A DNA stretch of 64,000 nucleotides, taken from positions 34,617 to 98,616 of IMG/VR virus record IMGVR_UViG_3300036981_000255; one strand, given 5' to 3'. Below the pieces are notes generated by a model. It did not search any database. It was not told where the DNA came from and worked only from the letters and a program-made list of their open reading frames with translations. Source of the stretch: a virus. The position numbers were made by a program, and so were the translations under genes. Shown here in pieces: positions 1-64,000 of this stretch (position 1 is the stretch's first letter; every line of letters begins with the position of its first letter).

Positions 1-422
1 TTAAATTCTAAACCCAGTCTAGCAGTGGTTTCTAACGTACCTCTGAAATTTGCTTCTAAATTCTTACCATATTGACCTGCAATACCTAATTGTAAGTTAA
101 CATCTCGCTGTGTACTATATATTTTATCCCAATAATTGATTGAACCGTAAGGTGAAAATTCTTTTGCGCCAATGTTTTTTCCCATTTCACCCATTGAATC
201 TTCAATATGTTGTAACCCTCTTGAAATTCCATCTTGGATATATCCTTCAAAACCATGTGTGATTGCAACAGCAATCTGTTTCATATCTGGTTTAATATAA
301 TCTATACCTTTAGATATGCCAACTTTCAACATATCACCACCCATACTTAACCCACTTGAAGCAAAATCACCTAATTTCCCTAGAACATAACCACCAACTT
401 GTGTAACAAAATGACCCCACAT
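1..422 (-). CDS. N-terminus of probable tape measure protein (runs off the left edge)
   Basis: Hand translation from ATG at 422 (MWGHFVTQVGGYVLGKLGDFASSGLSMGGDMLKVG...) stays open toward the edge. It is G/A/S-rich, lies directly downstream of the chaperone pair and has a late promoter at 452-459. Not in the ORF track. Confidence 0.6.
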   Translation of the reverse strand, partial: MWGHFVTQVGGYVLGKLGDFASSGLSMGGDMLKVGISKGIDYIKPDMKQIAVAITHGFEGYIQDGISRGLQHIEDSMGEMGKNIGAKEFSPYGSINYWDKIYSTQRDVNLQLGIAGQYGKNLEANFRGTLETTARLGLEF

Positions 423-451
423 AATAAATTTATTTTTAATTATCTTTCTAC

Positions 452-459
452 TATAAATA
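452..459 (-). promoter_or_regulatory. late promoter motif TATTTATA (sense strand)
   Basis: Exact motif ~30 nt upstream of ATG 422; same orientation rule as ~10 other copies. Confidence 0.65.
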
Positions 460-462
460 CAA

Positions 463-494
463 AAAACGTGATTATTTTTCAACAATCACGTTTT
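463..494 (-). terminator. intrinsic terminator hairpin
   Basis: AAAACGTGATT...AATCACGTTTT inverted repeat just after the stop of 497..709. Confidence 0.65.
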
Positions 495-496
495 GA

Positions 497-656
497 TTAA
501 TCTTTTTTATTTTGTTGTAACAATTTTTCTACATAATACCGTTTTTCCCATATTGGCATCTTTAAAACATCACTTCTTGTGAAACCTCCAACTTTTGTTA
601 AGAATAGTCGTTCATCAAGCATGTAATTTGCGTAGTTAGATGGCAGGGTAAAAAAA
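497..656 (-). CDS. gp51-like/tail chaperone C-terminal extension, probably reached by frameshift from 636..1448
   Basis: Overlaps the upstream ORF at a T7 run; short 'GFTRSDVLKMPIWEKRYY' motif typical of this ORF. Confidence 0.55.
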
Positions 657-1448
657 CTCTGCGGTGATAGGTATATCTGCACGAAATCGTCCCCCCGAAG
701 GGGCAGCAACTTCTATATCGAGTTGTATTGTTGGTGTTACTTTGTCCATATAAGCGTGAAGTCTTCGGGCATCCATCATTGGCATAGATTTTAAAAACTT
801 CTCCTTGGCAAACATGTCGTTAATTCCTTCGACATTCACAACTAATCGCATGAGTTTATAAAAATTGAAAAAATTCTCATCAGATTTTCGGATAGACTTT
901 TCGTTGTCAGCAGCCATTTTGATTTCTAACTCATCTTCATGTGTCATTAATTTAAATGTGACTCTTTTTTGACATTTGGGTAAAATGAAATCAAACATAC
1001 CCTTATCATTTGGCTGTTCTTCCATTTCTTGTTGCTCCAAAGCCATCAAATCAATTGCATGTTCAAATGGCTGACGTGTTTTAGGGTCAATCAACATCAC
1101 TTTGTAGAATTGCTCCATAGTGGCTCTCAAAAACACTAGAATCGCAACTCTATCGCCAGTCAATAATTTGGTCAACGGTATTGAACATTCAACTTTCTTT
1201 TCTAACAATGTGTCCAACAATTTGCCACTATTGATAATATTAGGTGAAGTCATAATACCTTCATCTTCTGCTGTTAGATAGTAAACTTTAACGGAATCTA
1301 CCTTTTTTCCATCCACTTCTGGATAAAAAATTCCTTTAGACGGCAAAGGCACAATGTCGAAGGCAGGTTCAAACTCCTTGTAAGGGTTGTGCTGCTGCAT
1401 CATCAATTGGGTTTCCTCGGAGGTCATTTGATTTTGAATTATTTTCAT
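636..1448 (-). CDS. T4 gp26-like baseplate hub/tail assembly chaperone
   Basis: VPLPSKGIFYP, LTAEDE, LLTGDR, LPKCQKRVTFKLMT and C-terminal FFYP motifs; position before tape measure. Confidence 0.75.
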   Translation of the reverse strand: MKIIQNQMTSEETQLMMQQHNPYKEFEPAFDIVPLPSKGIFYPEVDGKKVDSVKVYYLTAEDEGIMTSPNIINSGKLLDTLLEKKVECSIPLTKLLTGDRVAILVFLRATMEQFYKVMLIDPKTRQPFEHAIDLMALEQQEMEEQPNDKGMFDFILPKCQKRVTFKLMTHEDELEIKMAADNEKSIRKSDENFFNFYKLMRLVVNVEGINDMFAKEKFLKSMPMMDARRLHAYMDKVTPTIQLDIEVAAPSGGRFRADIPITAEFFYPAI

Positions 1449-1462
1449 AAGTTATTGTTTTA

Positions 1463-1909
1463 TTATTCGTTAACTATTTGTTTGTGGTCGAGAACTAAAA
1501 CTGTTAAAGTTCTATCATCAGATTTTACAGTAAAACCATAAGATTTTTTGTTTTGATATTCGTTGGCTTGTATATATGTATCACCGACTTCTAAATTTTC
1601 GTAACTTTTGACAAAATCATGTACAAGTTTCAACAATTCACAAGGTTCAAAATTGGCTTCAGCATCTTGTGGATTTTTTCTATCTGTAATGTCGTCAACA
1701 GCCACTTGATAGTGTTTAGTTTTATGGATGCCATCTTCTAGTAATGTCATAACCGCAAATCCTAATTCAAAAGACATTAATTGAATCTCTGGACTTGGAA
1801 AGAAGCCTAATGATTTTTCAGTGGATTCCAAATGATTTTTGATGTTTAACATCAATTGTCTTTGTGCTGATAGTTGCACAGTTGTGCGTTCAAATGTTTG
1901 TTTGTTCAT
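1463..1909 (-). CDS. hypothetical protein
   Basis: 148-aa ORF in a same-strand run. Confidence 0.6.
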   Translation of the reverse strand: MNKQTFERTTVQLSAQRQLMLNIKNHLESTEKSLGFFPSPEIQLMSFELGFAVMTLLEDGIHKTKHYQVAVDDITDRKNPQDAEANFEPCELLKLVHDFVKSYENLEVGDTYIQANEYQNKKSYGFTVKSDDRTLTVLVLDHKQIVNE

Positions 1910-1940
1910 AAGTTATTAATTAATATTTTTATTTTTATTT

Positions 1941-2429
1941 TTAATCTGTAATAATGTTTTTACGTTCTTCTACTCTAAGTTGACTATCTTTTCTAGCTTT
2001 CTCCATGTTAGCATCATATTCTGCATCAGTCACATAACCACGATTTGCCAACACATAAGCCATAATTTCAGACATATAAAATTCAAAAAAATCAGATGAC
2101 TTCAAATCTGAAAAATCAATTGAATTTGTTTCAAAATTTACATAATCAGCAGGGTTAAAGTTGGGCTTATTGTCGTATTTTCCTAAAACTTGAAAAAGAA
2201 TGTCGTATTTATTATCTCTAAAAGCCAACGCTTCAATCACATAATAATGTTCTTTTGTTTCTACTAAATTTAAAAATTCTTGACTCGTAAATCCGCCTGT
2301 TTTTAAATTTACACGTTTACCTTTAAAACATGTTAAAATTGGTTCATGGCTATTTCTATAATCTGAAAAGTAAACATTTTCCAATGAAGCCAATGTTTCT
2401 AAAAATCCTTTGTTATTTTGGTTTGTCAT
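1941..2429 (-). CDS. hypothetical protein
   Basis: 162-aa ORF in a same-strand run. Confidence 0.6.
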   Translation of the reverse strand: MTNQNNKGFLETLASLENVYFSDYRNSHEPILTCFKGKRVNLKTGGFTSQEFLNLVETKEHYYVIEALAFRDNKYDILFQVLGKYDNKPNFNPADYVNFETNSIDFSDLKSSDFFEFYMSEIMAYVLANRGYVTDAEYDANMEKARKDSQLRVEERKNIITD

Positions 2430-2434
2430 AAGAT

Positions 2435-2644
2435 TTAATCTTGTGGTTGTAAACTATGCTTTGTAACTTTTTCAACGTTTAATCTAAAACCGATTCTTCC
2501 GTCAACAATGATTCCAAGCATAGTGTCATCATTTTCTGGATTCATCATCATTGGTGTTGCTTTGAATCTATCTGTACTGTTGATAAAATTTTGCAACATT
2601 GTTGTAAACTCTGTTTGAAGTTTGTTAAATTCTGTAATATTCAT
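2435..2644 (-). CDS. hypothetical protein, duplicate copy A
   Basis: 62/69 aa identical to 2899..3108. Confidence 0.75.
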   Translation of the reverse strand: MNITEFNKLQTEFTTMLQNFINSTDRFKATPMMMNPENDDTMLGIIVDGRIGFRLNVEKVTKHSLQPQD

Positions 2645-2652
2645 AAGATTGC

Positions 2653-2892
2653 TTATTTTAATCTGTTTTTATAATCTTGAAATGCTGTTTCTATTGTTTC
2701 TCCAATGCCGTAATTTATATTCCCCCATTGACTTTCCATGTAATCATGTGGTTCATATTGAGTTTCTTCATCATCTTCTAAAAAACTTATACAATGTGCA
2801 TTAGAATTTGCATTTATAATAGCCAATTTTTCATATTTCATTGAAACTATTGTCAATGGATATATATCTTCAAGTCTATTGATTGTTACCAT
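2653..2892 (-). CDS. hypothetical protein between the duplicated genes
   Basis: 79-aa ORF, tightly packed. Confidence 0.6.
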   Translation of the reverse strand: MVTINRLEDIYPLTIVSMKYEKLAIINANSNAHCISFLEDDEETQYEPHDYMESQWGNINYGIGETIETAFQDYKNRLK

Positions 2893-2898
2893 AATATG

Positions 2899-3108
2899 TT
2901 AATTTTGTGGTTGTAAACTATGTTTTGTAACTTTTTCAACGTTCAATCTAAAGCCAATTCTTCCGTCAACGATGATTCCTAACATTGTATCATTAGTTTC
3001 TGGATTCATCATCATTGGTGTGGCTTTAAATCTATCTGTACTATTGATAAATTCTTGCAACATTGTTGTGAACTCGTTTTGGAGTTGGTTAAATTCTGTA
3101 ACATTCAT
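2899..3108 (-). CDS. hypothetical protein, duplicate copy B
   Basis: 62/69 aa identical to 2435..2644. Confidence 0.75.
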   Translation of the reverse strand: MNVTEFNQLQNEFTTMLQEFINSTDRFKATPMMMNPETNDTMLGIIVDGRIGFRLNVEKVTKHSLQPQN

Positions 3109-3155
3109 AAGATTTCAATTTTTGTCTTTTGATTGTTAATATAATGGTTGTTTTG

Positions 3156-3234
3156 TGGAATTAAAACTCATAAATTCGTTTATGACAAACCTCGCAAACA
3201 GTTTGTGATAAACTCGTAACCTCGTTATGATAAA
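3156..3234 (-). repeat. three tandem palindromic boxes (TCRYAA..TTRTGA); inverted copy of the tnpB upstream region
   Basis: Reverse complement of 3156-3192 matches 5018-5054 at 35/37 nt; units TCATAAATTCGTTTATGA, TCGCAAACAGTTTGTGA, TCGTAACCTCGTTATGA. Confidence 0.75.
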
Positions 3235-3238
3235 TCTA

Positions 3239-3661
3239 TTAATTGCACAATAAATCAATTTGTTTTTTTAATTTCATATCTTCGTCAACAGTGTTATTTA
3301 TTTGTACTATAAAATTATCAAGTTTTTCTAATTCAAGTGAATCTTTGAACTCTAATTCAAATAAACTTTTATTGGCGTTTAAAATAGATATTAAACTATT
3401 CAGATTATAAATCTTCCCATAATCACAAAATAATCTTCTAATAACAGGAATTAACATTATTTGTGTATCTGAATTAAGTCTTCCACTTTTTGCATGAATC
3501 TTTTTTAAACCATTCTCAAATAAAACACTCAAAATAGCCTTATTTTTATAGTTATCAATTCCTAACAGCCAATTGGCTTTTGATTCACCCATTGACTCAT
3601 ATTTGACTATTAATTGGTCAATTTTTTCTTTTGATAGTTCCATGTTATTGTTTATATTCAC
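3239..3661 (-). CDS. protein resembling the N-terminus of a T4-like major capsid protein (truncated paralog)
   Basis: WLLGI...KAILSVLFEN...MLIPVIRRLF resembles the gp23 N-terminal 'LEGL..K..A.LLEN...IP.VRR' pattern. Confidence 0.5.
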   Translation of the reverse strand: MNINNNMELSKEKIDQLIVKYESMGESKANWLLGIDNYKNKAILSVLFENGLKKIHAKSGRLNSDTQIMLIPVIRRLFCDYGKIYNLNSLISILNANKSLFELEFKDSLELEKLDNFIVQINNTVDEDMKLKKQIDLLCN

Positions 3662-4145
3662 ACATTTTGTCTATTTGTTGCCCATGTTCAAAATCTTCAA
3701 ACATTTGATAATTCAAATAGTCTGATTTTCGCATAAAATCAGTTAAAACAGTTTTGCTAACTTCTTGTAAATCCGTCCATTTAACATGGTCATCAAAACC
3801 AAAAAGCAAAAATTCTTTGTGTAAAACTTGAACAAAAGACTTTGCAGAATAACATCTTTTGAATTTGATTGTAAATCCTTTGGCGAGTGGAAATATTAAA
3901 TATTCAAATAATCTTGAATAATCTTTGTTGAATACCATTTTTTTAGCAATTTCCTCATAAAGACACGCAAGTTGCAATTTAGTTTGATAGTCAGTTATCC
4001 CAGAAAGCCAATTGGATTCTTTGTAGAATGAAATATTACATTCATTTGTTTCAGCCCTGTGAGAAGCGTGTTTTTCGTCAACTTTACTACCAATGTTGGA
4101 ATATCTATTTAGTAAAGCAGAAATCAATTCAGTTGTTAAAGTCAT
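3645..4145 (-). CDS. second capsid-N-terminus-like paralog
   Basis: SNWLSGITDYQTKLQLACLYEE...FEYLIFPL aligns with ANWLLGIDNYKNKAILSVLFEN of 3239..3661. Confidence 0.45.
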   Translation of the reverse strand: MTLTTELISALLNRYSNIGSKVDEKHASHRAETNECNISFYKESNWLSGITDYQTKLQLACLYEEIAKKMVFNKDYSRLFEYLIFPLAKGFTIKFKRCYSAKSFVQVLHKEFLLFGFDDHVKWTDLQEVSKTVLTDFMRKSDYLNYQMFEDFEHGQQIDKMCEYKQ

Positions 4146-4176
4146 TTGTTATTAGTTTGTGGCTTCGTCAAGAAGT

Positions 4177-4767
4177 TCAGTCAATTTCTTTGTAACTTTT
4201 TTCACCATCTACAACGTGTGTCCACTTAACAGTTTCAACGTCAGATTTACAAAAATCAATAGATGTTATTTTAGCCTTTAGATTTACAGAAATTAATCGT
4301 CCACCTTTTGGGTTATCACGAATGATTTCAGGATTTTTTAAAAACTTTAAACCGTAACTTTTATCATCCATTTCATTTGGCGCAACATCGGTTGGAACAA
4401 TGTCAAATTTCAAATATCCTTCACTATCGTCAGAAACGTTAGAATTTTCAAACTTTACATCAGATAACTTATAAACATATCTTCCCTCATCAGTTGTAAC
4501 TTCGATTATCAAAAATTTCAAATCGTTTTCACAAACGATAAATTCTAAAGTTCTATAAACAATATCGTTGAAATATTTCTTTTGATATTCAAACTGAATT
4601 TCTATTGGTTTCCAAAAGTTAAGTCTATTGAATGCCAATTCATCATCTTCACATTCAAGGTGAACCTTTGTTTTTGTTTGTAAATCATTTGGAAGTTTGA
4701 TTGCCGATGGCTCAAAATCCATTATATCGGCTAAGGAGATTATTGTTTTCATTTTGTTTGTTTTCAT
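4177..4767 (-). CDS. hypothetical protein
   Basis: ~196-aa ORF. Confidence 0.6.
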   Translation of the reverse strand: MKTNKMKTIISLADIMDFEPSAIKLPNDLQTKTKVHLECEDDELAFNRLNFWKPIEIQFEYQKKYFNDIVYRTLEFIVCENDLKFLIIEVTTDEGRYVYKLSDVKFENSNVSDDSEGYLKFDIVPTDVAPNEMDDKSYGLKFLKNPEIIRDNPKGGRLISVNLKAKITSIDFCKSDVETVKWTHVVDGEKSYKEID

Positions 4768-4811
4768 CAATATAACAACCTTTTAACATTATTAAAGTGA
4801 TGGCAATAGAC

Positions 4812-4874
4812 AAAAAAAAGACATTCAAAGGATATTCAACCGAAAAATCCGTTGAAATTCTTTGAATGTCTTTT
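4812..4874 (-). terminator. strong intrinsic terminator
   Basis: Perfect 15-bp arms AAAAGACATTCAAAG (4816-4830) / CTTTGAATGTCTTTT (4860-4874), an inner TTCAAC/GTTGAA pair, and a U-tract on the minus strand. Confidence 0.7.
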
Positions 4875-4996
4875 GACTTGGGGATGTCTTTAGACTAGAT
4901 AAAAAAACTGATGAAAGGTTAATAAAGTATTGTCATCGTTAATCAGTAACCATACAATATCGTTGAAAATCATATAAAAGTTCCATAAAAAAAACT

Positions 4997-5054
4997 TTAT
5001 CGCAACCGAGTTTACGAAGGTTTATCATAAACGAATTTATGAGGTTTAATTCCA
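4997..5054 (+). repeat. two tandem palindromic boxes upstream of tnpB (element left end or operator)
   Basis: TTTATCGCAACCGAGTTTACGAAGG then TTTATCATAAACGAATTTATGAGG; homologous to 3156-3234. Confidence 0.7.
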
Positions 5055-5056
5055 AC

Positions 5057-5064
5057 TATTTATA
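5057..5064 (+). promoter_or_regulatory. late promoter motif TATTTATA upstream of tnpB
   Basis: Exact motif ~33 nt before the TTG start. Confidence 0.55.
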
Positions 5065-5096
5065 GTTATATTATAACAAAAACAAAACACTATCAA

Positions 5097-6359
5097 TTGC
5101 TAAGAACATCCCGACATAGTATCAGTAACACAGCAAATCAAGGCAAACTCAATGTTTTGGGGCAATTCGTTAATGATTACAAACATGATGTTCAATTGTT
5201 TGTTAATAAGATTGTCAAAGGTGAATTTCCGTTACAAACACTATATTCTCCAAAGGGTGTTGAAGGTGCAATCTTAAAACACAGTAAATACAAACGTGAC
5301 ATTTACACAAAAGCAAGTCAAATAGTTAGAGGAGAAATAGCAGCAGCCGAGGAACGCAGATACCAAGCCTACAAGAAATTGTACAAGAAACTTATTAAGC
5401 TAAATATTCATACTGCATTCACTAATAAACGATATAGCGAACTGAACCTCAAACACATTTTCAAAACCGATTTTTTCACTATTCCAGAAATCAAAAATAT
5501 CACTATTGATTTGGCAAAAGATTTGGCTGACATTCAAGACGGCAAACACTTTGACAATTTTGTAAGAATCAAACTTCCATATTTCAATGAAAAAGGCACA
5601 CGAGCCTTACAAATCAAGTTACCAGTCAAAAATTACAAACATTCAAACAATTTTATCACTAAAGGTTACACAAGAAAAACGTCAATCCAACTAAAGAAAG
5701 TCAATAACAAATTCTTCATAAACTTCTTGTGGGAAAAAAACGAAATCAAAAAATCAAAACTATCTTTCAAACCCAAAGTAAAAGCCAAATCAAAAACAGA
5801 CGAACGCCCTAAACAAAGCGACATAATTCTATCCAAAACAGATAACTCAATGGGCATTGACTTAGGCTACAAAAAACTAATTGTAACGTCTAAAGGTCAA
5901 ATCTTAGGAACTGATATGATAAACATTTACAAGAAATTGGTGGCTTGTAAAAGTGGAACAGCAAAATATAAACGTTTAAAAAGAGAACGAGATAACAAAA
6001 TAAACTTCTATGTCAATCAAATTGACTTTGATGGTGTTGAAGTTTTGAAAATCGAAGACCTCAAAGACGTAAAAAAAGATTCAAAAGGTAAAAAATCAAA
6101 AAAGATAAATTCACTTCTCTCAAAATGGATTTATCCAAAAATTATAAGTAAAATAACGATGACATGTGAGGACAAAGGTATTTTGTTGGTAAAGGTTTTA
6201 CCAGCATATACATCACAAACATGTTCATCTTGTGGTGAAATACATAGAAAGAGCCGTAAAGGTGAACTTTACAAATGTGTTTCGTGTGGTTTTGAATTGG
6301 ATGCAGACTTAAATGCAGCAATCAATATCAATAACAGAGGGAGCTTGCAGTCCCCTTAA
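5097..6359 (+). CDS. tnpB: TnpB-family RNA-guided endonuclease (IS200/IS605/IS607 type), apparently intact, no adjacent TnpA
   Basis: RuvC-I MGIDLG, RuvC-II LKIEDL, zinc ribbon TSQTCSSCG...YKCVSCG, RuvC-III DADLNAAINI. Confidence 0.93.
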   Translation: MLRTSRHSISNTANQGKLNVLGQFVNDYKHDVQLFVNKIVKGEFPLQTLYSPKGVEGAILKHSKYKRDIYTKASQIVRGEIAAAEERRYQAYKKLYKKLIKLNIHTAFTNKRYSELNLKHIFKTDFFTIPEIKNITIDLAKDLADIQDGKHFDNFVRIKLPYFNEKGTRALQIKLPVKNYKHSNNFITKGYTRKTSIQLKKVNNKFFINFLWEKNEIKKSKLSFKPKVKAKSKTDERPKQSDIILSKTDNSMGIDLGYKKLIVTSKGQILGTDMINIYKKLVACKSGTAKYKRLKRERDNKINFYVNQIDFDGVEVLKIEDLKDVKKDSKGKKSKKINSLLSKWIYPKIISKITMTCEDKGILLVKVLPAYTSQTCSSCGEIHRKSRKGELYKCVSCGFELDADLNAAININNRGSLQSP

Positions 6360-6448
6360 CCAAAAAACTGGATTTGTGTGAAAATGTGAAATCTTTAGGA
6401 TTCTATGTTTTTATATGGATTTGGTAACTCTTAGGCAGTATTGCAGTT
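6330..6448 (+). ncRNA. putative omega-RNA 3' region of tnpB: right end to ~6428, guide from ~6429
   Basis: Expected position overlapping and downstream of the tnpB 3' end; sharp switch at 6429 to tail-tube-homologous sequence. Boundaries are inferred. Confidence 0.55.
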
Positions 6449-6500
6449 GGATTGAAAATGAAATTTCTCTAACTTTAACATCAGTGTAGTCAAAAGTTCC
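6429..6500 (-). pseudogene. 72-nt fragment of a divergent tail-tube allele (3' end)
   Basis: Translates GTFDYTDVKVREISFSIQLQYCLR versus resident GEFSYGDAKVREISFTIQPQRCLR (6881-6952): 17/24 aa identical, ungapped. Confidence 0.88.
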
Positions 6501-6860
6501 CATCTACCTTAAAAAAAGAAGAAGGGCGTTTCATTGTAATTTATACAGAACAAGACTTATCAAGCAAATTATTAAAACAAAATATTGTCAAATTGTCTGG
6601 AACAGACATAACAAACAAAACACGTCATAAAACAAGTGAGAATCGTTCCAAAGAAACAAGGTTACATCGTTTTTGAAGTGGTCTATGAAGTCAAAGAAAT
6701 TCCAAAAAAGAAAGACAATAAACGTTACCTTTCAATAGACTTAGGCATCAACAATCTATCAACGTTATCAAAGCACAAATCATCAACGGTAAACCACTAA
6801 AATCAATAAACCAAATTTCCAATAAACAAGTATCAAAACTGAAATCAATTATCACAACGA
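6499..6860 (+). pseudogene. tnpB: frameshifted internal remnant of a second, different TnpB (IS1341-like)
   Basis: Fragments GRFIVIYTEQ..IVKLSGT, IKQVRIVPKKQGYIVFEVVYE, RYLSIDLGINNL (RuvC-I) and INGKPLKSINQ in shifting frames. Confidence 0.8.
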
Positions 6861-6871
6861 TAAATAAAAAA

Positions 6872-7363
6872 CTAGTAAAGTCTTAGGCAACGTTGTGGTT
6901 GTATAGTAAATGAAATTTCACGGACTTTTGCATCACCATAACTAAATTCACCAAAATCTAATTCACCTGTTACAATGGCATTTTCAATCAACCATTTAGA
7001 TACTGCTACACCAGTTGGGTCTAATAGTTCAAGTTCAAGATTTTTTGCGCATCCTATATTGTATCCCATACGACCTGTGGCAGATTCAGCGTGAAGACGT
7101 ACCCACTCCATCAATGCTTCACCTTGAGAGGGTGCAACAAAATCTCTAACTTTTATTGCCATTTCTTTCCACTCATACGAGCCATTCACGTATGTTTTAG
7201 TATTTAAAAAAGCAATATCAATTTTTTGCAAGGACATTTTCGGTGAACCGCAAGATATTAATGACCATGTTTGAATACCAACATCTGATGGAAAACGTAA
7301 AATCCAACGATTTGTTAGCATAATTTCATATTGCAAAGGACTTTTTAATAGTAAATCCGCCAT
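6872..7363 (-). CDS. tail tube protein (T4 gp19-like)
   Basis: NRWILRFP, W..MAIKVRD, LMEWVR..AES.TGRMGY, LLDPTG; downstream of the sheath. Confidence 0.88.
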   Translation of the reverse strand: MADLLLKSPLQYEIMLTNRWILRFPSDVGIQTWSLISCGSPKMSLQKIDIAFLNTKTYVNGSYEWKEMAIKVRDFVAPSQGEALMEWVRLHAESATGRMGYNIGCAKNLELELLDPTGVAVSKWLIENAIVTGELDFGEFSYGDAKVREISFTIQPQRCLRLY

Positions 7364-7494
7364 GATAATCAGTAAGTTATATATTTTATTTGTTCTTTGT
7401 TGTTGCTCAATTTTGGCAACCTCTTTTTTATTCCAAAGATAAACTTTATGAATCTTTATATTAAATATCAGTCAAATGATTTTTTTTATAATCA

Positions 7495-7680
7495 TCAGAC
7501 AGGATTACAAACAACCGCACAAGTGAATGTCAATGCTTGAACATTTGGGCATTGTTGTGCTTGTTTTGCAGTAATCTGTGTATTCGTCATTATATCAAAA
7601 TAAACCACAGACGTTGTAACAGTTCCATCTGGATTCATCATATTGATTGTCATTTTTCTAATGTTATCGCAATTAATCAT
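7495..7680 (-). CDS. small hypothetical protein
   Basis: 61-aa ORF in the sheath-tube operon. Confidence 0.5.
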   Translation of the reverse strand: MINCDNIRKMTINMMNPDGTVTTSVVYFDIMTNTQITAKQAQQCPNVQALTFTCAVVCNPV

Positions 7681-7687
7681 AAGATAT

Positions 7688-9211
7688 TTATTTTCTTTTT
7701 CTTTTTCTTTTGTTCTTGTTTGCTTTGAGCGCTTCTTGCTCTCTCAACTTTTTCATCGTTAATTTGATGAAAATTTCAACATTACCTTTTACGTGGTTTA
7801 CAACTGATTCATCTGTGAAAATTTTCTCTAACACATTGGACATTGATTTGAATGCTTCGTCTTTAAGATAAAGTCCTCGTGAGTTCTTGACAACATATTT
7901 TAAAATCGGTAAAGTCACAATTTCAGCAACTCTTGAAACACTTCTTCCATCAATAATGTTTTCAATATCTTGGTAATCCATACCAAAAACAGCCGTTTTG
8001 ACTTCACGTTTGATTTCAGTTCGTAAATTTGGAAGATTGTCAAGAATACCATCCAATATTTTCCACTTATTCCGTTCAATTGAACCCTTCAAATGCCTAC
8101 CTTTAAACTCGTCATATTTATCACTAAAATACCCTTCAGACATTTGATTATTCATCAGTTTTTTCACACCTAAAACATCACCAACATCAAGCAACGTTAT
8201 CAACATCTTATGAATATTTTGTTTATCAATAGTGTTCAATTTTTCCATTGAATCAACAAACATTTTACTGATTTGATTACCGATATTAGAATCTAAATTT
8301 AAACTATCAAAAAACTTGTCCAAGTTTTCTTCACCATCATCAATAATTTTTACCAACTCTTTAATTTCAGGCGCAATAAAATCTTTGGCAGTTACTTCAT
8401 TCAATAGTTTATCATAAATATCATAAGATTCATTTTTATTCGCTTGACTTTGCAAAAAACTGATGATTTCACGATATTTAGGGACAAATGATTTTTTAAC
8501 CCAATTGGAATATGTTTCTTTGTATTGTTTGAACTGTCCAATAGACTTTTCATCATTCATTTGACTTTCAACATTGTCGAAAACATTTAAAATGTTGTCA
8601 TTTGATTTTCTACTAACTCCACTTGATTGTGGTTGGGCAGTTTTTGCATTTGGCAACACACTAGAAATCAAATCTTGGTATTCTTTTGAATTTGAAAGGT
8701 CTTGTAATTTACCTTTTAAAACTTTCTCAAGATTTGTCTGCAACATCTCACGAACTTTACCATTTCTCACAACTTCTCCAAGGGCTTCAAACACATGTCT
8801 ATCGAGTTCACTATTACCAGTGGATACTTTGGACATTAATGGTGTATATTGACGGATTTTACCGCCTATGGATGCTTCACCGAATGTCTTATCAACAAAG
8901 TAAGAAAGCATTGGAATCCCTATAAGTCTAAAGACGTTTTGATAGTCCGTAGAGTTTGGATTTTTTTGATAATCAGTCAACGTTTTTAAAATATCAACGT
9001 TTGATTTCCCTGCTTCAATTAACTTTTTGTACAAATATTTTGCAAATTCGCCTTCAAATGTTTGTGAAAGAATAGATGCAATTTTTTTGTTATTGATACT
9101 TTGTTCTGACGAGCCGAAATTACGAATCTTGTTCAATACAGATTTGGGGTCAATTTCATTCAATTGACCCCTCTGTTCAAGTTTTATTTGTTCAAGTATG
9201 TAATCTCGCAC
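7688..9211 (-). CDS. hypothetical virion/internal protein with several L-x-E sites and a basic C-terminal tail
   Basis: 507 aa, GTG start, between sheath and tube; GQLNE, KLLNE, QMSEG; ends KNKRKRKRK. Confidence 0.6.
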   Translation of the reverse strand: MRDYILEQIKLEQRGQLNEIDPKSVLNKIRNFGSSEQSINNKKIASILSQTFEGEFAKYLYKKLIEAGKSNVDILKTLTDYQKNPNSTDYQNVFRLIGIPMLSYFVDKTFGEASIGGKIRQYTPLMSKVSTGNSELDRHVFEALGEVVRNGKVREMLQTNLEKVLKGKLQDLSNSKEYQDLISSVLPNAKTAQPQSSGVSRKSNDNILNVFDNVESQMNDEKSIGQFKQYKETYSNWVKKSFVPKYREIISFLQSQANKNESYDIYDKLLNEVTAKDFIAPEIKELVKIIDDGEENLDKFFDSLNLDSNIGNQISKMFVDSMEKLNTIDKQNIHKMLITLLDVGDVLGVKKLMNNQMSEGYFSDKYDEFKGRHLKGSIERNKWKILDGILDNLPNLRTEIKREVKTAVFGMDYQDIENIIDGRSVSRVAEIVTLPILKYVVKNSRGLYLKDEAFKSMSNVLEKIFTDESVVNHVKGNVEIFIKLTMKKLREQEALKANKNKRKRKRK

Positions 9212-9224
9212 TTTTCGTTATTTG

Positions 9225-12200
9225 TTAAATATTTGTAAAATCAACCCCTACTGGTGAAAGCACAAATTCAATGTTGATGTACTCTAAAGTTCTAATAGGT
9301 TGAATCGCAATTTTACAATTCATGGCATTACTATTGAAACTATCGGCTGAACGGTCAATTTGAATTTGATAATCAAAAATACCACGTTCATCACGGATGT
9401 TCGCCAAAATCGGATTCACAAGATTTTCAAATTGTCTTCTGACTTCTTCATCGTTTTGTTCAAACAATAATGTTAAAGACACATCTTCAATTAAACGTCT
9501 CATGTACAAGATTAAACGTCTAACGTTGATACGGTCAAGAGCAGATTCTGCAATTTGTAGATTTTTATTACCCCAAATATACACTGGGCTAGTTCCGTTT
9601 GCTTGTTTGAGTGTGATAAGTGAATTGATACGTCCTTCAAATAAAGCATCACGCTCATCGAATGTCAATTTCTTTCTCGCTTGTCTAAATTCAGTTTCAC
9701 CTATTTTTGTACCAGCAGCAGCGCCCCAAGGTTTTCTCAATTTATCATTCAAAGCAAAAATACGCATCGCTTCAGCAGTGGGTGGCAACCACAAATAAAC
9801 ATTGTTCACTTCATCAAACATTTGACCCCAAGGAAAATACGTTGCTGTATAACTTGAGTCAAACAAACCATCAATTACACCAGCAGCATCTTTTGCTTTT
9901 AAAGTTTGTCCACCTGAATCTTGGTCAAGAGTAGTTGTAACGTAGAATGTATCACAACGCTCGTTTTCAACCATATCAATAGTTTCTTCGATAAGGTCAG
10001 TGTTTTCAGTTGTGTTCAAATTAGGTGTTGCCAACAAGTTCATACGAATTTCATCTCTATTCGCTAGAACTCTGATACCTTCCAAATATGCGTAAAAGTC
10101 AGAATTGATAACAGTTTGACCGTTATTGATATTTTCAGAAGAATATACACCAAAATTTCCACTGACTAAACCTTTTTGTCCAAGGCTTCCTTTTACAGAA
10201 TATTGGTCTGTGTTTGTACGTCTTTTTCTATGAATATCCCAACCGTCAAAGCCACCATAAACCATCATTGTGAATTTTCTTGCGAAAACTTGTTCGTAAT
10301 CAGTACCAACCATGTCAGATTCGTTTTGGAACGCAAATTCACCTCTGTCAAACTCTACAGCTCCAAAGCCTTCAACTGTTACCCCTGTGGCATTAACGTC
10401 CATGTGGAATCCATGTGTTGAACCTGTCCAAAATGGCAAATCTGGGTCAGATGGAACACCTTTATAAGTGAAAAAGTCAGCGTCAAAACCTAATGTGTCT
10501 GTAAATCCAAGGTAAACTTGACGTATTCTGTCAAAATCTTCGTACTTAGTTTTATAAACAATTTGCGGAGCTAAAGCACACTCGTAATCACGAACAGGAT
10601 AGCCTTCAAAACCTGCTGGGAATGATTCATCTTGACATTGAACACCCATTTCAATCATAATGTGCTTACTTTGCAACACATGGTCTCCATCGACTGTACC
10701 AATACGTCTTGCGATATAGTTGGTATCATTGGCTCTCAACGTAACGTTTGTGAAACTTTCCAAAACCACAGGACGTTTATCTGTATCACCATAAGAACGA
10801 ACTTGAACATCAAAAGATTTTTTGTCAGGTCTTATGTTTGTAATAGACACTTTAACATCAGTGTTTGCAGCATCACCATCAGAAAATGTATGGAAACGGA
10901 ACAAACGGAACACTCTGTTACCACGAAGCTCGGATACAACCCAAGGTGTCATAGCAGGTTGATATGGCTCTTTGTAATCGTCCAAATCTTGTGTATAACA
11001 AACAGTCGGCTTGATACAATAAATCAAACCATTTTCGTACAAATAATTGAATGTTGTACCAAAAAATTCCTCCAAATATAACTGTGTTGCAGGTGGGCAA
11101 CAAGGAATAAATTGTGTAAATACACGTAGAATGAAATTCTTTTTGGTTTTGTCCAATGATACGTTGTATTCAAAAGCAACACCATTTCTGTTTGTTCCTT
11201 TGATTAAGAAATCGTCCAATGGTTTTATAATGCCACCATCCAATGATTCAATAGTGACAACATTTCCTTCAACCGCAAAATTTAGAATTTCATCTCCGTC
11301 ATAAGTTGCAAATGAACGAATCAAAGCAACAATAGTGTTATCGTATTGAGCATAAGGTGTTCCTGACAATTCAATAACAGTTCCACTAAACTCGTGTGTC
11401 ACTAAACCCGATGGAATTTGGGAAACCACTTGTTGTGTTGTGCCAGAAACCACCGAAGTTGTGATGATAGTTGTACCAGTTGTGATAGTGAAATTGACAC
11501 CTTGAATGGTTTCACAGTCATAAACTGCTGCGTTTCCTGCCAAGTCGCAAATTTTATATTCACCGCCACTGAAAACGTCACCGTTAGGGAAGAAAATCGA
11601 ACCATTTTCAATCACTATAGAACCGTCAACATTATGTGTAATTGTTCCACCGACTAAAGTTACAATTCCAGATTCTACAATGGTAAGTTCATTTGTATCA
11701 ACGTTTTGAACAACCATTGGGTTAGTAACTGTAATAACAAATGTACTATCAGTAGTAACTGTACCACCACTATAAAGCACAAGACAATTTTGAACTTCAC
11801 TTGGGACATCAATTGTAACACCAACAGCAGTTTCACCTGTGATACAAATATAAGTTTCTTCTGATGTCAGCAATTGCATGGTAAATCTTGCGCCTGTGAA
11901 GGTTGAACAATCGCCCATCAATGTATTCCCCAAAGAAACTGATTGACCAGTCGCCAAATCTGCTCCACCGAAAACAGTAGTTGCAATTTCACCTGCATCA
12001 TACAAATCTTGCAAAACGGTGTTGCTGAAAGTTACGTTAGAAACTGCGCCATTTGCATACTTGATAGTAGCAGTGAAAGCAGAAGTTGAAGTTGTTGTGA
12101 TAGTTGCAGGGTCAAGTGATGCGCCAAAAGAAATACCCCAAGAATCACCAGCATCATATCCTGTGAATCCTAAAATTCTACTGACGAATAGTTGGTCTGA

Positions 12201-12458
12201 TTCTTTCAAATATTGTTTTGCAATATACGACCCTTCGTAAATCGGTTGTTGACCTTCTGCATATTTACAAGCATCCAAATCTCCAAAGCATTGTTTGAAA
12301 AGGGAATAAGTATTAATTGCGATAGGTGTAAATGCACGTCCTTTGGGAAACTCACCAGCTATACCCAACGATGTTATACCAAAGTTTTGAGTGGTGAAAG
12401 TTAAGTCAGTTTCAGTAAAATTTATAGACGGACTAAGATTTGGTCTTTGAGTTGCCAT
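9225..12458 (-). CDS. contractile tail sheath protein (T4 gp18-like) with large insertion
   Basis: SPSINFTETD, GEFPKG..F.P, YTATYFPW, RDALFEGRIN, LDRINVRRL, LLFEQND, PIRTLEYINIEF. Confidence 0.95.
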   Translation of the reverse strand: MATQRPNLSPSINFTETDLTFTTQNFGITSLGIAGEFPKGRAFTPIAINTYSLFKQCFGDLDACKYAEGQQPIYEGSYIAKQYLKESDQLFVSRILGFTGYDAGDSWGISFGASLDPATITTTSTSAFTATIKYANGAVSNVTFSNTVLQDLYDAGEIATTVFGGADLATGQSVSLGNTLMGDCSTFTGARFTMQLLTSEETYICITGETAVGVTIDVPSEVQNCLVLYSGGTVTTDSTFVITVTNPMVVQNVDTNELTIVESGIVTLVGGTITHNVDGSIVIENGSIFFPNGDVFSGGEYKICDLAGNAAVYDCETIQGVNFTITTGTTIITTSVVSGTTQQVVSQIPSGLVTHEFSGTVIELSGTPYAQYDNTIVALIRSFATYDGDEILNFAVEGNVVTIESLDGGIIKPLDDFLIKGTNRNGVAFEYNVSLDKTKKNFILRVFTQFIPCCPPATQLYLEEFFGTTFNYLYENGLIYCIKPTVCYTQDLDDYKEPYQPAMTPWVVSELRGNRVFRLFRFHTFSDGDAANTDVKVSITNIRPDKKSFDVQVRSYGDTDKRPVVLESFTNVTLRANDTNYIARRIGTVDGDHVLQSKHIMIEMGVQCQDESFPAGFEGYPVRDYECALAPQIVYKTKYEDFDRIRQVYLGFTDTLGFDADFFTYKGVPSDPDLPFWTGSTHGFHMDVNATGVTVEGFGAVEFDRGEFAFQNESDMVGTDYEQVFARKFTMMVYGGFDGWDIHRKRRTNTDQYSVKGSLGQKGLVSGNFGVYSSENINNGQTVINSDFYAYLEGIRVLANRDEIRMNLLATPNLNTTENTDLIEETIDMVENERCDTFYVTTTLDQDSGGQTLKAKDAAGVIDGLFDSSYTATYFPWGQMFDEVNNVYLWLPPTAEAMRIFALNDKLRKPWGAAAGTKIGETEFRQARKKLTFDERDALFEGRINSLITLKQANGTSPVYIWGNKNLQIAESALDRINVRRLILYMRRLIEDVSLTLLFEQNDEEVRRQFENLVNPILANIRDERGIFDYQIQIDRSADSFNSNAMNCKIAIQPIRTLEYINIEFVLSPVGVDFTNI

Positions 12459-12476
12459 TCAATGTAAGTTTTTTAT

Positions 12477-12484
12477 TATAAATA
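12477..12484 (-). promoter_or_regulatory. late promoter motif TATTTATA (sheath operon)
   Basis: Exact motif ~19 nt upstream of ATG 12458. Confidence 0.7.
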
Positions 12485-12508
12485 TTTGACTTTTTTCAAA
12501 TGTTTGAC

Positions 12509-12838
12509 CTATATTACTACATCGCAACTATTGACAATCTTTATTGTTGGAGAAAAATCACAATCTCCATTGACATAAACTGTTTTCAAACGGAAGTAAT
12601 TGATTTCATTTTTTGTCAAGCAAGAATATTGCTGCTTTGGCATATCTATCAATGCTTTGTCAAAAGATATAAAATCAAATCCGTTTGGGCTATATTGAAT
12701 TTCAATGGATTTGATATTTTCATTAGTATTATGCTGAACGTTTAAATAGATAACGCAATTGTCTGAATATCCTTCAATAGTTTGAGCGTTGACGGCAAAA
12801 GACATTAAGGAAAGCCAAATGGCTAAAATGAGTTTCAT
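12509..12838 (-). CDS. secreted protein: Sec signal peptide plus Bacteroidota-type Fn3/Ig-like beta domain
   Basis: MKLILAIWLSLMSFAVNA|Q signal peptide; EIQYS.NG..F and YFRLK.V..NG...FS motifs; TATTTATA at 12867-12874. Confidence 0.6.
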   Translation of the reverse strand: MKLILAIWLSLMSFAVNAQTIEGYSDNCVIYLNVQHNTNENIKSIEIQYSPNGFDFISFDKALIDMPKQQYSCLTKNEINYFRLKTVYVNGDCDFSPTIKIVNSCDVVI

Positions 12839-12894
12839 TTGAATTTTTAGATTTATATATGTAAATTATAAATATATGTGTATTCTATAAAAAA

Positions 12895-13902
12895 TTACAA
12901 TTTACGTCCACAAACCTTAATATTGACCACATTGTTGCCAATGTTGTGTGCCACAATCAATTCATCAGACCTTCTCACAACAAAAGGCAATTGAACTATA
13001 GAACCATTGACAAAATAATCGTAATCATTTGACGGATTTTGATTGTCATAATATAATTCTAAATCCATTGGAATTTTTATTGTTTTACTTTTGCCAGTTT
13101 TTTTTGTGAATTTGAAATTGAAACATAGGTCACAATCTGCATTTTCAGTTGTAATAACACACTCGTTGGGGTTGGGTTTACCTGTTTCAATAGCTAACGT
13201 TATTTTGTCAACAGAAGATAATTTTTTATAATCTTCTTCACGAAGCAAATACCCTTTGAGTGTCATGGTATAAGTCTTGTGATAGTAACGTCTTTTGTCA
13301 ATATTTGAAGTTTCTGATGAATCGTCCATTGATTCCAAATAAAGTGGCATATAATGTCCATTGACTTGAATATAATATTGAGCTTCTTTGAAATTGTGCA
13401 AAACAAGTTCGTCCATTCTATTCAATTCTTCAATAAATCGACAAAAGATATGAATTTTATATCCAACGTCAATATTGACTGGCTGTGGAATTTGATAATA
13501 TTCTACTGATGTTTTGCCATTCTTTAGAATGGGTCTTCGCCATAGATTGAAGGTGGGTGTGCTTGGAACGTTGTAGTTTCCTCCTAAATTCGTACCCTTC
13601 TTAGTAGATTCCCGAACAAGCGCAATGAATGGCAGTTTCACAGTGTTTGTATTATCTGTGTTTTGCCAAAGGCTCATGTGTTCTGCATATCTTTCAATTG
13701 AAAAAATGGAAATCGTTGGAATTTTAACACCATTTGAAACAATTTCAAAGCCATTTTCAAAAGCCAATTTTACACATCTATCCATATCGTCTAAATGGAT
13801 ACCCTTTGGAAAAAAGGTATCTCCTTTGACAATATTTTTGACAAGTTGTGTTGCTTGTTCTTTACCTTGTAGAATTTGTTTGACTTTTATTGTTTTTTTC
13901 AT
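12895..13902 (-). CDS. tail terminator/sheath stabiliser (T4 gp15-like)
   Basis: DDMD, KLPFIALVR, PQPVNIDVGY pattern; between portal and sheath. Confidence 0.6.
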   Translation of the reverse strand: MKKTIKVKQILQGKEQATQLVKNIVKGDTFFPKGIHLDDMDRCVKLAFENGFEIVSNGVKIPTISIFSIERYAEHMSLWQNTDNTNTVKLPFIALVRESTKKGTNLGGNYNVPSTPTFNLWRRPILKNGKTSVEYYQIPQPVNIDVGYKIHIFCRFIEELNRMDELVLHNFKEAQYYIQVNGHYMPLYLESMDDSSETSNIDKRRYYHKTYTMTLKGYLLREEDYKKLSSVDKITLAIETGKPNPNECVITTENADCDLCFNFKFTKKTGKSKTIKIPMDLELYYDNQNPSNDYDYFVNGSIVQLPFVVRRSDELIVAHNIGNNVVNIKVCGRKL

Positions 13903-13919
13903 TAACGATTAATAAAAAG

Positions 13920-15866
13920 TTACATTTTTTCGATAAATTTTTTCATTTTTTCTATGGCATTTTCAAATAAAACGTCCTTAGATTTTTCACTTTTACCGTT
14001 TGTTTTGATGTTGTCAAAATTTTCAATCAAAAGTGGTTTTTTCTTATTGTGTGATTCAACCTTTTCAGTTGGTTGTTCGGTTGTTTCTGCTGCGCCCTCT
14101 TCTGCCCCTGTATCTGCTCCGCCTTCGCCTTCAGTTCCACCTTCCACGTCTAAACCAAGGTCTGCATCGTCAAATTCACCACCAATATCGCTGCCACCCA
14201 AATCACCACCGCCTAGTCCACCGCCACCGCCTAGTCCACCGCCACCACCTCCTCCGCCACCACCGCCCAAGTCATCTCCACCACCACCACCATCTGTCCC
14301 TTCTGTGGATGGTTTGGATATACCCATAGATTCATCACCGTAAAGGCTGATGATGTTATCAAATAAAGTGGTTTTGCTGACAACTTCTGGTGCTTTTTCA
14401 ATTTCTGCCCCTGCTGCTCTTTCCAAATATTGTTGTTCAAAATCAAGCTTGATTTCGTTGTTAGTTTGTCCAAGAATTTCTTTTTTAGCTTTTGTAACAG
14501 ACATTGCAGATAAACCGAAACCATTTGCATCTGAAACAGCATTTCTAAAGATATTGATTTGTTTGTCAAGCAAATCCATACGCATTATTTCAGATTGGAT
14601 AGACGGATTGTTCAAAGATAGTTCAAAATTTGACATTTCGTCTTCCAATCCAAGCAATAATAAATGAACTAAAGCAATTTTATTCAACTCCATGATAACA
14701 GATTGTTGAATTCTATTGATTTTTCGTGCAAATCTTATGTCTTGCATGGACAAATTCTTACCTTCACCTGCTGCGTCTTCAAATTGTAAAAATGGTTTTG
14801 GAATACCTAATGCAGCAAATAATTGATTCAAATCGTATTCAATATCGGCAATATCAGCAATATTTGATGCGCCTTGGATGGTTTCAATTCTTGTACCTTC
14901 ATCTTTATCACGAATAGGAATGAAATAATCTTGGTCATATCCCATGACATTAAATTTCAAATCTTCTTGACCAGTATAAGGGTCAACTTGTTTTGTTCGT
15001 TTAAACCTGTCAGTAATTTTGTCCATGAACGCTTCAACATCTGCTGGGTCAATATTACCAACATTGATGTAATAGGCTCTACGGTCAATCGCTCGAAGTA
15101 AACGGAGAGTTCTCATGGCATCTTCCACAAGCAAAAGATTTTTCCAAATTCTTCTGGCTTTTTCTAAAACCGAAACACCATAAGGAAGTCTTCTGTCATC
15201 TACTAAAAGTCTAAAGTGAGCAATTTGATAATATTTAAACTCAACTATGTCTAATGATTTCCAACGAAAAACCGTTTCATTTTCATCATAATTAAGGTAA
15301 CTTTGCATTGGATTTACGCCATCAACTTCTAATCTTTCAACTTCAATTGTTGGCAATTGTCTTGCGCCAGTGATTCCATTATCACCATCCATTGACAAAT
15401 AAACAAAATTATCACCTGTTTTCACCATATTTCTAGTCCACATGAAAAGATTGGTGTGAATATTCAAACGATTGAAAAACAAGTCTTCCAAGGCTTCTTG
15501 AACACGTTTACTTTCGGAATATATGTTGAGAACTTTACCCTTTACGTTTGTTGTTGTTGATTCTTCTGCTAAAATGTCTAAAGCTTGCCCAATAATTGGA
15601 TAATGTTCCATCAAATCATAATCAAGATAAGATGGATAACGTTGAGTTTCATAAACCAATGACTTATTATGAATATGTCTTGAGACTTTTTTCCATTGAG
15701 CTTGAAAGAACTTCTCTTGTTGTTTTTCAAGTTTTTTGGTTTCATATTCAGCTCTATTGGTTGTCCTTAGAATTTCTTTCGGTTGACTTGAATCATATCT
15801 CCCAATAGCTTTATCAGTTTTGAAATAATTTGTAAGGCTATTGAATTTTGTGAATATTGTTGACAT
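13920..15866 (-). CDS. portal protein (T4 gp20-like) with Gly/acidic C-terminal extension
   Basis: YDLMEHYPII..ALDILAEE, PYG.SVLEKARRIWK.L.L.EDAM, RRAYYINVGN, DYFIP.R, D+RFAR.I.RIQ. Confidence 0.95.
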   Translation of the reverse strand: MSTIFTKFNSLTNYFKTDKAIGRYDSSQPKEILRTTNRAEYETKKLEKQQEKFFQAQWKKVSRHIHNKSLVYETQRYPSYLDYDLMEHYPIIGQALDILAEESTTTNVKGKVLNIYSESKRVQEALEDLFFNRLNIHTNLFMWTRNMVKTGDNFVYLSMDGDNGITGARQLPTIEVERLEVDGVNPMQSYLNYDENETVFRWKSLDIVEFKYYQIAHFRLLVDDRRLPYGVSVLEKARRIWKNLLLVEDAMRTLRLLRAIDRRAYYINVGNIDPADVEAFMDKITDRFKRTKQVDPYTGQEDLKFNVMGYDQDYFIPIRDKDEGTRIETIQGASNIADIADIEYDLNQLFAALGIPKPFLQFEDAAGEGKNLSMQDIRFARKINRIQQSVIMELNKIALVHLLLLGLEDEMSNFELSLNNPSIQSEIMRMDLLDKQINIFRNAVSDANGFGLSAMSVTKAKKEILGQTNNEIKLDFEQQYLERAAGAEIEKAPEVVSKTTLFDNIISLYGDESMGISKPSTEGTDGGGGGDDLGGGGGGGGGGGLGGGGGLGGGDLGGSDIGGEFDDADLGLDVEGGTEGEGGADTGAEEGAAETTEQPTEKVESHNKKKPLLIENFDNIKTNGKSEKSKDVLFENAIEKMKKFIEKM

Positions 15867-15872
15867 TTATTA

Positions 15873-17660
15873 TTATGGTTTACAGACGAATGTATCTCTA
15901 TGTCTATTGTATTTTTGTTTTTCGATATTCCAATTGCATTGTATCTCACTGAAACAAAGTGGTCTATCGTGTAATCTAAAGGCTGCGATTCCCCCAATGA
16001 AAGAGCCAGCAAAATTTTCTTCTAGTGTGCCACATTTTCCTTGGTGTGGTAATACTTCGTAGCATCTGATTTTGCATACGCCTAAAGAACCACCATTAGA
16101 ATATAATAAATTGTTTATGACACTTAAAGAGCCATTGATTTCAATTTTTAAAGTCGTCCGATTATTAAATTGAGACCCAAAGACGTTTATTTTCCCTAAT
16201 CTACGTGGAATGTGCATTTCAAGCCACATTTGTATCAATTCTGGTTCTGCAACTGATAATGGTGGACTTATAAAAGTTTCTCCATCTACAACTATTCCAC
16301 CGAATTGGCAAGGGCTTACTAGACTTGTCACGTAATCACAAACAGTGTATCCGCTTGCATCAAAATATAAAGCATCACCACTTGGAATTACTTCTAACAA
16401 ACCTTGTGTTCCACCACCAATACTGATATTGTATGGGACTGCCAATTGTTTATCTCGATGTTCGTCTAATGGATATGGTTGGAAGTCTGGAAAGTCGTCT
16501 ATTTTGAGCTTTAAAAAGCCATCTACAAAAATACACAAAGTTCCAAGTCTGCCCTTTATAATGCAATCGCTTTTGACATAAGGTTCAAATCTATATACAA
16601 TATAATGCCATTTGCCATTTTCTATAATGTCTTGTGCAGAATAGAACTCTTCAATTATCGGTGTTCCAGAATATTGAATTGTTCCATCTGTCATTGTCAT
16701 ACATTCTCCCGAAGTGGTCAAAATTCGTACTCCAATAGCTCCTTCGTCATCAATTCTAAAAGCCATTGCATTGTTTAAAAGTCCATTGCAACAATCATCA
16801 ATTGTGGCAGTAGGATTTGGCTGCGGTTGACACAACATTTTGCGATTATAGTATAAAAAAGGGTTGATAGACGGCTGAAAGTCGTTCACTTCAAGTTCTG
16901 GACTTAAAGGTATTCCTGTACAGGTTGTCATTCCTGAAAGTGGACTGAATAGACAAAACTTATTTTCGGCTCTTAACCCCCAATAATAGAAAATATTGTC
17001 ATTCTCTGGATATACTTCATTCAATTGAGGTTTGGTAGGACAGGTGTCGCCACTTAAAACATCCAATGACCATATTTCAGTTACCTCGGTCTGACCTGTT
17101 CCATTTGGCTCATAATAAACGCTTTCTCCTGTGATTGTAACTGTAAAGCCCGATGGACATTCATCACGTTTCAACCAAAACTCTTTAGTCCAACCAATTG
17201 GATAATAATTCGGTAAAACTTCAAAGTCGTATTCGTGCAATTTATAAAAACCTTGAAAAAAACCACCGCAAAAATGAACATGCTCTGGAATTGTTGAAGT
17301 TGCAAGGACATGATTCATTTCATAACAAAAAGTGTCACCAGATACTCGCTTAATACAAAACGCTGTGCTTCCAGAAGGATTGTATGTTTCACCTGTAAAA
17401 TTATCAACAAATCTGTTATCAACGCCTGTTAGACCAATATCGCATAAATCAGCGTTAAAACTTACAGCATCCTCCCATTGGATATTACTACACATTCCAC
17501 TGATATTAGTAAAATCAAAAGATGTTATAACATCGCCTGACACTAAAATATCACAATTGTAACATTGTACATTGTCCATTGATAGTTGTAAATCCCAATA
17601 ATTTGACTTATTTAACTTCAAATCGAAGATGTTATTGTAATTCTTACGAATATTGCTCAT
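15873..17660 (-). CDS. Cys-rich virion protein with LamG/concanavalin-like domain
   Basis: GKWHYIV, IFVDG.LK, ISIGGG, FAGSFIGGI..FRLHDRPL; ~25 Cys. Confidence 0.65.
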   Translation of the reverse strand: MSNIRKNYNNIFDLKLNKSNYWDLQLSMDNVQCYNCDILVSGDVITSFDFTNISGMCSNIQWEDAVSFNADLCDIGLTGVDNRFVDNFTGETYNPSGSTAFCIKRVSGDTFCYEMNHVLATSTIPEHVHFCGGFFQGFYKLHEYDFEVLPNYYPIGWTKEFWLKRDECPSGFTVTITGESVYYEPNGTGQTEVTEIWSLDVLSGDTCPTKPQLNEVYPENDNIFYYWGLRAENKFCLFSPLSGMTTCTGIPLSPELEVNDFQPSINPFLYYNRKMLCQPQPNPTATIDDCCNGLLNNAMAFRIDDEGAIGVRILTTSGECMTMTDGTIQYSGTPIIEEFYSAQDIIENGKWHYIVYRFEPYVKSDCIIKGRLGTLCIFVDGFLKLKIDDFPDFQPYPLDEHRDKQLAVPYNISIGGGTQGLLEVIPSGDALYFDASGYTVCDYVTSLVSPCQFGGIVVDGETFISPPLSVAEPELIQMWLEMHIPRRLGKINVFGSQFNNRTTLKIEINGSLSVINNLLYSNGGSLGVCKIRCYEVLPHQGKCGTLEENFAGSFIGGIAAFRLHDRPLCFSEIQCNWNIEKQKYNRHRDTFVCKP

Positions 17661-17679
17661 TAATCGGTTTTCATTTTTC

Positions 17680-17731
17680 TATAAATAGTTTTCATTATTC
17701 TAAATATTACTTGTGTTGGCAAATATTTATA
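17680..17731. promoter_or_regulatory. divergent pair of late promoter motifs
   Basis: TATAAATA at 17680-17687 (for minus gene 17660) and TATTTATA at 17724-17731 (for plus gene 17748). Confidence 0.7.
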
Positions 17732-17747
17732 ATCAAAACAATCAGTA

Positions 17748-18284
17748 ATGAAAAACCGTAAAATATATCTAAGTGAATCACAAATCAAAGGCTTAAAATC
17801 AATAGGATTGCAAGAAATAATTGATGCAGATGGCTCTCTAATAAGTGGCGATGAAATTTCTAACGAAAAAACCATTAAAACCAACACTATAAAACCCGAT
17901 GGACGACCACAAACATCTGATGATTTTGCTAAAGAAACAGGTAAGCAATCTGACATGTATTTGAATCGTTATGGTTTTTCAATTACAGAAGGTGAAGATG
18001 CGTTGACAGAAGCAGACGACTTTGTATCTAATAATGCAAAACCGAGTGGATTCATGGATAAAAATTCAAAAATCCCTGAAACTACTGAATTATCAAAAAG
18101 TTATAAAAAACCCGATATTCAAAGCTCTTTGAATGATTTGATACGCAAAATAACTCAAAATTCAATTGAAAAGGAATTGCAACAAGATATTAACGCAATT
18201 GTATTGAAAGGGTTGCTATCATCTGTTAATTTTAGTAATATGAAACCACAACACAAAAAAGAAATCCAAAATATGTTAAAATAA
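17748..18284 (+). CDS. hypothetical head-associated protein with leader motif
   Basis: MKNRKIYLSESQ...LQE; internal ITE and LTE sites. Confidence 0.65.
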   Translation: MKNRKIYLSESQIKGLKSIGLQEIIDADGSLISGDEISNEKTIKTNTIKPDGRPQTSDDFAKETGKQSDMYLNRYGFSITEGEDALTEADDFVSNNAKPSGFMDKNSKIPETTELSKSYKKPDIQSSLNDLIRKITQNSIEKELQQDINAIVLKGLLSSVNFSNMKPQHKKEIQNMLK

Positions 18285-19291
18285 TGGCAAATAGCGATTT
18301 GGTTGGAAAAATGTGGAAAATTCCAAGTCCATATTTATCAAAATTAAGAGAAAAATTGAACAATCATCAAGGTGATAAACACGTTGAAGGGTACACTCGA
18401 CTTCAAAATCTTTTGCAAAGTGGTAAAATATCTTACGAGAATTTGAAGAATGTGAAACACATTCTGGACAAGAATATAAAAAATGAAACTATCTACGAAT
18501 TAAATGGCGGTAAAGATTTTCACCGATGGATTAACGACCAACTATCAGTTGCAAGAAATAGTATTGAAAGCGGAAAGAAAATTCAGAAAGATGTTGGAAA
18601 TCAGAACGCATACAAGAAACCTCACGAAAAAGATTCAACAAACAAAGGGAAAGTTCGTACAGCAAGACTCGACAAATCTACAAGTTCAAAAGACATTTAT
18701 AACAATAATGTGAACTATGAATCTGTTCAAAGGTCATCTATTAAAATTGTAATATCTGAAAGTCAATATCGTCAACTTTTCCAAGAATCAAATGATATTC
18801 CAATTAGCCCATCAGTTATTAACGAAATATTGAAAGGTTATATTCAAGCTGCGCTATGGCTTGAAAAGGAAAGATTGGAGGAAGATTTTAATTCTATCAT
18901 GGGTTATGACGATGAAGATGACTATGACTATGAAGAATCCGAAGAGACTAATGAACTTCAAAAGTTGATTAAAATGTCAGCAGATATCAATAAAAAATCT
19001 TTTGATAGTTTTATGGCACAGGATATGGATTCAAATTCAAAAATTCAAGCCTATTTGGACATTAAAGATTTTATAAAATCTGCTGGAATGGATGCAATCA
19101 ACGAAGTTTTAGAAACAGACGGAGCAAATGACTTAGGAATGGATATTTGGCTCACAAGAAATCGTCATGGTGCAGGTTTTTTTGACCGAACTTACGACCA
19201 TGAATCGGAATTAATGGATGCAGCTCATAAATTAGGCGAAGTTGACCTATATATTGGGGACGATTTGTTATTATATTTTAGCAATATTTAG
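18284..19291 (+). CDS. two-domain protein with an internal copy of the leader motif
   Basis: Internal IKIVISESQYRQLFQES precedes a domain with YIQAALW and DIWLTRNRHGAGFFDR. Confidence 0.65.
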   Translation: MANSDLVGKMWKIPSPYLSKLREKLNNHQGDKHVEGYTRLQNLLQSGKISYENLKNVKHILDKNIKNETIYELNGGKDFHRWINDQLSVARNSIESGKKIQKDVGNQNAYKKPHEKDSTNKGKVRTARLDKSTSSKDIYNNNVNYESVQRSSIKIVISESQYRQLFQESNDIPISPSVINEILKGYIQAALWLEKERLEEDFNSIMGYDDEDDYDYEESEETNELQKLIKMSADINKKSFDSFMAQDMDSNSKIQAYLDIKDFIKSAGMDAINEVLETDGANDLGMDIWLTRNRHGAGFFDRTYDHESELMDAAHKLGEVDLYIGDDLLLYFSNI

Positions 19292-19294
19292 AAA

Positions 19295-19897
19295 ATGAAA
19301 ATAATATTAACCGAAAATCAATATAATTCACTATTCAACGAAATCTATTTTTCCACTTTCAGTGAAAACCAACAAACGCCAGTAAACTGTGATTGCTGTC
19401 AATATTTTGATTTTGAATCTTTGATGCAATATGGTGGCTTCGAGCATCCCATTTATTATCTTATCAATAAACGTGAGACTAATGACCTTCAATTCATGTC
19501 TCCTGATGATTATATAAAATCCATTGCCAAAGCATCAAACCTTTCGACTTCTGAAATAGTAAATTCAAATGTTGTTTTTCAACAAAAAATAGATAAATAT
19601 GCCGAGTTGATGCGAAACGGCACTAAGTTCCCTATCGGTTTTTATACAATTGGTAAATCTTATCAAGAAGGTCGTCATCGAACCTTGGCAGCAAAACAAA
19701 TTGGTTGTTTATCAATACCTATGGTAAGGATTGTAAAAAATATTTCAACAAAAGATGTTGAGAAAGTCGTAAGAGGTTTGATTGGAAAGTCAAGAGAAGT
19801 GGTCAATCAAATGTATGTCGATAAGGGCTTTAAAGGGATTACAGATTTGGATTGGCGAGAATTAAACAATTATCAAAAATATTACTTAAATCAATAA
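19295..19897 (+). CDS. leader-tagged ParB/Srx-like domain protein
   Basis: MKIILTENQYNSLFNE; KIDKYAELMR.G.KFP...QEGRHR.LAA...G...IP. Confidence 0.6.
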   Translation: MKIILTENQYNSLFNEIYFSTFSENQQTPVNCDCCQYFDFESLMQYGGFEHPIYYLINKRETNDLQFMSPDDYIKSIAKASNLSTSEIVNSNVVFQQKIDKYAELMRNGTKFPIGFYTIGKSYQEGRHRTLAAKQIGCLSIPMVRIVKNISTKDVEKVVRGLIGKSREVVNQMYVDKGFKGITDLDWRELNNYQKYYLNQ

Positions 19898-19899
19898 AA

Positions 19900-20373
19900 A
19901 TGAAAATATTTCTGAACGAAAGTCAATATAAAGTGTTATTTGAAAATTCTGCAACTAAAACAAAACTCAAAGGTTTAAAACCTATGGGAGTTTATATGAA
20001 AGCAGCATTTGATTCTGGGTATGATGAAGAATCAATGGCAAAAATGCAAATCAATAGATTTTTGAGCCGTCTAACAAATTTGCCAGAAGTTGTAACGTTA
20101 TATCGAGTTGTTTTTGTTGATGATGAATCAAAGATTGACCATGTAAACATTGGTGAACATTATGGTGTCAATGAGCGAAACCTTTTAGCAAGCCATTACA
20201 GACAATCACACGTTGGAGGTGGAAAACCATTCTTGTTAACAGTCAAAGCAGATAGAAATCTTGTGAATTTCCATGAAACTCTTTTGAATAATATCATCTA
20301 TCCACATGAAAACGAGATTACTTTGAAGAACAATGGACGTGGTGCAAATATTGTGAAAATTAAACCGTTGTAA
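19900..20373 (+). CDS. leader-tagged ADP-ribosyltransferase-like protein
   Basis: True start ATG 19900, MKIFLNESQYKVLFEN; VTLYRVV, IGEHY, YPHENEI (R...ExE pattern). Confidence 0.55.
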   Translation: MKIFLNESQYKVLFENSATKTKLKGLKPMGVYMKAAFDSGYDEESMAKMQINRFLSRLTNLPEVVTLYRVVFVDDESKIDHVNIGEHYGVNERNLLASHYRQSHVGGGKPFLLTVKADRNLVNFHETLLNNIIYPHENEITLKNNGRGANIVKIKPL

Positions 20374-20374
20374 A

Positions 20375-21601
20375 TCAACCAATTCTAATATTTAAGTCTA
20401 ACAAAGATTCCATATTAAAATTCAAAAGTTTTTTCACCATATCATCTTGTGATGTTGGAAGTCCGTGGTATGGATGAACATGGTTTGCAATGACGTTCTT
20501 TAGAAGATTCAAAAAATCCACAAGATTATCACCATAAACCATTGGATGTGCAGTAGAGTTGATTTCTAATTGCGTTGCATCATCAATTTGCTTCTCTGGG
20601 TCTGTTAAGTTATAGTTTTTTGCGCTTTTATGTGACAGAAGATTTAATTTTTCTGCCACAAGATTCATCACAGAACCTGCGAATTGGTCATATTCATTGG
20701 CTTTTTTATCTTCTACTTGTTGTTTGACAATCTTTTGATTGTTAGGGAAAATCGTTGGCTCACTTGCAAGTTCTTGCTCGGATGTGTTCAAATTCCATTT
20801 AACGTATGTGCGTTGAAAGTCTTTAATTTTTCTCTTAGTTGCACTAATCAATTCCTCACGACTTGCATAACCTTGATTGAAATTTTCTTCAATAAAATTG
20901 TCAGATAGGCGAATGACTTTAATCATCAGACGATTTTGACTGTCACTTGTGATGTTAATGTTATGGGTCGCAGGAATATTTTCAACCTTTGTGATTGTTT
21001 TGAAAGTCTTTTGATTGGATGCGTTTTCAATTCCATAACGCATTTGAATAAAAACAGGGTCTTTACGATTGAATGAGGTTGGTTTATCCTTTTCATGCTT
21101 ACCTGCTCGAATCAAAACCTCACTATCTTTGAAAATTAAGTCTGTATTTTTACGTCCCTGCAACCCAATTTGGTCTTTGGTGAGATATGTACCTTTAGCA
21201 GTTGGAATTTCTGAAATTGGCGTTCCACGTTCTACCCAACCATCAGACTCGTTAGATGTTGCTGTGTAATAGAATGGGTCAAAGTCAAGATTTTCAATTT
21301 GAGAAATGGTGATAGCAAGATAATAACGCTTCTCTTGATTTGTTGTTTTATCAGCATTATAGATTCTATCTAAGACAACGGCAACTCTTTCCCCAACTTT
21401 AGGAACAAAATGCAAAAATGGGCTTGTTAATGGATAACAAGGTGGCAAATCAGCATTCTCTACCCTTTTGTCAAAGTCTGGAATCCGAACTTTGATTTGT
21501 CTTGTCTCATAAGGGTCTGTAATGTCAACAACTTCACCGAAATATATAATCCTTTCTGAAAGTTGAACATCATTAGGTGAAAAGGAATCTGGTCTGCCCA
21601 T
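20375..21601 (-). CDS. baseplate central spike (gp5/VgrG OB-fold)
   Basis: GEVVDITDP..RQIKVRIP, PKVGERVAV; C-terminal HVH metal-binding motif. Confidence 0.75.
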   Translation of the reverse strand: MGRPDSFSPNDVQLSERIIYFGEVVDITDPYETRQIKVRIPDFDKRVENADLPPCYPLTSPFLHFVPKVGERVAVVLDRIYNADKTTNQEKRYYLAITISQIENLDFDPFYYTATSNESDGWVERGTPISEIPTAKGTYLTKDQIGLQGRKNTDLIFKDSEVLIRAGKHEKDKPTSFNRKDPVFIQMRYGIENASNQKTFKTITKVENIPATHNINITSDSQNRLMIKVIRLSDNFIEENFNQGYASREELISATKRKIKDFQRTYVKWNLNTSEQELASEPTIFPNNQKIVKQQVEDKKANEYDQFAGSVMNLVAEKLNLLSHKSAKNYNLTDPEKQIDDATQLEINSTAHPMVYGDNLVDFLNLLKNVIANHVHPYHGLPTSQDDMVKKLLNFNMESLLDLNIRIG

Positions 21602-21614
21602 TGTTGTAAATACT

Positions 21615-21830
21615 TTAGTAATAATATCTTAAATCTATCTTCAAACCGTCCAATCTATGAATAAATTCACTTGTCAACAACCGTTCTTTAAAAAAGACTG
21701 TATTTTTAGTGCCATCCTTAAATTTAACAGATGGCACTCTGTTGTCAAATTCTTTTGAAACTTTTTCTATTTCGGCTTCAACTGTTTCGATAGAGATAAA
21801 ACCGAATTTAAGCATTATTTTTTTAAACAT
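21615..21830 (-). CDS. hypothetical protein
   Basis: 71-aa ORF. Confidence 0.5.
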   Translation of the reverse strand: MFKKIMLKFGFISIETVEAEIEKVSKEFDNRVPSVKFKDGTKNTVFFKERLLTSEFIHRLDGLKIDLRYYY

Positions 21831-21850
21831 GACTTATGTTTTTATTTTAG

Positions 21851-22015
21851 CTATTTACTATACTTCCATTTAAGGTATTCTTCACGTGTTTCAAAGCCAT
21901 TATCTTTAGCTTCTTGAACCAGTAATCTGTCTAAGAAATCTCTACATATTAAACTAGCCCTTGGTCTAATCCCAATCGGAAATTGTGGTGTTGGCGGTGT
22001 CACATTTTGTTCCAT
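21851..22015 (-). CDS. small hypothetical protein (54 aa, below the ORF-track cutoff)
   Basis: MEQNVTPPTPQFPIGIRPRASL...KWKYSK fills the gap in a same-strand run. Confidence 0.45.
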   Translation of the reverse strand: MEQNVTPPTPQFPIGIRPRASLICRDFLDRLLVQEAKDNGFETREEYLKWKYSK

Positions 22016-22020
22016 AATAA

Positions 22021-22236
22021 TTAATTCAAGTTAGGTTTCAAAATAGCATCAATAGACTTCAAAACGTCTTTTGACCTTTCAACGTTTTCGTTTGATGCGA
22101 AGCCATTATCTACAAATTTTTGTAGATAATTGAGCAGCATTTGTTGTTGGATTTTCCATTCTTCTAATTCTCCGACATTTAGTAGTTGGATTGTCTCATT
22201 TATCTCGTTTGAGATTTCCTCTTCTTCGCTAATCAT
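22021..22236 (-). CDS. hypothetical protein
   Basis: 71 aa; ATGA overlap with the upstream ORF. Confidence 0.55.
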   Translation of the reverse strand: MISEEEEISNEINETIQLLNVGELEEWKIQQQMLLNYLQKFVDNGFASNENVERSKDVLKSIDAILKPNLN

Positions 22237-22517
22237 AATTGTTTGTTTATTTCATTATATAAAGCTGCTTTTTCTTTGACTTTCGAAATTTCTTCTATTT
22301 CAAACTCATCTGACCCTCCAAATAATGGGTATTTTGTATATAAAATCTTCCCTACTCCGTCTACTACGAATTGGATACTCCCAAGACACATCCCAACAGT
22401 GAAACTCTTAACAGTTTTAAATACGTCATAGATTTTCCCTTGTTTATCATAAGCAATTAAATCTTCACATTTTTCAATGTCTTGTAATTGACCGTTGATT
22501 TCTACTTGTTTTTTCAC
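22233..22517 (-). CDS. hypothetical protein
   Basis: 94 aa, GTG start, downstream of the conserved 57-bp element. Confidence 0.55.
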   Translation of the reverse strand: MKKQVEINGQLQDIEKCEDLIAYDKQGKIYDVFKTVKSFTVGMCLGSIQFVVDGVGKILYTKYPLFGGSDEFEIEEISKVKEKAALYNEINKQL

Positions 22518-22543
22518 TTTATTAAAATTTAATGATTAAAAAA

Positions 22544-22600
22544 TAAACCTTTCATAAGATTCTAAAACTAGAACCAAAAGATTTTCAATAAAGTTCCTTT
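22544..22600 (-). promoter_or_regulatory. conserved ~57-bp upstream element, copy 1
   Basis: Homologous to 26933-26990; sense GGAACTT-N16-GTT...TAGAATCTTATGAAA. Confidence 0.6.
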
Positions 22601-23141
22601 AGATAAAATCTTTTTCATCGACATAAGAATAATCTATTGATGTTTTTAATTGTGGTAAGCCAACATTTAATGCTGATACAACTCTATGATGACCATCTGT
22701 AACAACCCAAGCATATCTTCCTAAATCATCTTCTGTTATTTTTTCACCACTCAAAAAATATTTAAACCTTTCAATGTCACCTTCATCAATAATGATAGGG
22801 TAGCCTTTTATTGGTGGGAAGTCATGCTCCATCATTTTTAATCTCATTTCATCAGAATATTTTTCTATTTTATCAGATGAAATGGGATTGGCAAAAGCAG
22901 ATATTACATAATCTGGTGAAATCCATCCTCTGTTTTTTAAAGGTTCGTCAAATGTTGGCTCATCAGTTTTTTTCACTAAACTTTTATGTATCCAAGAACC
23001 TTTAGGAAAATTATTATTTTTAAAAAAATATTGGGTATCCGTTTTATCTAAAATCTTACCGTAATTGGTATTATCTCCAATATTTGCGTTTTCGTTCAAA
23101 TATTCTCTTATAGTGGTCGCTACAAACTTTCTTAGTCCCAT
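22599..23141 (-). CDS. leader-tagged ParB/Srx-like domain protein
   Basis: MGLRKFVATTIREYLNE; KIEKY...FPPI...VTDGHHRVVSAL; TATTTATA at 23157-23164. Confidence 0.6.
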   Translation of the reverse strand: MGLRKFVATTIREYLNENANIGDNTNYGKILDKTDTQYFFKNNNFPKGSWIHKSLVKKTDEPTFDEPLKNRGWISPDYVISAFANPISSDKIEKYSDEMRLKMMEHDFPPIKGYPIIIDEGDIERFKYFLSGEKITEDDLGRYAWVVTDGHHRVVSALNVGLPQLKTSIDYSYVDEKDFI

Positions 23142-23169
23142 ATTTATTCAATTTATTATAAATATTGAA

Positions 23170-23559
23170 CTAACTAATAACACCAGTTCCAGTAGCAAAA
23201 TTAATGGTTGCGCCTTGCACTACAACAGAACCGACAGGACACACCCCTGTGGCTGTTAGCGGAATACCTGCTGGAATTACAATTGTTAATCTAGCGTCTT
23301 CAAGGATAGCTCTGACGATTTCTTCAATACGAATGCGTTCCATTTTTTCTGTAACGCTTTCAGAGCCATCTGGTAAGTTGCCAATAGGCGCACCAGCTTC
23401 TTGTTGCCTTGTGATAATTTTTTTAGCAATGCTTCTTGCAGACAATCCAACACGACTAAAGCCACCACTTAAAATCAAAGGTGGTGGCACAGGAAGGGCT
23501 GACGATGTGTTTGTTGCGATTACCGCTTGTACGATTTGTACTATTTCTTCGGTTGTCAT
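23170..23559 (-). CDS. probable structural (baseplate-associated) protein
   Basis: PVPPPLIL..G..R.GLSA..IA..II.RQ.EAG.P.G; G/V/T-rich C-terminus. Confidence 0.5.
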   Translation of the reverse strand: MTTEEIVQIVQAVIATNTSSALPVPPPLILSGGFSRVGLSARSIAKKIITRQQEAGAPIGNLPDGSESVTEKMERIRIEEIVRAILEDARLTIVIPAGIPLTATGVCPVGSVVVQGATINFATGTGVIS

Positions 23560-23906
23560 TGTTTAAATTCGTTTAAAACAGTTTCAATTTTACTTAGATT
23601 TTCGCCAGAAATTGAAGAAGTTTCATCATCACCATTTTCAGATAATACCCTAATCATGCAAAATTTTGCAAAATTTAACTTGTCTTGAGAATTTGATTTT
23701 AAATATGATGATAATTCTTTAAATCTATTGATTAATTCACTGAAAATCATGTCTGTATCTTTGACATTAGCTGGAACTCGCATTGTAAAACTTTGACCGC
23801 CTGTATCGCATAATCGTTTTAATTCTTCCAAAGCCAATTCTATGAGTTCGTTGTTTGTCATATTGACTCGTGCTTCGTCAAAAATTTCTGTTAATGTTTT
23901 TTGCAT
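23556..23906 (-). CDS. hypothetical protein
   Basis: 116 aa, overlapping junction. Confidence 0.55.
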   Translation of the reverse strand: MQKTLTEIFDEARVNMTNNELIELALEELKRLCDTGGQSFTMRVPANVKDTDMIFSELINRFKELSSYLKSNSQDKLNFAKFCMIRVLSENGDDETSSISGENLSKIETVLNEFKQ

Positions 23907-24057
23907 GTTTGTTATTATCTACTAAATTTTTTAGAATTATCTTTCGGATACAATACTTTCATCAATTTCTTCCACTCTTTGTCGGAAATATCTTTTGATG
24001 TTAAACTTGTATCATCAGAATTTGTCAAGTTTTTGTTTTCGTTGTCGGTCATTATTA

Positions 24058-24462
24058 TTAAATCAGTTTATTTTTTTCCCAATATTTTTTTATTTCTGGT
24101 GATTGCTTTATTGGTGAAGGTTTAATTTTTTCGCCAATAGCATCTTCAATAAATTTATATAAATATGTTGCTAACCCTAATCTTCGATACTCTGGTTGTA
24201 TTCGGATATTATCTAAATACACACCATCAAAATTAGAATCATAATCATTTAACGATGCCGACCCAACTTCACCAACACCATCAACTTCGATGACGAATTT
24301 TTTACTATGGTTAAGTTTCAAAAAATTATAAATCACACCATTAATATTTAACCTTTTCCATATTGAAATCATGTCTAAATCATCTTTATTTAAAGGCATA
24401 GATTCAAAACCTTCACTTATAGTGACATGTAATATTCCGTTTATAAATTTTCTTATGTTCAT
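24058..24462 (-). CDS. GNAT acetyltransferase with leader-like N-terminus
   Basis: VYLDNIRIQPEYRRLGLAT acetyl-CoA motif A; MNIRKFI...TISE. Confidence 0.75.
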   Translation of the reverse strand: MNIRKFINGILHVTISEGFESMPLNKDDLDMISIWKRLNINGVIYNFLKLNHSKKFVIEVDGVGEVGSASLNDYDSNFDGVYLDNIRIQPEYRRLGLATYLYKFIEDAIGEKIKPSPIKQSPEIKKYWEKNKLI

Positions 24463-24464
24463 AG

Positions 24465-25859
24465 TTACAATTTAGCAATCAAGTCTCGAATATTTGCAGG
24501 AACTCCAACCAATGACAAAATCTGTAACTGTTGATTTTTCACCATCTCCAATGACCTTCCAACTTGGTCTTCCAATATTAGTTGAGTTACATATTTGATA
24601 ACCAACTTCAAAAGAAATTCGACCAACAAAGGAAGCAGGGCATCTCTGATGATTTCAATAATAAATTGCGTATTTTGTTGCAAGAAATCATCAAATCCGA
24701 TAAATCCTATGGTGTTGGAAACTATTTTGAAATACGTGACGAACAAAAACATAATTTTTGGTGCAAACACAATATTCGCCAAGGCTTGCAGGATTCCTTT
24801 GAATAATTGCTCGAAGAAGTCTAAATTGCCATATTTTTGATTGGCTGGGTCAAGATTTTGTGTGGCTTGCGCAGATAACACCGAGAAACGATTGTCCAAA
24901 GTTGTTTTGATTTCTACCAAACTCGAAGTTGCCTGTAAAGCAACGTGAGTGTCATACAAATCGTCAAAATTAACAAAACTTGAGATATAATTACAATCCT
25001 TTAGAACTCTTCGTCCATTAGACCTTTCATCAATCCTTTGATTTATATAGTCCAAATCATCAGCCGTAAATGTGAAGTAACTATCGTCAATAATAGTGTC
25101 TGGAAGGTCAACTACTTTGTTCACAAGCGTTTGCAATTGAACTTCTGCTTGAATAGTCTGTGGACTTTTATTCAAAAATGCTGCTATCGTTCCAAAAATA
25201 GTGTCAAAAATATTATTGATTAATGTTGGCAACGTGAAAAGTACAATGCTGTCCACAAACGTATTGATAAAAGAGTTAACTGTTTTTCCAGTCCACGAAC
25301 TATCAATTTTGACGTTGAAAACGTTTGATTTTAATACACCATCAACGATTCCCTGTTGTTGAAAAGTTACAACCAAAAGACTTTTCCAAGTTCCATTGTT
25401 TCCTTGTAAAATCCCATGAAGAAATTTGTTCAAGTCTTGGTCGATATTGCCGTATATCATTTGACCTGCAACGGACGTTGGATTTACTTTCAGTATTTCA
25501 AAGAAATCTATTTGACTGACTGCAACGTTAAATCCAACACCAGAGCCGTCAATCAAAGAAGCAGGAATCAAGGCATCAATGCTACACGAAAACTTACTTT
25601 TCATGATTCGCTTCAACACTTTTTTGATATTTGCTTCGATTGTTGCAGTGTTATAAGTCAAAAAACGAATTAACTCTTCTTTGATTTGCTCAAATCCAAC
25701 GACTGTTTTCAATAAATCCAAAAGAAAATCTGTGGCATTCGCCTTATTGTTCAAAGAAGGAAACGAAGAACCAAAATCCAATTCTGGAAAGCCGTTGTTC
25801 AAGCTTTTTAAAGCCGAAACTTGATTTAATAAACTGCTTTTTTGGTCGAATAATGACAT
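24465..25859 (-). CDS. probable structural protein
   Basis: 464 aa, hydrophobic helical C-terminus, in the spike operon. Confidence 0.55.
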   Translation of the reverse strand: MSLFDQKSSLLNQVSALKSLNNGFPELDFGSSFPSLNNKANATDFLLDLLKTVVGFEQIKEELIRFLTYNTATIEANIKKVLKRIMKSKFSCSIDALIPASLIDGSGVGFNVAVSQIDFFEILKVNPTSVAGQMIYGNIDQDLNKFLHGILQGNNGTWKSLLVVTFQQQGIVDGVLKSNVFNVKIDSSWTGKTVNSFINTFVDSIVLFTLPTLINNIFDTIFGTIAAFLNKSPQTIQAEVQLQTLVNKVVDLPDTIIDDSYFTFTADDLDYINQRIDERSNGRRVLKDCNYISSFVNFDDLYDTHVALQATSSLVEIKTTLDNRFSVLSAQATQNLDPANQKYGNLDFFEQLFKGILQALANIVFAPKIMFLFVTYFKIVSNTIGFIGFDDFLQQNTQFIIEIIRDALLPLLVEFLLKLVIKYVTQLILEDQVGRSLEMVKNQQLQILSLVGVPANIRDLIAKL

Positions 25860-25916
25860 TGGTTATTATTTATTTACTACCTGTTGCAAGTTTTGTGTTT
25901 TTAGTGAATAAAATTA

Positions 25917-26903
25917 TTATACCCATAAGATTCGTGTATGGGTGTCTTTTGAAATTTTTTCTTCTGTTAATTTTCCATTTTTTGAAATAGTTATTGTTTG
26001 AAGTTGCATATTATCAGAACACTCTAAATGTGTTAATTCAAGGTTGTTTGATAAATCAAGGTTTTCTAAAGAATTTTTACAACATACTAAAAACCTAAGT
26101 TTCAAATTTTTCGTTAAATCTAAAGATTTTAATTTATTTTCATTACAACATAACACTTCGAGTTCAAGGTTATTCAAAGTGTTTAACTTTTTTAAAGAAT
26201 TATAATTAACGCTTAGTTTGATTAGGTTTGTATTTTCACTTAAATCAATATCTGTTAAGAAATTGGAATTAACATCTAATGAATATAAAATTTTATTTTT
26301 CGACACATCAAGAGATTCTAATTGATTGTTAGTGCAACACAATATTTCCAAGTTAACATTATTAGAAACATTGATTTCTTCTAATAAATTATTAGAACAA
26401 GATAACCACGTTAAGTTTAAACTCCCCTCCACATTGATTCTTTTTAATCTGTTATGTGAACAGAATATTTTTTTAAGATTAACTAACAAATGGAAATTTT
26501 CTGGAAAAGACTTTAAGTATTTATATGAAAAATCCAATTCTTTGATACTGGTAATCCAATCAACTTGTTCTTGTAAATCCCAAGATTTTATGTTAATTCC
26601 AATTGTATCAAATAATTCGATAATGTCTTGGTAATCTGATTGTTTTTTATCTGTTTTTTCCGAAATTAACTTTTTTATAAATGAGGGTTGAGTTAAGTTG
26701 GAATTTTTTGAAACATAAATTATTTCGTAATCTTTTTCTGAAATAAAAGTGGACATTCCAATATTTTCACAAACAGTAAATTTACCATCTTCCATAAAAC
26801 CTTGATATGGTAAATTTTCAAAGAAAACCTTCCCTTTTTTAAAGTTGTTGGAAAAATTGACTACATTGTTTAATAAAATTATTCCTTTTACTAATTTATT
26901 CAT
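25917..26903 (-). CDS. leucine-rich repeat protein (internalin-like)
   Basis: Repeated L..L.C..N.L..LD(V/L)S.N 21-aa units. Confidence 0.85.
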   Translation of the reverse strand: MNKLVKGIILLNNVVNFSNNFKKGKVFFENLPYQGFMEDGKFTVCENIGMSTFISEKDYEIIYVSKNSNLTQPSFIKKLISEKTDKKQSDYQDIIELFDTIGINIKSWDLQEQVDWITSIKELDFSYKYLKSFPENFHLLVNLKKIFCSHNRLKRINVEGSLNLTWLSCSNNLLEEINVSNNVNLEILCCTNNQLESLDVSKNKILYSLDVNSNFLTDIDLSENTNLIKLSVNYNSLKKLNTLNNLELEVLCCNENKLKSLDLTKNLKLRFLVCCKNSLENLDLSNNLELTHLECSDNMQLQTITISKNGKLTEEKISKDTHTRILWV

Positions 26904-26932
26904 TATTTTAGTTGTTTTTTATTGTTAAAAAT

Positions 26933-26990
26933 TAAACATTTCATAAGATTCTACAACTTTAAACCATTAGATTTCAAATTAAGTTCCTTT
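26933..26990 (-). promoter_or_regulatory. conserved ~57-bp upstream element, copy 2
   Basis: Homologous to 22544-22600. Confidence 0.6.
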
Positions 26991-27011
26991 GAACACGTAT
27001 AATACAGCAAA

Positions 27012-27410
27012 CTATTTTTTAGGTGTCAATTGTGATAAATCATAAACGTTTTCTTTCTTACGATTGTCAGCCATCAAACGAATTTCATTAATGTCCAATG
27101 ATGATAGACCAATCTTTGAATCATCTGTATCATCGTTGTCAGCAACTACTTGTGATTTTGACGTTATCAATTTGGCTTGAATCTGAAGAAGTTTTGTTTT
27201 TTTGTCCAAAATATCATTTAAAAGTCGCATGGAATCGTTTTCCAATTTCCCAAGGTTACATAATTCATCAATGTCTGTTGGCGCAAACAATTTGCCACGT
27301 TTGTCCATTGTGTCTGTAATGATTTTTTTCTGTTCATCACAGTCAATAAAAACCTCTTGCATTGCTTCTAACAATGATTCAGTGTTGTCTTCGAGTTTTC
27401 GTTTTGCCAT
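27012..27410 (-). CDS. hypothetical coiled-coil protein (start MAKRK)
   Basis: ATG at 27410, 4 nt after the previous stop. Confidence 0.6.
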   Translation of the reverse strand: MAKRKLEDNTESLLEAMQEVFIDCDEQKKIITDTMDKRGKLFAPTDIDELCNLGKLENDSMRLLNDILDKKTKLLQIQAKLITSKSQVVADNDDTDDSKIGLSSLDINEIRLMADNRKKENVYDLSQLTPKK

Positions 27411-27414
27411 TTTT

Positions 27415-27936
27415 TTATTTAATTGGAATAAAATAGTCTTTTTGAAACGGGATTTCAGTTGAATTTTGAATAGTTGGAATAACAACCACATTACTTGGTG
27501 AAATTGTAATGAAAGGTTCTAGTATTTCGTCTGCGCCATAATTGAAAAGACCAAAATTTATCTTTTTTATTTTGCTACTTTCAACCAAAAACTTTTGAAC
27601 CACCACGCCAGTTGGGTCACATAAATCAATTTCAATAACAAACGATTGGTCACCATATTGTTGAACAAATTTATCTAAAATTGTGATTGTTGGTGGAGCA
27701 ATAAATGCTCTAAAGTGAATTGTAATATCAGCCCAGTTATTATCGTTATATTCAATTGGTGATAATTTAGAAACCGACCATGGAGGTAAATCAACATCTG
27801 CTGGAAATCTCACAATAAATCTATTGGCTTGCATTGGTTCGTAAAGATGAAATAAACCTGCGCTGTGCTTTTCCTTATAACTTTTACTAAAAAAACCTTT
27901 GATTTTCTGGAATATCTTTTGTACCATTGTTTGCAT
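27415..27936 (-). CDS. divergent tail-tube paralog
   Basis: YEPMQANRFIVRFP.DV, W..I.I.FR.FIAP, DPTGVVVQK, FG.F.YG align with 6872..7363; TATTTATA at 27941-27948. Confidence 0.8.
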   Translation of the reverse strand: MQTMVQKIFQKIKGFFSKSYKEKHSAGLFHLYEPMQANRFIVRFPADVDLPPWSVSKLSPIEYNDNNWADITIHFRAFIAPPTITILDKFVQQYGDQSFVIEIDLCDPTGVVVQKFLVESSKIKKINFGLFNYGADEILEPFITISPSNVVVIPTIQNSTEIPFQKDYFIPIK

Positions 27937-27979
27937 TTGTTATAAATATTTGTTCCAATTGTTTTTGTTTGTGTAAAAA

Positions 27980-28720
27980 TCACAAATCATTTTTATAATC
28001 TTGATTGATTTTTTCACGTTTTCTATTGAAATACAATGCTTTGAACTTCTTTAGATTTTCTCGAATGTCTTTAGTATTTAAACCTGTGACACATCTTAGG
28101 CATTCCAAGACTTGGTTTTTGTTGTAATTTTTTCCACCGTCATCAAAGACAGATTCCCAATTTTCCATCAGTTCTATGATTGCATAACCGAGAAGTTCTT
28201 CTGAATCGCTCAAATATCCTGTGTCATCGTTTGTTGCCAAAGTTTCTTTGATAATGTCAATGTACTGGTAGAAGAAATCTCTCATGGCATTCGTTTCAGT
28301 TTCAATAGTGTATGAATATTTTTCATCTTCTATCAAAACGTCCACTTTACTTTCGTAAGATGTTTGCCTTATTTTTCTTTGGACTTCTTTTTGTCTTCTG
28401 CCGATTAAATCATTTTTGATGATTGTACCATAATAAGAATATGCCTTTGCGCCATTCGATGGGTCAAACAAATCTATTTTGGTGTGCAAGAAACTTAACG
28501 TTTCAAACATCAAATCGTCAAACGTTATTTCTTCACTCCACAATTTGTATCTGTTAATAATACTTTCAACCATTTTGAATAGTGGTTGCGCAAGATATTT
28601 TTCATAAATTTCATTGCGTACCACATCATCGTCACTGTTGAGGTATTGAATAACAGCTTCTTCTTGCGGAGTGTCAAAATATCGTACTTGGGTTCGAGGT
28701 CTCCCTCTTGGTTTTTTCAT
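27980..28720 (-). CDS. late-transcription sigma factor (T4 gp55-like)
   Basis: YF...QEEAV..Y, KMVESIINRY, FDPS.G.KAYSYYGTI.KN. Confidence 0.7.
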   Translation of the reverse strand: MKKPRGRPRTQVRYFDTPQEEAVIQYLNSDDDVVRNEIYEKYLAQPLFKMVESIINRYKLWSEEITFDDLMFETLSFLHTKIDLFDPSNGAKAYSYYGTIIKNDLIGRRQKEVQRKIRQTSYESKVDVLIEDEKYSYTIETETNAMRDFFYQYIDIIKETLATNDDTGYLSDSEELLGYAIIELMENWESVFDDGGKNYNKNQVLECLRCVTGLNTKDIRENLKKFKALYFNRKREKINQDYKNDL

Positions 28721-28758
28721 TTTTTATTGGTTAGTAAATAGTTTGTTTTTGCCAATCG

Positions 28759-29001
28759 TCATTTAGTAAATTTAACTTTACCATCACTAATTGATTGTAG
28801 CATTTTTTGCCCATAATCTTTTAATAATTGTTCACGTGAAATTGACCAACCTATTGGTGGCATCGAATAATCTTCAAAATATGTGAATCTAATCATTCCT
28901 GTCATGTTATCACCACCATTTCGTTTTTCACCATTTGGCAATTCACATTCAAAAACACCATTTCCAAGATGTGTTGCGATATATTCTAATTGATTTTCCA
29001 T
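28759..29001 (-). CDS. hypothetical protein
   Basis: 80-aa ORF. Confidence 0.55.
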   Translation of the reverse strand: MENQLEYIATHLGNGVFECELPNGEKRNGGDNMTGMIRFTYFEDYSMPPIGWSISREQLLKDYGQKMLQSISDGKVKFTK

Positions 29002-29025
29002 TGTTATATTTTATTTATTAAAAAA

Positions 29026-29823
29026 TTACGCAAAAGCAATTTCACGGTCATAGTCAAAATGGTACTCTTTTTTGGCTGCGTCATACCAGAACTTTGTTTC
29101 TGTGATAGGCATATCTTTTGTTTGTGAAAAAATTGAACCTTCACGTCCATTGATGTGTTCGTAGATGAATTTTGGAATAACGTAGAAAGTTTTACCAACA
29201 TTCAACATTCTTAGCAAAAACTCATAATCATGGAATTTCACCATAGACTTTTTGAATCCACCGACTTGCAAAAATGCAGACTTTCTGATTGTTGCGCCAG
29301 TTAAACTATACATGTGGAAATTGTGTGTTTTGGCATTTTTAAGGTCGAAATGACCAAATTTTTCCATGTGACCTAAAGACCAAACGACTTCATTTGAAAA
29401 TCCAAGGAAGTTTCCCTTATCATCTTTTTCAAATACAATCCCAAGATATACATCGTAGTCGTATGCTGTAATATGTTGGTTCACATTCAACATGAAATTG
29501 TCAAACAAAACGTCATCGTATTGCAAAATGGTGAAATATTCAGTTTCTACGTTTTGTACAGCATAATTGATTTGACTTTGATAGTCGGTTTCACCATGAT
29601 TGTATAAAAGATGTAAGTTAAAAGATTTATCAATGGTCTCTACCATTTCTTTGTATAAATTTGGCGAAGTAGGTGTAGCCGAACTTGAAACGACTAGCAT
29701 GATGTTGAAAAACTTGTCCTTTTGACTATTCAAAGAAGCAATAGCTCTTTTGGTAAAATCCATTGAAGTTTCAGTTATCTCATGGATTGGAATAATAACT
29801 GTTGTATTTTTTGTATTTGACAT
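29026..29823 (-). CDS. GT2-family glycosyltransferase
   Basis: TVIIPIH, INYAV, YDD, VGGF...HDYEFLLR. Confidence 0.85.
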   Translation of the reverse strand: MSNTKNTTVIIPIHEITETSMDFTKRAIASLNSQKDKFFNIMLVVSSSATPTSPNLYKEMVETIDKSFNLHLLYNHGETDYQSQINYAVQNVETEYFTILQYDDVLFDNFMLNVNQHITAYDYDVYLGIVFEKDDKGNFLGFSNEVVWSLGHMEKFGHFDLKNAKTHNFHMYSLTGATIRKSAFLQVGGFKKSMVKFHDYEFLLRMLNVGKTFYVIPKFIYEHINGREGSIFSQTKDMPITETKFWYDAAKKEYHFDYDREIAFA

Positions 29824-31007
29824 TATTTTACTTTTTGTAGTTTAGTTGTTGGTTTGTTTTGAGCGATTGCATTTGGATTAACTTGAGCAGTCTCAACTAC
29901 TGGTTGCAGCGCTTGCTTGGCGAAGATTTCTTTAATTTTCTCAATTCTGTTTGCAATGATAGATTCAATCGCTGTAACGAGTTGCGTAGATGTATTTTCT
30001 CTCGTGTATTTTGCAACAGTTTCTTCCATTGCACTATAAATCACTGGGTCAAGAGAATCGCTTAACCATAAGTCCAAATATCCTTTGATGTAAGATGGCA
30101 TGTCATTGTCAGATAAAACCCAAATGCCATTATTTTTAGTTTTGTATTGACCCCCTGTTGCAGTTCCCATCCATTCGGGCATAATGTTAGGAATTTTACC
30201 CAAAACTGGAACGCCACATTTCATTGATTCGAGTGGAAAAGTGCCAAAGGAAGAAATATCATCCACCCAAATTGACAAACAACAATCTTTCATACTTGAA
30301 GCGAAATCTTTACGCTCTACATTGTTAACAATTTTATTTTGAATCCAAGCATACTGTGGATATTGGCGGTAGAACATCTGCATAATATCAGTAGCTGTTG
30401 CATTATCACGTGAGAACACCATGATAAATGGTTTGGCAGGTTTATCAGACTTTTCAAAAATCGGTTGAATGTAAGGATTTACCACATGAACATTCAAATT
30501 TTTCAAATTCTTATCAATAAATTCCTTTTGACTTTCAGTTGTTGTAATGACATTTTTGATGCCATAGTTTGCCCAATGATTCCCCATGTTAAGTGTACGG
30601 AATATCAATTTGTACATTTGAGATAAAACTATAAATTCACAGGGCATTTTCAAATTGTTCTGATTCAAATCGTTGAAAAACGGTTGAACATAAACCTCTG
30701 GCAAAATTATAAAATCAATTGGGCTGATAGCGCCAACTTTAGCCGTACTGATGTGTGGCAAATTGGTGTAATTGCTCCCAAGCCATTTTGGCATATTGTA
30801 TTCGGCTTCTGTAAAAATGTAGGCTTCGTAACCTTTCTCTTTCAAAATTGAAACCAAGTCATATACATGACCAATTGCGCCACTTGGATGACCTTTTGTA
30901 TCAGGTGTATAAAAATACAATTTTGACTTTTTGTTTTGAAGCCCTTCGACAAGAAGTTGCTCTTTCTCTTTGTTGGTTAGTTGCTTTGATTGTGTTGGAT
31001 TTTCCAT
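29823..31007 (-). CDS. GT-B (GT4-like) glycosyltransferase
   Basis: PSGAIGHVY, IILPE, SSFGTFPLESMKCGVPV. Confidence 0.8.
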   Translation of the reverse strand: MENPTQSKQLTNKEKEQLLVEGLQNKKSKLYFYTPDTKGHPSGAIGHVYDLVSILKEKGYEAYIFTEAEYNMPKWLGSNYTNLPHISTAKVGAISPIDFIILPEVYVQPFFNDLNQNNLKMPCEFIVLSQMYKLIFRTLNMGNHWANYGIKNVITTTESQKEFIDKNLKNLNVHVVNPYIQPIFEKSDKPAKPFIMVFSRDNATATDIMQMFYRQYPQYAWIQNKIVNNVERKDFASSMKDCCLSIWVDDISSFGTFPLESMKCGVPVLGKIPNIMPEWMGTATGGQYKTKNNGIWVLSDNDMPSYIKGYLDLWLSDSLDPVIYSAMEETVAKYTRENTSTQLVTAIESIIANRIEKIKEIFAKQALQPVVETAQVNPNAIAQNKPTTKLQKVK

Positions 31008-31016
31008 TATTTATGT

Positions 31017-31322
31017 TTATTGGTTGCTTATTTGTGTTTGTCCTTCTGTTTCATCACAACAGCCGACAGAAGCTGTTTGTTGTTTTAGTTTACAGTCTTC
31101 GTTTGTTTTGCAATCGCAATTATTACAATTGTTTTTTACTAGGATTTTGTTCTTCAACAACGTTGTTAACATTAATTCTTCTTGTTCACTGCCCAATTCG
31201 TTGTTTAGTGTAAATACCACAGCATCTAACATTTTATGAATTATAGAATTTGTATAATGTGATTCTGTTTTTGCAAATGCTTCAATTCGAGTTAAATCTA
31301 TTTGATAATCTTTTAAGTTCAT
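31017..31322 (-). CDS. hypothetical protein
   Basis: 101 aa, Cys-rich C-terminus. Confidence 0.5.
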   Translation of the reverse strand: MNLKDYQIDLTRIEAFAKTESHYTNSIIHKMLDAVVFTLNNELGSEQEELMLTTLLKNKILVKNNCNNCDCKTNEDCKLKQQTASVGCCDETEGQTQISNQ

Positions 31323-31359
31323 ATTGTTTTATTTATTTTTTTTAGGTTTATACCATCTA

Positions 31360-32208
31360 CTATGCTTCCGCTACCTCTTTAGATTTTTCAAGCCAAAAAC
31401 TTCTGATTTCCTTTAAATTGTCAAAGGACATGTTAGCCCTGTTTTCTAACTTATCGGTAAGATGTTCAACTTTGTTATATTCACTATTGATTTTGAAGCA
31501 AAGTTTGTTTTTTGGCTTTGTTTTTATAATATATGGATTTGCAGTTATAATTAAATCGTATAATTCCCATACTTGCGAGTAGTCGTATAAAAACTTGGTA
31601 TTATTGCAGCGAAAGTTGTTTTGGGCAAGGAAAAGGTGTGTTGCAGGGATAGAACTGCTGCGTTCTTGGCTGACAATTGTAACAGAATGACCCATTTCAA
31701 CCATCATTTGATACAACACATTCAAATCATGGACAGCGTTAGGGTAACTAGGATTGGTTTTGCCGAACAATTGAAATGCAAAATCTTCATAAACAAATTC
31801 TTTGTAATCAGCTTTGTCAATGAATGTGCAAACTTTAGACATTCCTTCAATGTCATCCGATTCAGGTAAGTTCAACAAAGTTCTATCGTCTTCAACTTCC
31901 AATGGCTTCATCACAAAATCATCTGGATTTGTAACGTCTATTGGTGTGTCAGTTAAATCCATTTGTTGCACGAATACCGACTTCATTTCTTGAATTTCGT
32001 TGACTGGTGTGCCGTTGAACAATTGTGGCTCTAAAGATTCAAGATTTTCTGCACTATTTTCTGTTTGGTCGTCAAATTCAAGTTCTAAGTCTTCGTCTAA
32101 GGGTGTTTCCACGAATTTCTCAAGACTTTCAAGGTATTCTTTGTGAACTTCAATGAAATTACCTTTGAAATCTCGAACTACTTCGTTGAGTGTTATTCCA
32201 ATTCTCAT
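31360..32208 (-). CDS. HAD/5'(3')-nucleotidase-like protein with degenerate motif I and an acidic insertion
   Basis: MRIGITLNEVVRD (DxD lost), YPNAVHDLN, YDLIITANP, YNK. Confidence 0.55.
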   Translation of the reverse strand: MRIGITLNEVVRDFKGNFIEVHKEYLESLEKFVETPLDEDLELEFDDQTENSAENLESLEPQLFNGTPVNEIQEMKSVFVQQMDLTDTPIDVTNPDDFVMKPLEVEDDRTLLNLPESDDIEGMSKVCTFIDKADYKEFVYEDFAFQLFGKTNPSYPNAVHDLNVLYQMMVEMGHSVTIVSQERSSSIPATHLFLAQNNFRCNNTKFLYDYSQVWELYDLIITANPYIIKTKPKNKLCFKINSEYNKVEHLTDKLENRANMSFDNLKEIRSFWLEKSKEVAEA

Positions 32209-32252
32209 TTAATTAATGTTTTTAAGACTAATATAAATGGATTTTTAGTGAA

Positions 32253-33248
32253 TTAAAATCTATAAACTTCTTTCAAAATAGTACAAATTAGTTCAGCAGA
32301 TTTTCCGTTGCCATAAGGACAAGGTTCATTAATTTCATAATCGTTAATAACTTGTTCAAATATCATTGACAAATCATTAGGCGTTGGACATAAAATCAAA
32401 TGGTTACTTTTTTCCATTCTTTCAGATTCAACTCTGCAAACGATAACCTTCTTTTGAAGAAACGTTGCTTCTTCTTGGATGCCACCAGAATCAGTGATAA
32501 CTGTTTTACAATCTTTCAAAATATTGATTAAATCTTCATGCGCTAATGGTTCTACAACTTTAACATTTGTCAATAAATTTTTATGCTTTAAAACATTAGG
32601 ATTCGGATGAATCGGAAGGATAAATTCAATTTGTGAATATTTATTTGCCAATTGATTTATTTCATTAAACCATTGGTCTATTTTATTATGATTTTCTCTC
32701 CGATGAAGTGTACACAATACTTTGTCAGTATAACTTGGAACTACGTCAATCAAATGGTCTAAAACAGTGTTTCCAACAACATAAGTTTTTCCGCCACATC
32801 TTTCCATTTCAATGTTATCGGCATTACTTTGTGTGGGACATAAATGCACAGCCGTAAGACGTGAAACCATTTGTCTATATGCTTCTTCAGGATACGGATT
32901 TTCTAAATCATAAGTTCTTAAACCTGCTTCAAGATGAATGATTGGAACTTTCAAATTGTAATATTTCAAAGCAATAGCACAGACAGAAGCAGTGTCACCT
33001 TGAACTAAAACAGCAGAAGGCTTTAAATCTTCTAATTCAGAAGACACTATAATTGAAGCAAATATGTTGTTCAAACGTTCAATGGGTCTATTCGGGATTA
33101 TCAATTGATAATCAAAAAAACCATCAGTGATAGATTCATGTTGTCCTGTGAACAGAATTTTAAAATCTATTGAATTTGTCTTGAATATATTGATTAAAGG
33201 TTTTATTTTAATCCATTCAGGTCGTGTGCCGTATGTGAGTAATATCAT
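32253..33248 (-). CDS. wecB: UDP-N-acetylglucosamine 2-epimerase
   Basis: GTRPEWIK, TGQH, VQGDT, HLEAGLRT, PYPEE, TLHRREN, TDSGGIQEEA, PYGNG. Confidence 0.95.
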   Translation of the reverse strand: MILLTYGTRPEWIKIKPLINIFKTNSIDFKILFTGQHESITDGFFDYQLIIPNRPIERLNNIFASIIVSSELEDLKPSAVLVQGDTASVCAIALKYYNLKVPIIHLEAGLRTYDLENPYPEEAYRQMVSRLTAVHLCPTQSNADNIEMERCGGKTYVVGNTVLDHLIDVVPSYTDKVLCTLHRRENHNKIDQWFNEINQLANKYSQIEFILPIHPNPNVLKHKNLLTNVKVVEPLAHEDLINILKDCKTVITDSGGIQEEATFLQKKVIVCRVESERMEKSNHLILCPTPNDLSMIFEQVINDYEINEPCPYGNGKSAELICTILKEVYRF

Positions 33249-33251
33249 TTG

Positions 33252-33830
33252 TTATTTCTTAATGGTTAAATATCCACATTTTAAATGCGAATATCTAAGA
33301 TTTTTATATTTTGATGTTGAACCATTTAACGGTGTCGCAACTTGTGTTATCTTTCTATTTAAAAATAATTCTACAGCATTTAAATCTAATCCTCTCGAAT
33401 CATTCAAATCAAATGTTATTATCAATTTTCCACCAGATTTAAGTTGTTTAATTTGATTTTTTAATATTTCAACGTGTGGCACATTCTTTATTTCTTCTAA
33501 AGTTGAAACATTTATTATGCAATCAAATTTACCATGAAAAACTGGATTATCTTTTGTTATATCATATACAAAAGTGTTAGGTAATTCAGATTTTTGTATA
33601 TCTGAATTCAAAACATTAATATATTCTTTTTCTAATATATTCTTAAATGTAATATGTACACCCATATACCCCCAACAAGAGTTATGTATTAGAATATCAT
33701 TGTTTTCAAATTTAGAAAGTTCCTGCAAAACAAAATGATATTCATAAGGACGTGACCAACTATACTCATCTATAAATCTAACGTCAACGTCATCATTACA
33801 ATCAAAATAACTGAAATTCTCAATTATCAT
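33252..33830 (-). CDS. SAM-dependent methyltransferase-like protein
   Basis: WSRPYEY, FDCIINVSTLEE, LKSGGKLIITFD. Confidence 0.7.
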   Translation of the reverse strand: MIIENFSYFDCNDDVDVRFIDEYSWSRPYEYHFVLQELSKFENNDILIHNSCWGYMGVHITFKNILEKEYINVLNSDIQKSELPNTFVYDITKDNPVFHGKFDCIINVSTLEEIKNVPHVEILKNQIKQLKSGGKLIITFDLNDSRGLDLNAVELFLNRKITQVATPLNGSTSKYKNLRYSHLKCGYLTIKK

Positions 33831-33837
33831 AGCAATA

Positions 33838-34503
33838 TTAATTATTTATATTTTTAATTTCATATAATCCACAATTTATCCCATTAAACCAAATATCCTC
33901 TGAATTATTATATAAAATTATTTCTTTATGAACACAATCTACTTCAAATATATCTTTTAATCTTTTTTCAAAATCATAATGGGATAAATCATCAATAAAA
34001 ACATAAGAGCCATTTACTAATTTATTAACAAGATGTAAAAATGCAATAGACCTCCCATTACCATGACTTCCATCTAAAAGTACAAAGTCTATTTCAAATG
34101 GTACGTCATTTTCATTTAACTTATAAAAAGTATTTTTTTGCCTAGATGTTGCAGGTGTAGTTTTAGTTTTGAATTTATTTGAATCATAAGATTTATTAAT
34201 AAACATTTGATTAAAATCTACATCACTGCATTCTTCCAAATCTTTTATTAATAAAGATAAATTTTCATGTTTTATTTTAGCAGCATAATTTATATCACTA
34301 TCAAAAGAAACAATGTTAAATTTTTTACCCATTTTTTCTAACAAATCTATCAAAAATATAGTAGATACACCAGAACCAAATTCAACAATTGATACAAATT
34401 CTTTATCTTTGAATTTATGTTCAAACAAAGATGTTATCAATTCTAAAGATTTTTTAGATAATCCCCAGCCACCATTTTTATATTTTTCGTAATTCATAAT
34501 CAT
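33838..34503 (-). CDS. SAM-dependent methyltransferase
   Basis: IVEFGSGVST, DFVLLDG, GSYVFIDD. Confidence 0.8.
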   Translation of the reverse strand: MIMNYEKYKNGGWGLSKKSLELITSLFEHKFKDKEFVSIVEFGSGVSTIFLIDLLEKMGKKFNIVSFDSDINYAAKIKHENLSLLIKDLEECSDVDFNQMFINKSYDSNKFKTKTTPATSRQKNTFYKLNENDVPFEIDFVLLDGSHGNGRSIAFLHLVNKLVNGSYVFIDDLSHYDFEKRLKDIFEVDCVHKEIILYNNSEDIWFNGINCGLYEIKNINN

Positions 34504-34508
34504 TTTTT

Positions 34509-35240
34509 TTACCAGATACAGGTTTTTGTTAATGTATTGCCATTTTTTAAATATTTTCGAGTTGCGCCCAAGCCAAGCATCACATCTAAAGTTGAACCAA
34601 TATCCAAAAATGTATTTTTAGTATTTAATTTATGACATTCTAAAATAGCAAGATTTGAAAATGTTCCAGCAGCAAATAAAAAAATACAATCTTTAACATT
34701 TTTTGCAATTTCTTTTATTTCTTCTATTTTATGATAGTCTTGAATCCATGCGTTTGCTCCAATTTTCACATGATTTATAGGATTGAAAGGAATTTTGCTT
34801 AAATCTGATTTTTCATGTGAAATAAGTACAATTTTTTCATTTTTTAACATTGGTAATAATACATGGCAAAACTTTTGATAGTTAGAATTAACAAAGATAT
34901 TTGCCCAAGTTAATCTATTTGCAGGTTGTTTAGATTGTTTCACTATTCTATTAAAACTATCAATTCCAACACAGCAACTACATGGTAACCCTACAAAATA
35001 TGAATCATTTTGATATTCTAAAGATTCAAGCATTTTTTTTTGAAAAAAAACATGGCTACTGTCAGTTGGGTCATATTTATGTTCTCCATTAAATTTCAGT
35101 GAAATATCAATAGGTTCACCATCAATTATTTTTAATTCTCCATCACCGAATCTTGTTAATGAAAAATTTTCGTGATTTTTTATTTTATTAATAAAAATAT
35201 CTAAATCACCGTTAAAAGTTTTATTTACCATCTCTTGCAA
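34509..35240 (-). CDS. GT-D fold (DUF1792-like) glycosyltransferase
   Basis: FSLTRFGDGE, FLFAAG, LDIGS.LD. Confidence 0.8.
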   Translation of the reverse strand: MQEMVNKTFNGDLDIFINKIKNHENFSLTRFGDGELKIIDGEPIDISLKFNGEHKYDPTDSSHVFFQKKMLESLEYQNDSYFVGLPCSCCVGIDSFNRIVKQSKQPANRLTWANIFVNSNYQKFCHVLLPMLKNEKIVLISHEKSDLSKIPFNPINHVKIGANAWIQDYHKIEEIKEIAKNVKDCIFLFAAGTFSNLAILECHKLNTKNTFLDIGSTLDVMLGLGATRKYLKNGNTLTKTCIW

Positions 35241-35955
35241 GTTTCCAGCCTTTTTTTATATAAATATTACACAAACTATTTCTAATCTCATAATGGTTAG
35301 AAGTGTGTAAATGTGTGGCGTTTACATCATTTCCCCACTTTACTGCAAATTCAGTATTATTACCCCAAACTTCTTTATTAGTTGGTGGATGTGGTGGCAC
35401 GAATGTATTTATGTTTCCATACTTTTGACATAGATATGAAAATTGAATATCTTCTCCATTATCCCAAGATTGTGGTTCTTCCATCCACATATATTTTAAC
35501 CACTCTTTCTTAAAAAACCAAGCATGACCAACTAAATCAACTCTAACTGGCTCAACATTATTGTTAGCTGTCCAACCGAATTTTTGATTTGGTGAATAAT
35601 TGTTATTAATCAATTTAACACCTGATGCGCCAAGAATCCCATTTACTTTTTCAATTGTACTTAAACAATTTGAAAACCATTTTTTTTGTGGTAAACAATC
35701 ATCATCAAAAATTGCAATATATTTAGTTTTTGCTAAAAGACCTAATGCAAATCTGCCGTGAAATTTAAAATTATGTGAACAATTAATAACTTTAATTGTT
35801 GGGTCAGTGATAACTAGTTTAGGTTTAGTACCCATGTTATACCATATCCAAATTTCTTCTGGTGGATTTGTCTGTTCTTTCAAACACTTAATTTGCATTA
35901 ATAATGTTTCAGGTCTATTATAAGCCGTTAGAATTGCAGTGATACCGTTAGTCAT
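35221..35955 (-). CDS. GT-A glycosyltransferase
   Basis: ITAILTAYNRP, FDDD, VDLVGHAWF, GEDIQFSY. Confidence 0.85.
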   Translation of the reverse strand: MTNGITAILTAYNRPETLLMQIKCLKEQTNPPEEIWIWYNMGTKPKLVITDPTIKVINCSHNFKFHGRFALGLLAKTKYIAIFDDDCLPQKKWFSNCLSTIEKVNGILGASGVKLINNNYSPNQKFGWTANNNVEPVRVDLVGHAWFFKKEWLKYMWMEEPQSWDNGEDIQFSYLCQKYGNINTFVPPHPPTNKEVWGNNTEFAVKWGNDVNATHLHTSNHYEIRNSLCNIYIKKGWKLARDGK

Positions 35956-37616
35956 TTTTCAAAATTTTTAGTGATAATTTTATGTTTTTTTCTAATAGTT
36001 GGATTCATAATTGAAACATCACCTAAATGATTTACAAGTGATTTTTTAGGAATATAAACATGGTAACCCAAATTATTTATCAAATGTGACATTTGTCGCC
36101 AAACACCCGAAGATAGGTCTTGATTATTTGCCCACCTAGTCATTGAAATTTCATCAAGTTTAAATTTAATCGTATTTAAAAAATTTACAGGATATATTGC
36201 GCCACCATCAACCCAATGTTTTAAACCCCACCTAACTAAATTGGAGCTTGCATCTGTTTGAGCTTTGATTACAAAATTACCTTTATTTGAATCAATAATT
36301 TGTTGAATTTTTTTAAAAAAATCAGAGGTTAATTCAAAATCGTCATCCAATTGAATAAACCATTTAAATTGGTATTGTTTGACAATTGCCAATAAATTGT
36401 TTATTGTTTGCCAATATTTATGTTTTCCATTATTTTTAACATTTCTAATTAACGTTAAATCTGGACAAATTTCAGACAATTTTAAATATTCAGATACTTG
36501 TGGTGAAAAATCATCAATTACAATAATTTTTACAGAATATTGTTTTTTCTGTAAATTTAAAATAGATACTAAACTACTCACATCTTTAACTCTTGAATAT
36601 GATGGAATACCAACTATAAAATCGTAAGATGTACCCACATCATTATTACTATAAACTATACCAAACTCTTTAGACTGAATATATTGGTATGGTTTATTGT
36701 CAACAGCCTTAATGGGTTCAAACTTCTTCTGAAATGCCGTCAATATCTTTTGATTTTCACCAACACCGTTAGAATCTCTTGCAACTACTGGCGCAACATT
36801 CACAGAACCAGAACCAATAGACATATCATTCCTCAAACCAAGTCCTGCGCCACCGAGCATAATCAAAGGACGTTTTATATATCTTTTGTCTTTTGTTTTG
36901 TCCCAAACTTTTGATATGAAGCGATAATCGCCACATTTCCAGCCATCCCATTTGATTGTTTTGGCGATTCCACTATGAACAAGGATGCAAGGACTACCGA
37001 TTCTGCCGAGTCGTGGTTTGGCGTTCATTTCAGTTAGTGGTGGAAGAAGATTGCCAGTAGGATATTTCATTTGAAAAATCAAAAGGTCTGTGTTGCTTTT
37101 GATTTCATTGACCATAGACTGAATTGCATTGTTATCTATCAAGTAGTCATCATCATCAAGGATTAAAACCCAACCTTCGTTTATTTTTTCAATTAGAGTG
37201 TTGAAGTAAAGATTGTAAATGAAACGTTTGCCAGTATTGGGATTGGGAATATCTGGCATTTTTTCAACTTTTTCTTTGTCGATAAAAATATAGTCAGAGA
37301 AGCCGTCCAGTTCAACGTAAGATTTATCAGCCAAAGAATCTATTGACACAATATGTCTTATGTTTTGATAGATTTGTCCTTTGATTGAATCTCGACATCT
37401 TTTGAAACTATTAGGTCTGTTGCTTGTGCGAGTGATAATGTTTATCAAAGGCTCTTTTTCAGTTATTAAAATTGGACTTTGTACTAAATTCGTTTGATTT
37501 TGAATAACGACAGTCCTCTTTGCAACAACTGTTTTAGTTGGCATTTTAGGCGCAATCCTTTCGACTGATATACTTCTATTGTTTTGGCGTTCTGCTAATT
37601 TTTTGATGTGTTTCAT
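35952..37616 (-). CDS. double-domain GT-A glycosyltransferase
   Basis: NIITRTSNRP...LDDDD and VGIPSYSR...QLDDD domains. Confidence 0.8.
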   Translation of the reverse strand: MKHIKKLAERQNNRSISVERIAPKMPTKTVVAKRTVVIQNQTNLVQSPILITEKEPLINIITRTSNRPNSFKRCRDSIKGQIYQNIRHIVSIDSLADKSYVELDGFSDYIFIDKEKVEKMPDIPNPNTGKRFIYNLYFNTLIEKINEGWVLILDDDDYLIDNNAIQSMVNEIKSNTDLLIFQMKYPTGNLLPPLTEMNAKPRLGRIGSPCILVHSGIAKTIKWDGWKCGDYRFISKVWDKTKDKRYIKRPLIMLGGAGLGLRNDMSIGSGSVNVAPVVARDSNGVGENQKILTAFQKKFEPIKAVDNKPYQYIQSKEFGIVYSNNDVGTSYDFIVGIPSYSRVKDVSSLVSILNLQKKQYSVKIIVIDDFSPQVSEYLKLSEICPDLTLIRNVKNNGKHKYWQTINNLLAIVKQYQFKWFIQLDDDFELTSDFFKKIQQIIDSNKGNFVIKAQTDASSNLVRWGLKHWVDGGAIYPVNFLNTIKFKLDEISMTRWANNQDLSSGVWRQMSHLINNLGYHVYIPKKSLVNHLGDVSIMNPTIRKKHKIITKNFEK

Positions 37617-37626
37617 TTATTCGATT

Positions 37627-38046
37627 TTAATTGGAAATAGGTTCATTAAAAATAATGTTCCAACCATCTAAATTTTCCCAATCACCATTTAAAGTTAAAA
37701 CCTGTAAATCTTTCGATAATACAGGTTCAAATGAGATATATTCCACCCCTTTATTATTCCGTATTCTTGGAGATAGTGTAAAATTATTATTTTTTTTAAT
37801 TCTTAAAATAACGCTATTGTGTACTCCACCTTTAGAATTTGCGTAATATTTAGCATAATCTAAACTGTTTGTAAAAGAAATAGATGGCATTTTTTCACCA
37901 GTATTATTGGTTTTCATATATCCATCACGTTGAATACCTAATGTTGCGCCCTTGCTTGTTCCATGATAAAGATATACATCTTCAGACTCTTCAATAAACA
38001 TCTTTTGATATTGTTGTTCAGACAATAGGATTTTTTTCTTTTTCAT
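37627..38046 (-). CDS. leader-tagged ADP-ribosyltransferase-like protein
   Basis: MKKKKILLSEQQYQKMFIEE; YLYHGTS, I...G, ISFT.SLDYAKYYA, VILRI, EY. Confidence 0.65.
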   Translation of the reverse strand: MKKKKILLSEQQYQKMFIEESEDVYLYHGTSKGATLGIQRDGYMKTNNTGEKMPSISFTNSLDYAKYYANSKGGVHNSVILRIKKNNNFTLSPRIRNNKGVEYISFEPVLSKDLQVLTLNGDWENLDGWNIIFNEPISN

Positions 38047-39570
38047 TTATCCAATGTGGGTAATATATTTTCGCAAATGGGCAATATTTTTTTGAATATA
38101 GGGAACTAAAATGTTTAAAAAGTCACTTTGCTCATTTGCTTTCTTTTCTTCATTTTTAATTCGAGTTACTGATTCATAATGATAACAAACAGCTTGACCA
38201 ATATAAATATTCTTTAATCCGTGAGAAATACAATTGAAATTCAACAACACATCTTCAAAGCATTCAGTTACATTTTCATTGAATGCTCCCAAAAATTCAA
38301 AAGTCTCTTTTCCAATCATTAGAAATGCGCCTGTATTCCCAAGGGTGTCATATTGTTTGTCATAAGACGCTTTATAATAACTTCTTATGCCTATATGTGA
38401 AAGTCCTATGTGGTTTTGTTTGTTGTGAAAAAGTGCAATGCCACCATGTTGAATGGTGTTGTCTGCATAATGTAAACGACAACCAATTGTTCCAACGTGT
38501 TTTTCGTGTTTGTTGTAAGTTTGAATCATTAGAGAGATGGCATCATTTATCATAACCAAATCGTCATTAGCAAATAACAAAACTTCTGTGTCTGTATCAA
38601 TATAATCGAAGACCATTGAGTTATTGATTTTGGCGAAGTGATAGTATGGAAATCTGACGATGTTGATTTTATCATTGTGGATTCCATTAACAGATTTGCA
38701 CAAATCTTTGACTTGCTCAAATTTGTCTTCGGATGAACCAGTATCAGCTATGTAAATTTTGTAATTGGTGTATTTTGTTTTGAGAAGGGATTGGACACAA
38801 GTATCTAAATAGTCAAAATTGTCTTTTGTTGGAATTATAATAGCCAATTTAGGCTCTTTTGTGAGTTTGATTGGCGAATGGTCAGCAATAACGTTAGGAA
38901 CGATTTTTAAAGGCAAATATTGACCATAAAGGTTTTCAAACAATGCTTTATTTGTGTGCCATTGTTCATTTGGCATTCCAATTGAATCATGTTTCACGAT
39001 TATATCGGTTATTGTTCCGACCTTAACACCTTGCAGGTGGTTATTTACACATATTGGGAGGTCATAAAAGTGAAAACCTACAAATCGCTCGTCAAAGTTA
39101 GATTCGATACGTTTTTTGTGTAGCGCTATAAATAAGCCATCTATGACTAAAGAAGAAAGAATTTGATTTGAAAATCTTTGGCAATATTGAGACTCATGCC
39201 ATCTGTCAGTCTTTTGATTGTTGTGGTACACTGGGTGAAATACACGTCCAAGCATCTTATTAGAATCTGCCCACCATTTTCCGCTTGCGAGGTCTGTTGT
39301 GCCAGCAAGACCTAAAATTCCATAATCAGATTTTTCAAAATAGTCAACTATTTTTTTATCCCAACCCTTTTCAAGATAAACGTCATCATGAACACAAACC
39401 AAAATGTCATATTTTGATTGTTCTATTGCTTGATTATAGGCTTTTGCCAATGAAGTTGAACCATCATTGACAAATTCGATAACTTCAATGTCTTTGAGGA
39501 CACAACTCTTTTGAAGTCGTTTGCTGATGGATTTATTTGAAAATCTTGTGGAATAGAAGATAGAAATCAT
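38047..39570 (-). CDS. double-domain GT2 glycosyltransferase (start MISIFYSTR)
   Basis: VCVHDD, IDGLF, FHFYD; IIIPTKD, ANDD, GCRLHY, TGAFL, FEDV. Confidence 0.88.
   Translation of the reverse strand: MISIFYSTRFSNKSISKRLQKSCVLKDIEVIEFVNDGSTSLAKAYNQAIEQSKYDILVCVHDDVYLEKGWDKKIVDYFEKSDYGILGLAGTTDLASGKWWADSNKMLGRVFHPVYHNNQKTDRWHESQYCQRFSNQILSSLVIDGLFIALHKKRIESNFDERFVGFHFYDLPICVNNHLQGVKVGTITDIIVKHDSIGMPNEQWHTNKALFENLYGQYLPLKIVPNVIADHSPIKLTKEPKLAIIIPTKDNFDYLDTCVQSLLKTKYTNYKIYIADTGSSEDKFEQVKDLCKSVNGIHNDKINIVRFPYYHFAKINNSMVFDYIDTDTEVLLFANDDLVMINDAISLMIQTYNKHEKHVGTIGCRLHYADNTIQHGGIALFHNKQNHIGLSHIGIRSYYKASYDKQYDTLGNTGAFLMIGKETFEFLGAFNENVTECFEDVLLNFNCISHGLKNIYIGQAVCYHYESVTRIKNEEKKANEQSDFLNILVPYIQKNIAHLRKYITHIG
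39532..39536 (+). other. TAM/target-like pentanucleotide TTTAT directly 5' of the resident near-match to the orphan guide
   Basis: TTTAT|TTGAAAATC...; IS200/IS605 elements insert 3' of AT-rich tetra/pentanucleotides. Confidence 0.6.
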
Positions 39571-39612
39571 ATAACTATATTTTTTTTCAGTTTCAATATA
39601 TTTAATAATAGG

Positions 39613-39660
39613 AATATTTGCAATCAATATCAAAAACAAGATATATCTTTTGCAAATATT
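39613..39660. repeat. 11-bp inverted repeat upstream of the orphan omega-RNA
   Basis: AATATTTGCAA (39613-39623) / TTGCAAATATT (39650-39660). Confidence 0.6.
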
Positions 39661-39672
39661 AAACAAAAAACA

Positions 39673-39852
39673 GTCTGTTTATGGAACAGAATCGGACTCT
39701 AAACAAAAACAGGGTAAGGCGTTGCTAAAGTCTTCAGAAAAAGAGCAAAGAAAAATGCTTCGATTTGTCGCAAGCAAGTCTACGACCTCTGATGCTCATC
39801 TACATCAGCAATGGTGTGGGTGAGCAGTTCACTTGAATGTCTAGTGGAATAA
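39673..39852 (+). ncRNA. orphan TnpB omega-RNA (IS200/IS605 right end ending GTTCAC at 39832) plus guide; no TnpB ORF
   Basis: 15-bp stem TGCTCATCTACATCA-GCAA-TGGTGTGGGTGAGCA (39793-39826) with 3 G.U pairs and a GNRA loop, then GTTCAC; further hairpin TGCTTCGA-TTTG-TCGCAAGCA; 5' part resembles IS605-type tnpB 3' ends. Confidence 0.75.
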
Positions 39853-39866
39853 AAGATTGAAATCAT
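39833..39866 (-). pseudogene. 34-nt alternative 5' end of the adjacent glycosyltransferase gene
   Basis: Encodes MISIFYSTRHS versus resident MISIFYSTRFS; 29/34 nt identical to 39537-39570. Confidence 0.88.
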
Positions 39867-39914
39867 CTGTTTTTTACATTAATCTAATGATGATTTGTTC
39901 TTTTTAAAATGAAA

Positions 39915-39964
39915 ATGTCGCCAAATTCAACGATAAATAAGAATATCGTTAAAAGTGGCGATAT
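39915..39964. terminator. long hairpin, probable terminator
   Basis: ATGTCGCCA..AACGATA / TATCGTT..TGGCGATAT. Confidence 0.55.
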
Positions 39965-40003
39965 GGGTTTGATAGGGTATAATTCAACTGCAATCAACAC
40001 ATA

Positions 40004-40450
40004 TTATACCTCATCGGGTTCAATTATCTGTGCGCAACCAGCAGACGATTGCATCTTCTTTTGAAATCTTCTTACAGTTTCTTGGCGTTGTTCGATAAAA
40101 TCCCAACTAGATTGGACAAGTTCGATAATTTCTTCACATTTTTTATGTTGTCTATGTGTGAACATCAATTTTAAAAGTTTTTCATCATTATTATCATATT
40201 CAATATTTAACTTGTTTTGATTAATTACTTCTAATTCAGCTAAACATAACTTACGACAATCCGTTAAAACTTGAGACACAACTTTCTGCTCATCAGATTT
40301 CAAACTTTCAATAGACTTTTTAATTTCAATTGCATCAGAGAAAATGTCTATGGATTTTTCGATTGTTCTTTCGATTCGTTTTAGAATGTTAATCACAATT
40401 GTTTGGTCAACATTTTCGAGTAATTCCTCTATGTTATTGTTTGTTTGCAT
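40004..40450 (-). CDS. hypothetical protein
   Basis: 148 aa, helical. Confidence 0.55.
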   Translation of the reverse strand: MQTNNNIEELLENVDQTIVINILKRIERTIEKSIDIFSDAIEIKKSIESLKSDEQKVVSQVLTDCRKLCLAELEVINQNKLNIEYDNNDEKLLKLMFTHRQHKKCEEIIELVQSSWDFIEQRQETVRRFQKKMQSSAGCAQIIEPDEV

Positions 40451-40643
40451 GTTCAGTTTGAATTAAATTGATGAAATGTTGTCCAAAGACTTTCACAAAC
40501 TCTTCAAATGACATTGCAGCTAATTTCTTTTGATTTTCAAGTTTAGTCACACGTCTTTCGGTTTCGGCAATTTGTCTGGTGACTAATATCATTTGCCGTT
40601 GATATTGCAAATGAAGTTGTTCTATGATTTCTGTTTCAGTCAT
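40434..40643 (-). CDS. hypothetical protein
   Basis: 69 aa, overlapping junctions. Confidence 0.5.
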   Translation of the reverse strand: MTETEIIEQLHLQYQRQMILVTRQIAETERRVTKLENQKKLAAMSFEEFVKVFGQHFINLIQTEHANKQ

Positions 40644-40932
40644 TTGTTTGTTGTTTGATTTTAAAAATTGGAATAAACTCTTTTGATTTTAATTTACTAT
40701 TGATTGTCAATGGTAGTCCATTGAATGCGCCACCAATATTGATGAATTTTCCACCTAAATCACAAAAATCATAAGCCGAAATTTCCAACATCAACAAATC
40801 TGATTCTTCAATGTTTAAAAAATCTAAAAATTGTAACAAAGTTGAAGTTTTTTCACATCTTTCGTCAATGTTTTCTAACATTTTTTGAAATTGTTCAAAT
40901 TTATTTTCAACGTGTTGATTGATGTTTGTCAT
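40636..40932 (-). CDS. hypothetical protein
   Basis: 98 aa, overlapping junctions. Confidence 0.5.
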   Translation of the reverse strand: MTNINQHVENKFEQFQKMLENIDERCEKTSTLLQFLDFLNIEESDLLMLEISAYDFCDLGGKFINIGGAFNGLPLTINSKLKSKEFIPIFKIKQQTND

Positions 40933-41525
40933 AACGGTTTAAATTCACCTAATAAAATTCGTTGATAATTAATAGCATTTGTGTCTTCGTTGACCAACGA
41001 CCAATTGTCTTTTGAATATTCTGAATAGATTGTTACTTTTTCAACGTCTTCAAGATTGTGGAAAATGCTCTGCGGTAAATCATAAGTATTGAAAATCAAT
41101 TGTTTTGAGCTATCAAATAGATGAATTACATGTTCGTACAAATAGTCTGAAAAATCATCTTTGTCAACGATTATGAGGTCATATTGTTCGTCCAATGTTT
41201 CCAAAGGAATTTCATTATAATTCAGAACATAAACACCAGAAGACTTTTTAGATTTAGTGTACAAAAAATTTCCTTCTTGTACCAATTGACATTGAAAGTA
41301 AGTGTATGCTTTCTGTATTTTAAAAAGCATGTCAATTTGCGACTTTCTACAATCGGTTAAAACCACTATTGAAAAGTCATTATTGAAAAACATCTTAAAT
41401 GCTATCCAATTTGCCATCATTGTCGAAAACCCAACACCCTTCGGGCTTCCAACAATTGTGAATTTGTTGTCGATGATGTGGTCGTAGAGGTCTAAGATGG
41501 ATATATTTACTATTTGTTCGTCCAT
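40929..41525 (-). CDS. degenerate, truncated terminase-large-subunit ATPase-like protein
   Basis: NKFTIVGSPKGVGFSTMMANWI..KMFFN....IVVL resembles the gp17 Walker A region; YDLIIVDK at Walker B (DE to DK). Confidence 0.55.
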   Translation of the reverse strand: MDEQIVNISILDLYDHIIDNKFTIVGSPKGVGFSTMMANWIAFKMFFNNDFSIVVLTDCRKSQIDMLFKIQKAYTYFQCQLVQEGNFLYTKSKKSSGVYVLNYNEIPLETLDEQYDLIIVDKDDFSDYLYEHVIHLFDSSKQLIFNTYDLPQSIFHNLEDVEKVTIYSEYSKDNWSLVNEDTNAINYQRILLGEFKPL

Positions 41526-41529
41526 TTTT

Positions 41530-41820
41530 TTATGTGTTTAATGAATTAACATAGTTTTTTGCAAATTCGTTCAATTGTTCTTGATTAAATGATGAACTTT
41601 GTTTATTGCCATTCAATGCAGTGTCTAATTGGTCACAAACTCGTTTTTCATAACCCTTTTTAAAGGCTGTTTCTAATCTATCTTGGTTTGATTCGAGATA
41701 ACCTATAACATAATCTATAATAGTTCCTACAGTCGTTGGATTTTCCATTGGAATGTCATCTGAACCTCTGCGCCATTCATTATGTTTTTTCAAAATGTCT
41801 ATTGATTCGTTGAGATTCAT
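41530..41820 (-). CDS. hypothetical protein
   Basis: ATG 41820, MNLNESIDILKKHNEWRRG. Confidence 0.55.
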   Translation of the reverse strand: MNLNESIDILKKHNEWRRGSDDIPMENPTTVGTIIDYVIGYLESNQDRLETAFKKGYEKRVCDQLDTALNGNKQSSSFNQEQLNEFAKNYVNSLNT

Positions 41821-41886
41821 ATAAATGATTTTGATATTAGGATTGAAAATAAGGCTACTACAAAGAACCAAAATTTTATTTCTTGT

Positions 41887-42099
41887 TTAGTGTGTTGTGT
41901 CATGTTTTATATAAGATAGTTTAGAGCCATTTCTTGTTTTGATTAATTTCAAATCGTAACCTTAATTTTGCAATTTTTCAAATTCTGAAATTTGTGCCAA
42001 TTGGTTTGAGTTGAATGGTTTTAATGAACCATCTGTATTTTTAATTTGAACAAATGTTTGTGCAAAATGTGTTATGTTTTTATAGTTTGGATGTGACAT
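41887..42099 (-). pseudogene. small ORF interrupted by an in-frame TAA (41962-41964)
   Basis: MSHPNYKNITHFAQTFVQIKNTDGSLKPF...LQN*GYDLKLIKTRNG...; the frame stays open after the stop. Confidence 0.35.
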
Positions 42100-42105
42100 G
42101 ATTAT

Positions 42106-42588
42106 TTATTTGATAATGTTAAATTTTGTCAACGTTTCAATTTCCGATTTTGTTATTGTTCCAAGCAATTCATAAGACTTGTATGACAAAGAATTTCTAT
42201 CGACTTCTACCACGTCTTCTGATGTTAATTCAGTTTCATTTTCAATGTTTGATAACTCTGAAATAATGTACGAATGTGTTTGAATTATTTCATTGAAGAA
42301 ATCAGAACTGCCAGTTACGTGATTTTCGGTTATTTTAAAAAGATTTTTTAAAGGCTTCGGTTCAAATAAAAATTCTGGAAATATTGTGGGGTCTAAATTT
42401 TTTAATCTTTCATCTATTTCTTTAGATTTGATTCTTTCTCTTTCTCGTAATTCCTTGTAGACAGCCCAATATACTTGTTTGTCTAATTCTCTGTCAACGA
42501 TTGTTGATAAAGCCCAATCATCAGTTTTCGTTAAATTGACAAGATTTTCAACTTTGTTCGCAAGTTCTGATATTATTTCCTTTGTCAT
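42106..42588 (-). CDS. hypothetical protein
   Basis: 160-aa ORF. Confidence 0.55.
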   Translation of the reverse strand: MTKEIISELANKVENLVNLTKTDDWALSTIVDRELDKQVYWAVYKELRERERIKSKEIDERLKNLDPTIFPEFLFEPKPLKNLFKITENHVTGSSDFFNEIIQTHSYIISELSNIENETELTSEDVVEVDRNSLSYKSYELLGTITKSEIETLTKFNIIK

Positions 42589-42594
42589 AATTTC

Positions 42595-43197
42595 TTATTT
42601 TACAATTTTATAAATTGTGTATTCGGCTGTTCCATTTTTTCCAATTTGAATTAGTATGCAATAATTTTCATCCACATCCACGACAAAATTTTCATTTGTT
42701 TGATTCAAAAAATCCAAATGGTTTTCAAATGCTACTTTAGCCTTTTCCTCGATGTCTTTAGACATCACCACAATCTCTTGTGATACAATGTCAGAATCCA
42801 AAACGTAAATTTCTAAATGTGGACTTTCAACATATTCTTTCAACGGATAAATTCTGTCATTTGCCTTGAATGCAGCCACTTTTTGACCATTTGAAAGTTC
42901 AATGTTTACATGATTGTCAATGTCACAAGCAGACCAAAATTTCAACCATTGAGGTCTGTCGATTCGTTTATGTCCAAAGGCTTTATGTTTGCCATCTGAC
43001 CAACGTAAAACATCCTTTTCGTTGTCTGAAAGGTCTTTGGCTATCATACGTTTTTGACTATCAGTCCAGCGATTGTAGTAAGATTTTATCAATTGATGTG
43101 GCAGAGTTGAAGATGCGATTGTTTGGCGATTCATTGCATAACGAATTGCCATCCAGCATGTGTCCCACTCGATTTCTGTAAGTCTGTTGGTTTTCAT
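42595..43197 (-). CDS. hypothetical protein
   Basis: 200 aa; WMAIRYAMNRQT motif. Confidence 0.6.
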   Translation of the reverse strand: MKTNRLTEIEWDTCWMAIRYAMNRQTIASSTLPHQLIKSYYNRWTDSQKRMIAKDLSDNEKDVLRWSDGKHKAFGHKRIDRPQWLKFWSACDIDNHVNIELSNGQKVAAFKANDRIYPLKEYVESPHLEIYVLDSDIVSQEIVVMSKDIEEKAKVAFENHLDFLNQTNENFVVDVDENYCILIQIGKNGTAEYTIYKIVK

Positions 43198-43214
43198 ATT
43201 TATTTTATTAAAAT

Positions 43215-43940
43215 TTACAAAAAGCCAGTTGAACCATATCCATCCTTGCGATTTGTGTCGGAAAATTCGTCAAGATGTTTTCGTTTCCAATGTGCTTTGT
43301 CAACTTTCGACAACACCAATTGTCCAATGCGTTCTTTTGGTTCAATTATTGCATCTTCATTTGATAAATTGACCACAATTGCGCCTATCTCTTTACGATA
43401 ATCATCATCAATTGTACCAAGACAATTTAAGAGTGTTAGACCTCTTTTCAACGCAAGACCACTTCGTGGGCGCAACTGAAATTCATAACCTTCTGGCAAT
43501 TCAACAAAAAGACCTGTTGGTATCAACCTCCGTTCCAACGATTTCAACGTGATTGGTTCATTGATATTAGCGTACACGTCCATTCCAGATGCACCATCGG
43601 TTTGATATCGTGGCGTTAGACTTTCATCATCTCCTGTGATGTGAAGACCAATTTCAACAGATTTTGATATTTTGCATTGACTGCCATATTCAATGGCATT
43701 GTAAGTTAGGAACGATTCTTTTGATTTTTTAATCAAATCTTCGGCTTCTTGTTTTAATTGGTCAAGTGTTTTTCCACTTTCAAGCCAATGGGCTTCTATT
43801 TGTTCATCATTTTGAATTACATTTCCATCAGCATCTGTTTTTGTTTTAACAGTTTTAGTTGTGCCATTGAATTTAAAATCTTGACTTTCAATATTTTCAG
43901 TCAAAGTCTGGTGGTTTATTTGCTCCTTGTTGTTTTGCAT
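43215..43940 (-). CDS. dut: trimeric dUTPase with ~95-aa N-terminal extension
   Basis: ASGMDV, LIPTGL, RPRSGLA, GTIDDDYR, RIGQL, R.DGYGSTG. Confidence 0.93.
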   Translation of the reverse strand: MQNNKEQINHQTLTENIESQDFKFNGTTKTVKTKTDADGNVIQNDEQIEAHWLESGKTLDQLKQEAEDLIKKSKESFLTYNAIEYGSQCKISKSVEIGLHITGDDESLTPRYQTDGASGMDVYANINEPITLKSLERRLIPTGLFVELPEGYEFQLRPRSGLALKRGLTLLNCLGTIDDDYRKEIGAIVVNLSNEDAIIEPKERIGQLVLSKVDKAHWKRKHLDEFSDTNRKDGYGSTGFL

Positions 43941-44057
43941 TTTTAATTTGTGTGTCTTTTTTAAGTTTTTTAATTATTGGTTTTAAAAGTTTATTCTTGT
44001 AGAATTTTAAAAATAATTTATCTTCATCATCTTCGGCATCAAATTCTTCGTTCAACA

Positions 44058-44252
44058 TTATATCAAATAGTCAAGGTCGTCATCCATTCTGAATAAAATT
44101 TCTTCTGCTAATTCACTTTCAGAAAAACCACTATTGTTCCAACTTTTTGAAGTTGGGTTATAATGGTTGTCTTGAATAGATGTTTTGTAAAAGTCGAGTA
44201 AATCGCCATTTGATATGGATTTTATGTCTTTTGAGTTGTTTTGATTGGTCAT
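44058..44252 (-). CDS. hypothetical protein
   Basis: 64-aa ORF. Confidence 0.5.
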   Translation of the reverse strand: MTNQNNSKDIKSISNGDLLDFYKTSIQDNHYNPTSKSWNNSGFSESELAEEILFRMDDDLDYLI

Positions 44253-44255
44253 ATT

Positions 44256-44513
44256 TTACATTGTTTGTTTAGTAAAAATTTCGTTAATGTTTAAGCCGTA
44301 ATATTCACAAATGTCAGTCATTGAAAATACAAAATAACCATTTTTCATTTGACATTCAACCCCTTCATCATCGAAAATACATTTTGACAATAATTCATAA
44401 AAAGTTTGAACTTTGTCAAAATCAAGACAAATATATACATCGGATTTGTCGTGATTCCAATGATATTCAATAAAATGTCCTTGGATAAAGTTTTGAAACT
44501 TTGCGGTTGTCAT
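44256..44513 (-). CDS. hypothetical protein
   Basis: 85-aa ORF. Confidence 0.55.
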   Translation of the reverse strand: MTTAKFQNFIQGHFIEYHWNHDKSDVYICLDFDKVQTFYELLSKCIFDDEGVECQMKNGYFVFSMTDICEYYGLNINEIFTKQTM

Positions 44514-44523
44514 TTATTTTTAG

Positions 44524-44751
44524 TTAACAAAAACCTAAATTAAGAAATTCTTCTTTGTCGCCAAATTGTTCACCAGCCCTTCCATCGTTGCCGAAATAGG
44601 CAGAATCAGTTATCGAAATATCTTCTTCGTAAAGTCCATATTGATGGTCTTTCCCAGCATTTGTAATTACTAAAGGTATGTTTGAATCATACTGTTGAAG
44701 AATAGTGATTAAATCTCCGACAGTTAGTGCTTTTTGTTCATTGTTATTCAT
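44524..44751 (-). CDS. hypothetical protein
   Basis: ATG 44751; LTVGDLITILQQYD motif common in small phage proteins. Confidence 0.55.
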   Translation of the reverse strand: MNNNEQKALTVGDLITILQQYDSNIPLVITNAGKDHQYGLYEEDISITDSAYFGNDGRAGEQFGDKEEFLNLGFC

Positions 44752-45037
44752 TTTCTTTTTGTTTACAATTTTCAATAAATGAATCCATAGTCTTTTGAAT
44801 TTCATTCAATTTCATTAGATATTCTTCTTGTTCATCTTCAGTAACAATATTTGGATTCAAAAGTTCCAATTTTGCTTCTTTTCTTTCAGTTGTTGGAATA
44901 ATAAACGTTACATATTCATCAGACGATATTGTTCTGTTGATGTGGTCGTGTATGTCTCCTAACTGATTCAATGTATTTGAACTGTTTTCAACAATTGGTA
45001 TGTAAATGACCAGTACAGGTCGGATTTTAGTTACCAT
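44744..45037 (-). CDS. hypothetical protein
   Basis: 97 aa, coupled to the GT gene. Confidence 0.55.
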   Translation of the reverse strand: MVTKIRPVLVIYIPIVENSSNTLNQLGDIHDHINRTISSDEYVTFIIPTTERKEAKLELLNPNIVTEDEQEEYLMKLNEIQKTMDSFIENCKQKENE

Positions 45038-46193
45038 TAGTCATAAGATTTCTATATATTTGTCGTCTGATTTTACACACATTATGAAGATTATATTTGT
45101 CTTTTACTGTTTCGTATAAAGCAAGACCAACATCTTCACGTAAAGATGGACTTTCAATTAGTTTTTTGGCATATTGAAACCATTCTTTGTGCTGTCTTTT
45201 CTCATTAACAACGAAGGAATTCAATAAGTTCCGACAATCTAAATTATATGGAGAAATATCACTAACAATTATCGGTTTTTTGTGAAATCCTGCTTCGATA
45301 ACCTTCAATTGACTTTTCATTCGATTGAATTGATTATTCACCAATGGCGCAAGGGATATATCTATGTGATTATAACAATGGGCATAATCATAAAAATCCT
45401 TTGTCCAAATTCTTCGGTATGGTTTGTCTTCAACACCTTCAAACTCTTCTTCTTTCGGATGGAGCAAATAATGTTTGTACTCTTCATCAACTGAATAACC
45501 ATTTGTGAAAACGTATTCACACTCCATCCATACTTTAGGGTATTTAACTTTCTCAATTTTACCAGTTTCAATGTTTTTTGTATTGTTATTGAAACCACAC
45601 ATAACCATTTGATTTTTGGTGGAAATCCCTTGAAGTTTGTTGAAAAGTCCATTGGTCATCTTCAAATCCTCTAGGTGACTCGCTCCTCCAACCCAACCTA
45701 TACGCACACGTTCACTCTCAATAGGCTTTGGTTGGAACTGTGATTCATCAGGATTTACAGCGTTTGGAATGACTTTCACATTTTTGTTGAATTTCAAAAT
45801 TTCTCTGCCAAGTTCCACTGTTGTTGTAGTTATAAGGTCGGCAATTAAAAGTCTTTGGGTAAGTTTTTTGTAATTGTCTTCCATTTTCTTATACATTCCA
45901 TGAGACATTGGTAAACGCCAGTAGTCATCTAAATCAACGATGAGTTTCATGCCATCTTTTTTCAAATCTTCAAATATTTTGAAAGCATTGTCGTTAATCA
46001 ACATTGAACCTTGTAAAAAAATCATATCGTAATTCGATACAAATGATTTATCGTGAATCGCAGGATTTGTAATAATATCAATATGAAATTCATCTCGATA
46101 GTTTTTTTGTAAAATCATGTGAGGGTCACGGAAACGAAATTTTCCTACACCAGCGTTTTCAATGTCTATGACTAATAATCTAATTTTGCTCAT
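45027..46193 (-). CDS. GT-B (GT4-like) glycosyltransferase
   Basis: GVGKFR..PH, DLDDYW, RIGWVGG.SH..DL, DISLAPL...FN.MKSQLK.IEAG. Confidence 0.88.
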   Translation of the reverse strand: MSKIRLLVIDIENAGVGKFRFRDPHMILQKNYRDEFHIDIITNPAIHDKSFVSNYDMIFLQGSMLINDNAFKIFEDLKKDGMKLIVDLDDYWRLPMSHGMYKKMEDNYKKLTQRLLIADLITTTTVELGREILKFNKNVKVIPNAVNPDESQFQPKPIESERVRIGWVGGASHLEDLKMTNGLFNKLQGISTKNQMVMCGFNNNTKNIETGKIEKVKYPKVWMECEYVFTNGYSVDEEYKHYLLHPKEEEFEGVEDKPYRRIWTKDFYDYAHCYNHIDISLAPLVNNQFNRMKSQLKVIEAGFHKKPIIVSDISPYNLDCRNLLNSFVVNEKRQHKEWFQYAKKLIESPSLREDVGLALYETVKDKYNLHNVCKIRRQIYRNLMTNGN

Positions 46194-46308
46194 TTGTACT
46201 TATAGTTAAAATTTTTTCTTGTAATATAATGTTTGTTTTTTATTTTTAAAGGCTTTGACTTATATTGGTCGAAGTAAACTTATTACTTGACAAAAATTGA
46301 AAAAAAAA

Positions 46309-46899
46309 ATGAAAATAACTGAAAGTAGATTAATTCAATGTGGTTTTGAATTTGTTTCGCAAAAGCTCAATTTTGACTTATTAGAGAAGCTTGAAAATAA
46401 GATTCCGCATAGTCGGTACTACCACTTTGTGTTGAATGGCTATTATCAAATAGAATGTGAAAAATATGAAAAAGAGTTTGATGCAGTCATCACTGAAGTG
46501 GTCAAAATCTACAAAATCAAAGGGCGTTTCGGCAAACATCAATGGATTTTATGTTATAATTCTTATGAGTTTTATGAAATTTGTACTTTAGAAGAATTGT
46601 TATCAATCTGCAACAACATTTACCACAACAAACAATTGGGCTTTGTGTATGTGATAAAATCCGACTTCGGTTATAAGATTGGGCAATCAAATAATTTGAC
46701 CAACCGAAACAGACAATTTGAAGTTAAATTACCTTTCGATTGGTCTTTTTATAAGATATACACGCTTGAAAAATTCAAGGAAATGGAAAAAATGTCTCAC
46801 GAATTGATGGCAGACAAGCGAATTAATGGTGAATGGTTCAATCTTGACGACAAAGATTTTGTTTTATTTGACTTGTTGTACAAACAACTAATCTTATAA
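46309..46899 (+). CDS. GIY-YIG (T5orf172/MUG113-type) nuclease domain protein
   Basis: GFVYVIK...YKIG.S....R, KLPF, E...H....KR..GEWF.L. Confidence 0.8.
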   Translation: MKITESRLIQCGFEFVSQKLNFDLLEKLENKIPHSRYYHFVLNGYYQIECEKYEKEFDAVITEVVKIYKIKGRFGKHQWILCYNSYEFYEICTLEELLSICNNIYHNKQLGFVYVIKSDFGYKIGQSNNLTNRNRQFEVKLPFDWSFYKIYTLEKFKEMEKMSHELMADKRINGEWFNLDDKDFVLFDLLYKQLIL

Positions 46900-47172
46900 G
46901 TCAAAAGCCCAACATGAGCCATCTTCTGTAACCCAAGTTGCAGATGTGTCAGTTATCCAACCTTCGCAAGATTCTTCAAAAACAGTACAACAAGAGCCTT
47001 TAAATGTATCTTCTGACCCATAATCCAATTGAAGTCTAACAGTCTTTGGATTTATCTGAAGACCTGTGGAAATGTCTATAAACACATTTTGACGTTGAGT
47101 TGCTCCATTGACTGGGACTACGTTAAAAAAGTATTCAAGAATTGTTCCATTGTTGTAGGTTCTGCTCTGCAT
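46894..47172 (-). CDS. small probable virion protein
   Basis: 92 aa; W-x-T repeats at the C-terminus. Confidence 0.5.
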   Translation of the reverse strand: MQSRTYNNGTILEYFFNVVPVNGATQRQNVFIDISTGLQINPKTVRLQLDYGSEDTFKGSCCTVFEESCEGWITDTSATWVTEDGSCWAFDL

Positions 47173-47209
47173 TTTGTATAAGGTTGGATATGTTTTTGTT
47201 CGCTAAAGG

Positions 47210-47533
47210 TTATTTTTTAACAACACGCATTGTACCTTTTAAATGTGTGCCACCGACAAGAATTTGTACTGTGTCACCTTCACCTTCTGTGATAATCGTT
47301 GCATGTTCTAGCAAGGTGTTCAACTCTTCTTGGACGATTTCACGAATGTTCGATTGCATTTCTTCTAATCTATCTAAAACTTCGTACAATAAATCATGAG
47401 TTGTTGAATTATATCCTTTGTTGTCTCCGCTAGTCCTTGGAGATTTTTTTTCGTTTTCGTTAACCATTTTCTGGTTAATTTTGTTGCCAAAATTGTTCAA
47501 AAAGTTGCCAACTTTAATATCTGGTTTTTCCAT
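47210..47533 (-). CDS. hypothetical protein
   Basis: 107 aa; VNE, LLE, ITE sites. Confidence 0.55.
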   Translation of the reverse strand: MEKPDIKVGNFLNNFGNKINQKMVNENEKKSPRTSGDNKGYNSTTHDLLYEVLDRLEEMQSNIREIVQEELNTLLEHATIITEGEGDTVQILVGGTHLKGTMRVVKK

Positions 47534-47534
47534 G

Positions 47535-47951
47535 TTATTCTTCGTTAGTGTTATTATTTTCGGCTTGCATCATTGTGATAATGTTCGCAACACCAGTGAT
47601 AATTCTGTCTATGTTTTTTTCTAATGCTGAATCTACAGCATGTTCGATTAAGTTTTGTAAATAATCTTCATTCACTAAACCTCTTACTCTTTTGTTGTTT
47701 TGTTTGTCATACTGACCACTTCTTGAACTTGAAGTACCATGCTGTGCAGCCGACATACGTTTATTAGTTTTATCAATGTCAAGTTTTTGAAAAAGCGCAT
47801 TAATATCTACTGGTTGCTCGTCTGCTTCTTCATTAATATTTTCAATTGATTCTTGTTCACTTAATTCCGCTATCAACTTTGTCGTATCAATATTGTCAAC
47901 GTCTTTACCTTTTACAACAAAAAGTTCTTGTAATTTATCTTTCTTAGCCAT
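47535..47951 (-). CDS. hypothetical protein
   Basis: 138 aa; INE and VNE sites. Confidence 0.55.
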   Translation of the reverse strand: MAKKDKLQELFVVKGKDVDNIDTTKLIAELSEQESIENINEEADEQPVDINALFQKLDIDKTNKRMSAAQHGTSSSRSGQYDKQNNKRVRGLVNEDYLQNLIEHAVDSALEKNIDRIITGVANIITMMQAENNNTNEE

Positions 47952-48015
47952 TCGATTTTAGTTTTGACTAGAATATAAAGAACTTTTTTGTAATCTAAAC
48001 TACATTACAAATAAA

Positions 48016-48378
48016 TTAGTCAAATTGAGCAATATTATCAACACGAGTCATTGACCTGTCACCACCTCTGTTGAATTGTGGTCTTGGTCTGTCGAATGTG
48101 CGAACTTGTTCAATGTCTGTAATTTTATCAACTCGAAATAATTTCCAAGCAGGGATAACAGTGTCAGTTTCTCCTTTGATTTGAAAAACTCTAATGATTT
48201 TATTACCAGCCGTGCTTTCTCCGAGCGCATAGATTTCACCCCAACGCCAACCTTTCTTTTGAGTTTTATCTCCTTCGTAGTAGAACTTAATAACCCAATG
48301 ATTTTCAATTGAGTCAATAAGAACATCATATCCAATGGATTCAAACAAAAGTCTTTTGTATGTTGATAAAAGGCTCAT
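48016..48378 (-). CDS. stand-alone WYL domain protein
   Basis: VIKFYY....GWR..E.YALG...IRVFQ...WKLFRVDKI; N-terminal LLFES. Confidence 0.75.
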   Translation of the reverse strand: MSLLSTYKRLLFESIGYDVLIDSIENHWVIKFYYEGDKTQKKGWRWGEIYALGESTAGNKIIRVFQIKGETDTVIPAWKLFRVDKITDIEQVRTFDRPRPQFNRGGDRSMTRVDNIAQFD

Positions 48379-48383
48379 AAATA

Positions 48384-49064
48384 TTATTTGTAGTATTCGT
48401 CATAAACATCCCAAGTCATTCCATAATCAATCATCACTATTGAATAATTACCATCCCTCTTCACTAAACCATAAGAATCAATTTGAGTTAAGTCGCCAAT
48501 TGGCACATTATATTTTTGAATATACGCAACCAGCATTTTAAACATTTGACTGTTATAAACAGTAGATATTACTTCTTTAGATATTTTTGAAAAATCATTT
48601 GAAAGTTCGTTTGGATAACTTGTAGAAGACTTCAATTTTTTATAATAATAATCTGCAAGTACAATATTAAAAACATCAAATTCAAGCCCAACAATTTTTT
48701 CCCAAACATAATATTCTAGCTTTCTAGCCAATTCCATCTCATTCCATAGGTTGTTTGGGTGTCTATCATATATTTTTGCAAATAAATCATTAAAATCACC
48801 ATCTTGACTTGCCACATATTCAACTTTATTTTGAGCAATTCCTCTTGAATTACTTGCAACTTTTAAACATTTTTCATCGTCAATCTTAAAAACTTCTCTT
48901 GCTGAACCGCCACCAATATGTTTTAAATGGTCATTTGCATAGTTTAACCTTTCATCAAAATCATTCAATGATTTAAAATGTTCCATATCAAAAGCTTCTG
49001 GATAGGCTTCATCCAAAATAAATTCTCTTATGATTTTCCTTAATATGCTCACTTGTAATCCCAT
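48384..49064 (-). CDS. protein kinase-like protein with leader
   Basis: LRKIIREFILDE; IGGGSAREVF, LKVA, QN..E, GDL...SYG, IDYG. Confidence 0.75.
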   Translation of the reverse strand: MGLQVSILRKIIREFILDEAYPEAFDMEHFKSLNDFDERLNYANDHLKHIGGGSAREVFKIDDEKCLKVASNSRGIAQNKVEYVASQDGDFNDLFAKIYDRHPNNLWNEMELARKLEYYVWEKIVGLEFDVFNIVLADYYYKKLKSSTSYPNELSNDFSKISKEVISTVYNSQMFKMLVAYIQKYNVPIGDLTQIDSYGLVKRDGNYSIVMIDYGMTWDVYDEYYK

Positions 49065-49375
49065 TAATTAATGAAACAATCATAAGGTTTATCCTTAGTG
49101 TATTTGTTCTTCAACAGCGCATTTGTTCTAGCAGAAATGTCAGCAGAACCACCGCCATTGGAACTATCCATATATTGACCAGTACCTTTACCTTTTGCGT
49201 TTTGACGGTCATCAACACCACCTTTGCTTTGATTAGCATTTGGATGACGACTATCATAAGATTTACCAGTTTCATTTTGGTAAATGTTTTCAGTCAAAAG
49301 TTTTTTTCTAGCTTCATTGGCAATCTCTTCAAGTCTATTGCAACTTTTTGGATTGACGTTATTGTTATCGTTCAT
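49064..49375 (-). CDS. small late protein
   Basis: 103 aa; TATTTATA at 49390-49397. Confidence 0.6.
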   Translation of the reverse strand: MNDNNNVNPKSCNRLEEIANEARKKLLTENIYQNETGKSYDSRHPNANQSKGGVDDRQNAKGKGTGQYMDSSNGGGSADISARTNALLKNKYTKDKPYDCFIN

Positions 49376-49449
49376 AATTCTTATTTTATTATAAATATTT
49401 GACTTTTACTTTTGTTACGGAAAGTCTTCTTTTTTCTGTAGAAATATAC

Positions 49450-49541
49450 CACTTGTAGAGACCTATAAAACTATACTTAGTGGGTTAATTCTTCTATATA
49501 AAAAGGAATAAAAAAGTATAGTTGAAAAACCGCTACAAGTG
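49450..49541. other. 92-nt multi-stem hairpin in an intergenic region
   Basis: CACTTGTAG/CTACAAGTG, AACTATACTT/AAGTATAGTT and an inner ATTCTT/AGGAAT stem, all nested. Confidence 0.6.
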
Positions 49542-49629
49542 AGTTGCCACCTGTCATATAATTGTAATTTGTAATGCGATAAAAGAAAACTCTTTTGTTG
49601 TTTTGTTTTTTAACCGAATTTTAGTAACT

Positions 49630-49851
49630 TTATAGTTTGTTAATAAACTTTGTAAACAGGACATAACATCCAAAGTAAACCAAAAAAATGGCTAATGATA
49701 ATATTGCATGGGTCAAATGGTTTGTTATCAAAAAACTGGATAAAATAATGGAAATAATGGAAGGTGTTCCAATAACTAAAACTGAAACAATTCCAGATAA
49801 AATCACATTATTTCGTGACCAATCTCTAAATTTAACAAGTAAGTTTTTCAT
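49630..49851 (-). CDS. small two-TM membrane protein
   Basis: Two hydrophobic stretches. Confidence 0.55.
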   Translation of the reverse strand: MKNLLVKFRDWSRNNVILSGIVSVLVIGTPSIISIILSSFLITNHLTHAILSLAIFLVYFGCYVLFTKFINKL

Positions 49852-49852
49852 A

Positions 49853-50209
49853 TTATATAATGTTTATGTACAATTTTTCGTGAATTGGCGCTATTAATTT
49901 ACCGCAACCATCAAGAAAATTTATTTCAATTATCCCTTCGTAACGTCCTTTATGGAGTGTATCTTTTTGTCGCCATTTGTAAATCATTTTGTATTCTGGA
50001 AAACAATTTTGACACTTTGGAGCGCAATCTTGGACTATCATTGGTTGACAAATTACACGTTTACTGCACGACTTAACGTCTTGCATGGAAAACTTGATTT
50101 CAGCATTTTGGATTTTGTCGTAAAAATCTAAATGTGAATTAAAGCCGTCTTGAATTAGTTCAAGTTCCAGCATTGGTAATGTACTTGATTGCTTTATGAA
50201 AAATTCCAT
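49853..50209 (-). CDS. BppU-N-like virion protein
   Basis: FFIKQ..TLP.L, I.FSM, Y.W...DT...GRYEG. Confidence 0.55.
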   Translation of the reverse strand: MEFFIKQSSTLPMLELELIQDGFNSHLDFYDKIQNAEIKFSMQDVKSCSKRVICQPMIVQDCAPKCQNCFPEYKMIYKWRQKDTLHKGRYEGIIEINFLDGCGKLIAPIHEKLYINII

Positions 50210-50211
50210 TT

Positions 50212-50652
50212 CTATAAATTAGGTATATATTGAATCATTAAATATCCATCAAAAGTAAACAAATCATTTGTTGTAATTTCTTGAAGTTCATCGGGGTCAC
50301 TACCTACTAATATTTGTAGTTGCGGATTACAGTTAAATAACCCATAAGTAGGAGAATAAACATCAACATATAAGTAATATTGCACATTCAAATTATGAAT
50401 AAAACCTGTTCCACCACCTGCTAAACCTGTAAAATCAATTTTTGCACTATAAACTTGTCTTGGAATTCCATTAAATTCAATAAAATAGTTAGGGATTGGA
50501 ACTCCTGTTGCATTTACAACATATTTTAAACCATCCCAAACATTTTGAACAGTGTATTTTTCGTTTATTCCACCTTCTTGCGAATATATTTCCTCGCTAC
50601 CAGTCAAAGGTAAATCAGCATTAGGAAATTCATTAGGTTTTACATTAGCCAT
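50212..50652 (-). CDS. probable fibre/structural protein
   Basis: P.EFP.A..PLTGSE N-terminus; TATTTATA at 50663-50670. Confidence 0.5.
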   Translation of the reverse strand: MANVKPNEFPNADLPLTGSEEIYSQEGGINEKYTVQNVWDGLKYVVNATGVPIPNYFIEFNGIPRQVYSAKIDFTGLAGGGTGFIHNLNVQYYLYVDVYSPTYGLFNCNPQLQILVGSDPDELQEITTNDLFTFDGYLMIQYIPNL

Positions 50653-50692
50653 AATTTTTTATTATAAATATGAAAGAAGTTGTTCTAAATTT

Positions 50693-51511
50693 TTAAATTT
50701 CAATATTCAACAAATTCCAAGCTCTCGCCAATCTTGTCAAACCAATTCCAGCGCCAAAACGTGGAAAGAAATCTAAAGACATGAAATCTTCAAGTTCTTT
50801 TTCGACTCTTTCTTTACCGAACAATTCAAATAATTTGTTTGAATATGCGCCATCCGTAATATTGTAGAATAGATTTTTCATTTCTTCTTTATCACAAGAC
50901 CTTTCAGCAGAACCAATGGTTTCTTGACCATACAAAATAACATCAGCTTTATTGAAAATTCCATTGCCTTTGTGTTTCATATTCCAAAAAGGTGATGTAC
51001 GAATTGGAAATTCTTTCAAAAATACGCAAGTTCCTTTTTCTTTCCACAGGCGACTTTCATGTTCATCTTCAATTGTTTCAATGTTTCCATATTCTGCGCA
51101 AACCTCGTCATAAATCGTGTGAACTGGTTTGTCAAATCCAAGGTATTCTAACAATTCGACTTCTAATGCCACAAGGTCTTCAAAAGTGCCTTTAGATTCA
51201 AATTCAAACATTGGAAATATTTTCTCGTGTCTGCCTTCGATTGGTGTTTGTTCGTTACGATAAGAAGTTGAAATACAGAAAACTCCATCCCACGTAGGAT
51301 TTTTCAAGAGTTCGTACTCTAACCACATTTGACCTGTTTGTGGTAAAGCCCAAGTCAAACCATTATATTCAAATGTTGCAACTGAATGTGGATTCTCACA
51401 AGCTGCAAGAATTGATAATCTGCTTTGTGTCGGAACTTCAATGTAATTTTTGGCGAGAAAGAAAGTTCTCAATTTTTGAACTAATTCGTGGTAAGCTTTT
51501 GTTTGTTTCAT
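50693..51511 (-). CDS. class II aaRS catalytic-domain paralog (AsnRS2/archaeal-type asparagine synthetase-like), no anticodon domain
   Basis: LRTFF...YIEV (motif 1), SYRNE...RH..F...EFE (motif 2), ETIGSAER, GAGIGLTRL (motif 3). Confidence 0.8.
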   Translation of the reverse strand: MKQTKAYHELVQKLRTFFLAKNYIEVPTQSRLSILAACENPHSVATFEYNGLTWALPQTGQMWLEYELLKNPTWDGVFCISTSYRNEQTPIEGRHEKIFPMFEFESKGTFEDLVALEVELLEYLGFDKPVHTIYDEVCAEYGNIETIEDEHESRLWKEKGTCVFLKEFPIRTSPFWNMKHKGNGIFNKADVILYGQETIGSAERSCDKEEMKNLFYNITDGAYSNKLFELFGKERVEKELEDFMSLDFFPRFGAGIGLTRLARAWNLLNIEI

Positions 51512-51521
51512 GTTGTTTTAA

Positions 51522-52304
51522 TTATTTGATTTGTGTAATGTTTTTATTTATATTTATTTCATATATTTTACTAATCTTGTTTAAGGGGATTGACTTAGCT
51601 GTTTTAGCATAACCATCGTTTTTATCAACCCAAAATCCATCGCCATCTACAACTTTCACTTCAATTATGTAATTTGGTTTATTTTCAGTTGGTTTATGTT
51701 TATCTGTTGCGAAAGAAGTTGCATAAGATATTGCAGAATTCGGTGTTTTACTATAAACTGTTAAGCCTTGTTCAACTTCATAACCAATATTCATTTCTTG
51801 ATTTGATTTGATGAATCTGTTAGATTCAATAAATTTCATTTCGGCTGAATTAACACCTCTCCATACAGTGTGTAATAATTCTGGAACTTCATAAAATATG
51901 TAATGTTTGAACCTGTTAGTATTAAATTCCGACTCGTCTGAATATAAAAAGGGATATATGGATTCAGGATATAACTCTTCAATTGTTTCATCTAAATTAC
52001 TCCCGACTACTTTTGAACGAACAATGTTTTTGTCAATATTTCCAACTTCTTCTTGAACGTGTTTTATTTCATTTGACTGAACAATCAATTGGATTTTTTT
52101 GCGAATTTCCTTCTTCTTTTCAATCAGATTTTTTGCTTCATCGGAATTTAGATTTGGACTATCTTGTTCAGTTCTGTTTTTTAATAGATAATCCTTCATC
52201 AATTGATTGACATTTTTAAGTTCTAAATTTAATTTGTCTAACTCAAGATTTTCGTTCTCAAACAGTAAATAGTATTGACCTTCATTCAAGATTATTTTTT
52301 TCAT
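51522..52304 (-). CDS. leader-tagged ADP-ribosyltransferase-like protein
   Basis: MKKIILNEGQYYLLFEN; VWRGV...E, YSKTPNSAISYA, YIIEV, IP...ISKIY. Confidence 0.6.
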   Translation of the reverse strand: MKKIILNEGQYYLLFENENLELDKLNLELKNVNQLMKDYLLKNRTEQDSPNLNSDEAKNLIEKKKEIRKKIQLIVQSNEIKHVQEEVGNIDKNIVRSKVVGSNLDETIEELYPESIYPFLYSDESEFNTNRFKHYIFYEVPELLHTVWRGVNSAEMKFIESNRFIKSNQEMNIGYEVEQGLTVYSKTPNSAISYATSFATDKHKPTENKPNYIIEVKVVDGDGFWVDKNDGYAKTAKSIPLNKISKIYEININKNITQIK

Positions 52305-52330
52305 TTATCTTAGCAATCCAATTGCTTTAT

Positions 52331-52879
52331 TTAAATTTTTTTATTTGGGTTAATTCTAAATACTGAATTAGGTTGATTATGCCCTTCATCCACCCAAATA
52401 GCGTTTAAGCCTAAATTTTCAGCTATTTTAATTGCCATATCGAAATTCACATCTTCTCTGCCATACCCTCTTGGAAGTGGTTCGTGTCTATATATTTTAT
52501 CAGTATCCACTTTAATTTTAGTCAATTCACTTTCCATTCCAGTTCTTGTAAATTCTAAAGCAAACTCTTTTGAAGGGGAATAAAAATTATTACCTTCATT
52601 GTAACCATGTCCACGATATAAGGTTATTATATTTTCAATATTTTTATCTTCATACTGATAAAATATCCAATCTAAGATAGGAACTGTTGTATATTTAACC
52701 GTCACTCCATCGACTTTAATTGATTTAACATTAGACATTTCTTTAATGTTATCAGTTTTTTTAAAGATATGATTTTGAAACTCTTTCTTCTTTTTTAAAG
52801 TTGAAATAATTTTTTCATCCATATCCGATGCCTGTTCAAATAAATTATCAAATTGTTGTTCGTTGATTAATATTCGCAT
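52331..52879 (-). CDS. leader-tagged ADP-ribosyltransferase-like protein
   Basis: MRILINEQQFDNLFEQ; TLYRG, FYSPSKEFALEF, G..AIWVDEG. Confidence 0.6.
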   Translation of the reverse strand: MRILINEQQFDNLFEQASDMDEKIISTLKKKKEFQNHIFKKTDNIKEMSNVKSIKVDGVTVKYTTVPILDWIFYQYEDKNIENIITLYRGHGYNEGNNFYSPSKEFALEFTRTGMESELTKIKVDTDKIYRHEPLPRGYGREDVNFDMAIKIAENLGLNAIWVDEGHNQPNSVFRINPNKKI

Positions 52880-53391
52880 TATTCAAAATCTAGCTCAAAT
52901 TGTTTGTTGGATTGGACACACGTTATTGTATTCCAAAACGCTTTATAACCAAAAAAAAGTTTATCAGATTCTATTTTTTTAGCGTCATTTGACACTTCAA
53001 AATAAATCAACTTTGTTTCATCTAATCTAATGGCAATAATGTCACCATAAGATATTTGTACATCTAATTTTTTCAAATCATCAATTAAAAAGTGAACTTT
53101 CAAATTACCATACTCTTCGTATCTTACCATACCTTTATCAGCAATATACGTTTCATTAGTAGATGATTCTAATTTGAATAAGGCTGGAATTTCTACAGCT
53201 TCATCGTTGTAAATCTCTTGGTCAAAACCTTCATTGTAAACAGCATTAACTTGAGACTTTTCTTTAATAATTTTGATGAAATAAACCTTTGAATCAATGG
53301 AAGCCATGTGTTCACGAGCCATGCCTAAATAGTATTGGTATTCTTCTTCCGAGAAAAATTTTTGATTTCTATTGACTGGCGATAAATCCAT
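52879..53391 (-). CDS. head completion/neck protein (gp14-like)
   Basis: Beta-barrel pattern VY.E...E, GNL.V.F...DL, I..GDII, YFEV; TATTTATA at 53435-53442. Confidence 0.55.
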   Translation of the reverse strand: MDLSPVNRNQKFFSEEEYQYYLGMAREHMASIDSKVYFIKIIKEKSQVNAVYNEGFDQEIYNDEAVEIPALFKLESSTNETYIADKGMVRYEEYGNLKVHFLIDDLKKLDVQISYGDIIAIRLDETKLIYFEVSNDAKKIESDKLFFGYKAFWNTITCVQSNKQFELDFE

Positions 53392-53459
53392 TTGATTTTG
53401 TAGTTTTTTTTCGTTATATTAAAGCAACATTTTCTATAAATAGTACAAAAAATTTCAAA

Positions 53460-55565
53460 ATGCAACAAGAACTGCCTAGTTTCGACACCAAACAATTTGC
53501 CACTTATGATGGTGAAAACCCATTTATTCTCCAATTGATTGAAAGATTTTCAAATGATATAAATTTTAATCTAACGATGTTTGAAAATGAATATCTTGTG
53601 AATAATTTCAAATATAGTGGTTATGGATTTCCAAGGATGCAAATCAATGTTGGTTCTGCCACTGAAAAGCGGATTCAAAAAGAATTTGCTTTAGATAGAG
53701 CAGTTCCTCATGTTTACGTTGATACATTAATTGGCGAAACGGAAGAATGGTATCACACGAGTTGTCGAACACAAAAAGGATTAGTTTATTTTTGGCTGTT
53801 TAAAGTCGAAATTGGCAACCTTTATGAACTTGTGTACACTCATAACAGTCAAATTGATTTTGAAGCCTTGAATGCCCAATTTAACGGTAAAAATCTTATG
53901 ACTCATCAAGAAAGAGCCGTTGATTTTTTGGCATATCATAAGAGATGTTTTTTATTGGATACTGCTGGCAATGGGAAAACTTATTCGTCCATTGCTGCTG
54001 CTATTGCAACCGATTGTCAAAAGATTCTTATTGTATGTCTAAGCGGTTTGAAAAAGAATTGGTCTTTGGAATTGAAAGAATGGTCTGAAACAGCTAAAGT
54101 GATAAGCGGAGAAAATAATTGGTCTGATACACCTTCAAGATTCACAATCATTAATTTCGACATTTTAGCCAACTACCATCAAAAAGGCAAAGGCAAAACA
54201 AGTCTTTTATTAGCAGAAAAATTCGATTGCATTATCGTTGACGAAATACAAAAAATTCGTAAAACAACTTCACAACGAAGTAAAGTGATAGCGGATTTGT
54301 GCGCTTCACAATCAGTTAAATACGTCTGGGGACTTTCAGGGACACCAATTGCAAAAAATGAAGAATTTTTAAACCTTTGTATGAATCTAAACATCAGTAT
54401 CAGCGATTTAATTTACACTCCGAAACATTATCACTATTTGGAATATTCAGTCAAAAATGCCGATTTTATTGAAAGATACTGTTATGGGTTAAGACCAAAA
54501 GGTAATCGTACTTTTTGGGTTAAAGGTAAAAAGGTTGATGGAATAATGCAACATAATAGTAACACCCACGAATTACATCAAAGAACCAAACATTTACAAT
54601 TAAGAAGGCGTACAGAAAATTCAGTCGAAGGATTTCCAGATAAAACAAGAGACAAACTTTGGACTACTTTCACATCAAAAGAACAACAAGAATATAATGA
54701 ACTTTTTGACAATTACTTACAAGTTAAAGGTTTGAATGATGAAGTTGACAAATTGTTTGCATTGAAAATGAAAGAGTTGAAAACAATATTTACAGAAAAT
54801 CAAAAATTCTACGACTTTGAAAAGTATGTCTTTAGATGTGTAAATGACCTCAATAAAATAAAAGACCAAACGACTAGATTTAATGATTCACATGAAAATA
54901 TTGTAAAATCTTATGCCGATAATACGTTGGCAAAGATTGAAAAGATTATAGCCAATTACCGAGAACATATAATTAAATGTGAAAAGTTAGAAAAGGAAGA
55001 AAAAATTGACCAAATAACTAAATTTGAAGTAAAAATACCAAAAGACATTGAGAAAAATCGAGTGTTGATTGAAACAATACTCCTACGTCAATATCTAGCA
55101 ATCAAGAAAGTACCCCACACTGTCAAATTTGTTAAAGATGAAATTGAAGACGGAAACAATGTGATAATTTTTACACATTTCATTGAAGAATTTAATCTTT
55201 TGGCTGCTAATTTTAAATCAAATGGTGTTATGGTTCGTGGTGGGTCAACAGAAAAAAAACAAGCAGCAGTTGACGAATTTATGACGAACCCTAAGAAGAA
55301 TGTTATCATTGGAAATATAACAACACTTGGCACAGGGTTTAATATCACAAAAGCAGATGTTGTTATGTTCAATAGTCCTAATTGGGATGGTAGTGAACAT
55401 GAGCAAGCAGAAAAAAGAGCGTGGCGCATCGGACGTAAAGAATTAGTCAAATGTTATTATCATTTGTTCGATGGTTCAATTGAAGAACGTGTTTTTGACA
55501 TTTCTGAAAATAAAAAGACCAATTCTGAAATTTTCTTAGGCGATGAGAAGTCTACCCCTATTTGA
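53460..55565 (+). CDS. SNF2-family helicase
   Basis: HQ, DTAGNGKT, IIVDEIQ, LSGTP, GTGFNIT.A, QAEKRAWRIG. Confidence 0.9.
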   Translation: MQQELPSFDTKQFATYDGENPFILQLIERFSNDINFNLTMFENEYLVNNFKYSGYGFPRMQINVGSATEKRIQKEFALDRAVPHVYVDTLIGETEEWYHTSCRTQKGLVYFWLFKVEIGNLYELVYTHNSQIDFEALNAQFNGKNLMTHQERAVDFLAYHKRCFLLDTAGNGKTYSSIAAAIATDCQKILIVCLSGLKKNWSLELKEWSETAKVISGENNWSDTPSRFTIINFDILANYHQKGKGKTSLLLAEKFDCIIVDEIQKIRKTTSQRSKVIADLCASQSVKYVWGLSGTPIAKNEEFLNLCMNLNISISDLIYTPKHYHYLEYSVKNADFIERYCYGLRPKGNRTFWVKGKKVDGIMQHNSNTHELHQRTKHLQLRRRTENSVEGFPDKTRDKLWTTFTSKEQQEYNELFDNYLQVKGLNDEVDKLFALKMKELKTIFTENQKFYDFEKYVFRCVNDLNKIKDQTTRFNDSHENIVKSYADNTLAKIEKIIANYREHIIKCEKLEKEEKIDQITKFEVKIPKDIEKNRVLIETILLRQYLAIKKVPHTVKFVKDEIEDGNNVIIFTHFIEEFNLLAANFKSNGVMVRGGSTEKKQAAVDEFMTNPKKNVIIGNITTLGTGFNITKADVVMFNSPNWDGSEHEQAEKRAWRIGRKELVKCYYHLFDGSIEERVFDISENKKTNSEIFLGDEKSTPI

Positions 55566-55583
55566 TATTTGTTTATCTATTTG

Positions 55584-55611
55584 GCACAATGCAAACATTG
55601 TGCTATTTATA
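55584..55611 (+). promoter_or_regulatory. hairpin GCACAATG-CAAA-CATTGTGC followed by late promoter TATTTATA (55604-55611)
   Basis: Perfect 8-bp stem abutting the motif 12 nt upstream of ATG 55624. Confidence 0.6.
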
Positions 55612-55623
55612 TAGAAAACATTT

Positions 55624-56778
55624 ATGGCAACAACAAATAATCCTTCAGACTGCATCAACAACGAAGAAAAACAGTGTCTTATACAAGATGTTGGAAACCT
55701 TTTAACTGCTGGCATTACCAAACTTGAAATAAGTAGTGCAGCTTGGTGTACGTTTTTAAAATTTGCAGTCGAAGAATATGTAACGCAAATTCAAATGTGG
55801 TTGATTGATAATCAATGGTCATCACTGAATGGCAAAGACGTTACAAAAAATGACATTTGTTTTGCATTAACTCAAAGGTCTATTGACGCTGAACTTCAAT
55901 TTTCTTATGCTTATAGCAAACAAGTGGGTTTGCAATCTCGTGGCAATTATGAATTAAAGAAAGATTACATCATCATTGAAGAAGGTACACAAGTTTATGA
56001 GATTCCAAGAGGTCGAGAAATAAATTCAGTCTTATGGCTCACACCTTCTGATATTGACCATGCGACTTTTTCAAGTCTTGGTTATGGTACAAACCTAAAT
56101 GGAACTGGTGTTGGTGGGTATTCTGGCTTCGGTTATGGTGGAGGTTTAGGTGCAATCAATGGCGCATATTATATAGCTCCTGCTTATGATATTGTTTTAA
56201 GGGCTGCGGATTTTGGATTGAAGAACCGAATTTTAAAATCAGATTTGACTTATAAAATAACAGCAGGGGCAAATGGCACAAGACTTCTTCACTTGTTTTC
56301 TATTCCAAATCATGGGAATGAAATAGGAATTCGTAAGAATTTGTATAAGTGTAAGGTCTGGTATCATTATTACGACACCGAAGATTTGACAGCAGAAGAC
56401 AAAAATAAATGTCTTGAGACTTGTAAAGACATTATAAAATTTCCATCAGACGTTCCACTTCCAAAGACTGATTTTTGTGATTTGAATGAGCCTAGTAAAG
56501 TTTGGGTTCGTAAATTTCTGACGGCTTATGCTAAAGAAGCTCTTGGAAGAGCAAGAGGTAAGTTTAAAGGTGAATTACCATTTCCAGACTCAAATGCAAA
56601 CATGGATTACGAATCACTTTTAGCGGAAGGGAAAGAAGAAAAGGAAAATCTTATTGAAGAACTTAAAACTTGGCTTGAAGGAATGCGAAGTGATAAACAA
56701 TTAGAAAGAAGAGCAGGTGAAGCTGAAAATCTAAATACGATTTTAAGTAAAGTACCTAGTGGTTTTTGGGTAAAATAG
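55624..56778 (+). CDS. neck/head-tail adaptor protein (gp13-like)
   Basis: LTAG...LEI, WVRKF.TA.AKE.LGRARGKF, L..EG.EEK..L..EL. Confidence 0.75.
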   Translation: MATTNNPSDCINNEEKQCLIQDVGNLLTAGITKLEISSAAWCTFLKFAVEEYVTQIQMWLIDNQWSSLNGKDVTKNDICFALTQRSIDAELQFSYAYSKQVGLQSRGNYELKKDYIIIEEGTQVYEIPRGREINSVLWLTPSDIDHATFSSLGYGTNLNGTGVGGYSGFGYGGGLGAINGAYYIAPAYDIVLRAADFGLKNRILKSDLTYKITAGANGTRLLHLFSIPNHGNEIGIRKNLYKCKVWYHYYDTEDLTAEDKNKCLETCKDIIKFPSDVPLPKTDFCDLNEPSKVWVRKFLTAYAKEALGRARGKFKGELPFPDSNANMDYESLLAEGKEEKENLIEELKTWLEGMRSDKQLERRAGEAENLNTILSKVPSGFWVK

Positions 56779-56784
56779 AGCAAC

Positions 56785-57405
56785 ATGAAAAGAAGAATAT
56801 TAATTAACGAAAATCAATACAATTTTTTATTTGAATCTGATGATTTTGAATTAAAAATCAATACACTTATTAATAGTGGACAATTAGAAAATATAGAACT
56901 TGCGTTTCAACTTATTGAGGGGATGAATTTAGATAAAGAAAAATTCTTTAGCCATTTTCAAGAAACTTTCGATTTTCTTAAACATCATGATAAGATTTCT
57001 GCAAATCCTCTGGATGAAATGACACCTCAAAGTCTTTATGAAATTTTAAATTTAGAAAATTTAGGGTTTCTACAAGACAAATTAATTGAAGGCGTACCTG
57101 AATTATGGTTGCCAAATTTATTCACTCTATACATCGAATTATCCGACCCAAAAACATTACCAAAATTTAGTCATACACCCAAATTAAATACACTTATATT
57201 AAGCAATAACGAACTGGACACAATACCTTTTTGGGATATTCAATCCTTGAAATTTTTATCCGTAGCTAACAATAATTTGTCCGATGTTTCAGTGTTTAAA
57301 AAATTAACAAATTTAACTGAATTAGATGTGTCAAAAAACTATTTTAAACATTCTCAAGCAATAGAGTTACAACAAATGTTACCCAATACTATAATCAGAT
57401 TCTAA
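56785..57405 (+). CDS. leader-tagged LRR protein
   Basis: MKRRILINENQYNFLFES; L..L.LSNN.L repeats. Confidence 0.8.
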   Translation: MKRRILINENQYNFLFESDDFELKINTLINSGQLENIELAFQLIEGMNLDKEKFFSHFQETFDFLKHHDKISANPLDEMTPQSLYEILNLENLGFLQDKLIEGVPELWLPNLFTLYIELSDPKTLPKFSHTPKLNTLILSNNELDTIPFWDIQSLKFLSVANNNLSDVSVFKKLTNLTELDVSKNYFKHSQAIELQQMLPNTIIRF

Positions 57406-58221
57406 ATGAAAAAACAAATTATATTAAACGAAAATCAATATAGAGTTTTATTTGAATCTGATGATTTTTCACTTCAATTAAAGAACTTGAAAAAATTACT
57501 TGAATCAGGTCAAGAAGAAAATATTGAACTTGCATTTCAACTTGGTGAAGGAATGGAATCTTATGTGCCAAATTTTAATATGGGCAGATATATATTGAGT
57601 AATTATGGAACTCTTATTAAAATGATTTTAGGTTATATGCCAAAAGGTAATGTAGGAACTTGGCACAATGAAGAAATTTACACTTACGTTGTAAAATCTT
57701 TTATTATGTTATTTAGCTCAAAAGAATTAAAATTGTTTAGAAAAGGTTTAACAAAATTTCCAGACGATATATCAAAATTACAACATATTGAATTATTAGA
57801 TTTAAGTGACAATCAATTGACATTCTTGCCAGAATCAATTGGATTATTAAAAAATTTAAGTCGTTTAAATTTAAGTGATAATAAAATATCTGAACTACCA
57901 AGCTCAATGAAAAATATGAGCAATTTGAGAGCAATTTCTTTATCCAATAATGAAATGTACCAGTTACCAAAAAATCTATTGGAATTTACACAGTTGGAAT
58001 TTTTGGATATATCATATAATAATTTTTTACACCTACCACAAGATATTGACAAATTGGCTAATTTAGAAATACTTTTTGCCAATGATAATAAACTGTCAAC
58101 AATTCCACACTCTTTATCTAATATCAAATCTTGGACACTTCTAGATTTTAAGTATAATCACATACTACCATCCGAACAACGTGAATTGCAACAATTATTT
58201 AAAGTTAAAATTGATTTTTAA
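57406..58221 (+). CDS. leader-tagged LRR protein
   Basis: MKKQIILNENQYRVLFES; LP.SIG.L..L..L.LS.N 23-aa repeats. Confidence 0.85.
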   Translation: MKKQIILNENQYRVLFESDDFSLQLKNLKKLLESGQEENIELAFQLGEGMESYVPNFNMGRYILSNYGTLIKMILGYMPKGNVGTWHNEEIYTYVVKSFIMLFSSKELKLFRKGLTKFPDDISKLQHIELLDLSDNQLTFLPESIGLLKNLSRLNLSDNKISELPSSMKNMSNLRAISLSNNEMYQLPKNLLEFTQLEFLDISYNNFLHLPQDIDKLANLEILFANDNKLSTIPHSLSNIKSWTLLDFKYNHILPSEQRELQQLFKVKIDF

Positions 58222-58273
58222 AATCAAACAAAAGACACTAATTAAAATCTAGCGTCTTTTGTTTGGTTTTTTT
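58222..58273. terminator. bidirectional terminator between convergent genes
   Basis: AATCAAACAAAAGAC.CTA / TAG.GTCTTTTGTTTGGTT plus T-run. Confidence 0.7.
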
Positions 58274-58684
58274 TTAATCATGTAACGTTTCCCAAAATTC
58301 ATTGTAACTAGATTTTTGAGTTGTTACTAACTCTGGATTGTGAGAATTAAACATATTCTTAATATTAATTCCTGCAATCATTGTATTTGAGCCAAAACCC
58401 ATAGCTACAATTTCTGCCCAGTCTTTGTCAAATTCTTCTTGACTCATGTTATCTAGCAATGCTTTTAACTGTTGAGCCATTTCAGATTTTGGTTCTTTGT
58501 TTTCGTTTTCCATTTTAGGCACTCCACATGCTTTACCATATACATGTGATTGAAAGTCAATAAATCTAGCGTAATTTTCCAAGTCAGTTAACGAATCATC
58601 ACATTGGAAATTAAGCAATTCTTTATCAACTTTCGCAAAAAATAGTTTTCTAGCGATTCTTTCTTGTTCGTTTTCAGTTTCCAT
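58274..58684 (-). CDS. hypothetical protein
   Basis: 136-aa ORF. Confidence 0.55.
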   Translation of the reverse strand: METENEQERIARKLFFAKVDKELLNFQCDDSLTDLENYARFIDFQSHVYGKACGVPKMENENKEPKSEMAQQLKALLDNMSQEEFDKDWAEIVAMGFGSNTMIAGINIKNMFNSHNPELVTTQKSSYNEFWETLHD

Positions 58685-58699
58685 TTTTAAATGTTTGTT

Positions 58700-61600
58700 T
58701 TATTGTTCACAAAATGATGTTTTTTCATTTGTTAAAAATTTGTAAGGTGGATTATCATAGTCAATAATGATTTTATCTTTCAAAAAATCAGCCAATTGAC
58801 TTCCAGTCATTTCAATTGAATTTAACCTAATGTCTTTTGAGATTTCATTCTTTTCGTTAACCCAATAAGTGCCATTATAGTCAATTCGCTCGTAGTCAAT
58901 ACTATTATTGGGGGACAAACCTTTGATAGACCATAATTCCATCTCATCGTCAGTAACCATCATTACTTCATCCAAATCAATTTGTTGTTCTTCTTTTCCG
59001 TCTAATGGAAAGTCGGACACCATTTCAAGTTGTTGTTTTGTGAACCAAATCCTTTCGTCTGCTTGGCGGTCTTTAGCTTCACCTGTTTTACGTTTAGTGT
59101 TTGGCGAAGGAATCTTCTTACGAATTTCAGGGTGAAACACAATCCAAATAGGCGCAAGCGCTTTGTTGAATTTTTCAACATACTTTGCAGGATTATAAGG
59201 AACTTTCGCATCCAATTCTTCTGGTAAAACCAATCTTGAAGTCAATCGTTGATTGCATAAAAGCACCTCAACTATATGTGCATCATCTTTTGTTTTGTAA
59301 GATTTGAAGGTGTATTTGAACTTAATATCTTCAGCCTTTCCAATCAAATCCAATTGATTTTCTTTTGAGACAATTGAATATCTTTTTGTCGCAAATGGGT
59401 CAGTATTTTCAACCTTAACATCGTTGAATGTGAACGAGCCATATTCTTCAAAATAATCGGCAGCATCAGATTCTTCACCATCCGTCAACATCACTTGATA
59501 TTCATCACCATATCCTTTGTACTCAAGAATAAGATTTTCAAGTTTCACAGGATTTTTAACCAATTTCTTTAAATCTTTGATAAAAGAGTCACATTTGATT
59601 TTTGAAGATAAACTGAAATAACCTATAACGTTTCTATCCGTCTTTTTGTCGGCAGTTTCTTTTTTTCCATCTCCAATATTGATGTAATAAATCCAATCGC
59701 CTTTTCCCACATTTAAATCAGCTTGAATGGCTAATTCCATGTGCGCTTGACGAACACCTTTACCTTCTTTCATGTTTTGAATGTAATCCTTCAACTCTTT
59801 GGTCAACCTTGCCTTACTTGCAATTTCTTTAGCAACGATTTCTTGGTTGTGGATTTTTTTCAAATATTCATAATAAGCATTTGTAAACCCGATGGCATCA
59901 CCAAGCAAAATTGTTTTAAGGTTCTTGTCGAAAAAGCGTTGAATGTATTCACTTTGTCTTTTGGAAGTTAGAGTACCACCCACGTAAGATATTTTATAAT
60001 CTCCTTTACTTTCTTTTAAATACACAAAATTTCCCTTTGAAAAATTGATACAACTAACTGCGTACTCGTCAATATCCACACCCATTTTACCTCTCATAAA
60101 TATGTCATTGTACTCTGCCACGTATGCTTCAACGCCAGTATATTCCTTATCCTTTGTAACAAGCCAATTATCACCTTTGCCAATGTATTTGTAATCATCT
60201 GCATTTTTAGGGATGACAAAATTTGCTCCATCTGTATGGAAATAGATAATTTTGAAACCTCTTGGTTTGAAATAATGAATCAAATGACGCATGTGTTGAC
60301 GACCTGAACACGTGATGTGCCATGCGCTATCAATGTGGCAGAAAGGTGAAACATTTGGTGCGCCCAACATTCCATAGAAAGAGTTGATAAGAATTTTTAA
60401 CGGCAATTGTTTTTTGTCATAATATTGCTCATTTGCATAATCTTTGTTCTTTTTAGCAACGTTCTTTTTATTTTTGTAATCAAGCCTTGTGTATAAACCA
60501 AATTTCACCAACATTTTGTAAATGCCAGTAATGTCAATGTCTGGGATTTCACAATGTTGTAAAAATTCGGACGGATACAAAGAAGAATAGTCAATCTTAA
60601 CGATGTTCTGATGAAATCCTGCTGAAACCATCCCAAGAAGTCCACCTGTAAAATCTCGTGGTTCTTCATAATTTGGAATAGCGATACAATTCAAATACGT
60701 CCATGTAGAAAGTAATAGTTTCCACACAGTTGCGCCACCCATTGTTGCAATTTTCTCATAAGAAGTTGGCAACCATTTGCAAATCTCAAAAGTCGCTTGA
60801 GAATACAATTTATCCAAAAGATATGGCTCTTCAATATCGTCAATCAAATATCGTTCAATGATATAGTTGCCTGTAACAGTTTCATATTTGTTCCATTCTT
60901 TGATAATTTCCTTTGAAAAATCTTTGTCCTTGTGGTCTTTTGCGATTTCACTGCCATCAACTTTCTCAAAGCCTTCTCGAACTAACAATTGATGAATCAA
61001 ACGAATATCGTCAAAATTCACACGAATTTCCTTCAATTTTGTTTGCAAGTATTCACAAATCTTTGGACATTTTGCTTTTAAATCTGATGTAAATCCAGTG
61101 TAAGGGCTGACAATGCCATCGTATTTGATAGCAAGTTGATAAAATGCTAAAAAATTGTCATCAATCTCTTGCTTTGCAAAGTTATATCGTTTATCGTCTT
61201 CAAAATTGTTTTTTATCTCAAATGAATTTTCACAATCCGCAATGATTGGTTTTGTCCCATCTGCATTTTCATGGTAGAGAAACAATAGATTTTTATTCTT
61301 GTAGAACTTGATATTATCACCATTCTCACGAATTAGTGATTTATCAAAAGACATTTTGCTGAAATCTAACGATTTCTTTGAAACAAAAAATTCACCTGAC
61401 TCTCGATTGTAATAGTAAGGTCTTTTGTCTTTGTTGATATAACCAATCAAGTCTCCTTTAACATAAACACGACCCTTCTTTGCAAGATTTGCATGAATGA
61501 TATTGTCCTTTAATTTGAAATTGGGAATAGTTTTATCTTGTGCAGCAGCTCTTTTCACAGCAAACATCACATCACAAATATTTCGACCATACATTTTTGT

Positions 61601-63262
61601 TTGTGTATAATCTTCTGTTGCTCCACCAACTTTTACTTTTGCACCTTCATTTTTTCCATACATGAAATATGGATAAACTTCACCACATTTTTCATAATAT
61701 GGACTTAACAAGTCACGAATATAGTCCAACGTAGTCTTCGTACTATCCTTAACACCATCTTTATTTTTGACAAAGCATCCTAAGAGTTCAAGTCTTTTTT
61801 CAATGAACGGAAAATCAAATCCTTCGCCATTATAAGTCAAAAGAAGGTCTGGGTCAAGTTCGCCAATGATTCGATAAGTCTCTTCAATGATAAATTGTTC
61901 TTCGGTTGGATTATCAGCATTTAAAACTTTTTCAAAACCTCTATTATCCTTGATACCGATTTGAAAAACACAACCCAATTCAGGTTTTAAAGCAGCAATT
62001 TTTATATGCTCGTTGCCAACTTGTGCTTGGGTTTCAATATCGAATGTTAATATATGTAGGTCATCGTAATTTTCAATTCCCTTGTACAATCTACGACCAG
62101 TTTGAATCATATATTGTTCATTAGGATTTACAAAAAACAATTGACTTTCCATTTTTTTGAACACGTCAATCCTATTGACGTTCAACCATTTCAAAAGGTC
62201 TTTTTGTTCGTCAGTGTTGTCATAAGTTTGGCATTCAATAATACTGCCAATGATTTTTTTCTCATCCAATTGAATGTTGAACCAGTTTTGATGGTCATCA
62301 TTCTCTTTTATAAAATCCAAGAACTTATCAATCGAAGTATCAATCTCTTTGTTGATATAAGTTCTATTGATTTTGAACGAAATGTTAGAATTTTTCTTCT
62401 GATACCATTTGATAATTTTTGTCCAATCTACACTATCTTTGGTAAATACGTCAAATTCTTTATGCCACTTATGTAATTTGAAAAAAAGTTCAATTCGGTC
62501 ATCTTCGTCAATGATACTATTGAACCAATTTTTAAGTTTTACTTCATCAATATACACAGTTCCCTTCGGAGACAGACCACCTTCTTTGAAGAAATCCAAT
62601 AGATTTTTGAAAGACCCTTTGATTTTTTTTGGTTTACCATAAGCATCAATTTGGAAATATGGATTGTCACTTAGTTCTGGTTTTTCAGACTGGTCATCCA
62701 AAGTGAATTTATATTTGAAACCTTCTGCCATGCGTTTGACAGTGGAAGATTCAAATTTAGTTATTTGTTCTTCAACATTGATACCATATATGCGTTGTTT
62801 CTTATTGACCAAATCTTTCCATTCGTCATAAGATTCAATTTTATATCTGACGATGTATTTTTTCACATCTTCTTTATACCTTTCTTCTAAAATGCGATTA
62901 TCAATGCCATCAAAAGTTATTTGGCGGTTGTTTGGTAAAATAGCAATTTCGTTTGAAACAGCAGTTTCATCAAGTTCAACAATATTATGTGTAAAAAATG
63001 TGGCTGTTGTGGGTTTTTTAGACCAAACAAAAGGTTTTAATCCGTTTTTGTGTGTGAATCTGGGTGTGTCACCTTGAAAATCCTTGGCAAAGAAAATATC
63101 AACATTATTGTGATTTCTGGAAACTTCAATTGCACGAATACCTAACATCTCTTTTCCAAAAATATCTTTTTCATAACTGCCATTCAAAAAATCAACAACA
63201 TTCTTGTCATCAAATTCTGGCTTATTTCTGTCTTGCTTGGTTTTTAATATGTTATATCGCAC
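58700..63262 (-). CDS. family B DNA polymerase with large insertions
   Basis: Exo I FDIET, Exo II YNGEGFDFPF, Exo III YLIDD, motif A DYSSLYPS, motif B KILINSFYG, motif C YFHTDG. Confidence 0.95.
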   Translation of the reverse strand: MRYNILKTKQDRNKPEFDDKNVVDFLNGSYEKDIFGKEMLGIRAIEVSRNHNNVDIFFAKDFQGDTPRFTHKNGLKPFVWSKKPTTATFFTHNIVELDETAVSNEIAILPNNRQITFDGIDNRILEERYKEDVKKYIVRYKIESYDEWKDLVNKKQRIYGINVEEQITKFESSTVKRMAEGFKYKFTLDDQSEKPELSDNPYFQIDAYGKPKKIKGSFKNLLDFFKEGGLSPKGTVYIDEVKLKNWFNSIIDEDDRIELFFKLHKWHKEFDVFTKDSVDWTKIIKWYQKKNSNISFKINRTYINKEIDTSIDKFLDFIKENDDHQNWFNIQLDEKKIIGSIIECQTYDNTDEQKDLLKWLNVNRIDVFKKMESQLFFVNPNEQYMIQTGRRLYKGIENYDDLHILTFDIETQAQVGNEHIKIAALKPELGCVFQIGIKDNRGFEKVLNADNPTEEQFIIEETYRIIGELDPDLLLTYNGEGFDFPFIEKRLELLGCFVKNKDGVKDSTKTTLDYIRDLLSPYYEKCGEVYPYFMYGKNEGAKVKVGGATEDYTQTKMYGRNICDVMFAVKRAAAQDKTIPNFKLKDNIIHANLAKKGRVYVKGDLIGYINKDKRPYYYNRESGEFFVSKKSLDFSKMSFDKSLIRENGDNIKFYKNKNLLFLYHENADGTKPIIADCENSFEIKNNFEDDKRYNFAKQEIDDNFLAFYQLAIKYDGIVSPYTGFTSDLKAKCPKICEYLQTKLKEIRVNFDDIRLIHQLLVREGFEKVDGSEIAKDHKDKDFSKEIIKEWNKYETVTGNYIIERYLIDDIEEPYLLDKLYSQATFEICKWLPTSYEKIATMGGATVWKLLLSTWTYLNCIAIPNYEEPRDFTGGLLGMVSAGFHQNIVKIDYSSLYPSEFLQHCEIPDIDITGIYKMLVKFGLYTRLDYKNKKNVAKKNKDYANEQYYDKKQLPLKILINSFYGMLGAPNVSPFCHIDSAWHITCSGRQHMRHLIHYFKPRGFKIIYFHTDGANFVIPKNADDYKYIGKGDNWLVTKDKEYTGVEAYVAEYNDIFMRGKMGVDIDEYAVSCINFSKGNFVYLKESKGDYKISYVGGTLTSKRQSEYIQRFFDKNLKTILLGDAIGFTNAYYEYLKKIHNQEIVAKEIASKARLTKELKDYIQNMKEGKGVRQAHMELAIQADLNVGKGDWIYYINIGDGKKETADKKTDRNVIGYFSLSSKIKCDSFIKDLKKLVKNPVKLENLILEYKGYGDEYQVMLTDGEESDAADYFEEYGSFTFNDVKVENTDPFATKRYSIVSKENQLDLIGKAEDIKFKYTFKSYKTKDDAHIVEVLLCNQRLTSRLVLPEELDAKVPYNPAKYVEKFNKALAPIWIVFHPEIRKKIPSPNTKRKTGEAKDRQADERIWFTKQQLEMVSDFPLDGKEEQQIDLDEVMMVTDDEMELWSIKGLSPNNSIDYERIDYNGTYWVNEKNEISKDIRLNSIEMTGSQLADFLKDKIIIDYDNPPYKFLTNEKTSFCEQ

Positions 63263-63292
63263 TTTGTTAACTTATTTTGATTGATTATAAAA

Positions 63293-63529
63293 TTAGACAG
63301 GAGAGCCATCAGCCAACCATTTGTTAAAAGTTTCAATTTGTTCACTCGTTGCCTTTTCAGCAGCTTCACACAGAATGCGTAGATTTTCAGCTTCAGCTTC
63401 CGTCCATATAACATCTTCACGATAACCCATTTCAGTTAGTAAATCCATGAAAATCATTTGATTTAAAACAGTCAAACGAGTTTCCAAAGGACATTCTTTG
63501 ATTAAATTTTCGTAGATTTTACTTGCCAT
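63293..63529 (-). CDS. hypothetical protein
   Basis: ATG 63529, MASKIYENL. Confidence 0.55.
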   Translation of the reverse strand: MASKIYENLIKECPLETRLTVLNQMIFMDLLTEMGYREDVIWTEAEAENLRILCEAAEKATSEQIETFNKWLADGSPV

Positions 63530-63724
63530 TATTGTTATATTGGTTATTTTTTGCAAGCCACTTATTTTTTAAATGAGAAGTTGCATCACAATATCTTAGA
63601 TAAAGTTCTTGCACATCATCGTCAGTTTCATTTTTCACCCAATCTCTAAAAATTGTCATTTGTTCATCAAAAAAAAAATTATAATTTCATCAGACGTGTA
63701 TTGTTTTTCGTTATTGTGCATCTT

Positions 63725-64000
63725 TTATGTTATTGCTTTGTTAATAATTGTTTGAACTTGTTCCTTTGAAAGGAGAGGATTTTTATTTTCAAGTTGACTT
63801 TGCTTTTTCAAATTTACAACTAAACGTTTAACAATTCTACTATGATAGATATGAATTTTATCTTTAATAGTATTAATATCATTTCGAGTTTGAAAATCAA
63901 CCTTGTCAATTGACTCAATACCAGTCAAAAGACTTTGCAAATCATCTATTGATTCTTTTAAATTGTCAATTGCTATTTCTTTACGAGTTTCGTATTTTTC
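63725..64000 (-). CDS. hypothetical protein (partial, enters from the right edge)
   Basis: Frame open from 64000 to the stop at 63725. Confidence 0.5.
   Translation of the reverse strand, partial: EKYETRKEIAIDNLKESIDDLQSLLTGIESIDKVDFQTRNDINTIKDKIHIYHSRIVKRLVVNLKKQSQLENKNPLLSKEQVQTIINKAIT

Follow-up and report, generated by a model that had tools for sequence, protein, structure and literature searches.

What is a TnpB without a transposase doing in a giant-phage genome, lodged against a fragment of the phage's own tail-tube gene, and is that fragment a guide or merely a scar? TnpB helps its transposon survive by cutting the donor site that has been emptied; the locus considered here raises the possibility of a different employment. 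It lies in a 64,000-nt stretch ("the window") of the 98.6-kb virus record IMGVR_UViG_3300036981_000255, which represents about 36% of its genome. On balance we lean, by inclination rather than conviction, toward reading it as a cassette for RNA-guided cutting of the "empty" allele, accompanied by a resident allele that resists the guide: an RNA-guided counterpart of intronless homing.

A tail-tube gene with two ends

The features of the locus are collected in Table 1. The 72 nt designated allele A begin exactly at the end of the tnpB element and align without gaps to the 3' end of the working tail-tube gene (allele B) at 6881-6952: 49 of 72 nt are identical (E = 3e-5 by BLASTN within the 98.6-kb record), and the encoded minus-strand peptides, GTFDYTDVKVREISFSIQLQYCLR and GEFSYGDAKVREISFTIQPQRCLR, agree at 17 of 24 residues. 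The element is placed inside an old tail-tube 3' end because the final codons and stop of allele A are found on its other side. Joining 4927 to 6429 in silico restores ..QLQYCLR-LY-stop (the C-terminal end is x[YF](G) in 119 of 119 tail-tube homologues), and the rebuilt site, TAATAAAG followed by TCTTAGGCA, matches the resident TAGTAAAG followed by TCTTAGGCA at 16 of 17 positions. The insertion point falls between AAAG and T, two codons before the allele A stop. The allele A fragment is an ordinary insertion-site flank of the element and not an acquired spacer. (The Leu-Tyr-stop remnant, the second TnpB fragment and the second copy of the element, which lies outside the window, are all absent from an earlier, sequence-only reading of this DNA.)

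Only 45 nt separate the old stop codon from an intrinsic terminator, whose palindrome also registers as a self-match (4816-4874) in BLASTN within the record. The working tail-tube gene is now about 2 kb away from that terminator, and a search for a minus-strand terminator between 6501 and 6871 found none. Read-through from the tail-tube operon is antisense across tnpB, and is counted against the homing reading.

Table 1. Features of the tail-tube/tnpB locus (window coordinates)
Feature	Position	Strand	Remarks
Intrinsic terminator	4811..4874	-	15-bp outer stem, inner stem, then U-run; fold z = -4.35
Allele A, last two codons and stop (Leu-Tyr-stop)	4919..4927	-	left of element; rebuilt junction 4927/6429
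Candidate TAM, AAAG	4924-4927		within allele A remnant
Transposase-less TnpB element, IS607-type clade	4928..6428	+	right end 6428, possibly up to 6431; strong homology to copy 2 from 4937
59-nt box	4996..5054	+	absent from copy 2; inverted copy (86%) of 3156-3212
TATTTATA promoter-like motif	5057..5064	+	32 nt upstream of tnpB TTG start
tnpB, 420 aa	5097..6359	+	TTG start; open ORF; RuvC D255, E320, D404 and zinc-finger cysteines intact
Predicted omega-RNA 3' scaffold	6337..6428	+	hairpin 1 (6337-6357), A-rich linker, long hairpin 2 (6367-6425), then AAC
Presumptive 20-nt guide template	6429..6448	+	directly after right end
Stranded tail-tube allele A, 24 codons	6429..6500	-	residues about 138-161
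Internal fragment of a different TnpB	6501..6871	+	frameshifted; WED/RuvC-I (..YLSIDLGINNL..); OrfB_IS605 E = 4.3e-6
Working tail-tube gene, allele B, 163 aa	6872..7363	-	T4 gp19 family; phrog_4542; homologues carry PF06841
AAAG, then guide-like site in allele B	6877-6880, 6881-6900		5 mismatches to guide

How did one gene come by two ends? The gene of allele B lies 372 nt beyond the allele A fragment, behind the fragment of the second TnpB, and the A and B ends are direct repeats 380 nt apart. That arrangement is the one point in favor of an account in which the tail-tube end was duplicated in tandem on the spot and the unused copy then drifted neutrally, an account that we find scarcely credible. 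Synonymous differences far outrun nonsynonymous ones (pS 0.66, pN 0.22, dN/dS about 0.17); in a simulation with 23 random substitutions, not one of 20,000 trials kept to seven or fewer amino-acid changes without a stop; and residues of the family consensus (GTFDY, FS, QYC) are present in the allele A fragment and missing from the resident. In-situ duplication with drift was rejected on account of this substitution pattern, which indicates instead that the two alleles diverged under purifying selection, as functional genes. Such divergence implies separate phage lineages, and therefore that inter-phage recombination built the locus.

Which of the two ends is the newcomer is another matter. The sequence-only reading had taken the guide to be a foreign allele of the tail-tube gene. 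That it evolved as a working gene in a lineage other than that of the resident end is upheld, but "foreign" may have to be reversed: the resident end (B) may be the import, since the stranded allele A is contiguous with a native-looking end (Leu-Tyr-stop, with its terminator close by) and B abuts a TnpB fragment. The same reading had expected a guide-matching allele in relatives, and none came to light: exact scans of IMG/VR with the guide 20-mer, and scans with the codon-degenerate motif Q-x-Q-Y-C-L-R-L-[YF], gave 0 matches, so that no relative with an A-type target is at hand there. Among 5.8 billion proteins the C-terminus closest to that of allele A agrees at 18 of 24 residues. Close relatives exist at the level of single proteins (for the tube, P0002 at 83% and P0242 at 97%; for TnpB, P0122 at 90% and P0121, identical). 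The 150 tail-tube relatives examined as loci (80 from IMG/VR and 70 from JGI metagenomes) are all at most 60% identical; none has a TnpB within 5 kb or the neighboring genes of this locus. BLASTN of 4800-7400 against 50,697 phage records gave no match.

The TnpB element

The protein looks functional, and a nuclease is predicted. It matches PF07282 (E = 2.9e-20) and has a Cas12f1-like TNB domain; D255, E320 and D404 and the CxxC..CxxC cysteines are invariant in a 22-sequence alignment, and its DADLNAAINI segment aligns with the Cas12f RuvC-III motif. For the N-terminal 250 aa, neither Pfam nor the PDB gave a sequence match. The AlphaFold model (pLDDT 79.7) nevertheless indicates a WED-REC-RuvC fold of the Cas12f/TnpB type: Foldseek returned full-length matches to AsCas12f (E = 8e-18), ISFba1 TnpB (8IAZ; 2e-14) and ISDra2 TnpB (3e-11), with TM-scores of only about 0.3 because the domain arrangement differs.

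A two-hairpin RNA is predicted to overlap the 3' end of tnpB and to stop 3 nt before the element boundary. The same architecture is predicted in four diverged members of the family (this element, copy 2 and the distant relatives L168 and L158; z -3.7 to -5.6), and hairpin 1 shows compensatory changes. An Rfam scan of the window returned no family. (RAGATH-18 is the reRNA motif of ISFba1.) Upstream of tnpB, TATTTATA is also present in copy 2, and of its 28 occurrences 12 are found no more than 60 nt ahead of a gene on the same strand. The 59-nt box is probably regulatory; it and its counterpart at 3156-3212 both point into the downstream gene.

The second copy of the element in this genome (73% nucleotide identity) has simply inserted into a small gene and split it; its left-end boundary has three in-frame options. 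Between the two tnpB genes dN/dS is about 0.15, indicative of purifying selection. The 27% divergence of the copies gives no sign of recent transposition. The TnpB is assigned to an IS607-type clade found mostly on viral contigs, most copies being without a transposase: relatives are encoded in 421 IMG/VR stretches, as against about 6 full-length matches in 185,579 prokaryote genomes. Does this element, then, simply live as transposons do, mobilized by a TnpA in the remaining 64% of the genome or in the host, with TnpB only restoring excised copies (restorative homing, in sister genomes)? The incompleteness of the record leaves room for this, and a serine-recombinase-like ORF lies upstream in 16 of 80 IMG/VR relatives (relatives L157, L160 and L164 have one). 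However, no Y1 or serine-recombinase (Resolvase) transposase scores above cut-off in the 98.6 kb, the other 64 relatives (80%) have no TnpA-like ORF within 3 kb, and the two copies have the divergence just noted. We consider such maintenance improbable.

What the sequence-only reading had reported as observation is borne out: a diverged tail-tube C-terminus at the right end, an intact TnpB retaining its RuvC motifs, no TnpA (within the 98.6-kb record), a promoter-like motif before tnpB (found ahead of the sheath gene and of 11 others as well), and a guide that matches the resident allele for 9 nt before it begins to mismatch. The interpretation placed on these observations is supported in part.

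The guide, its boundary and its candidate TAM

TnpB being wedged in the old tail-tube end, its guide RNA should be copied from the stranded end. The presumptive guide, TCTTAGGCAGTATTGCAGTT, is identical to the resident TCTTAGGCAACGTTGTGGTT at positions 1-9 and mismatched at 10, 11, 12, 16 and 17; in the 98.6-kb record its sole perfect match is itself and its sole near-match is this resident site. Two comparisons locate the right end: homology to copy 2 stops exactly after ..GGTAAC(T), at 6428, and beyond the right-end motif of the family, ..TAGTAAC T[AG]T, the sequences have nothing in common. They fix the right end and insertion site to within 1-3 nt, and so leave the start of the guide uncertain by up to 3 nt. 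A second copy of the right-end sequence (a scaffold repeat) was sought downstream of the guide by self-BLAST of the record and not found; a CRISPR-Cas12 or TranC-like mini-array was rejected because the 3' end of the scaffold is unrepeated. The candidate TAM, AA[AC]G, derives from only 2-4 sites (the two insertion sites, the spare copy of L228 described below, and the resident site).

The nine consecutive matches beside an AAAG at the resident site could also be taken to suggest a domesticated, TldR-like RNA-guided regulator that acts on the resident tail-tube 3' end through a 9-nt seed match. We regard this as very improbable: the site is at the 3' end of a gene rather than at a promoter, and TldRs are nuclease-dead, whereas the catalytic D-E-D is intact here and invariant in the clade. 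It is for its intact catalytic residues that the repressor model was rejected.

One feature sits uneasily with a guide in good repair: the template encodes Leu (CTG) at a nearly invariant position, occupied by Pro in 116 of 119 homologues and by Leu in none. The guide may be decaying, and genuine targets would differ from it at guide position 17.

A second invasion, and the same layout elsewhere

The TnpB fragment between the two tail-tube ends is truncated at both of its own ends, abuts the resident tail-tube stop codon, and has no other copy in the 98.6 kb. Two illegitimate junctions (6500/6501 and 6871/6872) bound it. The tube 3' end has evidently been invaded by TnpBs twice.

Nor is the arrangement confined to this locus. 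In at least three other phage contigs (L228, L225 and L158) a TnpB lies between diverged copies of the end of a neighboring gene, the spare and native ends being 74-80% identical. L228 is the clean case: the gene body runs into a spare C-terminus, tnpB follows, and the native C-terminus begins exactly at the right end. Its guide starts TATAATATGG, its spare copy mismatches that guide at positions 4, 5 and 7, and spare and native ends differ with pN 0.10 and pS saturated. The present locus departs from this, which counts against the homing reading: its tail-tube gene body stands on the side of the right end, and it is the dead second TnpB, not tnpB1, that the duplicated ends enclose. A search for empty-site relatives of the host genes at L228 and L158 found none. 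A second case within the window lies at 39660-39866; a 17-mer from the orphan right end at 39.8 kb gave chance matches only.

Could it all be an inert scar? On this account the insertion of TnpB damaged the tube C-terminus, illegitimate recombination with a relative restored the gene, and what is left is a guide without a living target and a TnpB that does nothing specific here. The failure of the IMG/VR scans to turn up the target allele, the Leu codon in the guide, the two illegitimate junctions around a dead fragment, and a copy 2 inserted without any rescue all fit. What makes it unlikely, though a reading to be taken seriously, is the upkeep: no transposase accompanies the two diverged copies, yet in both TnpB is intact and under purifying selection; the RNA scaffold is conserved; and other family members also show a duplicated gene end, the native version of which starts precisely at the right end.

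Proposed mechanism and relation to known systems

In the homing reading that we favor, tnpB would be expressed from a phage promoter, and the stranded allele A would be transcribed into the guide at the 3' end of the omega-RNA. TnpB with this RNA would cut unoccupied A-type tail-tube 3' ends (AAAG, then target) in relatives infecting the same cell. Repair templated by this genome would then install the cassette, alone or together with the resistant B end; failed repair would leave the rival disabled. Resident B would be spared because 5 of its 20 positions mismatch the guide, three of these being positions 10-12. As far as arrangement goes, the layout is that expected of an RNA-guided homing element.

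Its components have precedents, each of which it resembles incompletely. IS607 TnpBs have AG-rich TAMs, 20-nt guides and single-mismatch sensitivity (PMC11061315). The present TnpB resembles those that work with omega/reRNA (for example ISFba1, 8IAZ; PMC11061315) in size (about 390-420 aa), RuvC D-E-D, zinc finger and fold, in a right-end flank as guide, in an A/G-rich candidate TAM, and in having relatives with a serine-recombinase TnpA directly upstream. It differs in its TTG start, its unmatched N-terminal part and the lack of an Rfam match; its clade is mostly virus-borne and transposase-less, and, unlike an autonomous IS607 insertion sequence, the element has no serine-recombinase TnpA within it.

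For TnpB transposons, restorative homing has been described (Meers et al., PMC10055086). A 2026 review proposes, in addition, "non-restorative homing" with co-infecting phages or plasmids as recipients; it terms the phage case theoretical, and the data it cites concern plasmids only (PMC13565253). The likeness is that the guide matches the empty site, and that a cut, once mended by recombination, would leave a copy of the element there; the differences are that the target would be an essential gene of a rival phage rather than a sister chromatid, and that here a resistant second allele is present in the same genome.

The closest parallel in layout comes from fungal mitochondria, in which mobile endonuclease ORFs bring with them a gene C-terminus of foreign origin (Allomyces atp6; Glomus atp6, atp9, cox2 and nad3), inserted and native ends being 64-81% identical (PMC3630166). 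Two diverged copies of a gene end beside a nuclease gene, one functional and one stranded, are present here also, in the same order of parts (gene body with inserted end, endonuclease, stranded native end) and at 68% identity. Unlike the mitochondrial case, the nuclease would be RNA-guided and the stranded end would double as guide template; here, moreover, tnpB1 is found past the stranded end, and what the duplicated ends enclose is the dead second TnpB.

Finally, the T-even free-standing homing endonucleases SegF, SegB and Mob bring about intronless homing and marker exclusion (summarised in PMC13565253). They share with this locus a nuclease gene beside a conserved essential gene; here too, substitutions in that gene would distinguish self from non-self. 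Recognition here would be by a 16-20-nt RNA guide instead of by protein.

Implications

Generalizing from this locus is on less secure ground, and we offer it tentatively, at rather less than an even chance. The TnpB clade, residing mostly on viral contigs, may pass from one giant phage to another without a transposase, in the form of RNA-guided "cut-and-rescue" cassettes. Each would cleave a conserved gene end where its allele is still unoccupied, with the stranded native end as guide template, and a recoded spare end would keep the gene working and confer immunity. The tail-tube 3' end would be a hotspot, here invaded twice. The locus and its look-alikes, with their defined guides, candidate TAMs and resistant alleles, are natural candidates for TnpB as a stand-alone inter-phage homing endonuclease. 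If true, this would show how RNA-guided nucleases persist without transposases, would explain some of the mosaic boundaries in giant-phage genomes, and would offer a selectively plausible passage from transposon nucleases to weapons used between viruses.

Two tail-tube gene ends and two TnpB elements

The window (bases 34617-98616) belongs to a 98.6-kb IMG/VR virus record that is judged only about 36% complete and therefore derives from a giant phage. It encodes a 163-aa T4 gp19-type tail-tube protein (matching phrog_4542; 2,408 homologues, several with PF06841). Read in the direction of this gene, the tube body is followed by the resident end B and its stop codon, a dead TnpB fragment (TnpB-2), a second, "stranded" end A that is split by an intact TnpB element, the Leu-Tyr-stop of A and, 45 nt past that old stop, a strong minus-strand terminator. 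No terminator was found after the stop codon of the working gene.

Features of the locus and of comparable loci (window coordinates unless a record or locus is named)
Feature	Position	Remarks
Tail-tube gene	6872-7363	minus strand
End B (resident)	6881-6952	
TnpB-2 fragment	6501-6871	
End A (stranded)	6429-6500 + 4919-4927	
Presumed guide	6429-6448	
TnpB element	4928..6428	
tnpB	5097-6359	TTG start; TNB domain
59-nt box	4996-5054	
Sheath gene	9225-12458	
Orphan right end	39660-39832	following 34 nt to 39866
Glycosyltransferase gene	38047-39570	
Element copy 2	G000:C1:1235-2661	same viral record in its own coordinates; outside window
L228	2609-3931	family TnpB between diverged gene-end copies
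L225	2415-4175	family TnpB between diverged gene-end copies
L158	1577-4479	family TnpB between diverged gene-end copies

The 72 nt directly after the element align with end B without a gap (49/72 nt and 17/24 aa identical; E = 3e-5 by BLASTN inside the same genome), which confirms the ungapped 17/24 match of the sequence-only reading. Two further remnants had escaped that reading: 1) The minus strand of 4919-4927, directly left of the element, encodes Leu-Tyr-stop; joined to 6429, it restores ..QLQYCLR-LY-stop. The rebuilt DNA site, TAATAAAG/TCTTAGGCA, shares 16 of its 17 positions with the resident TAGTAAAG/TCTTAGGCA, and x[YF](G) is the C-terminal end of 119/119 full-length tail-tube homologues. 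These agreements place the element two codons short of the stop codon in an older allele A, in which its insertion would have swapped LY for VTKSI. 2) TnpB-2 is a frameshifted internal part of a different, IS605-type TnpB (..VRIVPKKQGYIVFEVVYEV..YLSIDLGINNL..INGKPLKSINQ..; E = 4.3e-6 against OrfB_IS605), which is cut off at both ends, adjoins the resident stop codon and separates the two tail-tube ends. The tail-tube 3' end has thus been struck by two unrelated TnpB elements.

Duplication in situ, followed by drift, is excluded as the origin of the two ends. They differ with pS 0.66 and pN 0.22; 23 random substitutions, simulated in 20,000 trials, produced 14 amino acid changes on average and introduced a stop in 71% of the runs; in 0/20,000 did they leave 7 or fewer changes and no stop. 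The stranded fragment also retains family-consensus residues (GTFDY, FS, QYC) at which the resident differs. Judged by their divergence, A and B are from different phage lineages and the locus was assembled by recombination between phages. To that extent the proposal of a guide taken from a foreign allele stands, but either allele may be the native one: A runs on into a native-looking gene end and terminator, whereas B adjoins the gene body but also the foreign TnpB-2 fragment. At the level of sequence there is good support for a history in which an element inserted into A, recombination between phages later joined A to B, and one gene end was invaded by TnpB twice.

The nuclease, its putative promoter and its presumed guide

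Domains, conserved residues, structural model, dN/dS and RNA fold make the TnpB nuclease look functional. D255, E320 and D404, in the RuvC motifs previously described as intact, are invariant across 22 homologues, as are the zinc-finger cysteines; the AlphaFold model (pLDDT 79.7) has full-length matches to Cas12f, ISFba1 TnpB and ISDra2 TnpB, and dN/dS relative to the second genomic copy is about 0.15. The predicted RNA 3' region (hairpin, A-rich linker, long hairpin, then AAC) is also predicted in that copy and in two distant relatives (z -3.7 to -5.6), with compensatory changes in hairpin 1. The start codon is TTG, not ATG, in both genomic copies (window 5097; L002, the record's own locus, 1343) and apparently in the two closest database relatives (P0122, P0123), which begin with Leu.

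The motif TATTTATA, 32 nt 5' of the tnpB start (window 5057; other examples at 12477 and 27941), does behave like a phage promoter, as had been suggested: 12 of its 28 occurrences in the whole record lie no more than 60 nt upstream of same-strand genes, the tail sheath gene among them, as against only 4/28 for TATAAATA. A 59-nt box upstream of tnpB recurs with 86% identity and in opposite orientation at 3156-3212, where it precedes a small gene on the minus strand. Compared with element copy 2, the box is inserted DNA; its role is probably that of an operator or promoter module.

In L157, L160 and L164, tnpB is immediately preceded by a serine recombinase, which identifies the clade as IS607-type. 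Neither a Y1 nor a serine transposase was found in the 98.6 kb of the record, which upholds the reported lack of TnpA, and 64/80 IMG/VR relatives have no transposase within 3 kb. Full-length relatives number about six in 185,579 prokaryote species genomes vs 421 relative-encoding stretches in IMG/VR. In place of a transposase, a small ribbon-helix-helix ORF lies directly upstream of tnpB in L158, L161, L163 and L166; in L167 and L177, only the HTH part of TnpA is left.

Because homology with copy 2 stops directly past ..GGTAAC(T), and because 16 relatives on phage contigs have unrelated DNA beyond the right-end motif ..TAGTAAC T[AG]T, the guide start is fixed to within 3 nt. Alignment of the presumed 20 nt with the resident site confirms the pattern first noted (match at positions 1-9; mismatches at 10, 11, 12, 16 and 17), and scanning 98.6 kb yielded no further site within 5 mismatches. 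IS607 TnpBs have AG-rich TAMs, 20-nt guides and single-mismatch sensitivity (PMC11061315); with five mismatches, the resident B site should be safe. P0242, from Logan assemblies, is 97% identical to the resident tail-tube protein, with five differences, three of them in the last 24 residues; one within the guide seed region turns CLR into CIR.

Recurrence of the layout

Strong diverged direct repeats surround the element at 3/62 non-redundant family loci (inverted and shuffled controls never reached 40 bits), all three on other phage contigs and with gene-end copies that are 74-80% nt identical. In L228, a 903-aa gene has a spare 36-codon C-terminus, with tnpB 25 nt beyond and a second copy of the 36 codons beginning exactly at the right end; the copies differ mainly synonymously (pN 0.10), and the spare follows an AAAAG and departs from the guide at positions 4, 5 and 7. 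L225 is similar, except that the gene's first 34 codons and promoter are duplicated; here too the stranded copy begins exactly at the right end. In L158, tnpB is antisense to an SNF2-helicase gene and lies between its working tail and a stranded tail of 70 codons: the topology of TnpB-2 at the tail-tube locus. The window itself holds a structured orphan right end or omega-RNA-like element (GC 43% vs 32%; ending GTTCAC) without tnpB; of the 34 nt that follow, 29 are identical to the antisense strand of the neighbouring glycosyltransferase gene over its first 34 nt, with mismatches at guide positions 6, 7, 11, 20 and 26.

Weapon or scar?

Is end A a working guide, or is the locus a scar without a living target? 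The guide-matching allele that had been expected in relatives was not found in IMG/VR by exact 20-mer and codon-degenerate pattern scans, and this favors the scar, the main rival. So does the Leu in QLQ of the guide template, where 116/119 homologues have Pro and 0/119 Leu, as one sign of later decay. So, too, does element copy 2: intact (73% nt, 68% aa), it interrupts a small, conserved phage gene that encodes about 70 aa (WF.DRIGK.VYR..C.C..C), with the N-terminal 33 codons at its right end and the C-terminal half (..YTSYCISNVEGFPLDYFD..) at its left, a plain insertion with no spare copy. We nevertheless consider a mere scar rather unlikely.

Known systems offer partial parallels. IS605 TnpB restores its transposon by cutting the donor site that has been left empty (PMC10055086); according to a 2026 review, homing into phages that co-infect is theoretical, the evidence coming only from plasmids (PMC13565253). 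In fungal mitochondria, endonuclease ORFs bring in a C-terminus of foreign origin and leave the native one stranded (PMC3630166), and the gene-end duplication seen here is their hallmark. We lean, with some reserve, toward a TnpB that would use the stranded end as its guide, cut A-type alleles in co-infecting relatives, and thereby home into these phages or exclude them.

Follow-up and report, generated by a model that had tools for sequence, protein, structure and literature searches.

Two loci in the window, by which we mean the whole analysed stretch of 64,000 nucleotides of viral DNA, carry a predicted RNA guide that lies antisense to a neighbouring gene and comes from a fragment of a diverged allele of that gene. 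Both loci are, on balance, probably the footprints of selfish TnpB (OMEGA) elements that spread by RNA-guided homing between co-infecting phages. A first-pass annotation had noticed the arrangement and proposed a domesticated, CRISPR-like system. Homing fits the data better than such a tamed defence, and domestication is unsupported: the element at locus 2 has no nuclease, an older element at locus 1 (relic B) is dead, and element A at locus 1 appears to be an ordinary insertion, like its sister copy C elsewhere on the contig. The reading as homing or gene drive, the latter offered by the same annotation, is reasonable in view of the diverged-allele guides, the mismatches in the seed, the recurrence of the layout and the dN/dS of tnpB A.

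Anatomy of the two loci

The features of both loci are collected in Table 1. At locus 1, the boundaries of element A were set by alignment with sister element C (contig positions 1235-2663), to which it is 73% identical, and this comparison placed the right end, ...GGTAAC, at position 6428. The same kind of ending, ...GTAAC or GCAAC, is present in the clade members L088, L084, L248, L252, L253, L156 and L173. The tnpB A reading frame matched PF07282 with 72.6 bits (cut-off 26.3), and D255, E320, D404 and the four Cys are invariant in an alignment of A, C, L088, L154 and L156. The score against the NCBIfam model guided_TnpB was 90.4 bits, below its cut-off of 100, and neither the IS200/IS605-type TnpB model NF038281 (32.6 bits, cut-off 425) nor the IS607-type model NF038280 (34.1 bits, cut-off 350) was reached. 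No match to a Y1 HUH transposase (PF01797) or a serine recombinase (PF00239) was found in the 98.6-kb contig, which is about 36% of the genome. The tnpB A gene is under purifying selection, with a dN/dS of about 0.15 against copy C. In the case of the predicted omega-RNA scaffold, the consensus fold of A and C, two close sequences only, contains 32 pairs with 2 compensatory changes, 7 one-sided changes and 0 broken pairs; a Rfam scan of the window gave no match to RAGATH-18 or any other family there. The 5 nt before the left end are TAAAG for A and CGTAG for C, the two copies available, and copy C splits one small ORF of 73 codons.

Table 1. Positions of the features of both loci in the window.
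Feature	Position	Strand	Description
Native intrinsic terminator of X'	4808-4877	-	15-bp stem, then U run
Last 9 nt of X' (Leu-Tyr-stop)	4919-4927	-	split from the remaining X' sequence by element A; ends in TAAAG, candidate TAM
Element A	4928-6428	+	TnpA-less TnpB element: left end, tnpB, right end
tnpB A	5097-6359	+	420 aa; RuvC Asp-Glu-Asp and CxxC...CxxC intact
Predicted omega-RNA scaffold	6337-6428	+	short GC hairpin over stop codon, 22-bp G-U-rich stem, then GGTAAC
Predicted guide of element A	6429-6448	+	antisense to last X' codons; first bases past the shared right end
X' 3' fragment, displaced tube allele	6429-6508	-	80 nt, about 26 codons, in-frame tail-tube C-terminus, by translation and alignment
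Relic B	6509-6871	+	frameshifted internal piece of a second TnpB, of classical type; without left or right end
Resident tail-tube gene X	6872-7363	-	gp19 family
Resident site homologous to the A target	6876-6900	+	TAAAG plus 20 nt (6881-6900)
Resident glycosyltransferase gene Y	38047-39570	-	507 aa; PF13712 and PF00535
H1, first 34 nt of gene Y	39537-39570	-	abuts left end of mini element; TTTAT before it on the plus strand
Nuclease-less mini element	39571-39832	+	262 nt: short left part, tnpB 3'-end relic, structured RNA with 15-bp stem and GTTCAC
Predicted guide of locus 2	39833-39852	+	templated by the plus strand of H2
H2, displaced native 5' end of Y	39833-39866	-	ATG at 39866; joins the native upstream sequence without a break

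Element A lies within the displaced end of a tail-tube allele, X'. The longer X' fragment abuts the right end of A at a distance of 452 nt from the resident tube gene, with whose end (6878-6935) it aligns ungapped at 44 of 58 nt. Joining position 4927 to 6429 gives ...CLRLY-stop, identical to the resident tube C-terminus, and the minus-strand fold of 4795-4927 has an energy of -30.3 kcal/mol (z = -4.86). Because removal of element A restores the X' end and its terminator, A is most simply read as an ordinary insertion into a leftover gene end. X' has Leu in place of Pro156, which is invariant in 24 tube homologues; this change at guide position 17 suggests that the guide of A may already be drifting. 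For resident gene X, 2408 homologues were found, some with PF06841, and the phage matches are annotated as tail tube. The closest one, P0002 (83%), is known as a protein from a short JGI contig only, and a protein-pattern scan of IMG/VR with the tube protein gave no close relative. At 80 distant tube-gene loci, TnpB was near none. Between X' and X, relic B matches phage TnpB/OrfB genes over 6636-6800 (tblastn, E = 2e-8). Relic B, an older and now dead TnpB, probably created the leftover X' end.

The 262-nt insert at locus 2 folds far better than its shuffles (z = -5.26). It keeps a trace of a nuclease gene at 39620-39638, where 18 of 19 nt match the 3' end of tnpB A, and two outward promoter-like sites on the minus strand (39633-39595). 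As a correction to the annotation, a nuclease gene is present at locus 1 only. The start of gene Y is probably the ATG at 39570 and not the TTG at 39666, as indicated by the duplicated MISIFYSTR... sequence. H1 and H2 are identical at 29 of 34 nt, and the codons differ by 3 synonymous changes and 1 non-synonymous change. For the locus 2 RNA, the Rfam scan gave noise and no family, and no match was found in all fetched loci (blastn, nhmmer) or in phages (low-stringency blastn). The right ends of the classical phage TnpBs of Quidividi and csAssE-Sib are unlike it, and the mini element is single-copy in the contig. The right ends of locus 1 and locus 2 have no common sequence. As the annotation held, the two elements are unrelated and the layout arose independently.

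The gene-end repeats at both loci are not due to chance, because only six short-range diverged direct repeats scoring at least 22 exist in the whole 98.6-kb contig and two of them are these loci. The predicted guide of element A mismatches the resident site at positions 10, 11, 12, 16 and 17, with the 5' TAAAG kept, and that of locus 2 mismatches the start of resident Y at positions 6, 7, 11 and 20. The earlier statement that the resident alleles differ within the first 12 guide nucleotides is therefore correct at both loci (10-12 and 6, 7, 11, respectively). In the window, the guide of A has no other match with up to 3 mismatches, and the sole such match of the locus 2 guide is its known resident site.

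Recurrence in other phages

An element between diverged gene-end repeats was found in 3 of 62 loci with an intact TnpB on unrelated IMG/VR phage contigs and in 1 of 277 pseudo-element controls (p = 0.02). The layout is seen in L088, where 192 nt of the 3' end of an SNF2 helicase gene are repeated (class II), in L154 (150 nt, a 5' end plus promoter) and in L156 (112 nt, a 3' end). A second, clade-focused sample added L180, L176, L173 and L174; it was drawn from the clade of the known positives, and the pooled p = 0.003 is thus inflated. The enrichment that the annotation expected at TnpB elements was seen with this flank-to-flank geometry only, and a first wide test for any repeat near the right end gave no clear enrichment (11/67 vs 14/134). 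A whole gene beside the element and a diverged displaced end on its other side, the layout of fungal mitochondrial mORFs, is found at locus 2 with gene Y, in the arrangement of relic B, X' and X, and in L088, L154, L156, L180, L176 and L173.

The divergence between the two repeat copies, H1 and H2, is 15-32%. The differences at codon positions 1/2/3 number 6/2/21 in L156, 10/9/31 in L088 and 4/2/11 in L154, and this third-position bias indicates that both copies evolved as working alleles. The repeat copies would accordingly be alleles from different phages and not designed recoding. The claim that the resident copy is recoded did not hold, as the repeat copies differ like functional alleles and, in the guide region of locus 1, every difference is non-synonymous (Tyr to Arg, Leu to Pro). 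The enrichment of mismatches in the seed is weak. In total, 16 seed mismatches were counted vs 12.1 expected (p = 0.11), and seed-specific recoding as a strong claim was rejected. Each of the six class I loci has two or more mismatches among guide positions 1-12, a post hoc result with P = 0.03. In these loci the spare copy stops exactly at a stop or start codon, and the sequences before H1 showed no clear common TAM.

Several candidates were discarded. L096 and L097 were dropped as members, their repeats being a common non-coding motif and not gene ends. Duplication in situ followed by decay was ruled out by the third-codon-position bias, and target-site duplication by the length (34-192 nt) and divergence of the repeats.

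The TnpB A clade is common in viral contigs and almost lacking in cells: 185,579 cellular species genomes yielded only about six full-length relatives, all with no more than 39% identity. A 90%-identical copy of TnpB A is present in another metagenome; the closest homologues, P0122 (90%) and P0123 (69%), are known as proteins from short JGI contigs only. Protein-pattern scans of IMG/VR with TnpB A alone revealed no close relative, one metagenome scanned for relatives gave best matches of up to 46% identity, and the exact right-end pattern had a single chance match in IMG/VR, without TnpB. Sequence LR756500.1 and phage SRB7757 carry relatives of TnpB A whose flanks are without duplication. Both loci were also compared by blastn with 50,697 phage records, among which there was no match, and when an unoccupied sister of L180 was sought, only L180 itself came up.

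Proposed origin and alternatives

Under the homing reading, an unoccupied allele would be cut under RNA guidance and the element then copied in by recombination, with no transposase of its own. The product would have the layout H1-element-H2, in which one gene end is present as two diverged copies, H1 and H2, derived from two phage alleles, and the left edge of H2 serves as the template of the guide. H1 must mismatch the guide because it keeps the upstream context including the putative TAM; otherwise the phage would cut itself. Locus 2 would belong to class I, with the gene body on the left-end side. Here a unit made of a spare 5' end of the glycosyltransferase gene and the element would have entered gene Y, which stays whole since the unit brings the spare end. 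The displaced native 5' end would supply the guide, and later deletion of the nuclease gene would have left an orphan guide-RNA module. Locus 1 would be a compound case of class II. An older event of the same topology may have stranded the native X' end beside relic B and imported the whole gene X. Element A would later have inserted between TAAAG and TC inside the stranded end, so that its guide is the X' allele. If active, A would cut tube alleles of the X' type in rival phages without the insert, and resident X would be spared. The element would then be copied, with neighbouring genes co-converted, or the rival would be excluded. What speaks against homing is that the window holds relics and one ordinary insertion, and no working spare-end cassette. 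The duplicated fragment of class II does not restore anything and so looks more like a by-product of recombination than a design.

More tentatively, and with somewhat less confidence than in homing as such, the largely phage-restricted TnpB clade may consist of natural cleave-and-rescue homing cassettes. Such an element would insert in conserved genes of phages and bring along a spare end that carries mismatches and stems from another allele; the native end would be kept as the template of its guide. In mixed infections it would thereby drive itself and the genes linked to it, with no need of a transposase. The window would then display three life stages: A as an active plain insertion, locus 2 as an orphan guide module and B as a dead relic.

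The leading alternative, which we consider rather unlikely, is that the gene ends are inert scars of illegitimate or one-ended recombination with diverged phages, of no present consequence, and that the elements no longer cut anything relevant. It agrees with the death of relic B, the missing nuclease of the mini element, the class II fragments (locus 1 and L088) that restore nothing, the change of X' at an invariant Pro and a density of seed mismatches equal to ordinary allelic divergence. Inert scars are, however, hard to reconcile with the strong purifying selection on TnpB A and its 90%-identical copy in another metagenome, with the enrichment of the topology at TnpB elements over controls, with class I spare copies that end precisely at a stop or start codon, and with an RNA structure still intact in the mini element (z = -5.3). 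An improbable explanation is a domesticated inter-phage weapon, that is, single-guide TnpB modules kept to destroy close competitors, with resident alleles selected to escape. One guide is aimed at a tail-tube gene and the other at an accessory gene nearby, the candidate TAM is kept at the resident sites yet the seed is mismatched, the clade is essentially phage-restricted, and free-standing homing endonucleases are known to kill competitors (PMC13565253). Nothing that was seen separates a benefit to the phage from a benefit to the element, though; one of the two modules is without a nuclease, copy C merely disrupts a small gene, no array, adaptation machinery or guide turnover is present, and the allele differences are ordinary and, at locus 1, non-synonymous.

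Unequal crossing-over appears slightly less probable still. In this scheme, copies of the element at staggered edges of a gene end, H, in two genomes would recombine within the element and so duplicate H, which would make the logic of a spare-end cassette unnecessary. Duplications that enclose an insertion sequence classically arise in this way, recombination between phage genomes is free, and both class I and class II would be covered. A TAM would have to be present at each edge of H, however, where the 5-nt contexts differ (TTTAT/ATCAT, AAATA/AGATT, AAGAG/CATAA), and one of the parental insertions would disrupt the gene. Moreover, since H1 and H2 are allelic and 15-32% diverged, two diverged parents would be required, both with an element a few dozen bases apart. 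The least credible proposal, with a very low probability, is antisense regulation, in which the right-end RNAs would act in cis, independently of a nuclease, on the 3' end of the tube mRNA and on the translation start of the glycosyltransferase. Gene repression by nuclease-dead relatives of TnpB is known (TldR). Both guides run antisense to the gene beside them, and the RNA tail of locus 2 is complementary to the Y start region at 29 of 34 positions and fully to the leader copy. This complementarity follows from the topology itself and nothing else supports regulation; TnpB A retains its catalytic residues, and the duplication is left unexplained.

TnpB is the ancestor of Cas12, and to our knowledge its natural role has been shown so far only as transposon retention and plasmid drive. 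If the homing reading is true, the guide-encoding gene-end duplications of phages are field evidence for TnpB as a transposase-free inter-viral homing endonuclease. It would explain how an element can reside in an essential gene such as that of the tail tube without killing the phage, and the layout itself would explain the need for a mismatched resident allele. Such elements would be intermediate between those whose guide equals their flank and systems that store guides against foreign DNA. They may also give rise to mosaicism and to marker exclusion among large phages, and they would offer compact natural sets of nuclease, guide and target that can be tested directly.

Comparison with known systems

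Unlike in CRISPR-Cas, the guide lies in the right-end flank of a transposon; the window contains no CRISPR repeat family at gathering score, and the contig repeats include no array-type direct repeats. The loci also differ from IStrons, in that the genes are kept whole by duplication and not by splicing, and Rfam scans of the window and of locus 2 gave no intron family. Protein-less derivatives of IS200/IS605 elements (PATE/MITE-like) exist, and the locus 2 element resembles them in having retained end sequences and a structured right-end RNA after the loss of tnpB; it differs in being single-copy and flanked by a diverged 34-nt duplication of a gene end. In engineered cleave-and-rescue drives, a CRISPR nuclease directed against the natural allele is linked to a cleavage-resistant working copy. 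The proposed logic of class I is similar, with the difference that it would be natural and phage-borne, and that the rescue would be the allele of another phage.

A close precedent for the nuclease is the homing of IS200/IS605 and IS607 elements by TnpB and omega-RNA (Karvelis 2021, PMC8612924; Meers 2023, bioRxiv 10.1101/2023.03.14.532601). Homing of TnpB independent of TnpA has been documented in plasmids (PMC11870625; PMC13565253), and a 2026 review treats homing from phage to phage as no more than a theoretical possibility (PMC13565253). Common to these systems and the loci described here are a RuvC nuclease of the TnpB family and a predicted guide taken from the DNA just beyond the right end; in TnpB/omega-RNA homing the occupied site is protected, and an allele without the element is cut and then repaired with the occupied copy as template. 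In contrast to IS200/IS605 and IS607 elements, no transposase was found on the contig, TnpB scores far under the family cut-offs and the clade is almost confined to viruses. Known TnpB elements lie between TAM and target without duplication, whereas the elements here are flanked by two diverged copies of a gene end; the same genome thus contains a second homologous site with a candidate TAM, which must mismatch the guide.

The free-standing homing endonucleases SegF, SegB and Mob of T-even phages perform intronless homing (PMC13565253). As there, the nuclease gene stands beside its target, self and rival would be distinguished through substitutions in a conserved gene nearby, and in a mixed infection neighbouring markers would be co-converted or the competitor excluded. 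Recognition in intronless homing is by protein and does not need a copy of the sensitive allele; here a fragment of that allele must stay beside the right end because it encodes the predicted guide. The arrangement of gene ends resembles that of fungal mitochondrial mORFs, which bring a foreign gene C-terminus while the native C*-terminus remains downstream, as in Glomus atp6, atp9, cox2 and nad3 and in Allomyces atp6 (PMC3630166). In both cases an endonuclease element within a gene comes with a diverged replacement end, the native end persists as a displaced duplicate, and the copies are alleles of different lineages. The mORFs encode protein endonucleases (LAGLIDADG, GIY-YIG) in organelle genomes, and their displaced end has no targeting role. 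The phage loci would instead be RNA-guided, with 5' as well as 3' gene ends involved and, in class I, with the displaced end itself as the template of the guide.

Element A and the tail-tube locus

The window covers bases 34617-98616 of a 98.6-kb IMG/VR virus contig, which was estimated by CheckV to be 36% complete, so the whole phage genome would be about 270 kb. The GC content of the window is about 31%, and a gp19-type tail tube is encoded together with further myovirus genes. No close relative was found in the phage collection or IMG/VR, and no transposase was found on the 98.6-kb contig. Coordinates of the features are collected in the table.

Features of the two predicted guide loci and other repeats, in window positions unless stated
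Feature	Position	Strand	Description
tnpB A	5097-6359	+	PF07282 match
Element C (locus L002)	contig 1235-2663, outside the window		second TnpB copy, 73% identical to A
X' remnant	6429-6508		displaced 3' fragment of a second tail-tube allele, about 26 codons only
Relic B	6509-6871		internal fragment, frameshifted, of another TnpB of classical type; lacks both ends
Resident tube gene X	6872-7363		whole; stop codon directly after relic B
Resident gene Y	ATG at 39570		glycosyltransferase
H2, locus 2	39833-39866		29/34 match to H1, the first 34 nt of Y
Y' ORF	39866-39783	-	28 codons, MISIFYSTRHS..., antisense into the structured RNA
69-codon genes	2435-2644 and 2899-3108		88% identity across 225 nt, on either side of a 79-codon gene (whole stretch 2435-3123)
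Direct repeat	19292-19326 / 19897-19931		83% over 35 nt, at starts of adjacent plus-strand genes
Direct repeat	56785-56925 / 57406-57555		72% over 150 nt

The alignment of element A with its sister copy C stops at ...GGTAAC (6428) on the right and near 4928 on the left. The RuvC Asp-Glu-Asp residues and the zinc finger are kept in both nucleases, and the comparison of the two genes (dN 0.22, dS 1.45) indicates purifying selection on the TnpB protein. TnpB A scores under the curated cut-offs of both the IS200/IS605-type and the IS607-type TnpB. In both right ends, a short hairpin is predicted over the stop codon and with it a G-U-rich stem of 22 bp. Two base pairs have changes on both sides and seven on one side only, with no pair lost. 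Given its G-U content, the predicted stem would form only on the plus-strand RNA. The ...GTAAC/GCAAC terminus was also present in distant clade members, which supports 6428 as the true right end and 6429-6448 as the predicted guide. Element C splits one 73-codon ORF whose joined flanks form a single continuous frame; no flanking duplication was found there.

When positions 4919-4927 are joined to 6429 onward on the minus strand, they encode the tail-tube C-terminus ...CLRLY-stop, and a strong terminator hairpin with a U-run lies 45 nt past the joined stop codon (z = -4.9). The restored C-terminus and terminator indicate that A is a plain insertion between TAAAG and TC, at the 3' end of the tube allele X'. 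The remnant of X' is family-like, yet has Leu at an invariant Pro, and its homology with X runs from about the stop codon inward. The order at this locus (locus 1) is the native terminator, the X' stub with element A, relic B and the imported X.

In the resident X, TAAAG and guide positions 1-9 are unchanged. The guide is mismatched at positions 10-12, where a Tyr codon becomes an Arg codon, and at 16-17, where a Leu codon stands against a Pro codon. In ISDra2 TnpB, the TAM-proximal seed covers about 12 nt, and mismatches there should block cutting (PMC8612924 and structural studies). By this analogy, the predicted A guide should be kept from cutting X.

The resident X has no terminator of its own (4808-6871, minus strand). 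Before meeting the native terminator at 4808-4877, its transcript would have to cross, in antisense, relic B, then the X' stub and the whole of tnpB A; through such read-through, late transcription could interfere with TnpB or omega-RNA expression.

A putative guide module at the glycosyltransferase gene

At locus 2, diverged copies of one gene end stand on either side of an element; the left edge of H2 templates the predicted guide. H2 keeps its own ATG and is continuous with the native upstream region. It differs from H1 in three synonymous codons and one non-synonymous codon. The 262 nt separating them contain no ORF, include a remnant of the 3' end of a tnpB gene (18/19 nt, encoding ...AINI) and fold far beyond shuffles (z = -5.3), with a terminus of a 15-bp stem and GTTCAC. 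The RNA showed no likeness to any Rfam family or any retrieved element, and we call it a putative omega-RNA from its position and context only. The resident Y copy has TTTAT upstream and mismatches to the predicted guide at positions 6, 7, 11 and 20. Only two tnpB genes are present on the contig, both of the A type, so the partner nuclease, if any, would be encoded in the missing 64% of the genome.

Two outward promoter-like sites, recognized by consensus match only, face Y from the left part of the element. A 28-codon ORF begins at the displaced start of Y'; should the native promoter still work, it could be translated as a leader peptide.

The first-pass annotation had reported that each guide region differs from the resident allele within its first 12 nt, and this was confirmed at both loci (positions 10-12; 6, 7 and 11). 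Its description of the resident copy as recoded does not hold at locus 1, where the guide-region differences are non-synonymous.

Gene-end repeats in other phage loci

Six short-range diverged direct repeats scoring at least 22 were found on the contig, two of which are loci 1 and 2; both predicted guides are otherwise unique in the window. The paired 69-codon genes, separated by an unrelated gene, look like a small gene recently duplicated in tandem. The direct repeats at 19292-19931 and 56785-57555 may be shared N-terminal leaders.

Recurrence was examined in 80 IMG/VR loci with TnpBs 24-46% identical to A, of which 62 non-redundant ones were used, by comparing the 350 nt past the TnpB stop codon with the 1600 nt ahead of the start codon. 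Strong diverged direct repeats corresponding to gene ends were found in three of the 62: L088 (192 nt at 74% identity, from the 3' end of an SNF2 helicase gene), L154 (150 nt at 80%, 5' end and promoter) and L156 (112 nt, 74%, 3' end with the stop codon kept). An equally high score occurred in 1 of 277 control pseudo-elements from the same flanks and 80 TnpB-free phage loci (Fisher p = 0.02). The nucleases of all three loci have intact catalytic residues. Two weaker candidates were discarded as shared non-coding motifs. A second scan, seeded with L156 and L154 and hence biased towards positives, gave 23 new loci, among them L180 (99 nt, 85%, differences nearly all third-position, five within the first 20 nt), L176, L173 and L174.

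Every case has the order H1-element-H2. In class I (locus 2, L154, L156, L180, L176, L173), the body of the gene is on the side of the element's left end, and H1 completes the working gene; in several loci, H1 ends exactly at the start or stop codon. The displaced fragment, H2, is the template of the predicted guide. In class II (L088 and relic B at locus 1), the body of the gene is on the side of the right end, and the fragment adjoining the left end restores nothing; in L088, the predicted guide falls within the 3' UTR, 48 nt beyond the stop codon. Since H1 retains upstream context in both classes, it must not match the guide.

Genes adjoining the TnpB cassettes at L088:5257-8211 and L156:4951-8748 carry Hint, Intein_splicing and LAGLIDADG_3 signatures, which suggests that several kinds of homing element hit the same conserved phage genes. 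At L174:3962-5132, a 40-nt repeat (39/40 identical) that includes a ribosome-binding site occurs twice, directly ahead of a disrupted tnpB and directly ahead of the gene downstream; the element seems to have copied the translation start region of that gene and taken one copy for its own use.

Putative homing and its relation to known systems

Differences between H1 and H2 at codon positions 1/2/3 were 6/2/21 in L156, 10/9/31 in L088, 4/2/11 in L154 and 1/1/3 at locus 2, which indicates that both copies evolved as coding sequence. On this pattern, H1 and H2 are alleles from different phages, and neither local duplication followed by decay nor designed recoding fits. Seed mismatches were not clearly concentrated (16 observed vs 12.1 expected, p = 0.11), and every class I locus has at least two (P = 0.03, post hoc). 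They fit a survivorship filter against self-cutting, with weak evidence for anything beyond it.

Once formed, such an arrangement could home, with the guide cutting the naive allele of a recipient at the left boundary of the H segment. The gene body or left context on one side, and H2 with its context on the other, would serve as homology arms, and repair would copy H1 along with the element. The class I recipient gene would stay whole, so the element could live inside conserved genes. The two edges of H have no common TAM, which speaks against unequal crossing-over of staggered copies as the source of the first copy; illegitimate joining, or one-ended strand transfer, between genomes in co-infection may have produced it. 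At locus 1, A may have homed from a donor into a stranded X' stub still bearing the target, while X escaped; alternatively, A may have come first.

The window appears to carry a putatively active ordinary TnpB insertion (A) with a predicted guide against a foreign tail-tube allele. It also contains a putative orphan guide module in the spare-end layout (locus 2) and a dead relic of the same topology (B). What the first-pass annotation observed is thus confirmed. Its proposal of a domesticated, CRISPR-like or gene-drive system beside self-immune targets is partly supported: the gene-end layout recurs in other phages; domestication is unsupported, the seed bias is weak and the recoding is absent from locus 1.

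The TnpB A clade looks virus-restricted, with almost no members among 185,579 cellular species genomes. In viral contigs (L087-L166), full-length relatives occur commonly, at 40-46% identity; the one-per-species cellular genomes (L248-L327) gave only about six, at most 39% identical and all from MAGs. For TnpB homing, the experimental case cited in a 2026 review is plasmid drive, and entry into co-infecting phages is regarded there as a theoretical prospect; the intronless homing of protein endonucleases is also described (PMC13565253). In fungal mitochondria, mobile ORFs bring along a gene C-terminus, and the native C-terminus stays behind downstream (PMC3630166); they are the protein-endonuclease analogue of the H1-element-H2 layout. 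No TnpB counterpart of that layout was found in the literature, and the general phenomenon described here is, as read from the loci compared, a new form of putative TnpB homing.

Follow-up and report, generated by a model that had tools for sequence, protein, structure and literature searches.

A probable right-end relic of an ISGst2-like IS200/IS605 element beside a doubled glycosyltransferase gene start in a jumbo phage

The window analyzed here, a 64,000-nt stretch of a 98.6-kb jumbo-phage record, contains a glycosyltransferase (GT) gene on its − strand (Table 1). This gene has about 1900 homologs, the nearest of which (the protein P0004) is 88% identical and has the same first 23 residues, Phe10 included. 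MIS(I/V)(F/Y)YST was found at or near the start in all nine of the nearest homologs retrieved. The conserved family start, MISIFYSTR, is encoded by the resident gene and also by a 34-nt stub lying upstream of it; these are the only two MISIFYST starts in the 98.6-kb record. Between them lie the leader of the GT gene and a structured segment on the + strand.

Table 1. Features of the GT locus (positions in the window)
Feature	Position	Strand	Remarks
Resident GT gene encoding 507 aa with two GT2-type domains; product begins MISIFYSTRFS	38047..39570	−	Pfam PF13712, PF00535, PF13641
TAM-type motif TTTAT	39532..39536	+	Gene codons Asn12-Lys13; there by homology
Resident 34-nt copy (codons 1–11 plus 1 nt)	39537..39570	−	Near-match to the would-be guide
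GT leader with sigma-70-like promoter TTGATA-17-TATTAT (39633 to 39605)	39571..39672	−	10/12 matches
Frame open for 83 codons through the scaffold, possibly a tnpB tail	39575..39823	+	Stop codon (TGA) falls within the terminal hairpin, 9 nt short of the right end
Candidate omega-RNA scaffold/right end, G+C-richer	39673..39832	+	Folds; hairpins 39672–39698 (small), 39710–39792 (long, irregular) and 39793–39826 (terminal)
Terminal hairpin, 15 bp, three U.G pairs, GCAA loop	39793..39826	+	39793–39807 pairs with 39812–39826
TTCAC, matching the ISGst2 right-end motif (TEM)	39828..39832	+	Last five bases before the repeat
Putative older-allele GT stub (ATG..., MISIFYSTRHS)	39833..39866	+/−	Would-be guide on +; 28-codon ORF on −, running into the putative relic
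Upstream context of the stub, with terminator-like hairpin 39919–39960 and about 50 nt before the old ATG	39867..40003	−	Read from the letters

The stub and the first 34 nt of the GT gene are identical at 29 of 34 positions. In 200 shuffles of 39200–40200, the top 34-mer pair averaged 22.0 identities (sd 0.8) and never exceeded 24, and no further near-match to the stub was present elsewhere in the window. Read on the − strand, three of the five differences are synonymous (TCT/TCA, TTC/TTT and ACA/ACT), and the other two fall in a single codon (TTT/CAT), giving Phe or His at residue 10. Because this divergence is of the coding type, with three synonymous changes and two changes in the family's one variable codon, the stub is, as judged from its sequence, another GT allele and not a decaying local duplicate. 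Read on the + strand as a would-be guide, the stub differs from the resident copy at guide positions 6, 7, 11, 20 and 26.

TTTAT directly precedes the resident copy and TTCAC directly precedes the upstream copy, and it is exactly behind these motifs that the two gene starts become homologous. The terminal hairpin of the structured segment ends 1 nt before TTCAC, the intervening base being G, and its three U.G pairs are valid on the + strand only. On this strand, the segment folded far better than shuffled sequences (z −3.98 for 39660–39870 and z −5.53 for 39613–39852), whereas the − strand did not (z −1.09). The two motifs, the structure and the 83-codon open frame all lie on the + strand. The G+C content of the segment is 0.40–0.45, compared with 0.32 for the window. 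A hairpin of at least 10 bp within 5 nt of TTCAC was unique to this site when both strands of the 98.6-kb record were scanned. The doubled GT start, the motifs, the hairpin and the absence of a tnpB ORF, all described in the original prediction, are therefore confirmed as a real observation: both the fold and the letters agree with a 15-bp stem with three G.U pairs and a GCAA loop followed by GTTCAC, and the 29/34 repeat, the nature of its mismatches and the position of TTTAT are as described there.

No tnpB ORF was found at the locus, no Pfam match to TnpB or Y1 was obtained there, and the neighbouring proteins gave no TnpB-related Pfam match. The 83-codon frame reads AINIKNK at 39620–39640, and 39620–39638 are identical at 18 of 19 positions, in codon alignment, to the AAININN (RuvC-III) codons of a tnpB gene of the phage at 6318–6336 (E 0.01), weakly suggesting that the frame is possibly the 3′ tail of a lost tnpB. 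Its 82-aa product (P0124) had no protein homolog by word search, and a full HMMER search of 1.84 billion representatives returned a single protein, a spurious match of repetitive sequence. As the left edge of the segment, 39673 is a guess: since the frame is open for 83 codons, the real start may lie near 39613–39620, and the right part of the GT leader may already be element sequence. No left end with a similar hairpin was found, the only hairpin to the left (39613–39660) being unlike the terminal one, which argues for a relic and not a whole element.

Upstream of the stub, the hairpin at 39919–39960 is terminator-like and would serve the 148-aa gene at 40004–40450, but was not flagged by a simple terminator scan. 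The distance from this upstream gene to the GT ATG is 433 nt here versus only 53 nt in the nearest IMG/VR relative. Because gene content between a conserved 198-aa gene and the GT gene varies among relatives, this stretch is, on the basis of that comparison, a recombination-prone spot. The regions upstream of the old and resident GT starts had no homology in either orientation beyond that of shuffles. GT homologs in IMG/VR were at most 54% identical and lacked the 39673–39832 segment, and a degenerate GT-start pattern retrieved nine metagenomic loci, none of them close and none with a doubled start. A resemblance of the 35 nt before the resident ATG to the GT leaders in L053–L058 was rejected as AT-rich similarity overlapping their start codons.

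We consider that the segment is probably what remains of the right end of an ISGst2-like IS200/IS605 element, which would have inserted behind codon 11 of an older allele of the GT gene. TTTAT and TTCAC are the exact published motif pair of ISGst2/TnpB2 from Geobacillus stearothermophilus, whose wild-type TAM (TTTAT) and TEM (TTCAC) differ only at positions 3 and 5 (bioRxiv 10.1101/2023.03.14.532601). This match is a stronger argument for an IS200/IS605-type right end than the GTTCAC signature invoked originally, and groups the lost element with TnpBs whose TAM was experimentally tested. The family assignment is inferred from geometry and from the pair of motifs. The homology break at these motifs supports the earlier proposal that the insertion point lies behind TTTAT, close to codon 12 in an allele of the GT gene.

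The order of events at the GT locus, likewise inferred, would be as follows. An IS200/IS605 element of the ISGst2 end-type would have inserted on the + strand just 3′ of TTTAT, 34 nt into a GT gene read on the − strand. Elements of this family insert without target duplication. The right end, TTCAC, would consequently abut the first 34 nt of the gene, and the stub automatically becomes the "guide" of the omega-RNA. The left end and nearly all of tnpB would have been lost afterwards, and the left side is today taken up by an intact GT allele that has a leader of its own. This resident allele might have arrived by recombination with a related phage, rescuing the broken gene, or might have been present before the insertion, in which case the element would have entered a gene remnant from a previous exchange of alleles, where it did no harm. 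Taken as a relic, the segment is nothing unusual: fragments of IS200/IS605 elements are frequent, and the flank of any right end furnishes it with a "guide".

Further sequences of the IS605 family occur in the phage. In the 98.6-kb record, tnpB is present as two intact genes and as one frameshifted relic (6505–6874), and no further OrfB, HTH or Y1 match was obtained; this is a large virulent-type phage with at least three kinds of such material. Both intact elements have ..AAAG on the left flank, a GGTAAC end and unrelated 3′ regions. One copy interrupts a 72-aa ORF; the other lies two codons before the stop of a stub of an old tail-tube allele, so that the tail-tube gene has the same stub-beside-right-end layout as the GT gene, there with an intact tnpB adjoining. 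At these two loci, a right end is thus followed by an other-allele stub of the neighbouring intact gene. No link between the frameshifted relic and a TTTAT site was established, and its relatives on Anoxybacillus and Pontibacillus plasmids differ in their tails and lack a TTCAC end. No type-1 TnpB relatives were found in IMG/VR.

BLAST found no relative of the scaffold in the phage record itself, INPHARED phages, PLSDB plasmids or 24 related jumbo-phage records; neither did exact 20–30-mers in IMG/VR or a wobble-tolerant 25-mer in JGI metagenomes identify a relative. Five 20-mer matches in GTDB genomes (Streptomyces, Rhodococcus, Pseudonocardiaceae and Cellvibrio) were judged to be chance. When a single-sequence covariance model was run on 19 loci and 25 phage records, the scaffold was its sole match. 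No relevant Rfam match was obtained at E values up to 10; this miss is uninformative as to an omega-RNA, because nine bona fide tnpB loci likewise gave no guide-RNA match.

An origin unrelated to transposons is fairly unlikely. The segment might be some other phage RNA, such as an antisense regulator of the GT start, whose + strand transcript would be complementary to the sequence around the GT start codon at 29 of 34 positions, or a plain recombination scar between GT alleles at a recombination-prone spot. No homolog ties the segment to any tnpB, and TTTAT and TTCAC could be there by coincidence. Alternatively, the repeat is readable as 39 nt with 32 identities, in which case TTCAC could be a diverged TTTAT, undoing the motif argument. 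However, deriving TTCAC from TTTAT needs two non-synonymous changes (Asn-Lys to Ser-Glu), whereas most of the other differences are synonymous, and the chance of finding the exact published TAM/TEM pair at the homology break is about 1e-4 by a rough estimate. A transposon is also favoured by the geometry, a hairpin followed by the motif, and by how abundant elements of the IS605 family are in the phage, and the empty Rfam search speaks against another phage RNA.

The original prediction regarded the segment as an orphan omega-RNA that could still direct a TnpB supplied in trans to cut relatives with the other allele, or a catalytically dead TnpB to repress that gene. As a working guide, the + strand transcript would load a TnpB or a nuclease-dead TldR from elsewhere in the phage or host. 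In co-infecting relatives, the complex would cut or repress any GT gene in which TTTAT adjoins the old allele, whereas mismatches at positions 6, 7 and 11 would spare the resident one; cutting and repair from this genome would then spread the resident allele together with the relic, as RNA-guided intronless homing. The perfect hairpin and the strongly strand-specific structure are in keeping with a functional RNA, and the frame that stays open through the scaffold suggests little decay. The idea also draws on the like layout of the tail-tube gene beside an intact tnpB, on precedents among ORF-less omega-RNA elements that need TnpB in trans and among phage TldR systems in which the phage's own gene copy escapes by TAM and seed changes, and on theoretical proposals of homing into co-infecting phages. 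That the recoded gene start escapes the guide stood in so far as the resident copy does differ at three TAM-proximal positions, but was overstated, as five differences in 34 are expected of diverged alleles. Similarly, the TAM at the resident site is present, but is there by homology, encoding Asn-Lys, and is therefore not independent evidence.

Working activity of this RNA was not borne out by the searches, and we regard it as unlikely. No scaffold relative was recovered, whether or not adjoining a tnpB, as described above. The 98.6-kb record contained no cognate TnpB, TnpA or dead TnpB, although 64% of the phage lies outside this record; the search for a cognate tnpB yielded only the two intact genes, whose elements have other end motifs. 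A sigma-70 scan detected no + strand sigma-70-like promoter at the segment. A target carrying TTTAT and the old GT allele, which the earlier prediction had suggested seeking, was absent from IMG/VR. Moreover, no gene-end stub followed the right end at any of seven TnpB loci in two related phages.

A broader hypothesis would extend this idea to the phage as a whole, namely that its TnpB/omega-RNA elements are RNA-guided homing or marker-exclusion drives, each with a rival-allele stub as guide and an immune replacement allele adjoining. The GT orphan would then be a usable trans guide or a drive fossil, and the tail-tube TnpB element a live example. We consider this decidedly unlikely; one review discusses such homing into co-infecting phages only in theory. 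If the two stubs were not accidents of tolerated insertion, they would be the first natural hint of TnpB biasing allele inheritance between co-infecting phages.

A non-disruptive composite element is very unlikely. Here the transposon, by using an outlying TTTAT, would have picked up a GT leader and the 34 nt at the start of that gene on its left side, and insertion of the unit 39537–39832 (later shortened inside) after TTTAT in another phage's GT gene would have supplied a replacement start without ever breaking the gene. The limits of the unit coincide exactly with TTTAT and TTCAC, the model requires no intermediate that is lethal or defective, and GstTnpA has been observed to use an alternative motif outside the native end, with possible capture of flanking sequence noted by the authors (bioRxiv 10.1101/2023.03.14.532601), but there is no second copy, no known donor and no left-end hairpin like the right-end one, and the 23 initial residues shared with P0004 make the start look native to the lineage, not imported. 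The segment was also rejected as a group I or group II intron or an IStron on the grounds of strand, size, end motif and the absence of Rfam matches.

Returning to the favoured right-end relic, we compared the locus with known systems. By published motifs and geometry, it resembles ISGst2 in having TTTAT as target motif and TTCAC at the right end, in a hairpin beside the right-end motif on the strand carrying both motifs, and in that the DNA beyond the right end, which originally lay behind the target's TAM, supplies the guide. Unlike ISGst2, which resides in the chromosome of a thermophilic member of the Bacillota, it lies in a jumbo phage of 32% G+C and has no left end, tnpB or tnpA. Palindrome-associated transposable elements (PATEs) have been described as IS200/IS605 derivatives without an ORF that carry an omega-RNA and need TnpB in trans. 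The GT locus likewise has no protein gene, retains a right end with a guide-RNA-like scaffold and would require TnpB in trans; by contrast, PATEs are multicopy and retain a left and a right end whose hairpins are alike, whereas a right end only, in a single copy, is found here.

In prophage TldR-gRNA loci, nuclease-dead TnpB proteins act as repressors, and the phage's own gene copy escapes by TAM and seed changes (bioRxiv 10.1101/2023.11.30.569447). The parallel is one of logic, one gene copy being targeted and the own copy spared via changes near the TAM, and related proteins use TAMs of the TTTAT/TTTAA type. In those systems, the guide adjoins tldR and targets promoters, whereas the GT locus has neither tldR nor tnpB alongside and its match falls within a coding region. 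Group A IStrons, which combine a group I intron with IS605, also insert after T-rich pentanucleotides, TTTAT among them. They have a TCAG end and a group I ribozyme and lie sense to the host gene, unlike the present segment, which has a TTCAC end, is antisense and matches no intron model. Finally, as in the intronless homing of T-even phages by SegF, SegG and Mob, a nuclease system at a conserved gene would discriminate between its own and foreign alleles on the basis of a few substitutions and carry the adjoining allele with it. SegF, SegG and Mob are free-standing, protein-guided and experimentally shown, whereas the nuclease is missing at the GT locus.

The structured segment analyzed here lies in a 433-nt gap separating two minus-strand genes, one of them encoding a glycosyltransferase (GT). 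The window, with a G+C of 32%, covers bases 34617-98616 of a 98.6-kb IMG/VR virus record. This record is 36% complete according to CheckV and related records reach up to 317-321 kb, indicating that it represents only part of a jumbo-phage genome. In the nearest IMG/VR relative the gap upstream of GT is 53 nt rather than 433 nt, and gene content between GT and a conserved gene of 198 aa varies across relatives, so that this spot is evidently recombination-prone. The resident GT allele has a leader of its own, in which a promoter scan placed a sigma-70-like promoter. Across 80 related loci, the neighbourhood is kept only by the 198-aa gene (40929-41525) and a 554-aa GT (35952-37616). Neither the gene of 139 aa that separates GT from the next GT gene (37627-38046) nor three small genes upstream of GT (40004-40932) had a counterpart there; the GT gene is thus flanked by two variable spots.

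Features of the GT locus and of other IS605-family elements (window positions unless stated)
Feature	Position	Strand	Remarks
GT gene	38047-39570	-	507 aa; two GT2-type domains
Resident copy of GT start	39537-39570	-	
Upstream copy (stub; would-be guide when read on the + strand)	39833-39866	-	
Open frame	39575-39823	+	83 codons; stop inside terminal hairpin, 9 nt before the right end
Gene without known family	40004-40450	-	148 aa
Intact tnpB element	4928-6428		..TAAAG left, GGTAAC right end, then TCTTAGG..; lying two codons short of the stop codon in a ~75-nt stub of an old tail-tube allele
Intact tnpB	5097-6359 (gene of the preceding element)		
Second intact tnpB	about 1290-2600 of the whole record		
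Frameshifted N-terminal relic	~6505-6874		different TnpB type; between tube stub and intact tube gene

The two copies of the GT start are identical at 29 of 34 positions, as originally predicted, whereas the best 34-mer pair in shuffles of the surrounding kilobase (n=200) averaged 22.0 and never exceeded 24. Both begin with ATG and encode MISIFYSTR. MIS(I/V)(F/Y)YST stands at or near the start in all nine of the nearest GT homologs retrieved, and the 98.6 kb contain only these two starts of the MISIFYST kind. The five differences are those first described: three are synonymous, and the remaining two both affect codon 10 (Phe/His), where the GT family is variable. Although five changes are only suggestive, they indicate that divergence of the upstream copy took place while it was still coding; it is best seen as a stub of another allele rather than as a decaying local duplicate. 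A minus-strand ORF of 28 codons (MISIFYSTRHSSELLTHTIADVDEHQRS, 39780-39866) begins at the old GT start and continues antisense into the segment; transcription from the old promoter would make it an upstream ORF preceding the resident gene.

Similarity between the copies ends at the ATG on one side, and the sequences ahead of the two start codons showed no likeness in either orientation. The other edge falls directly after TTTAT at the resident copy and after TTCAC at the upstream copy. In ISGst2 of Geobacillus stearothermophilus, the TAM of TnpB2 is TTTAT and the right-end motif is TTCAC, the two differing at positions 3 and 5 only (Meers et al., bioRxiv 10.1101/2023.03.14.532601). Both motifs are present here, each exactly at a homology break. 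Insertion of IS200/IS605 elements takes place on the 3' side of the TAM and causes no target duplication, and the base after the right end should therefore be the one following TTTAT in the target, as is seen in this sequence. The ends and tnpB are expected on one strand; the plus strand carries the TAM and end motif together with the hairpin, the RNA structure and the open frame. From motif and geometry, the segment is probably an ISGst2-like right-end relic of the IS200/IS605 family, inserted after TTTAT as had been proposed. Alternatively, the repeat may extend over 39 nt (32 of 39 identical), with TTCAC a diverged form of TTTAT, which represents homologous Asn-Lys codons in the resident gene; this is several-fold less likely, as both changes would be non-synonymous (Asn-Lys to Ser-Glu) when the other differences are mostly synonymous.

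Folding of 39660-39870 gave z = -3.98 on the plus strand and z = -1.09 on the minus strand, and 39613-39852 formed four plus-strand stem-loops (z = -5.53). The terminal stem has the predicted 15 bp, including three U.G pairs, and GCAA loop, with a single nucleotide separating it from TTCAC; on the opposite strand its U.G pairs become C.A mismatches. No other hairpin of at least 10 bp lies within 5 nt of TTCAC in the whole record. G+C is 40-45% in the segment versus 19-33% in the neighbourhood. An open run as long as the 83-codon frame has an estimated chance of ~1% at local base composition. At 39620-39640 this frame reads AINIKNK, and 39620-39638 matches, in codon register and at 18 of 19 positions, the phage tnpB at 6318-6336, where AAININN (RuvC-III) is encoded. 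This match is a weak hint that the relic may include the 3'-terminal ~68 codons of a tnpB and start near 39613-39620, rather than at 39673 as first placed. The open-frame peptide had no homolog in a word search and, among 1.84 billion representatives, matched only one spurious repetitive protein. A hairpin with perfect 11-bp arms (AATATTTGCAA / TTGCAAATATT) at 39613-39660 overlaps the predicted minus-strand GT promoter as well as the codons for AINIKNK; it may represent an operator, belong to the relic RNA or have arisen by chance.

The relic locus contains no left end and, as predicted, no tnpB; tnpA is likewise absent there, and neither gene of the right type was found in the 98.6-kb record. 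Scaffold relatives were found neither in the record, in 24 related phage records and in phage and plasmid collections, nor with a covariance model built from the segment; exact or wobble-tolerant scaffold words retrieved nothing similar from IMG/VR, JGI metagenomes or GTDB genomes. Rfam gave no match to the segment, and release 15, applied to phage loci L003 and L099-L119, detected no guide-RNA family at E <= 0.01 in nine genuine tnpB loci, indicating that Rfam is useless for confirming or rejecting omega-RNAs of these types. Both intact TnpB elements have an ..AAAG left flank, a GGTAAC end and 3' regions unlike the orphan's; judged by these features, their TnpBs are not cognate to it.

The original prediction further held that the segment could still act as an omega-RNA for a TnpB supplied in trans, with a recoded resident start that escapes the guide. 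The would-be guide mismatches the resident copy at positions 6, 7, 11 and 20, which would block cleavage, but any two alleles ~15% apart would show such mismatches. No old-allele target behind TTTAT was found in IMG/VR, and no further near-match to the guide in the window. With neither a cognate among the two intact TnpBs nor a scaffold relative, a functional orphan guide lacks support; such a guide, needing a transcript and a TTTAT-type TnpB, is unlikely. The wider idea that TnpB/omega-RNA elements of this phage act as RNA-guided homing or marker-exclusion drives is likewise unlikely, and TnpB homing into co-infecting phages is treated in a review as theoretical only.

In-silico excision of the 4928-6428 element restored an old tail-tube allele ending ...CLRLY-stop. 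The tail-tube stub aligns without gaps to the terminal part of the complete tube gene (6872-7363), 450 nt away, and the first 9 nt past the right end are identical in both. The second tnpB copy (L003 370-1798, about 1235-2663 of the whole record), 73% identical, splits a small minus-strand ORF, and its excision restored a 72-aa frame beginning MQKSKEWFLDRIG. These two reconstructions indicate that coding-sequence insertions occur in this genome. No comparable stub was present at seven TnpB loci of two related phages, and the stub pattern is therefore not general. The frameshifted relic contains ..VRIVPKKQGYIVFEVVYE..SIDLGINNLSTLS..INGKPLKSINQ.., with its best plasmid relatives in Anoxybacillus, Pontibacillus, Bacillus, Clostridium, Ligilactobacillus and Dolichospermum; its left junction could not be assigned a TTTAT. 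The related jumbo-phage records G002 and G014 (containing loci L007 and L038) each have four tnpB matches of several types, with right ends such as ..GAACGG. One G002 tnpB lies a few kb or less from the G002 GT gene, and two unlike tnpB genes of G002 are each followed by a paralogous gene starting MKVL(I/L)SE after a TATTTATA-like motif. In a related phage (L107, G014:C1:121101-124334), a tnpB has four tRNA genes no more than 1.5 kb away.

At the GT locus, the right end abuts the 34-nt stub left from one GT allele, and across from it stands a second, intact allele. The element may have broken the old GT allele, after which recombination with a relative, one of its junctions falling within the element, would have supplied a whole allele. 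Otherwise, an earlier allele swap may have left the stub of the old GT start, and the element would have landed at the stub's TTTAT, a site of a harmless kind that is scarce where genes are so densely packed, its left part being deleted later. It is unlikely that the element had captured the gene start on its left flank and never broke the GT gene: GstTnpA can use motifs outside its native ends (Meers et al., bioRxiv 10.1101/2023.03.14.532601), but the resident start, Phe10 included, is common to P0004, a GT relative 88% identical.

Among known systems, the relic would resemble the ends of ISGst2-type IS200/IS605 elements in its working, and its motifs place it among them. It does not match PATEs, as it has one end only and is single-copy; TldR loci, as it has no adjacent gene of that kind; or IStrons, from which it differs in end motif and strand and in having no ribozyme. 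The guide reading is similar in its self-versus-other logic to TldR prophage loci and to intronless homing in T-even phages.
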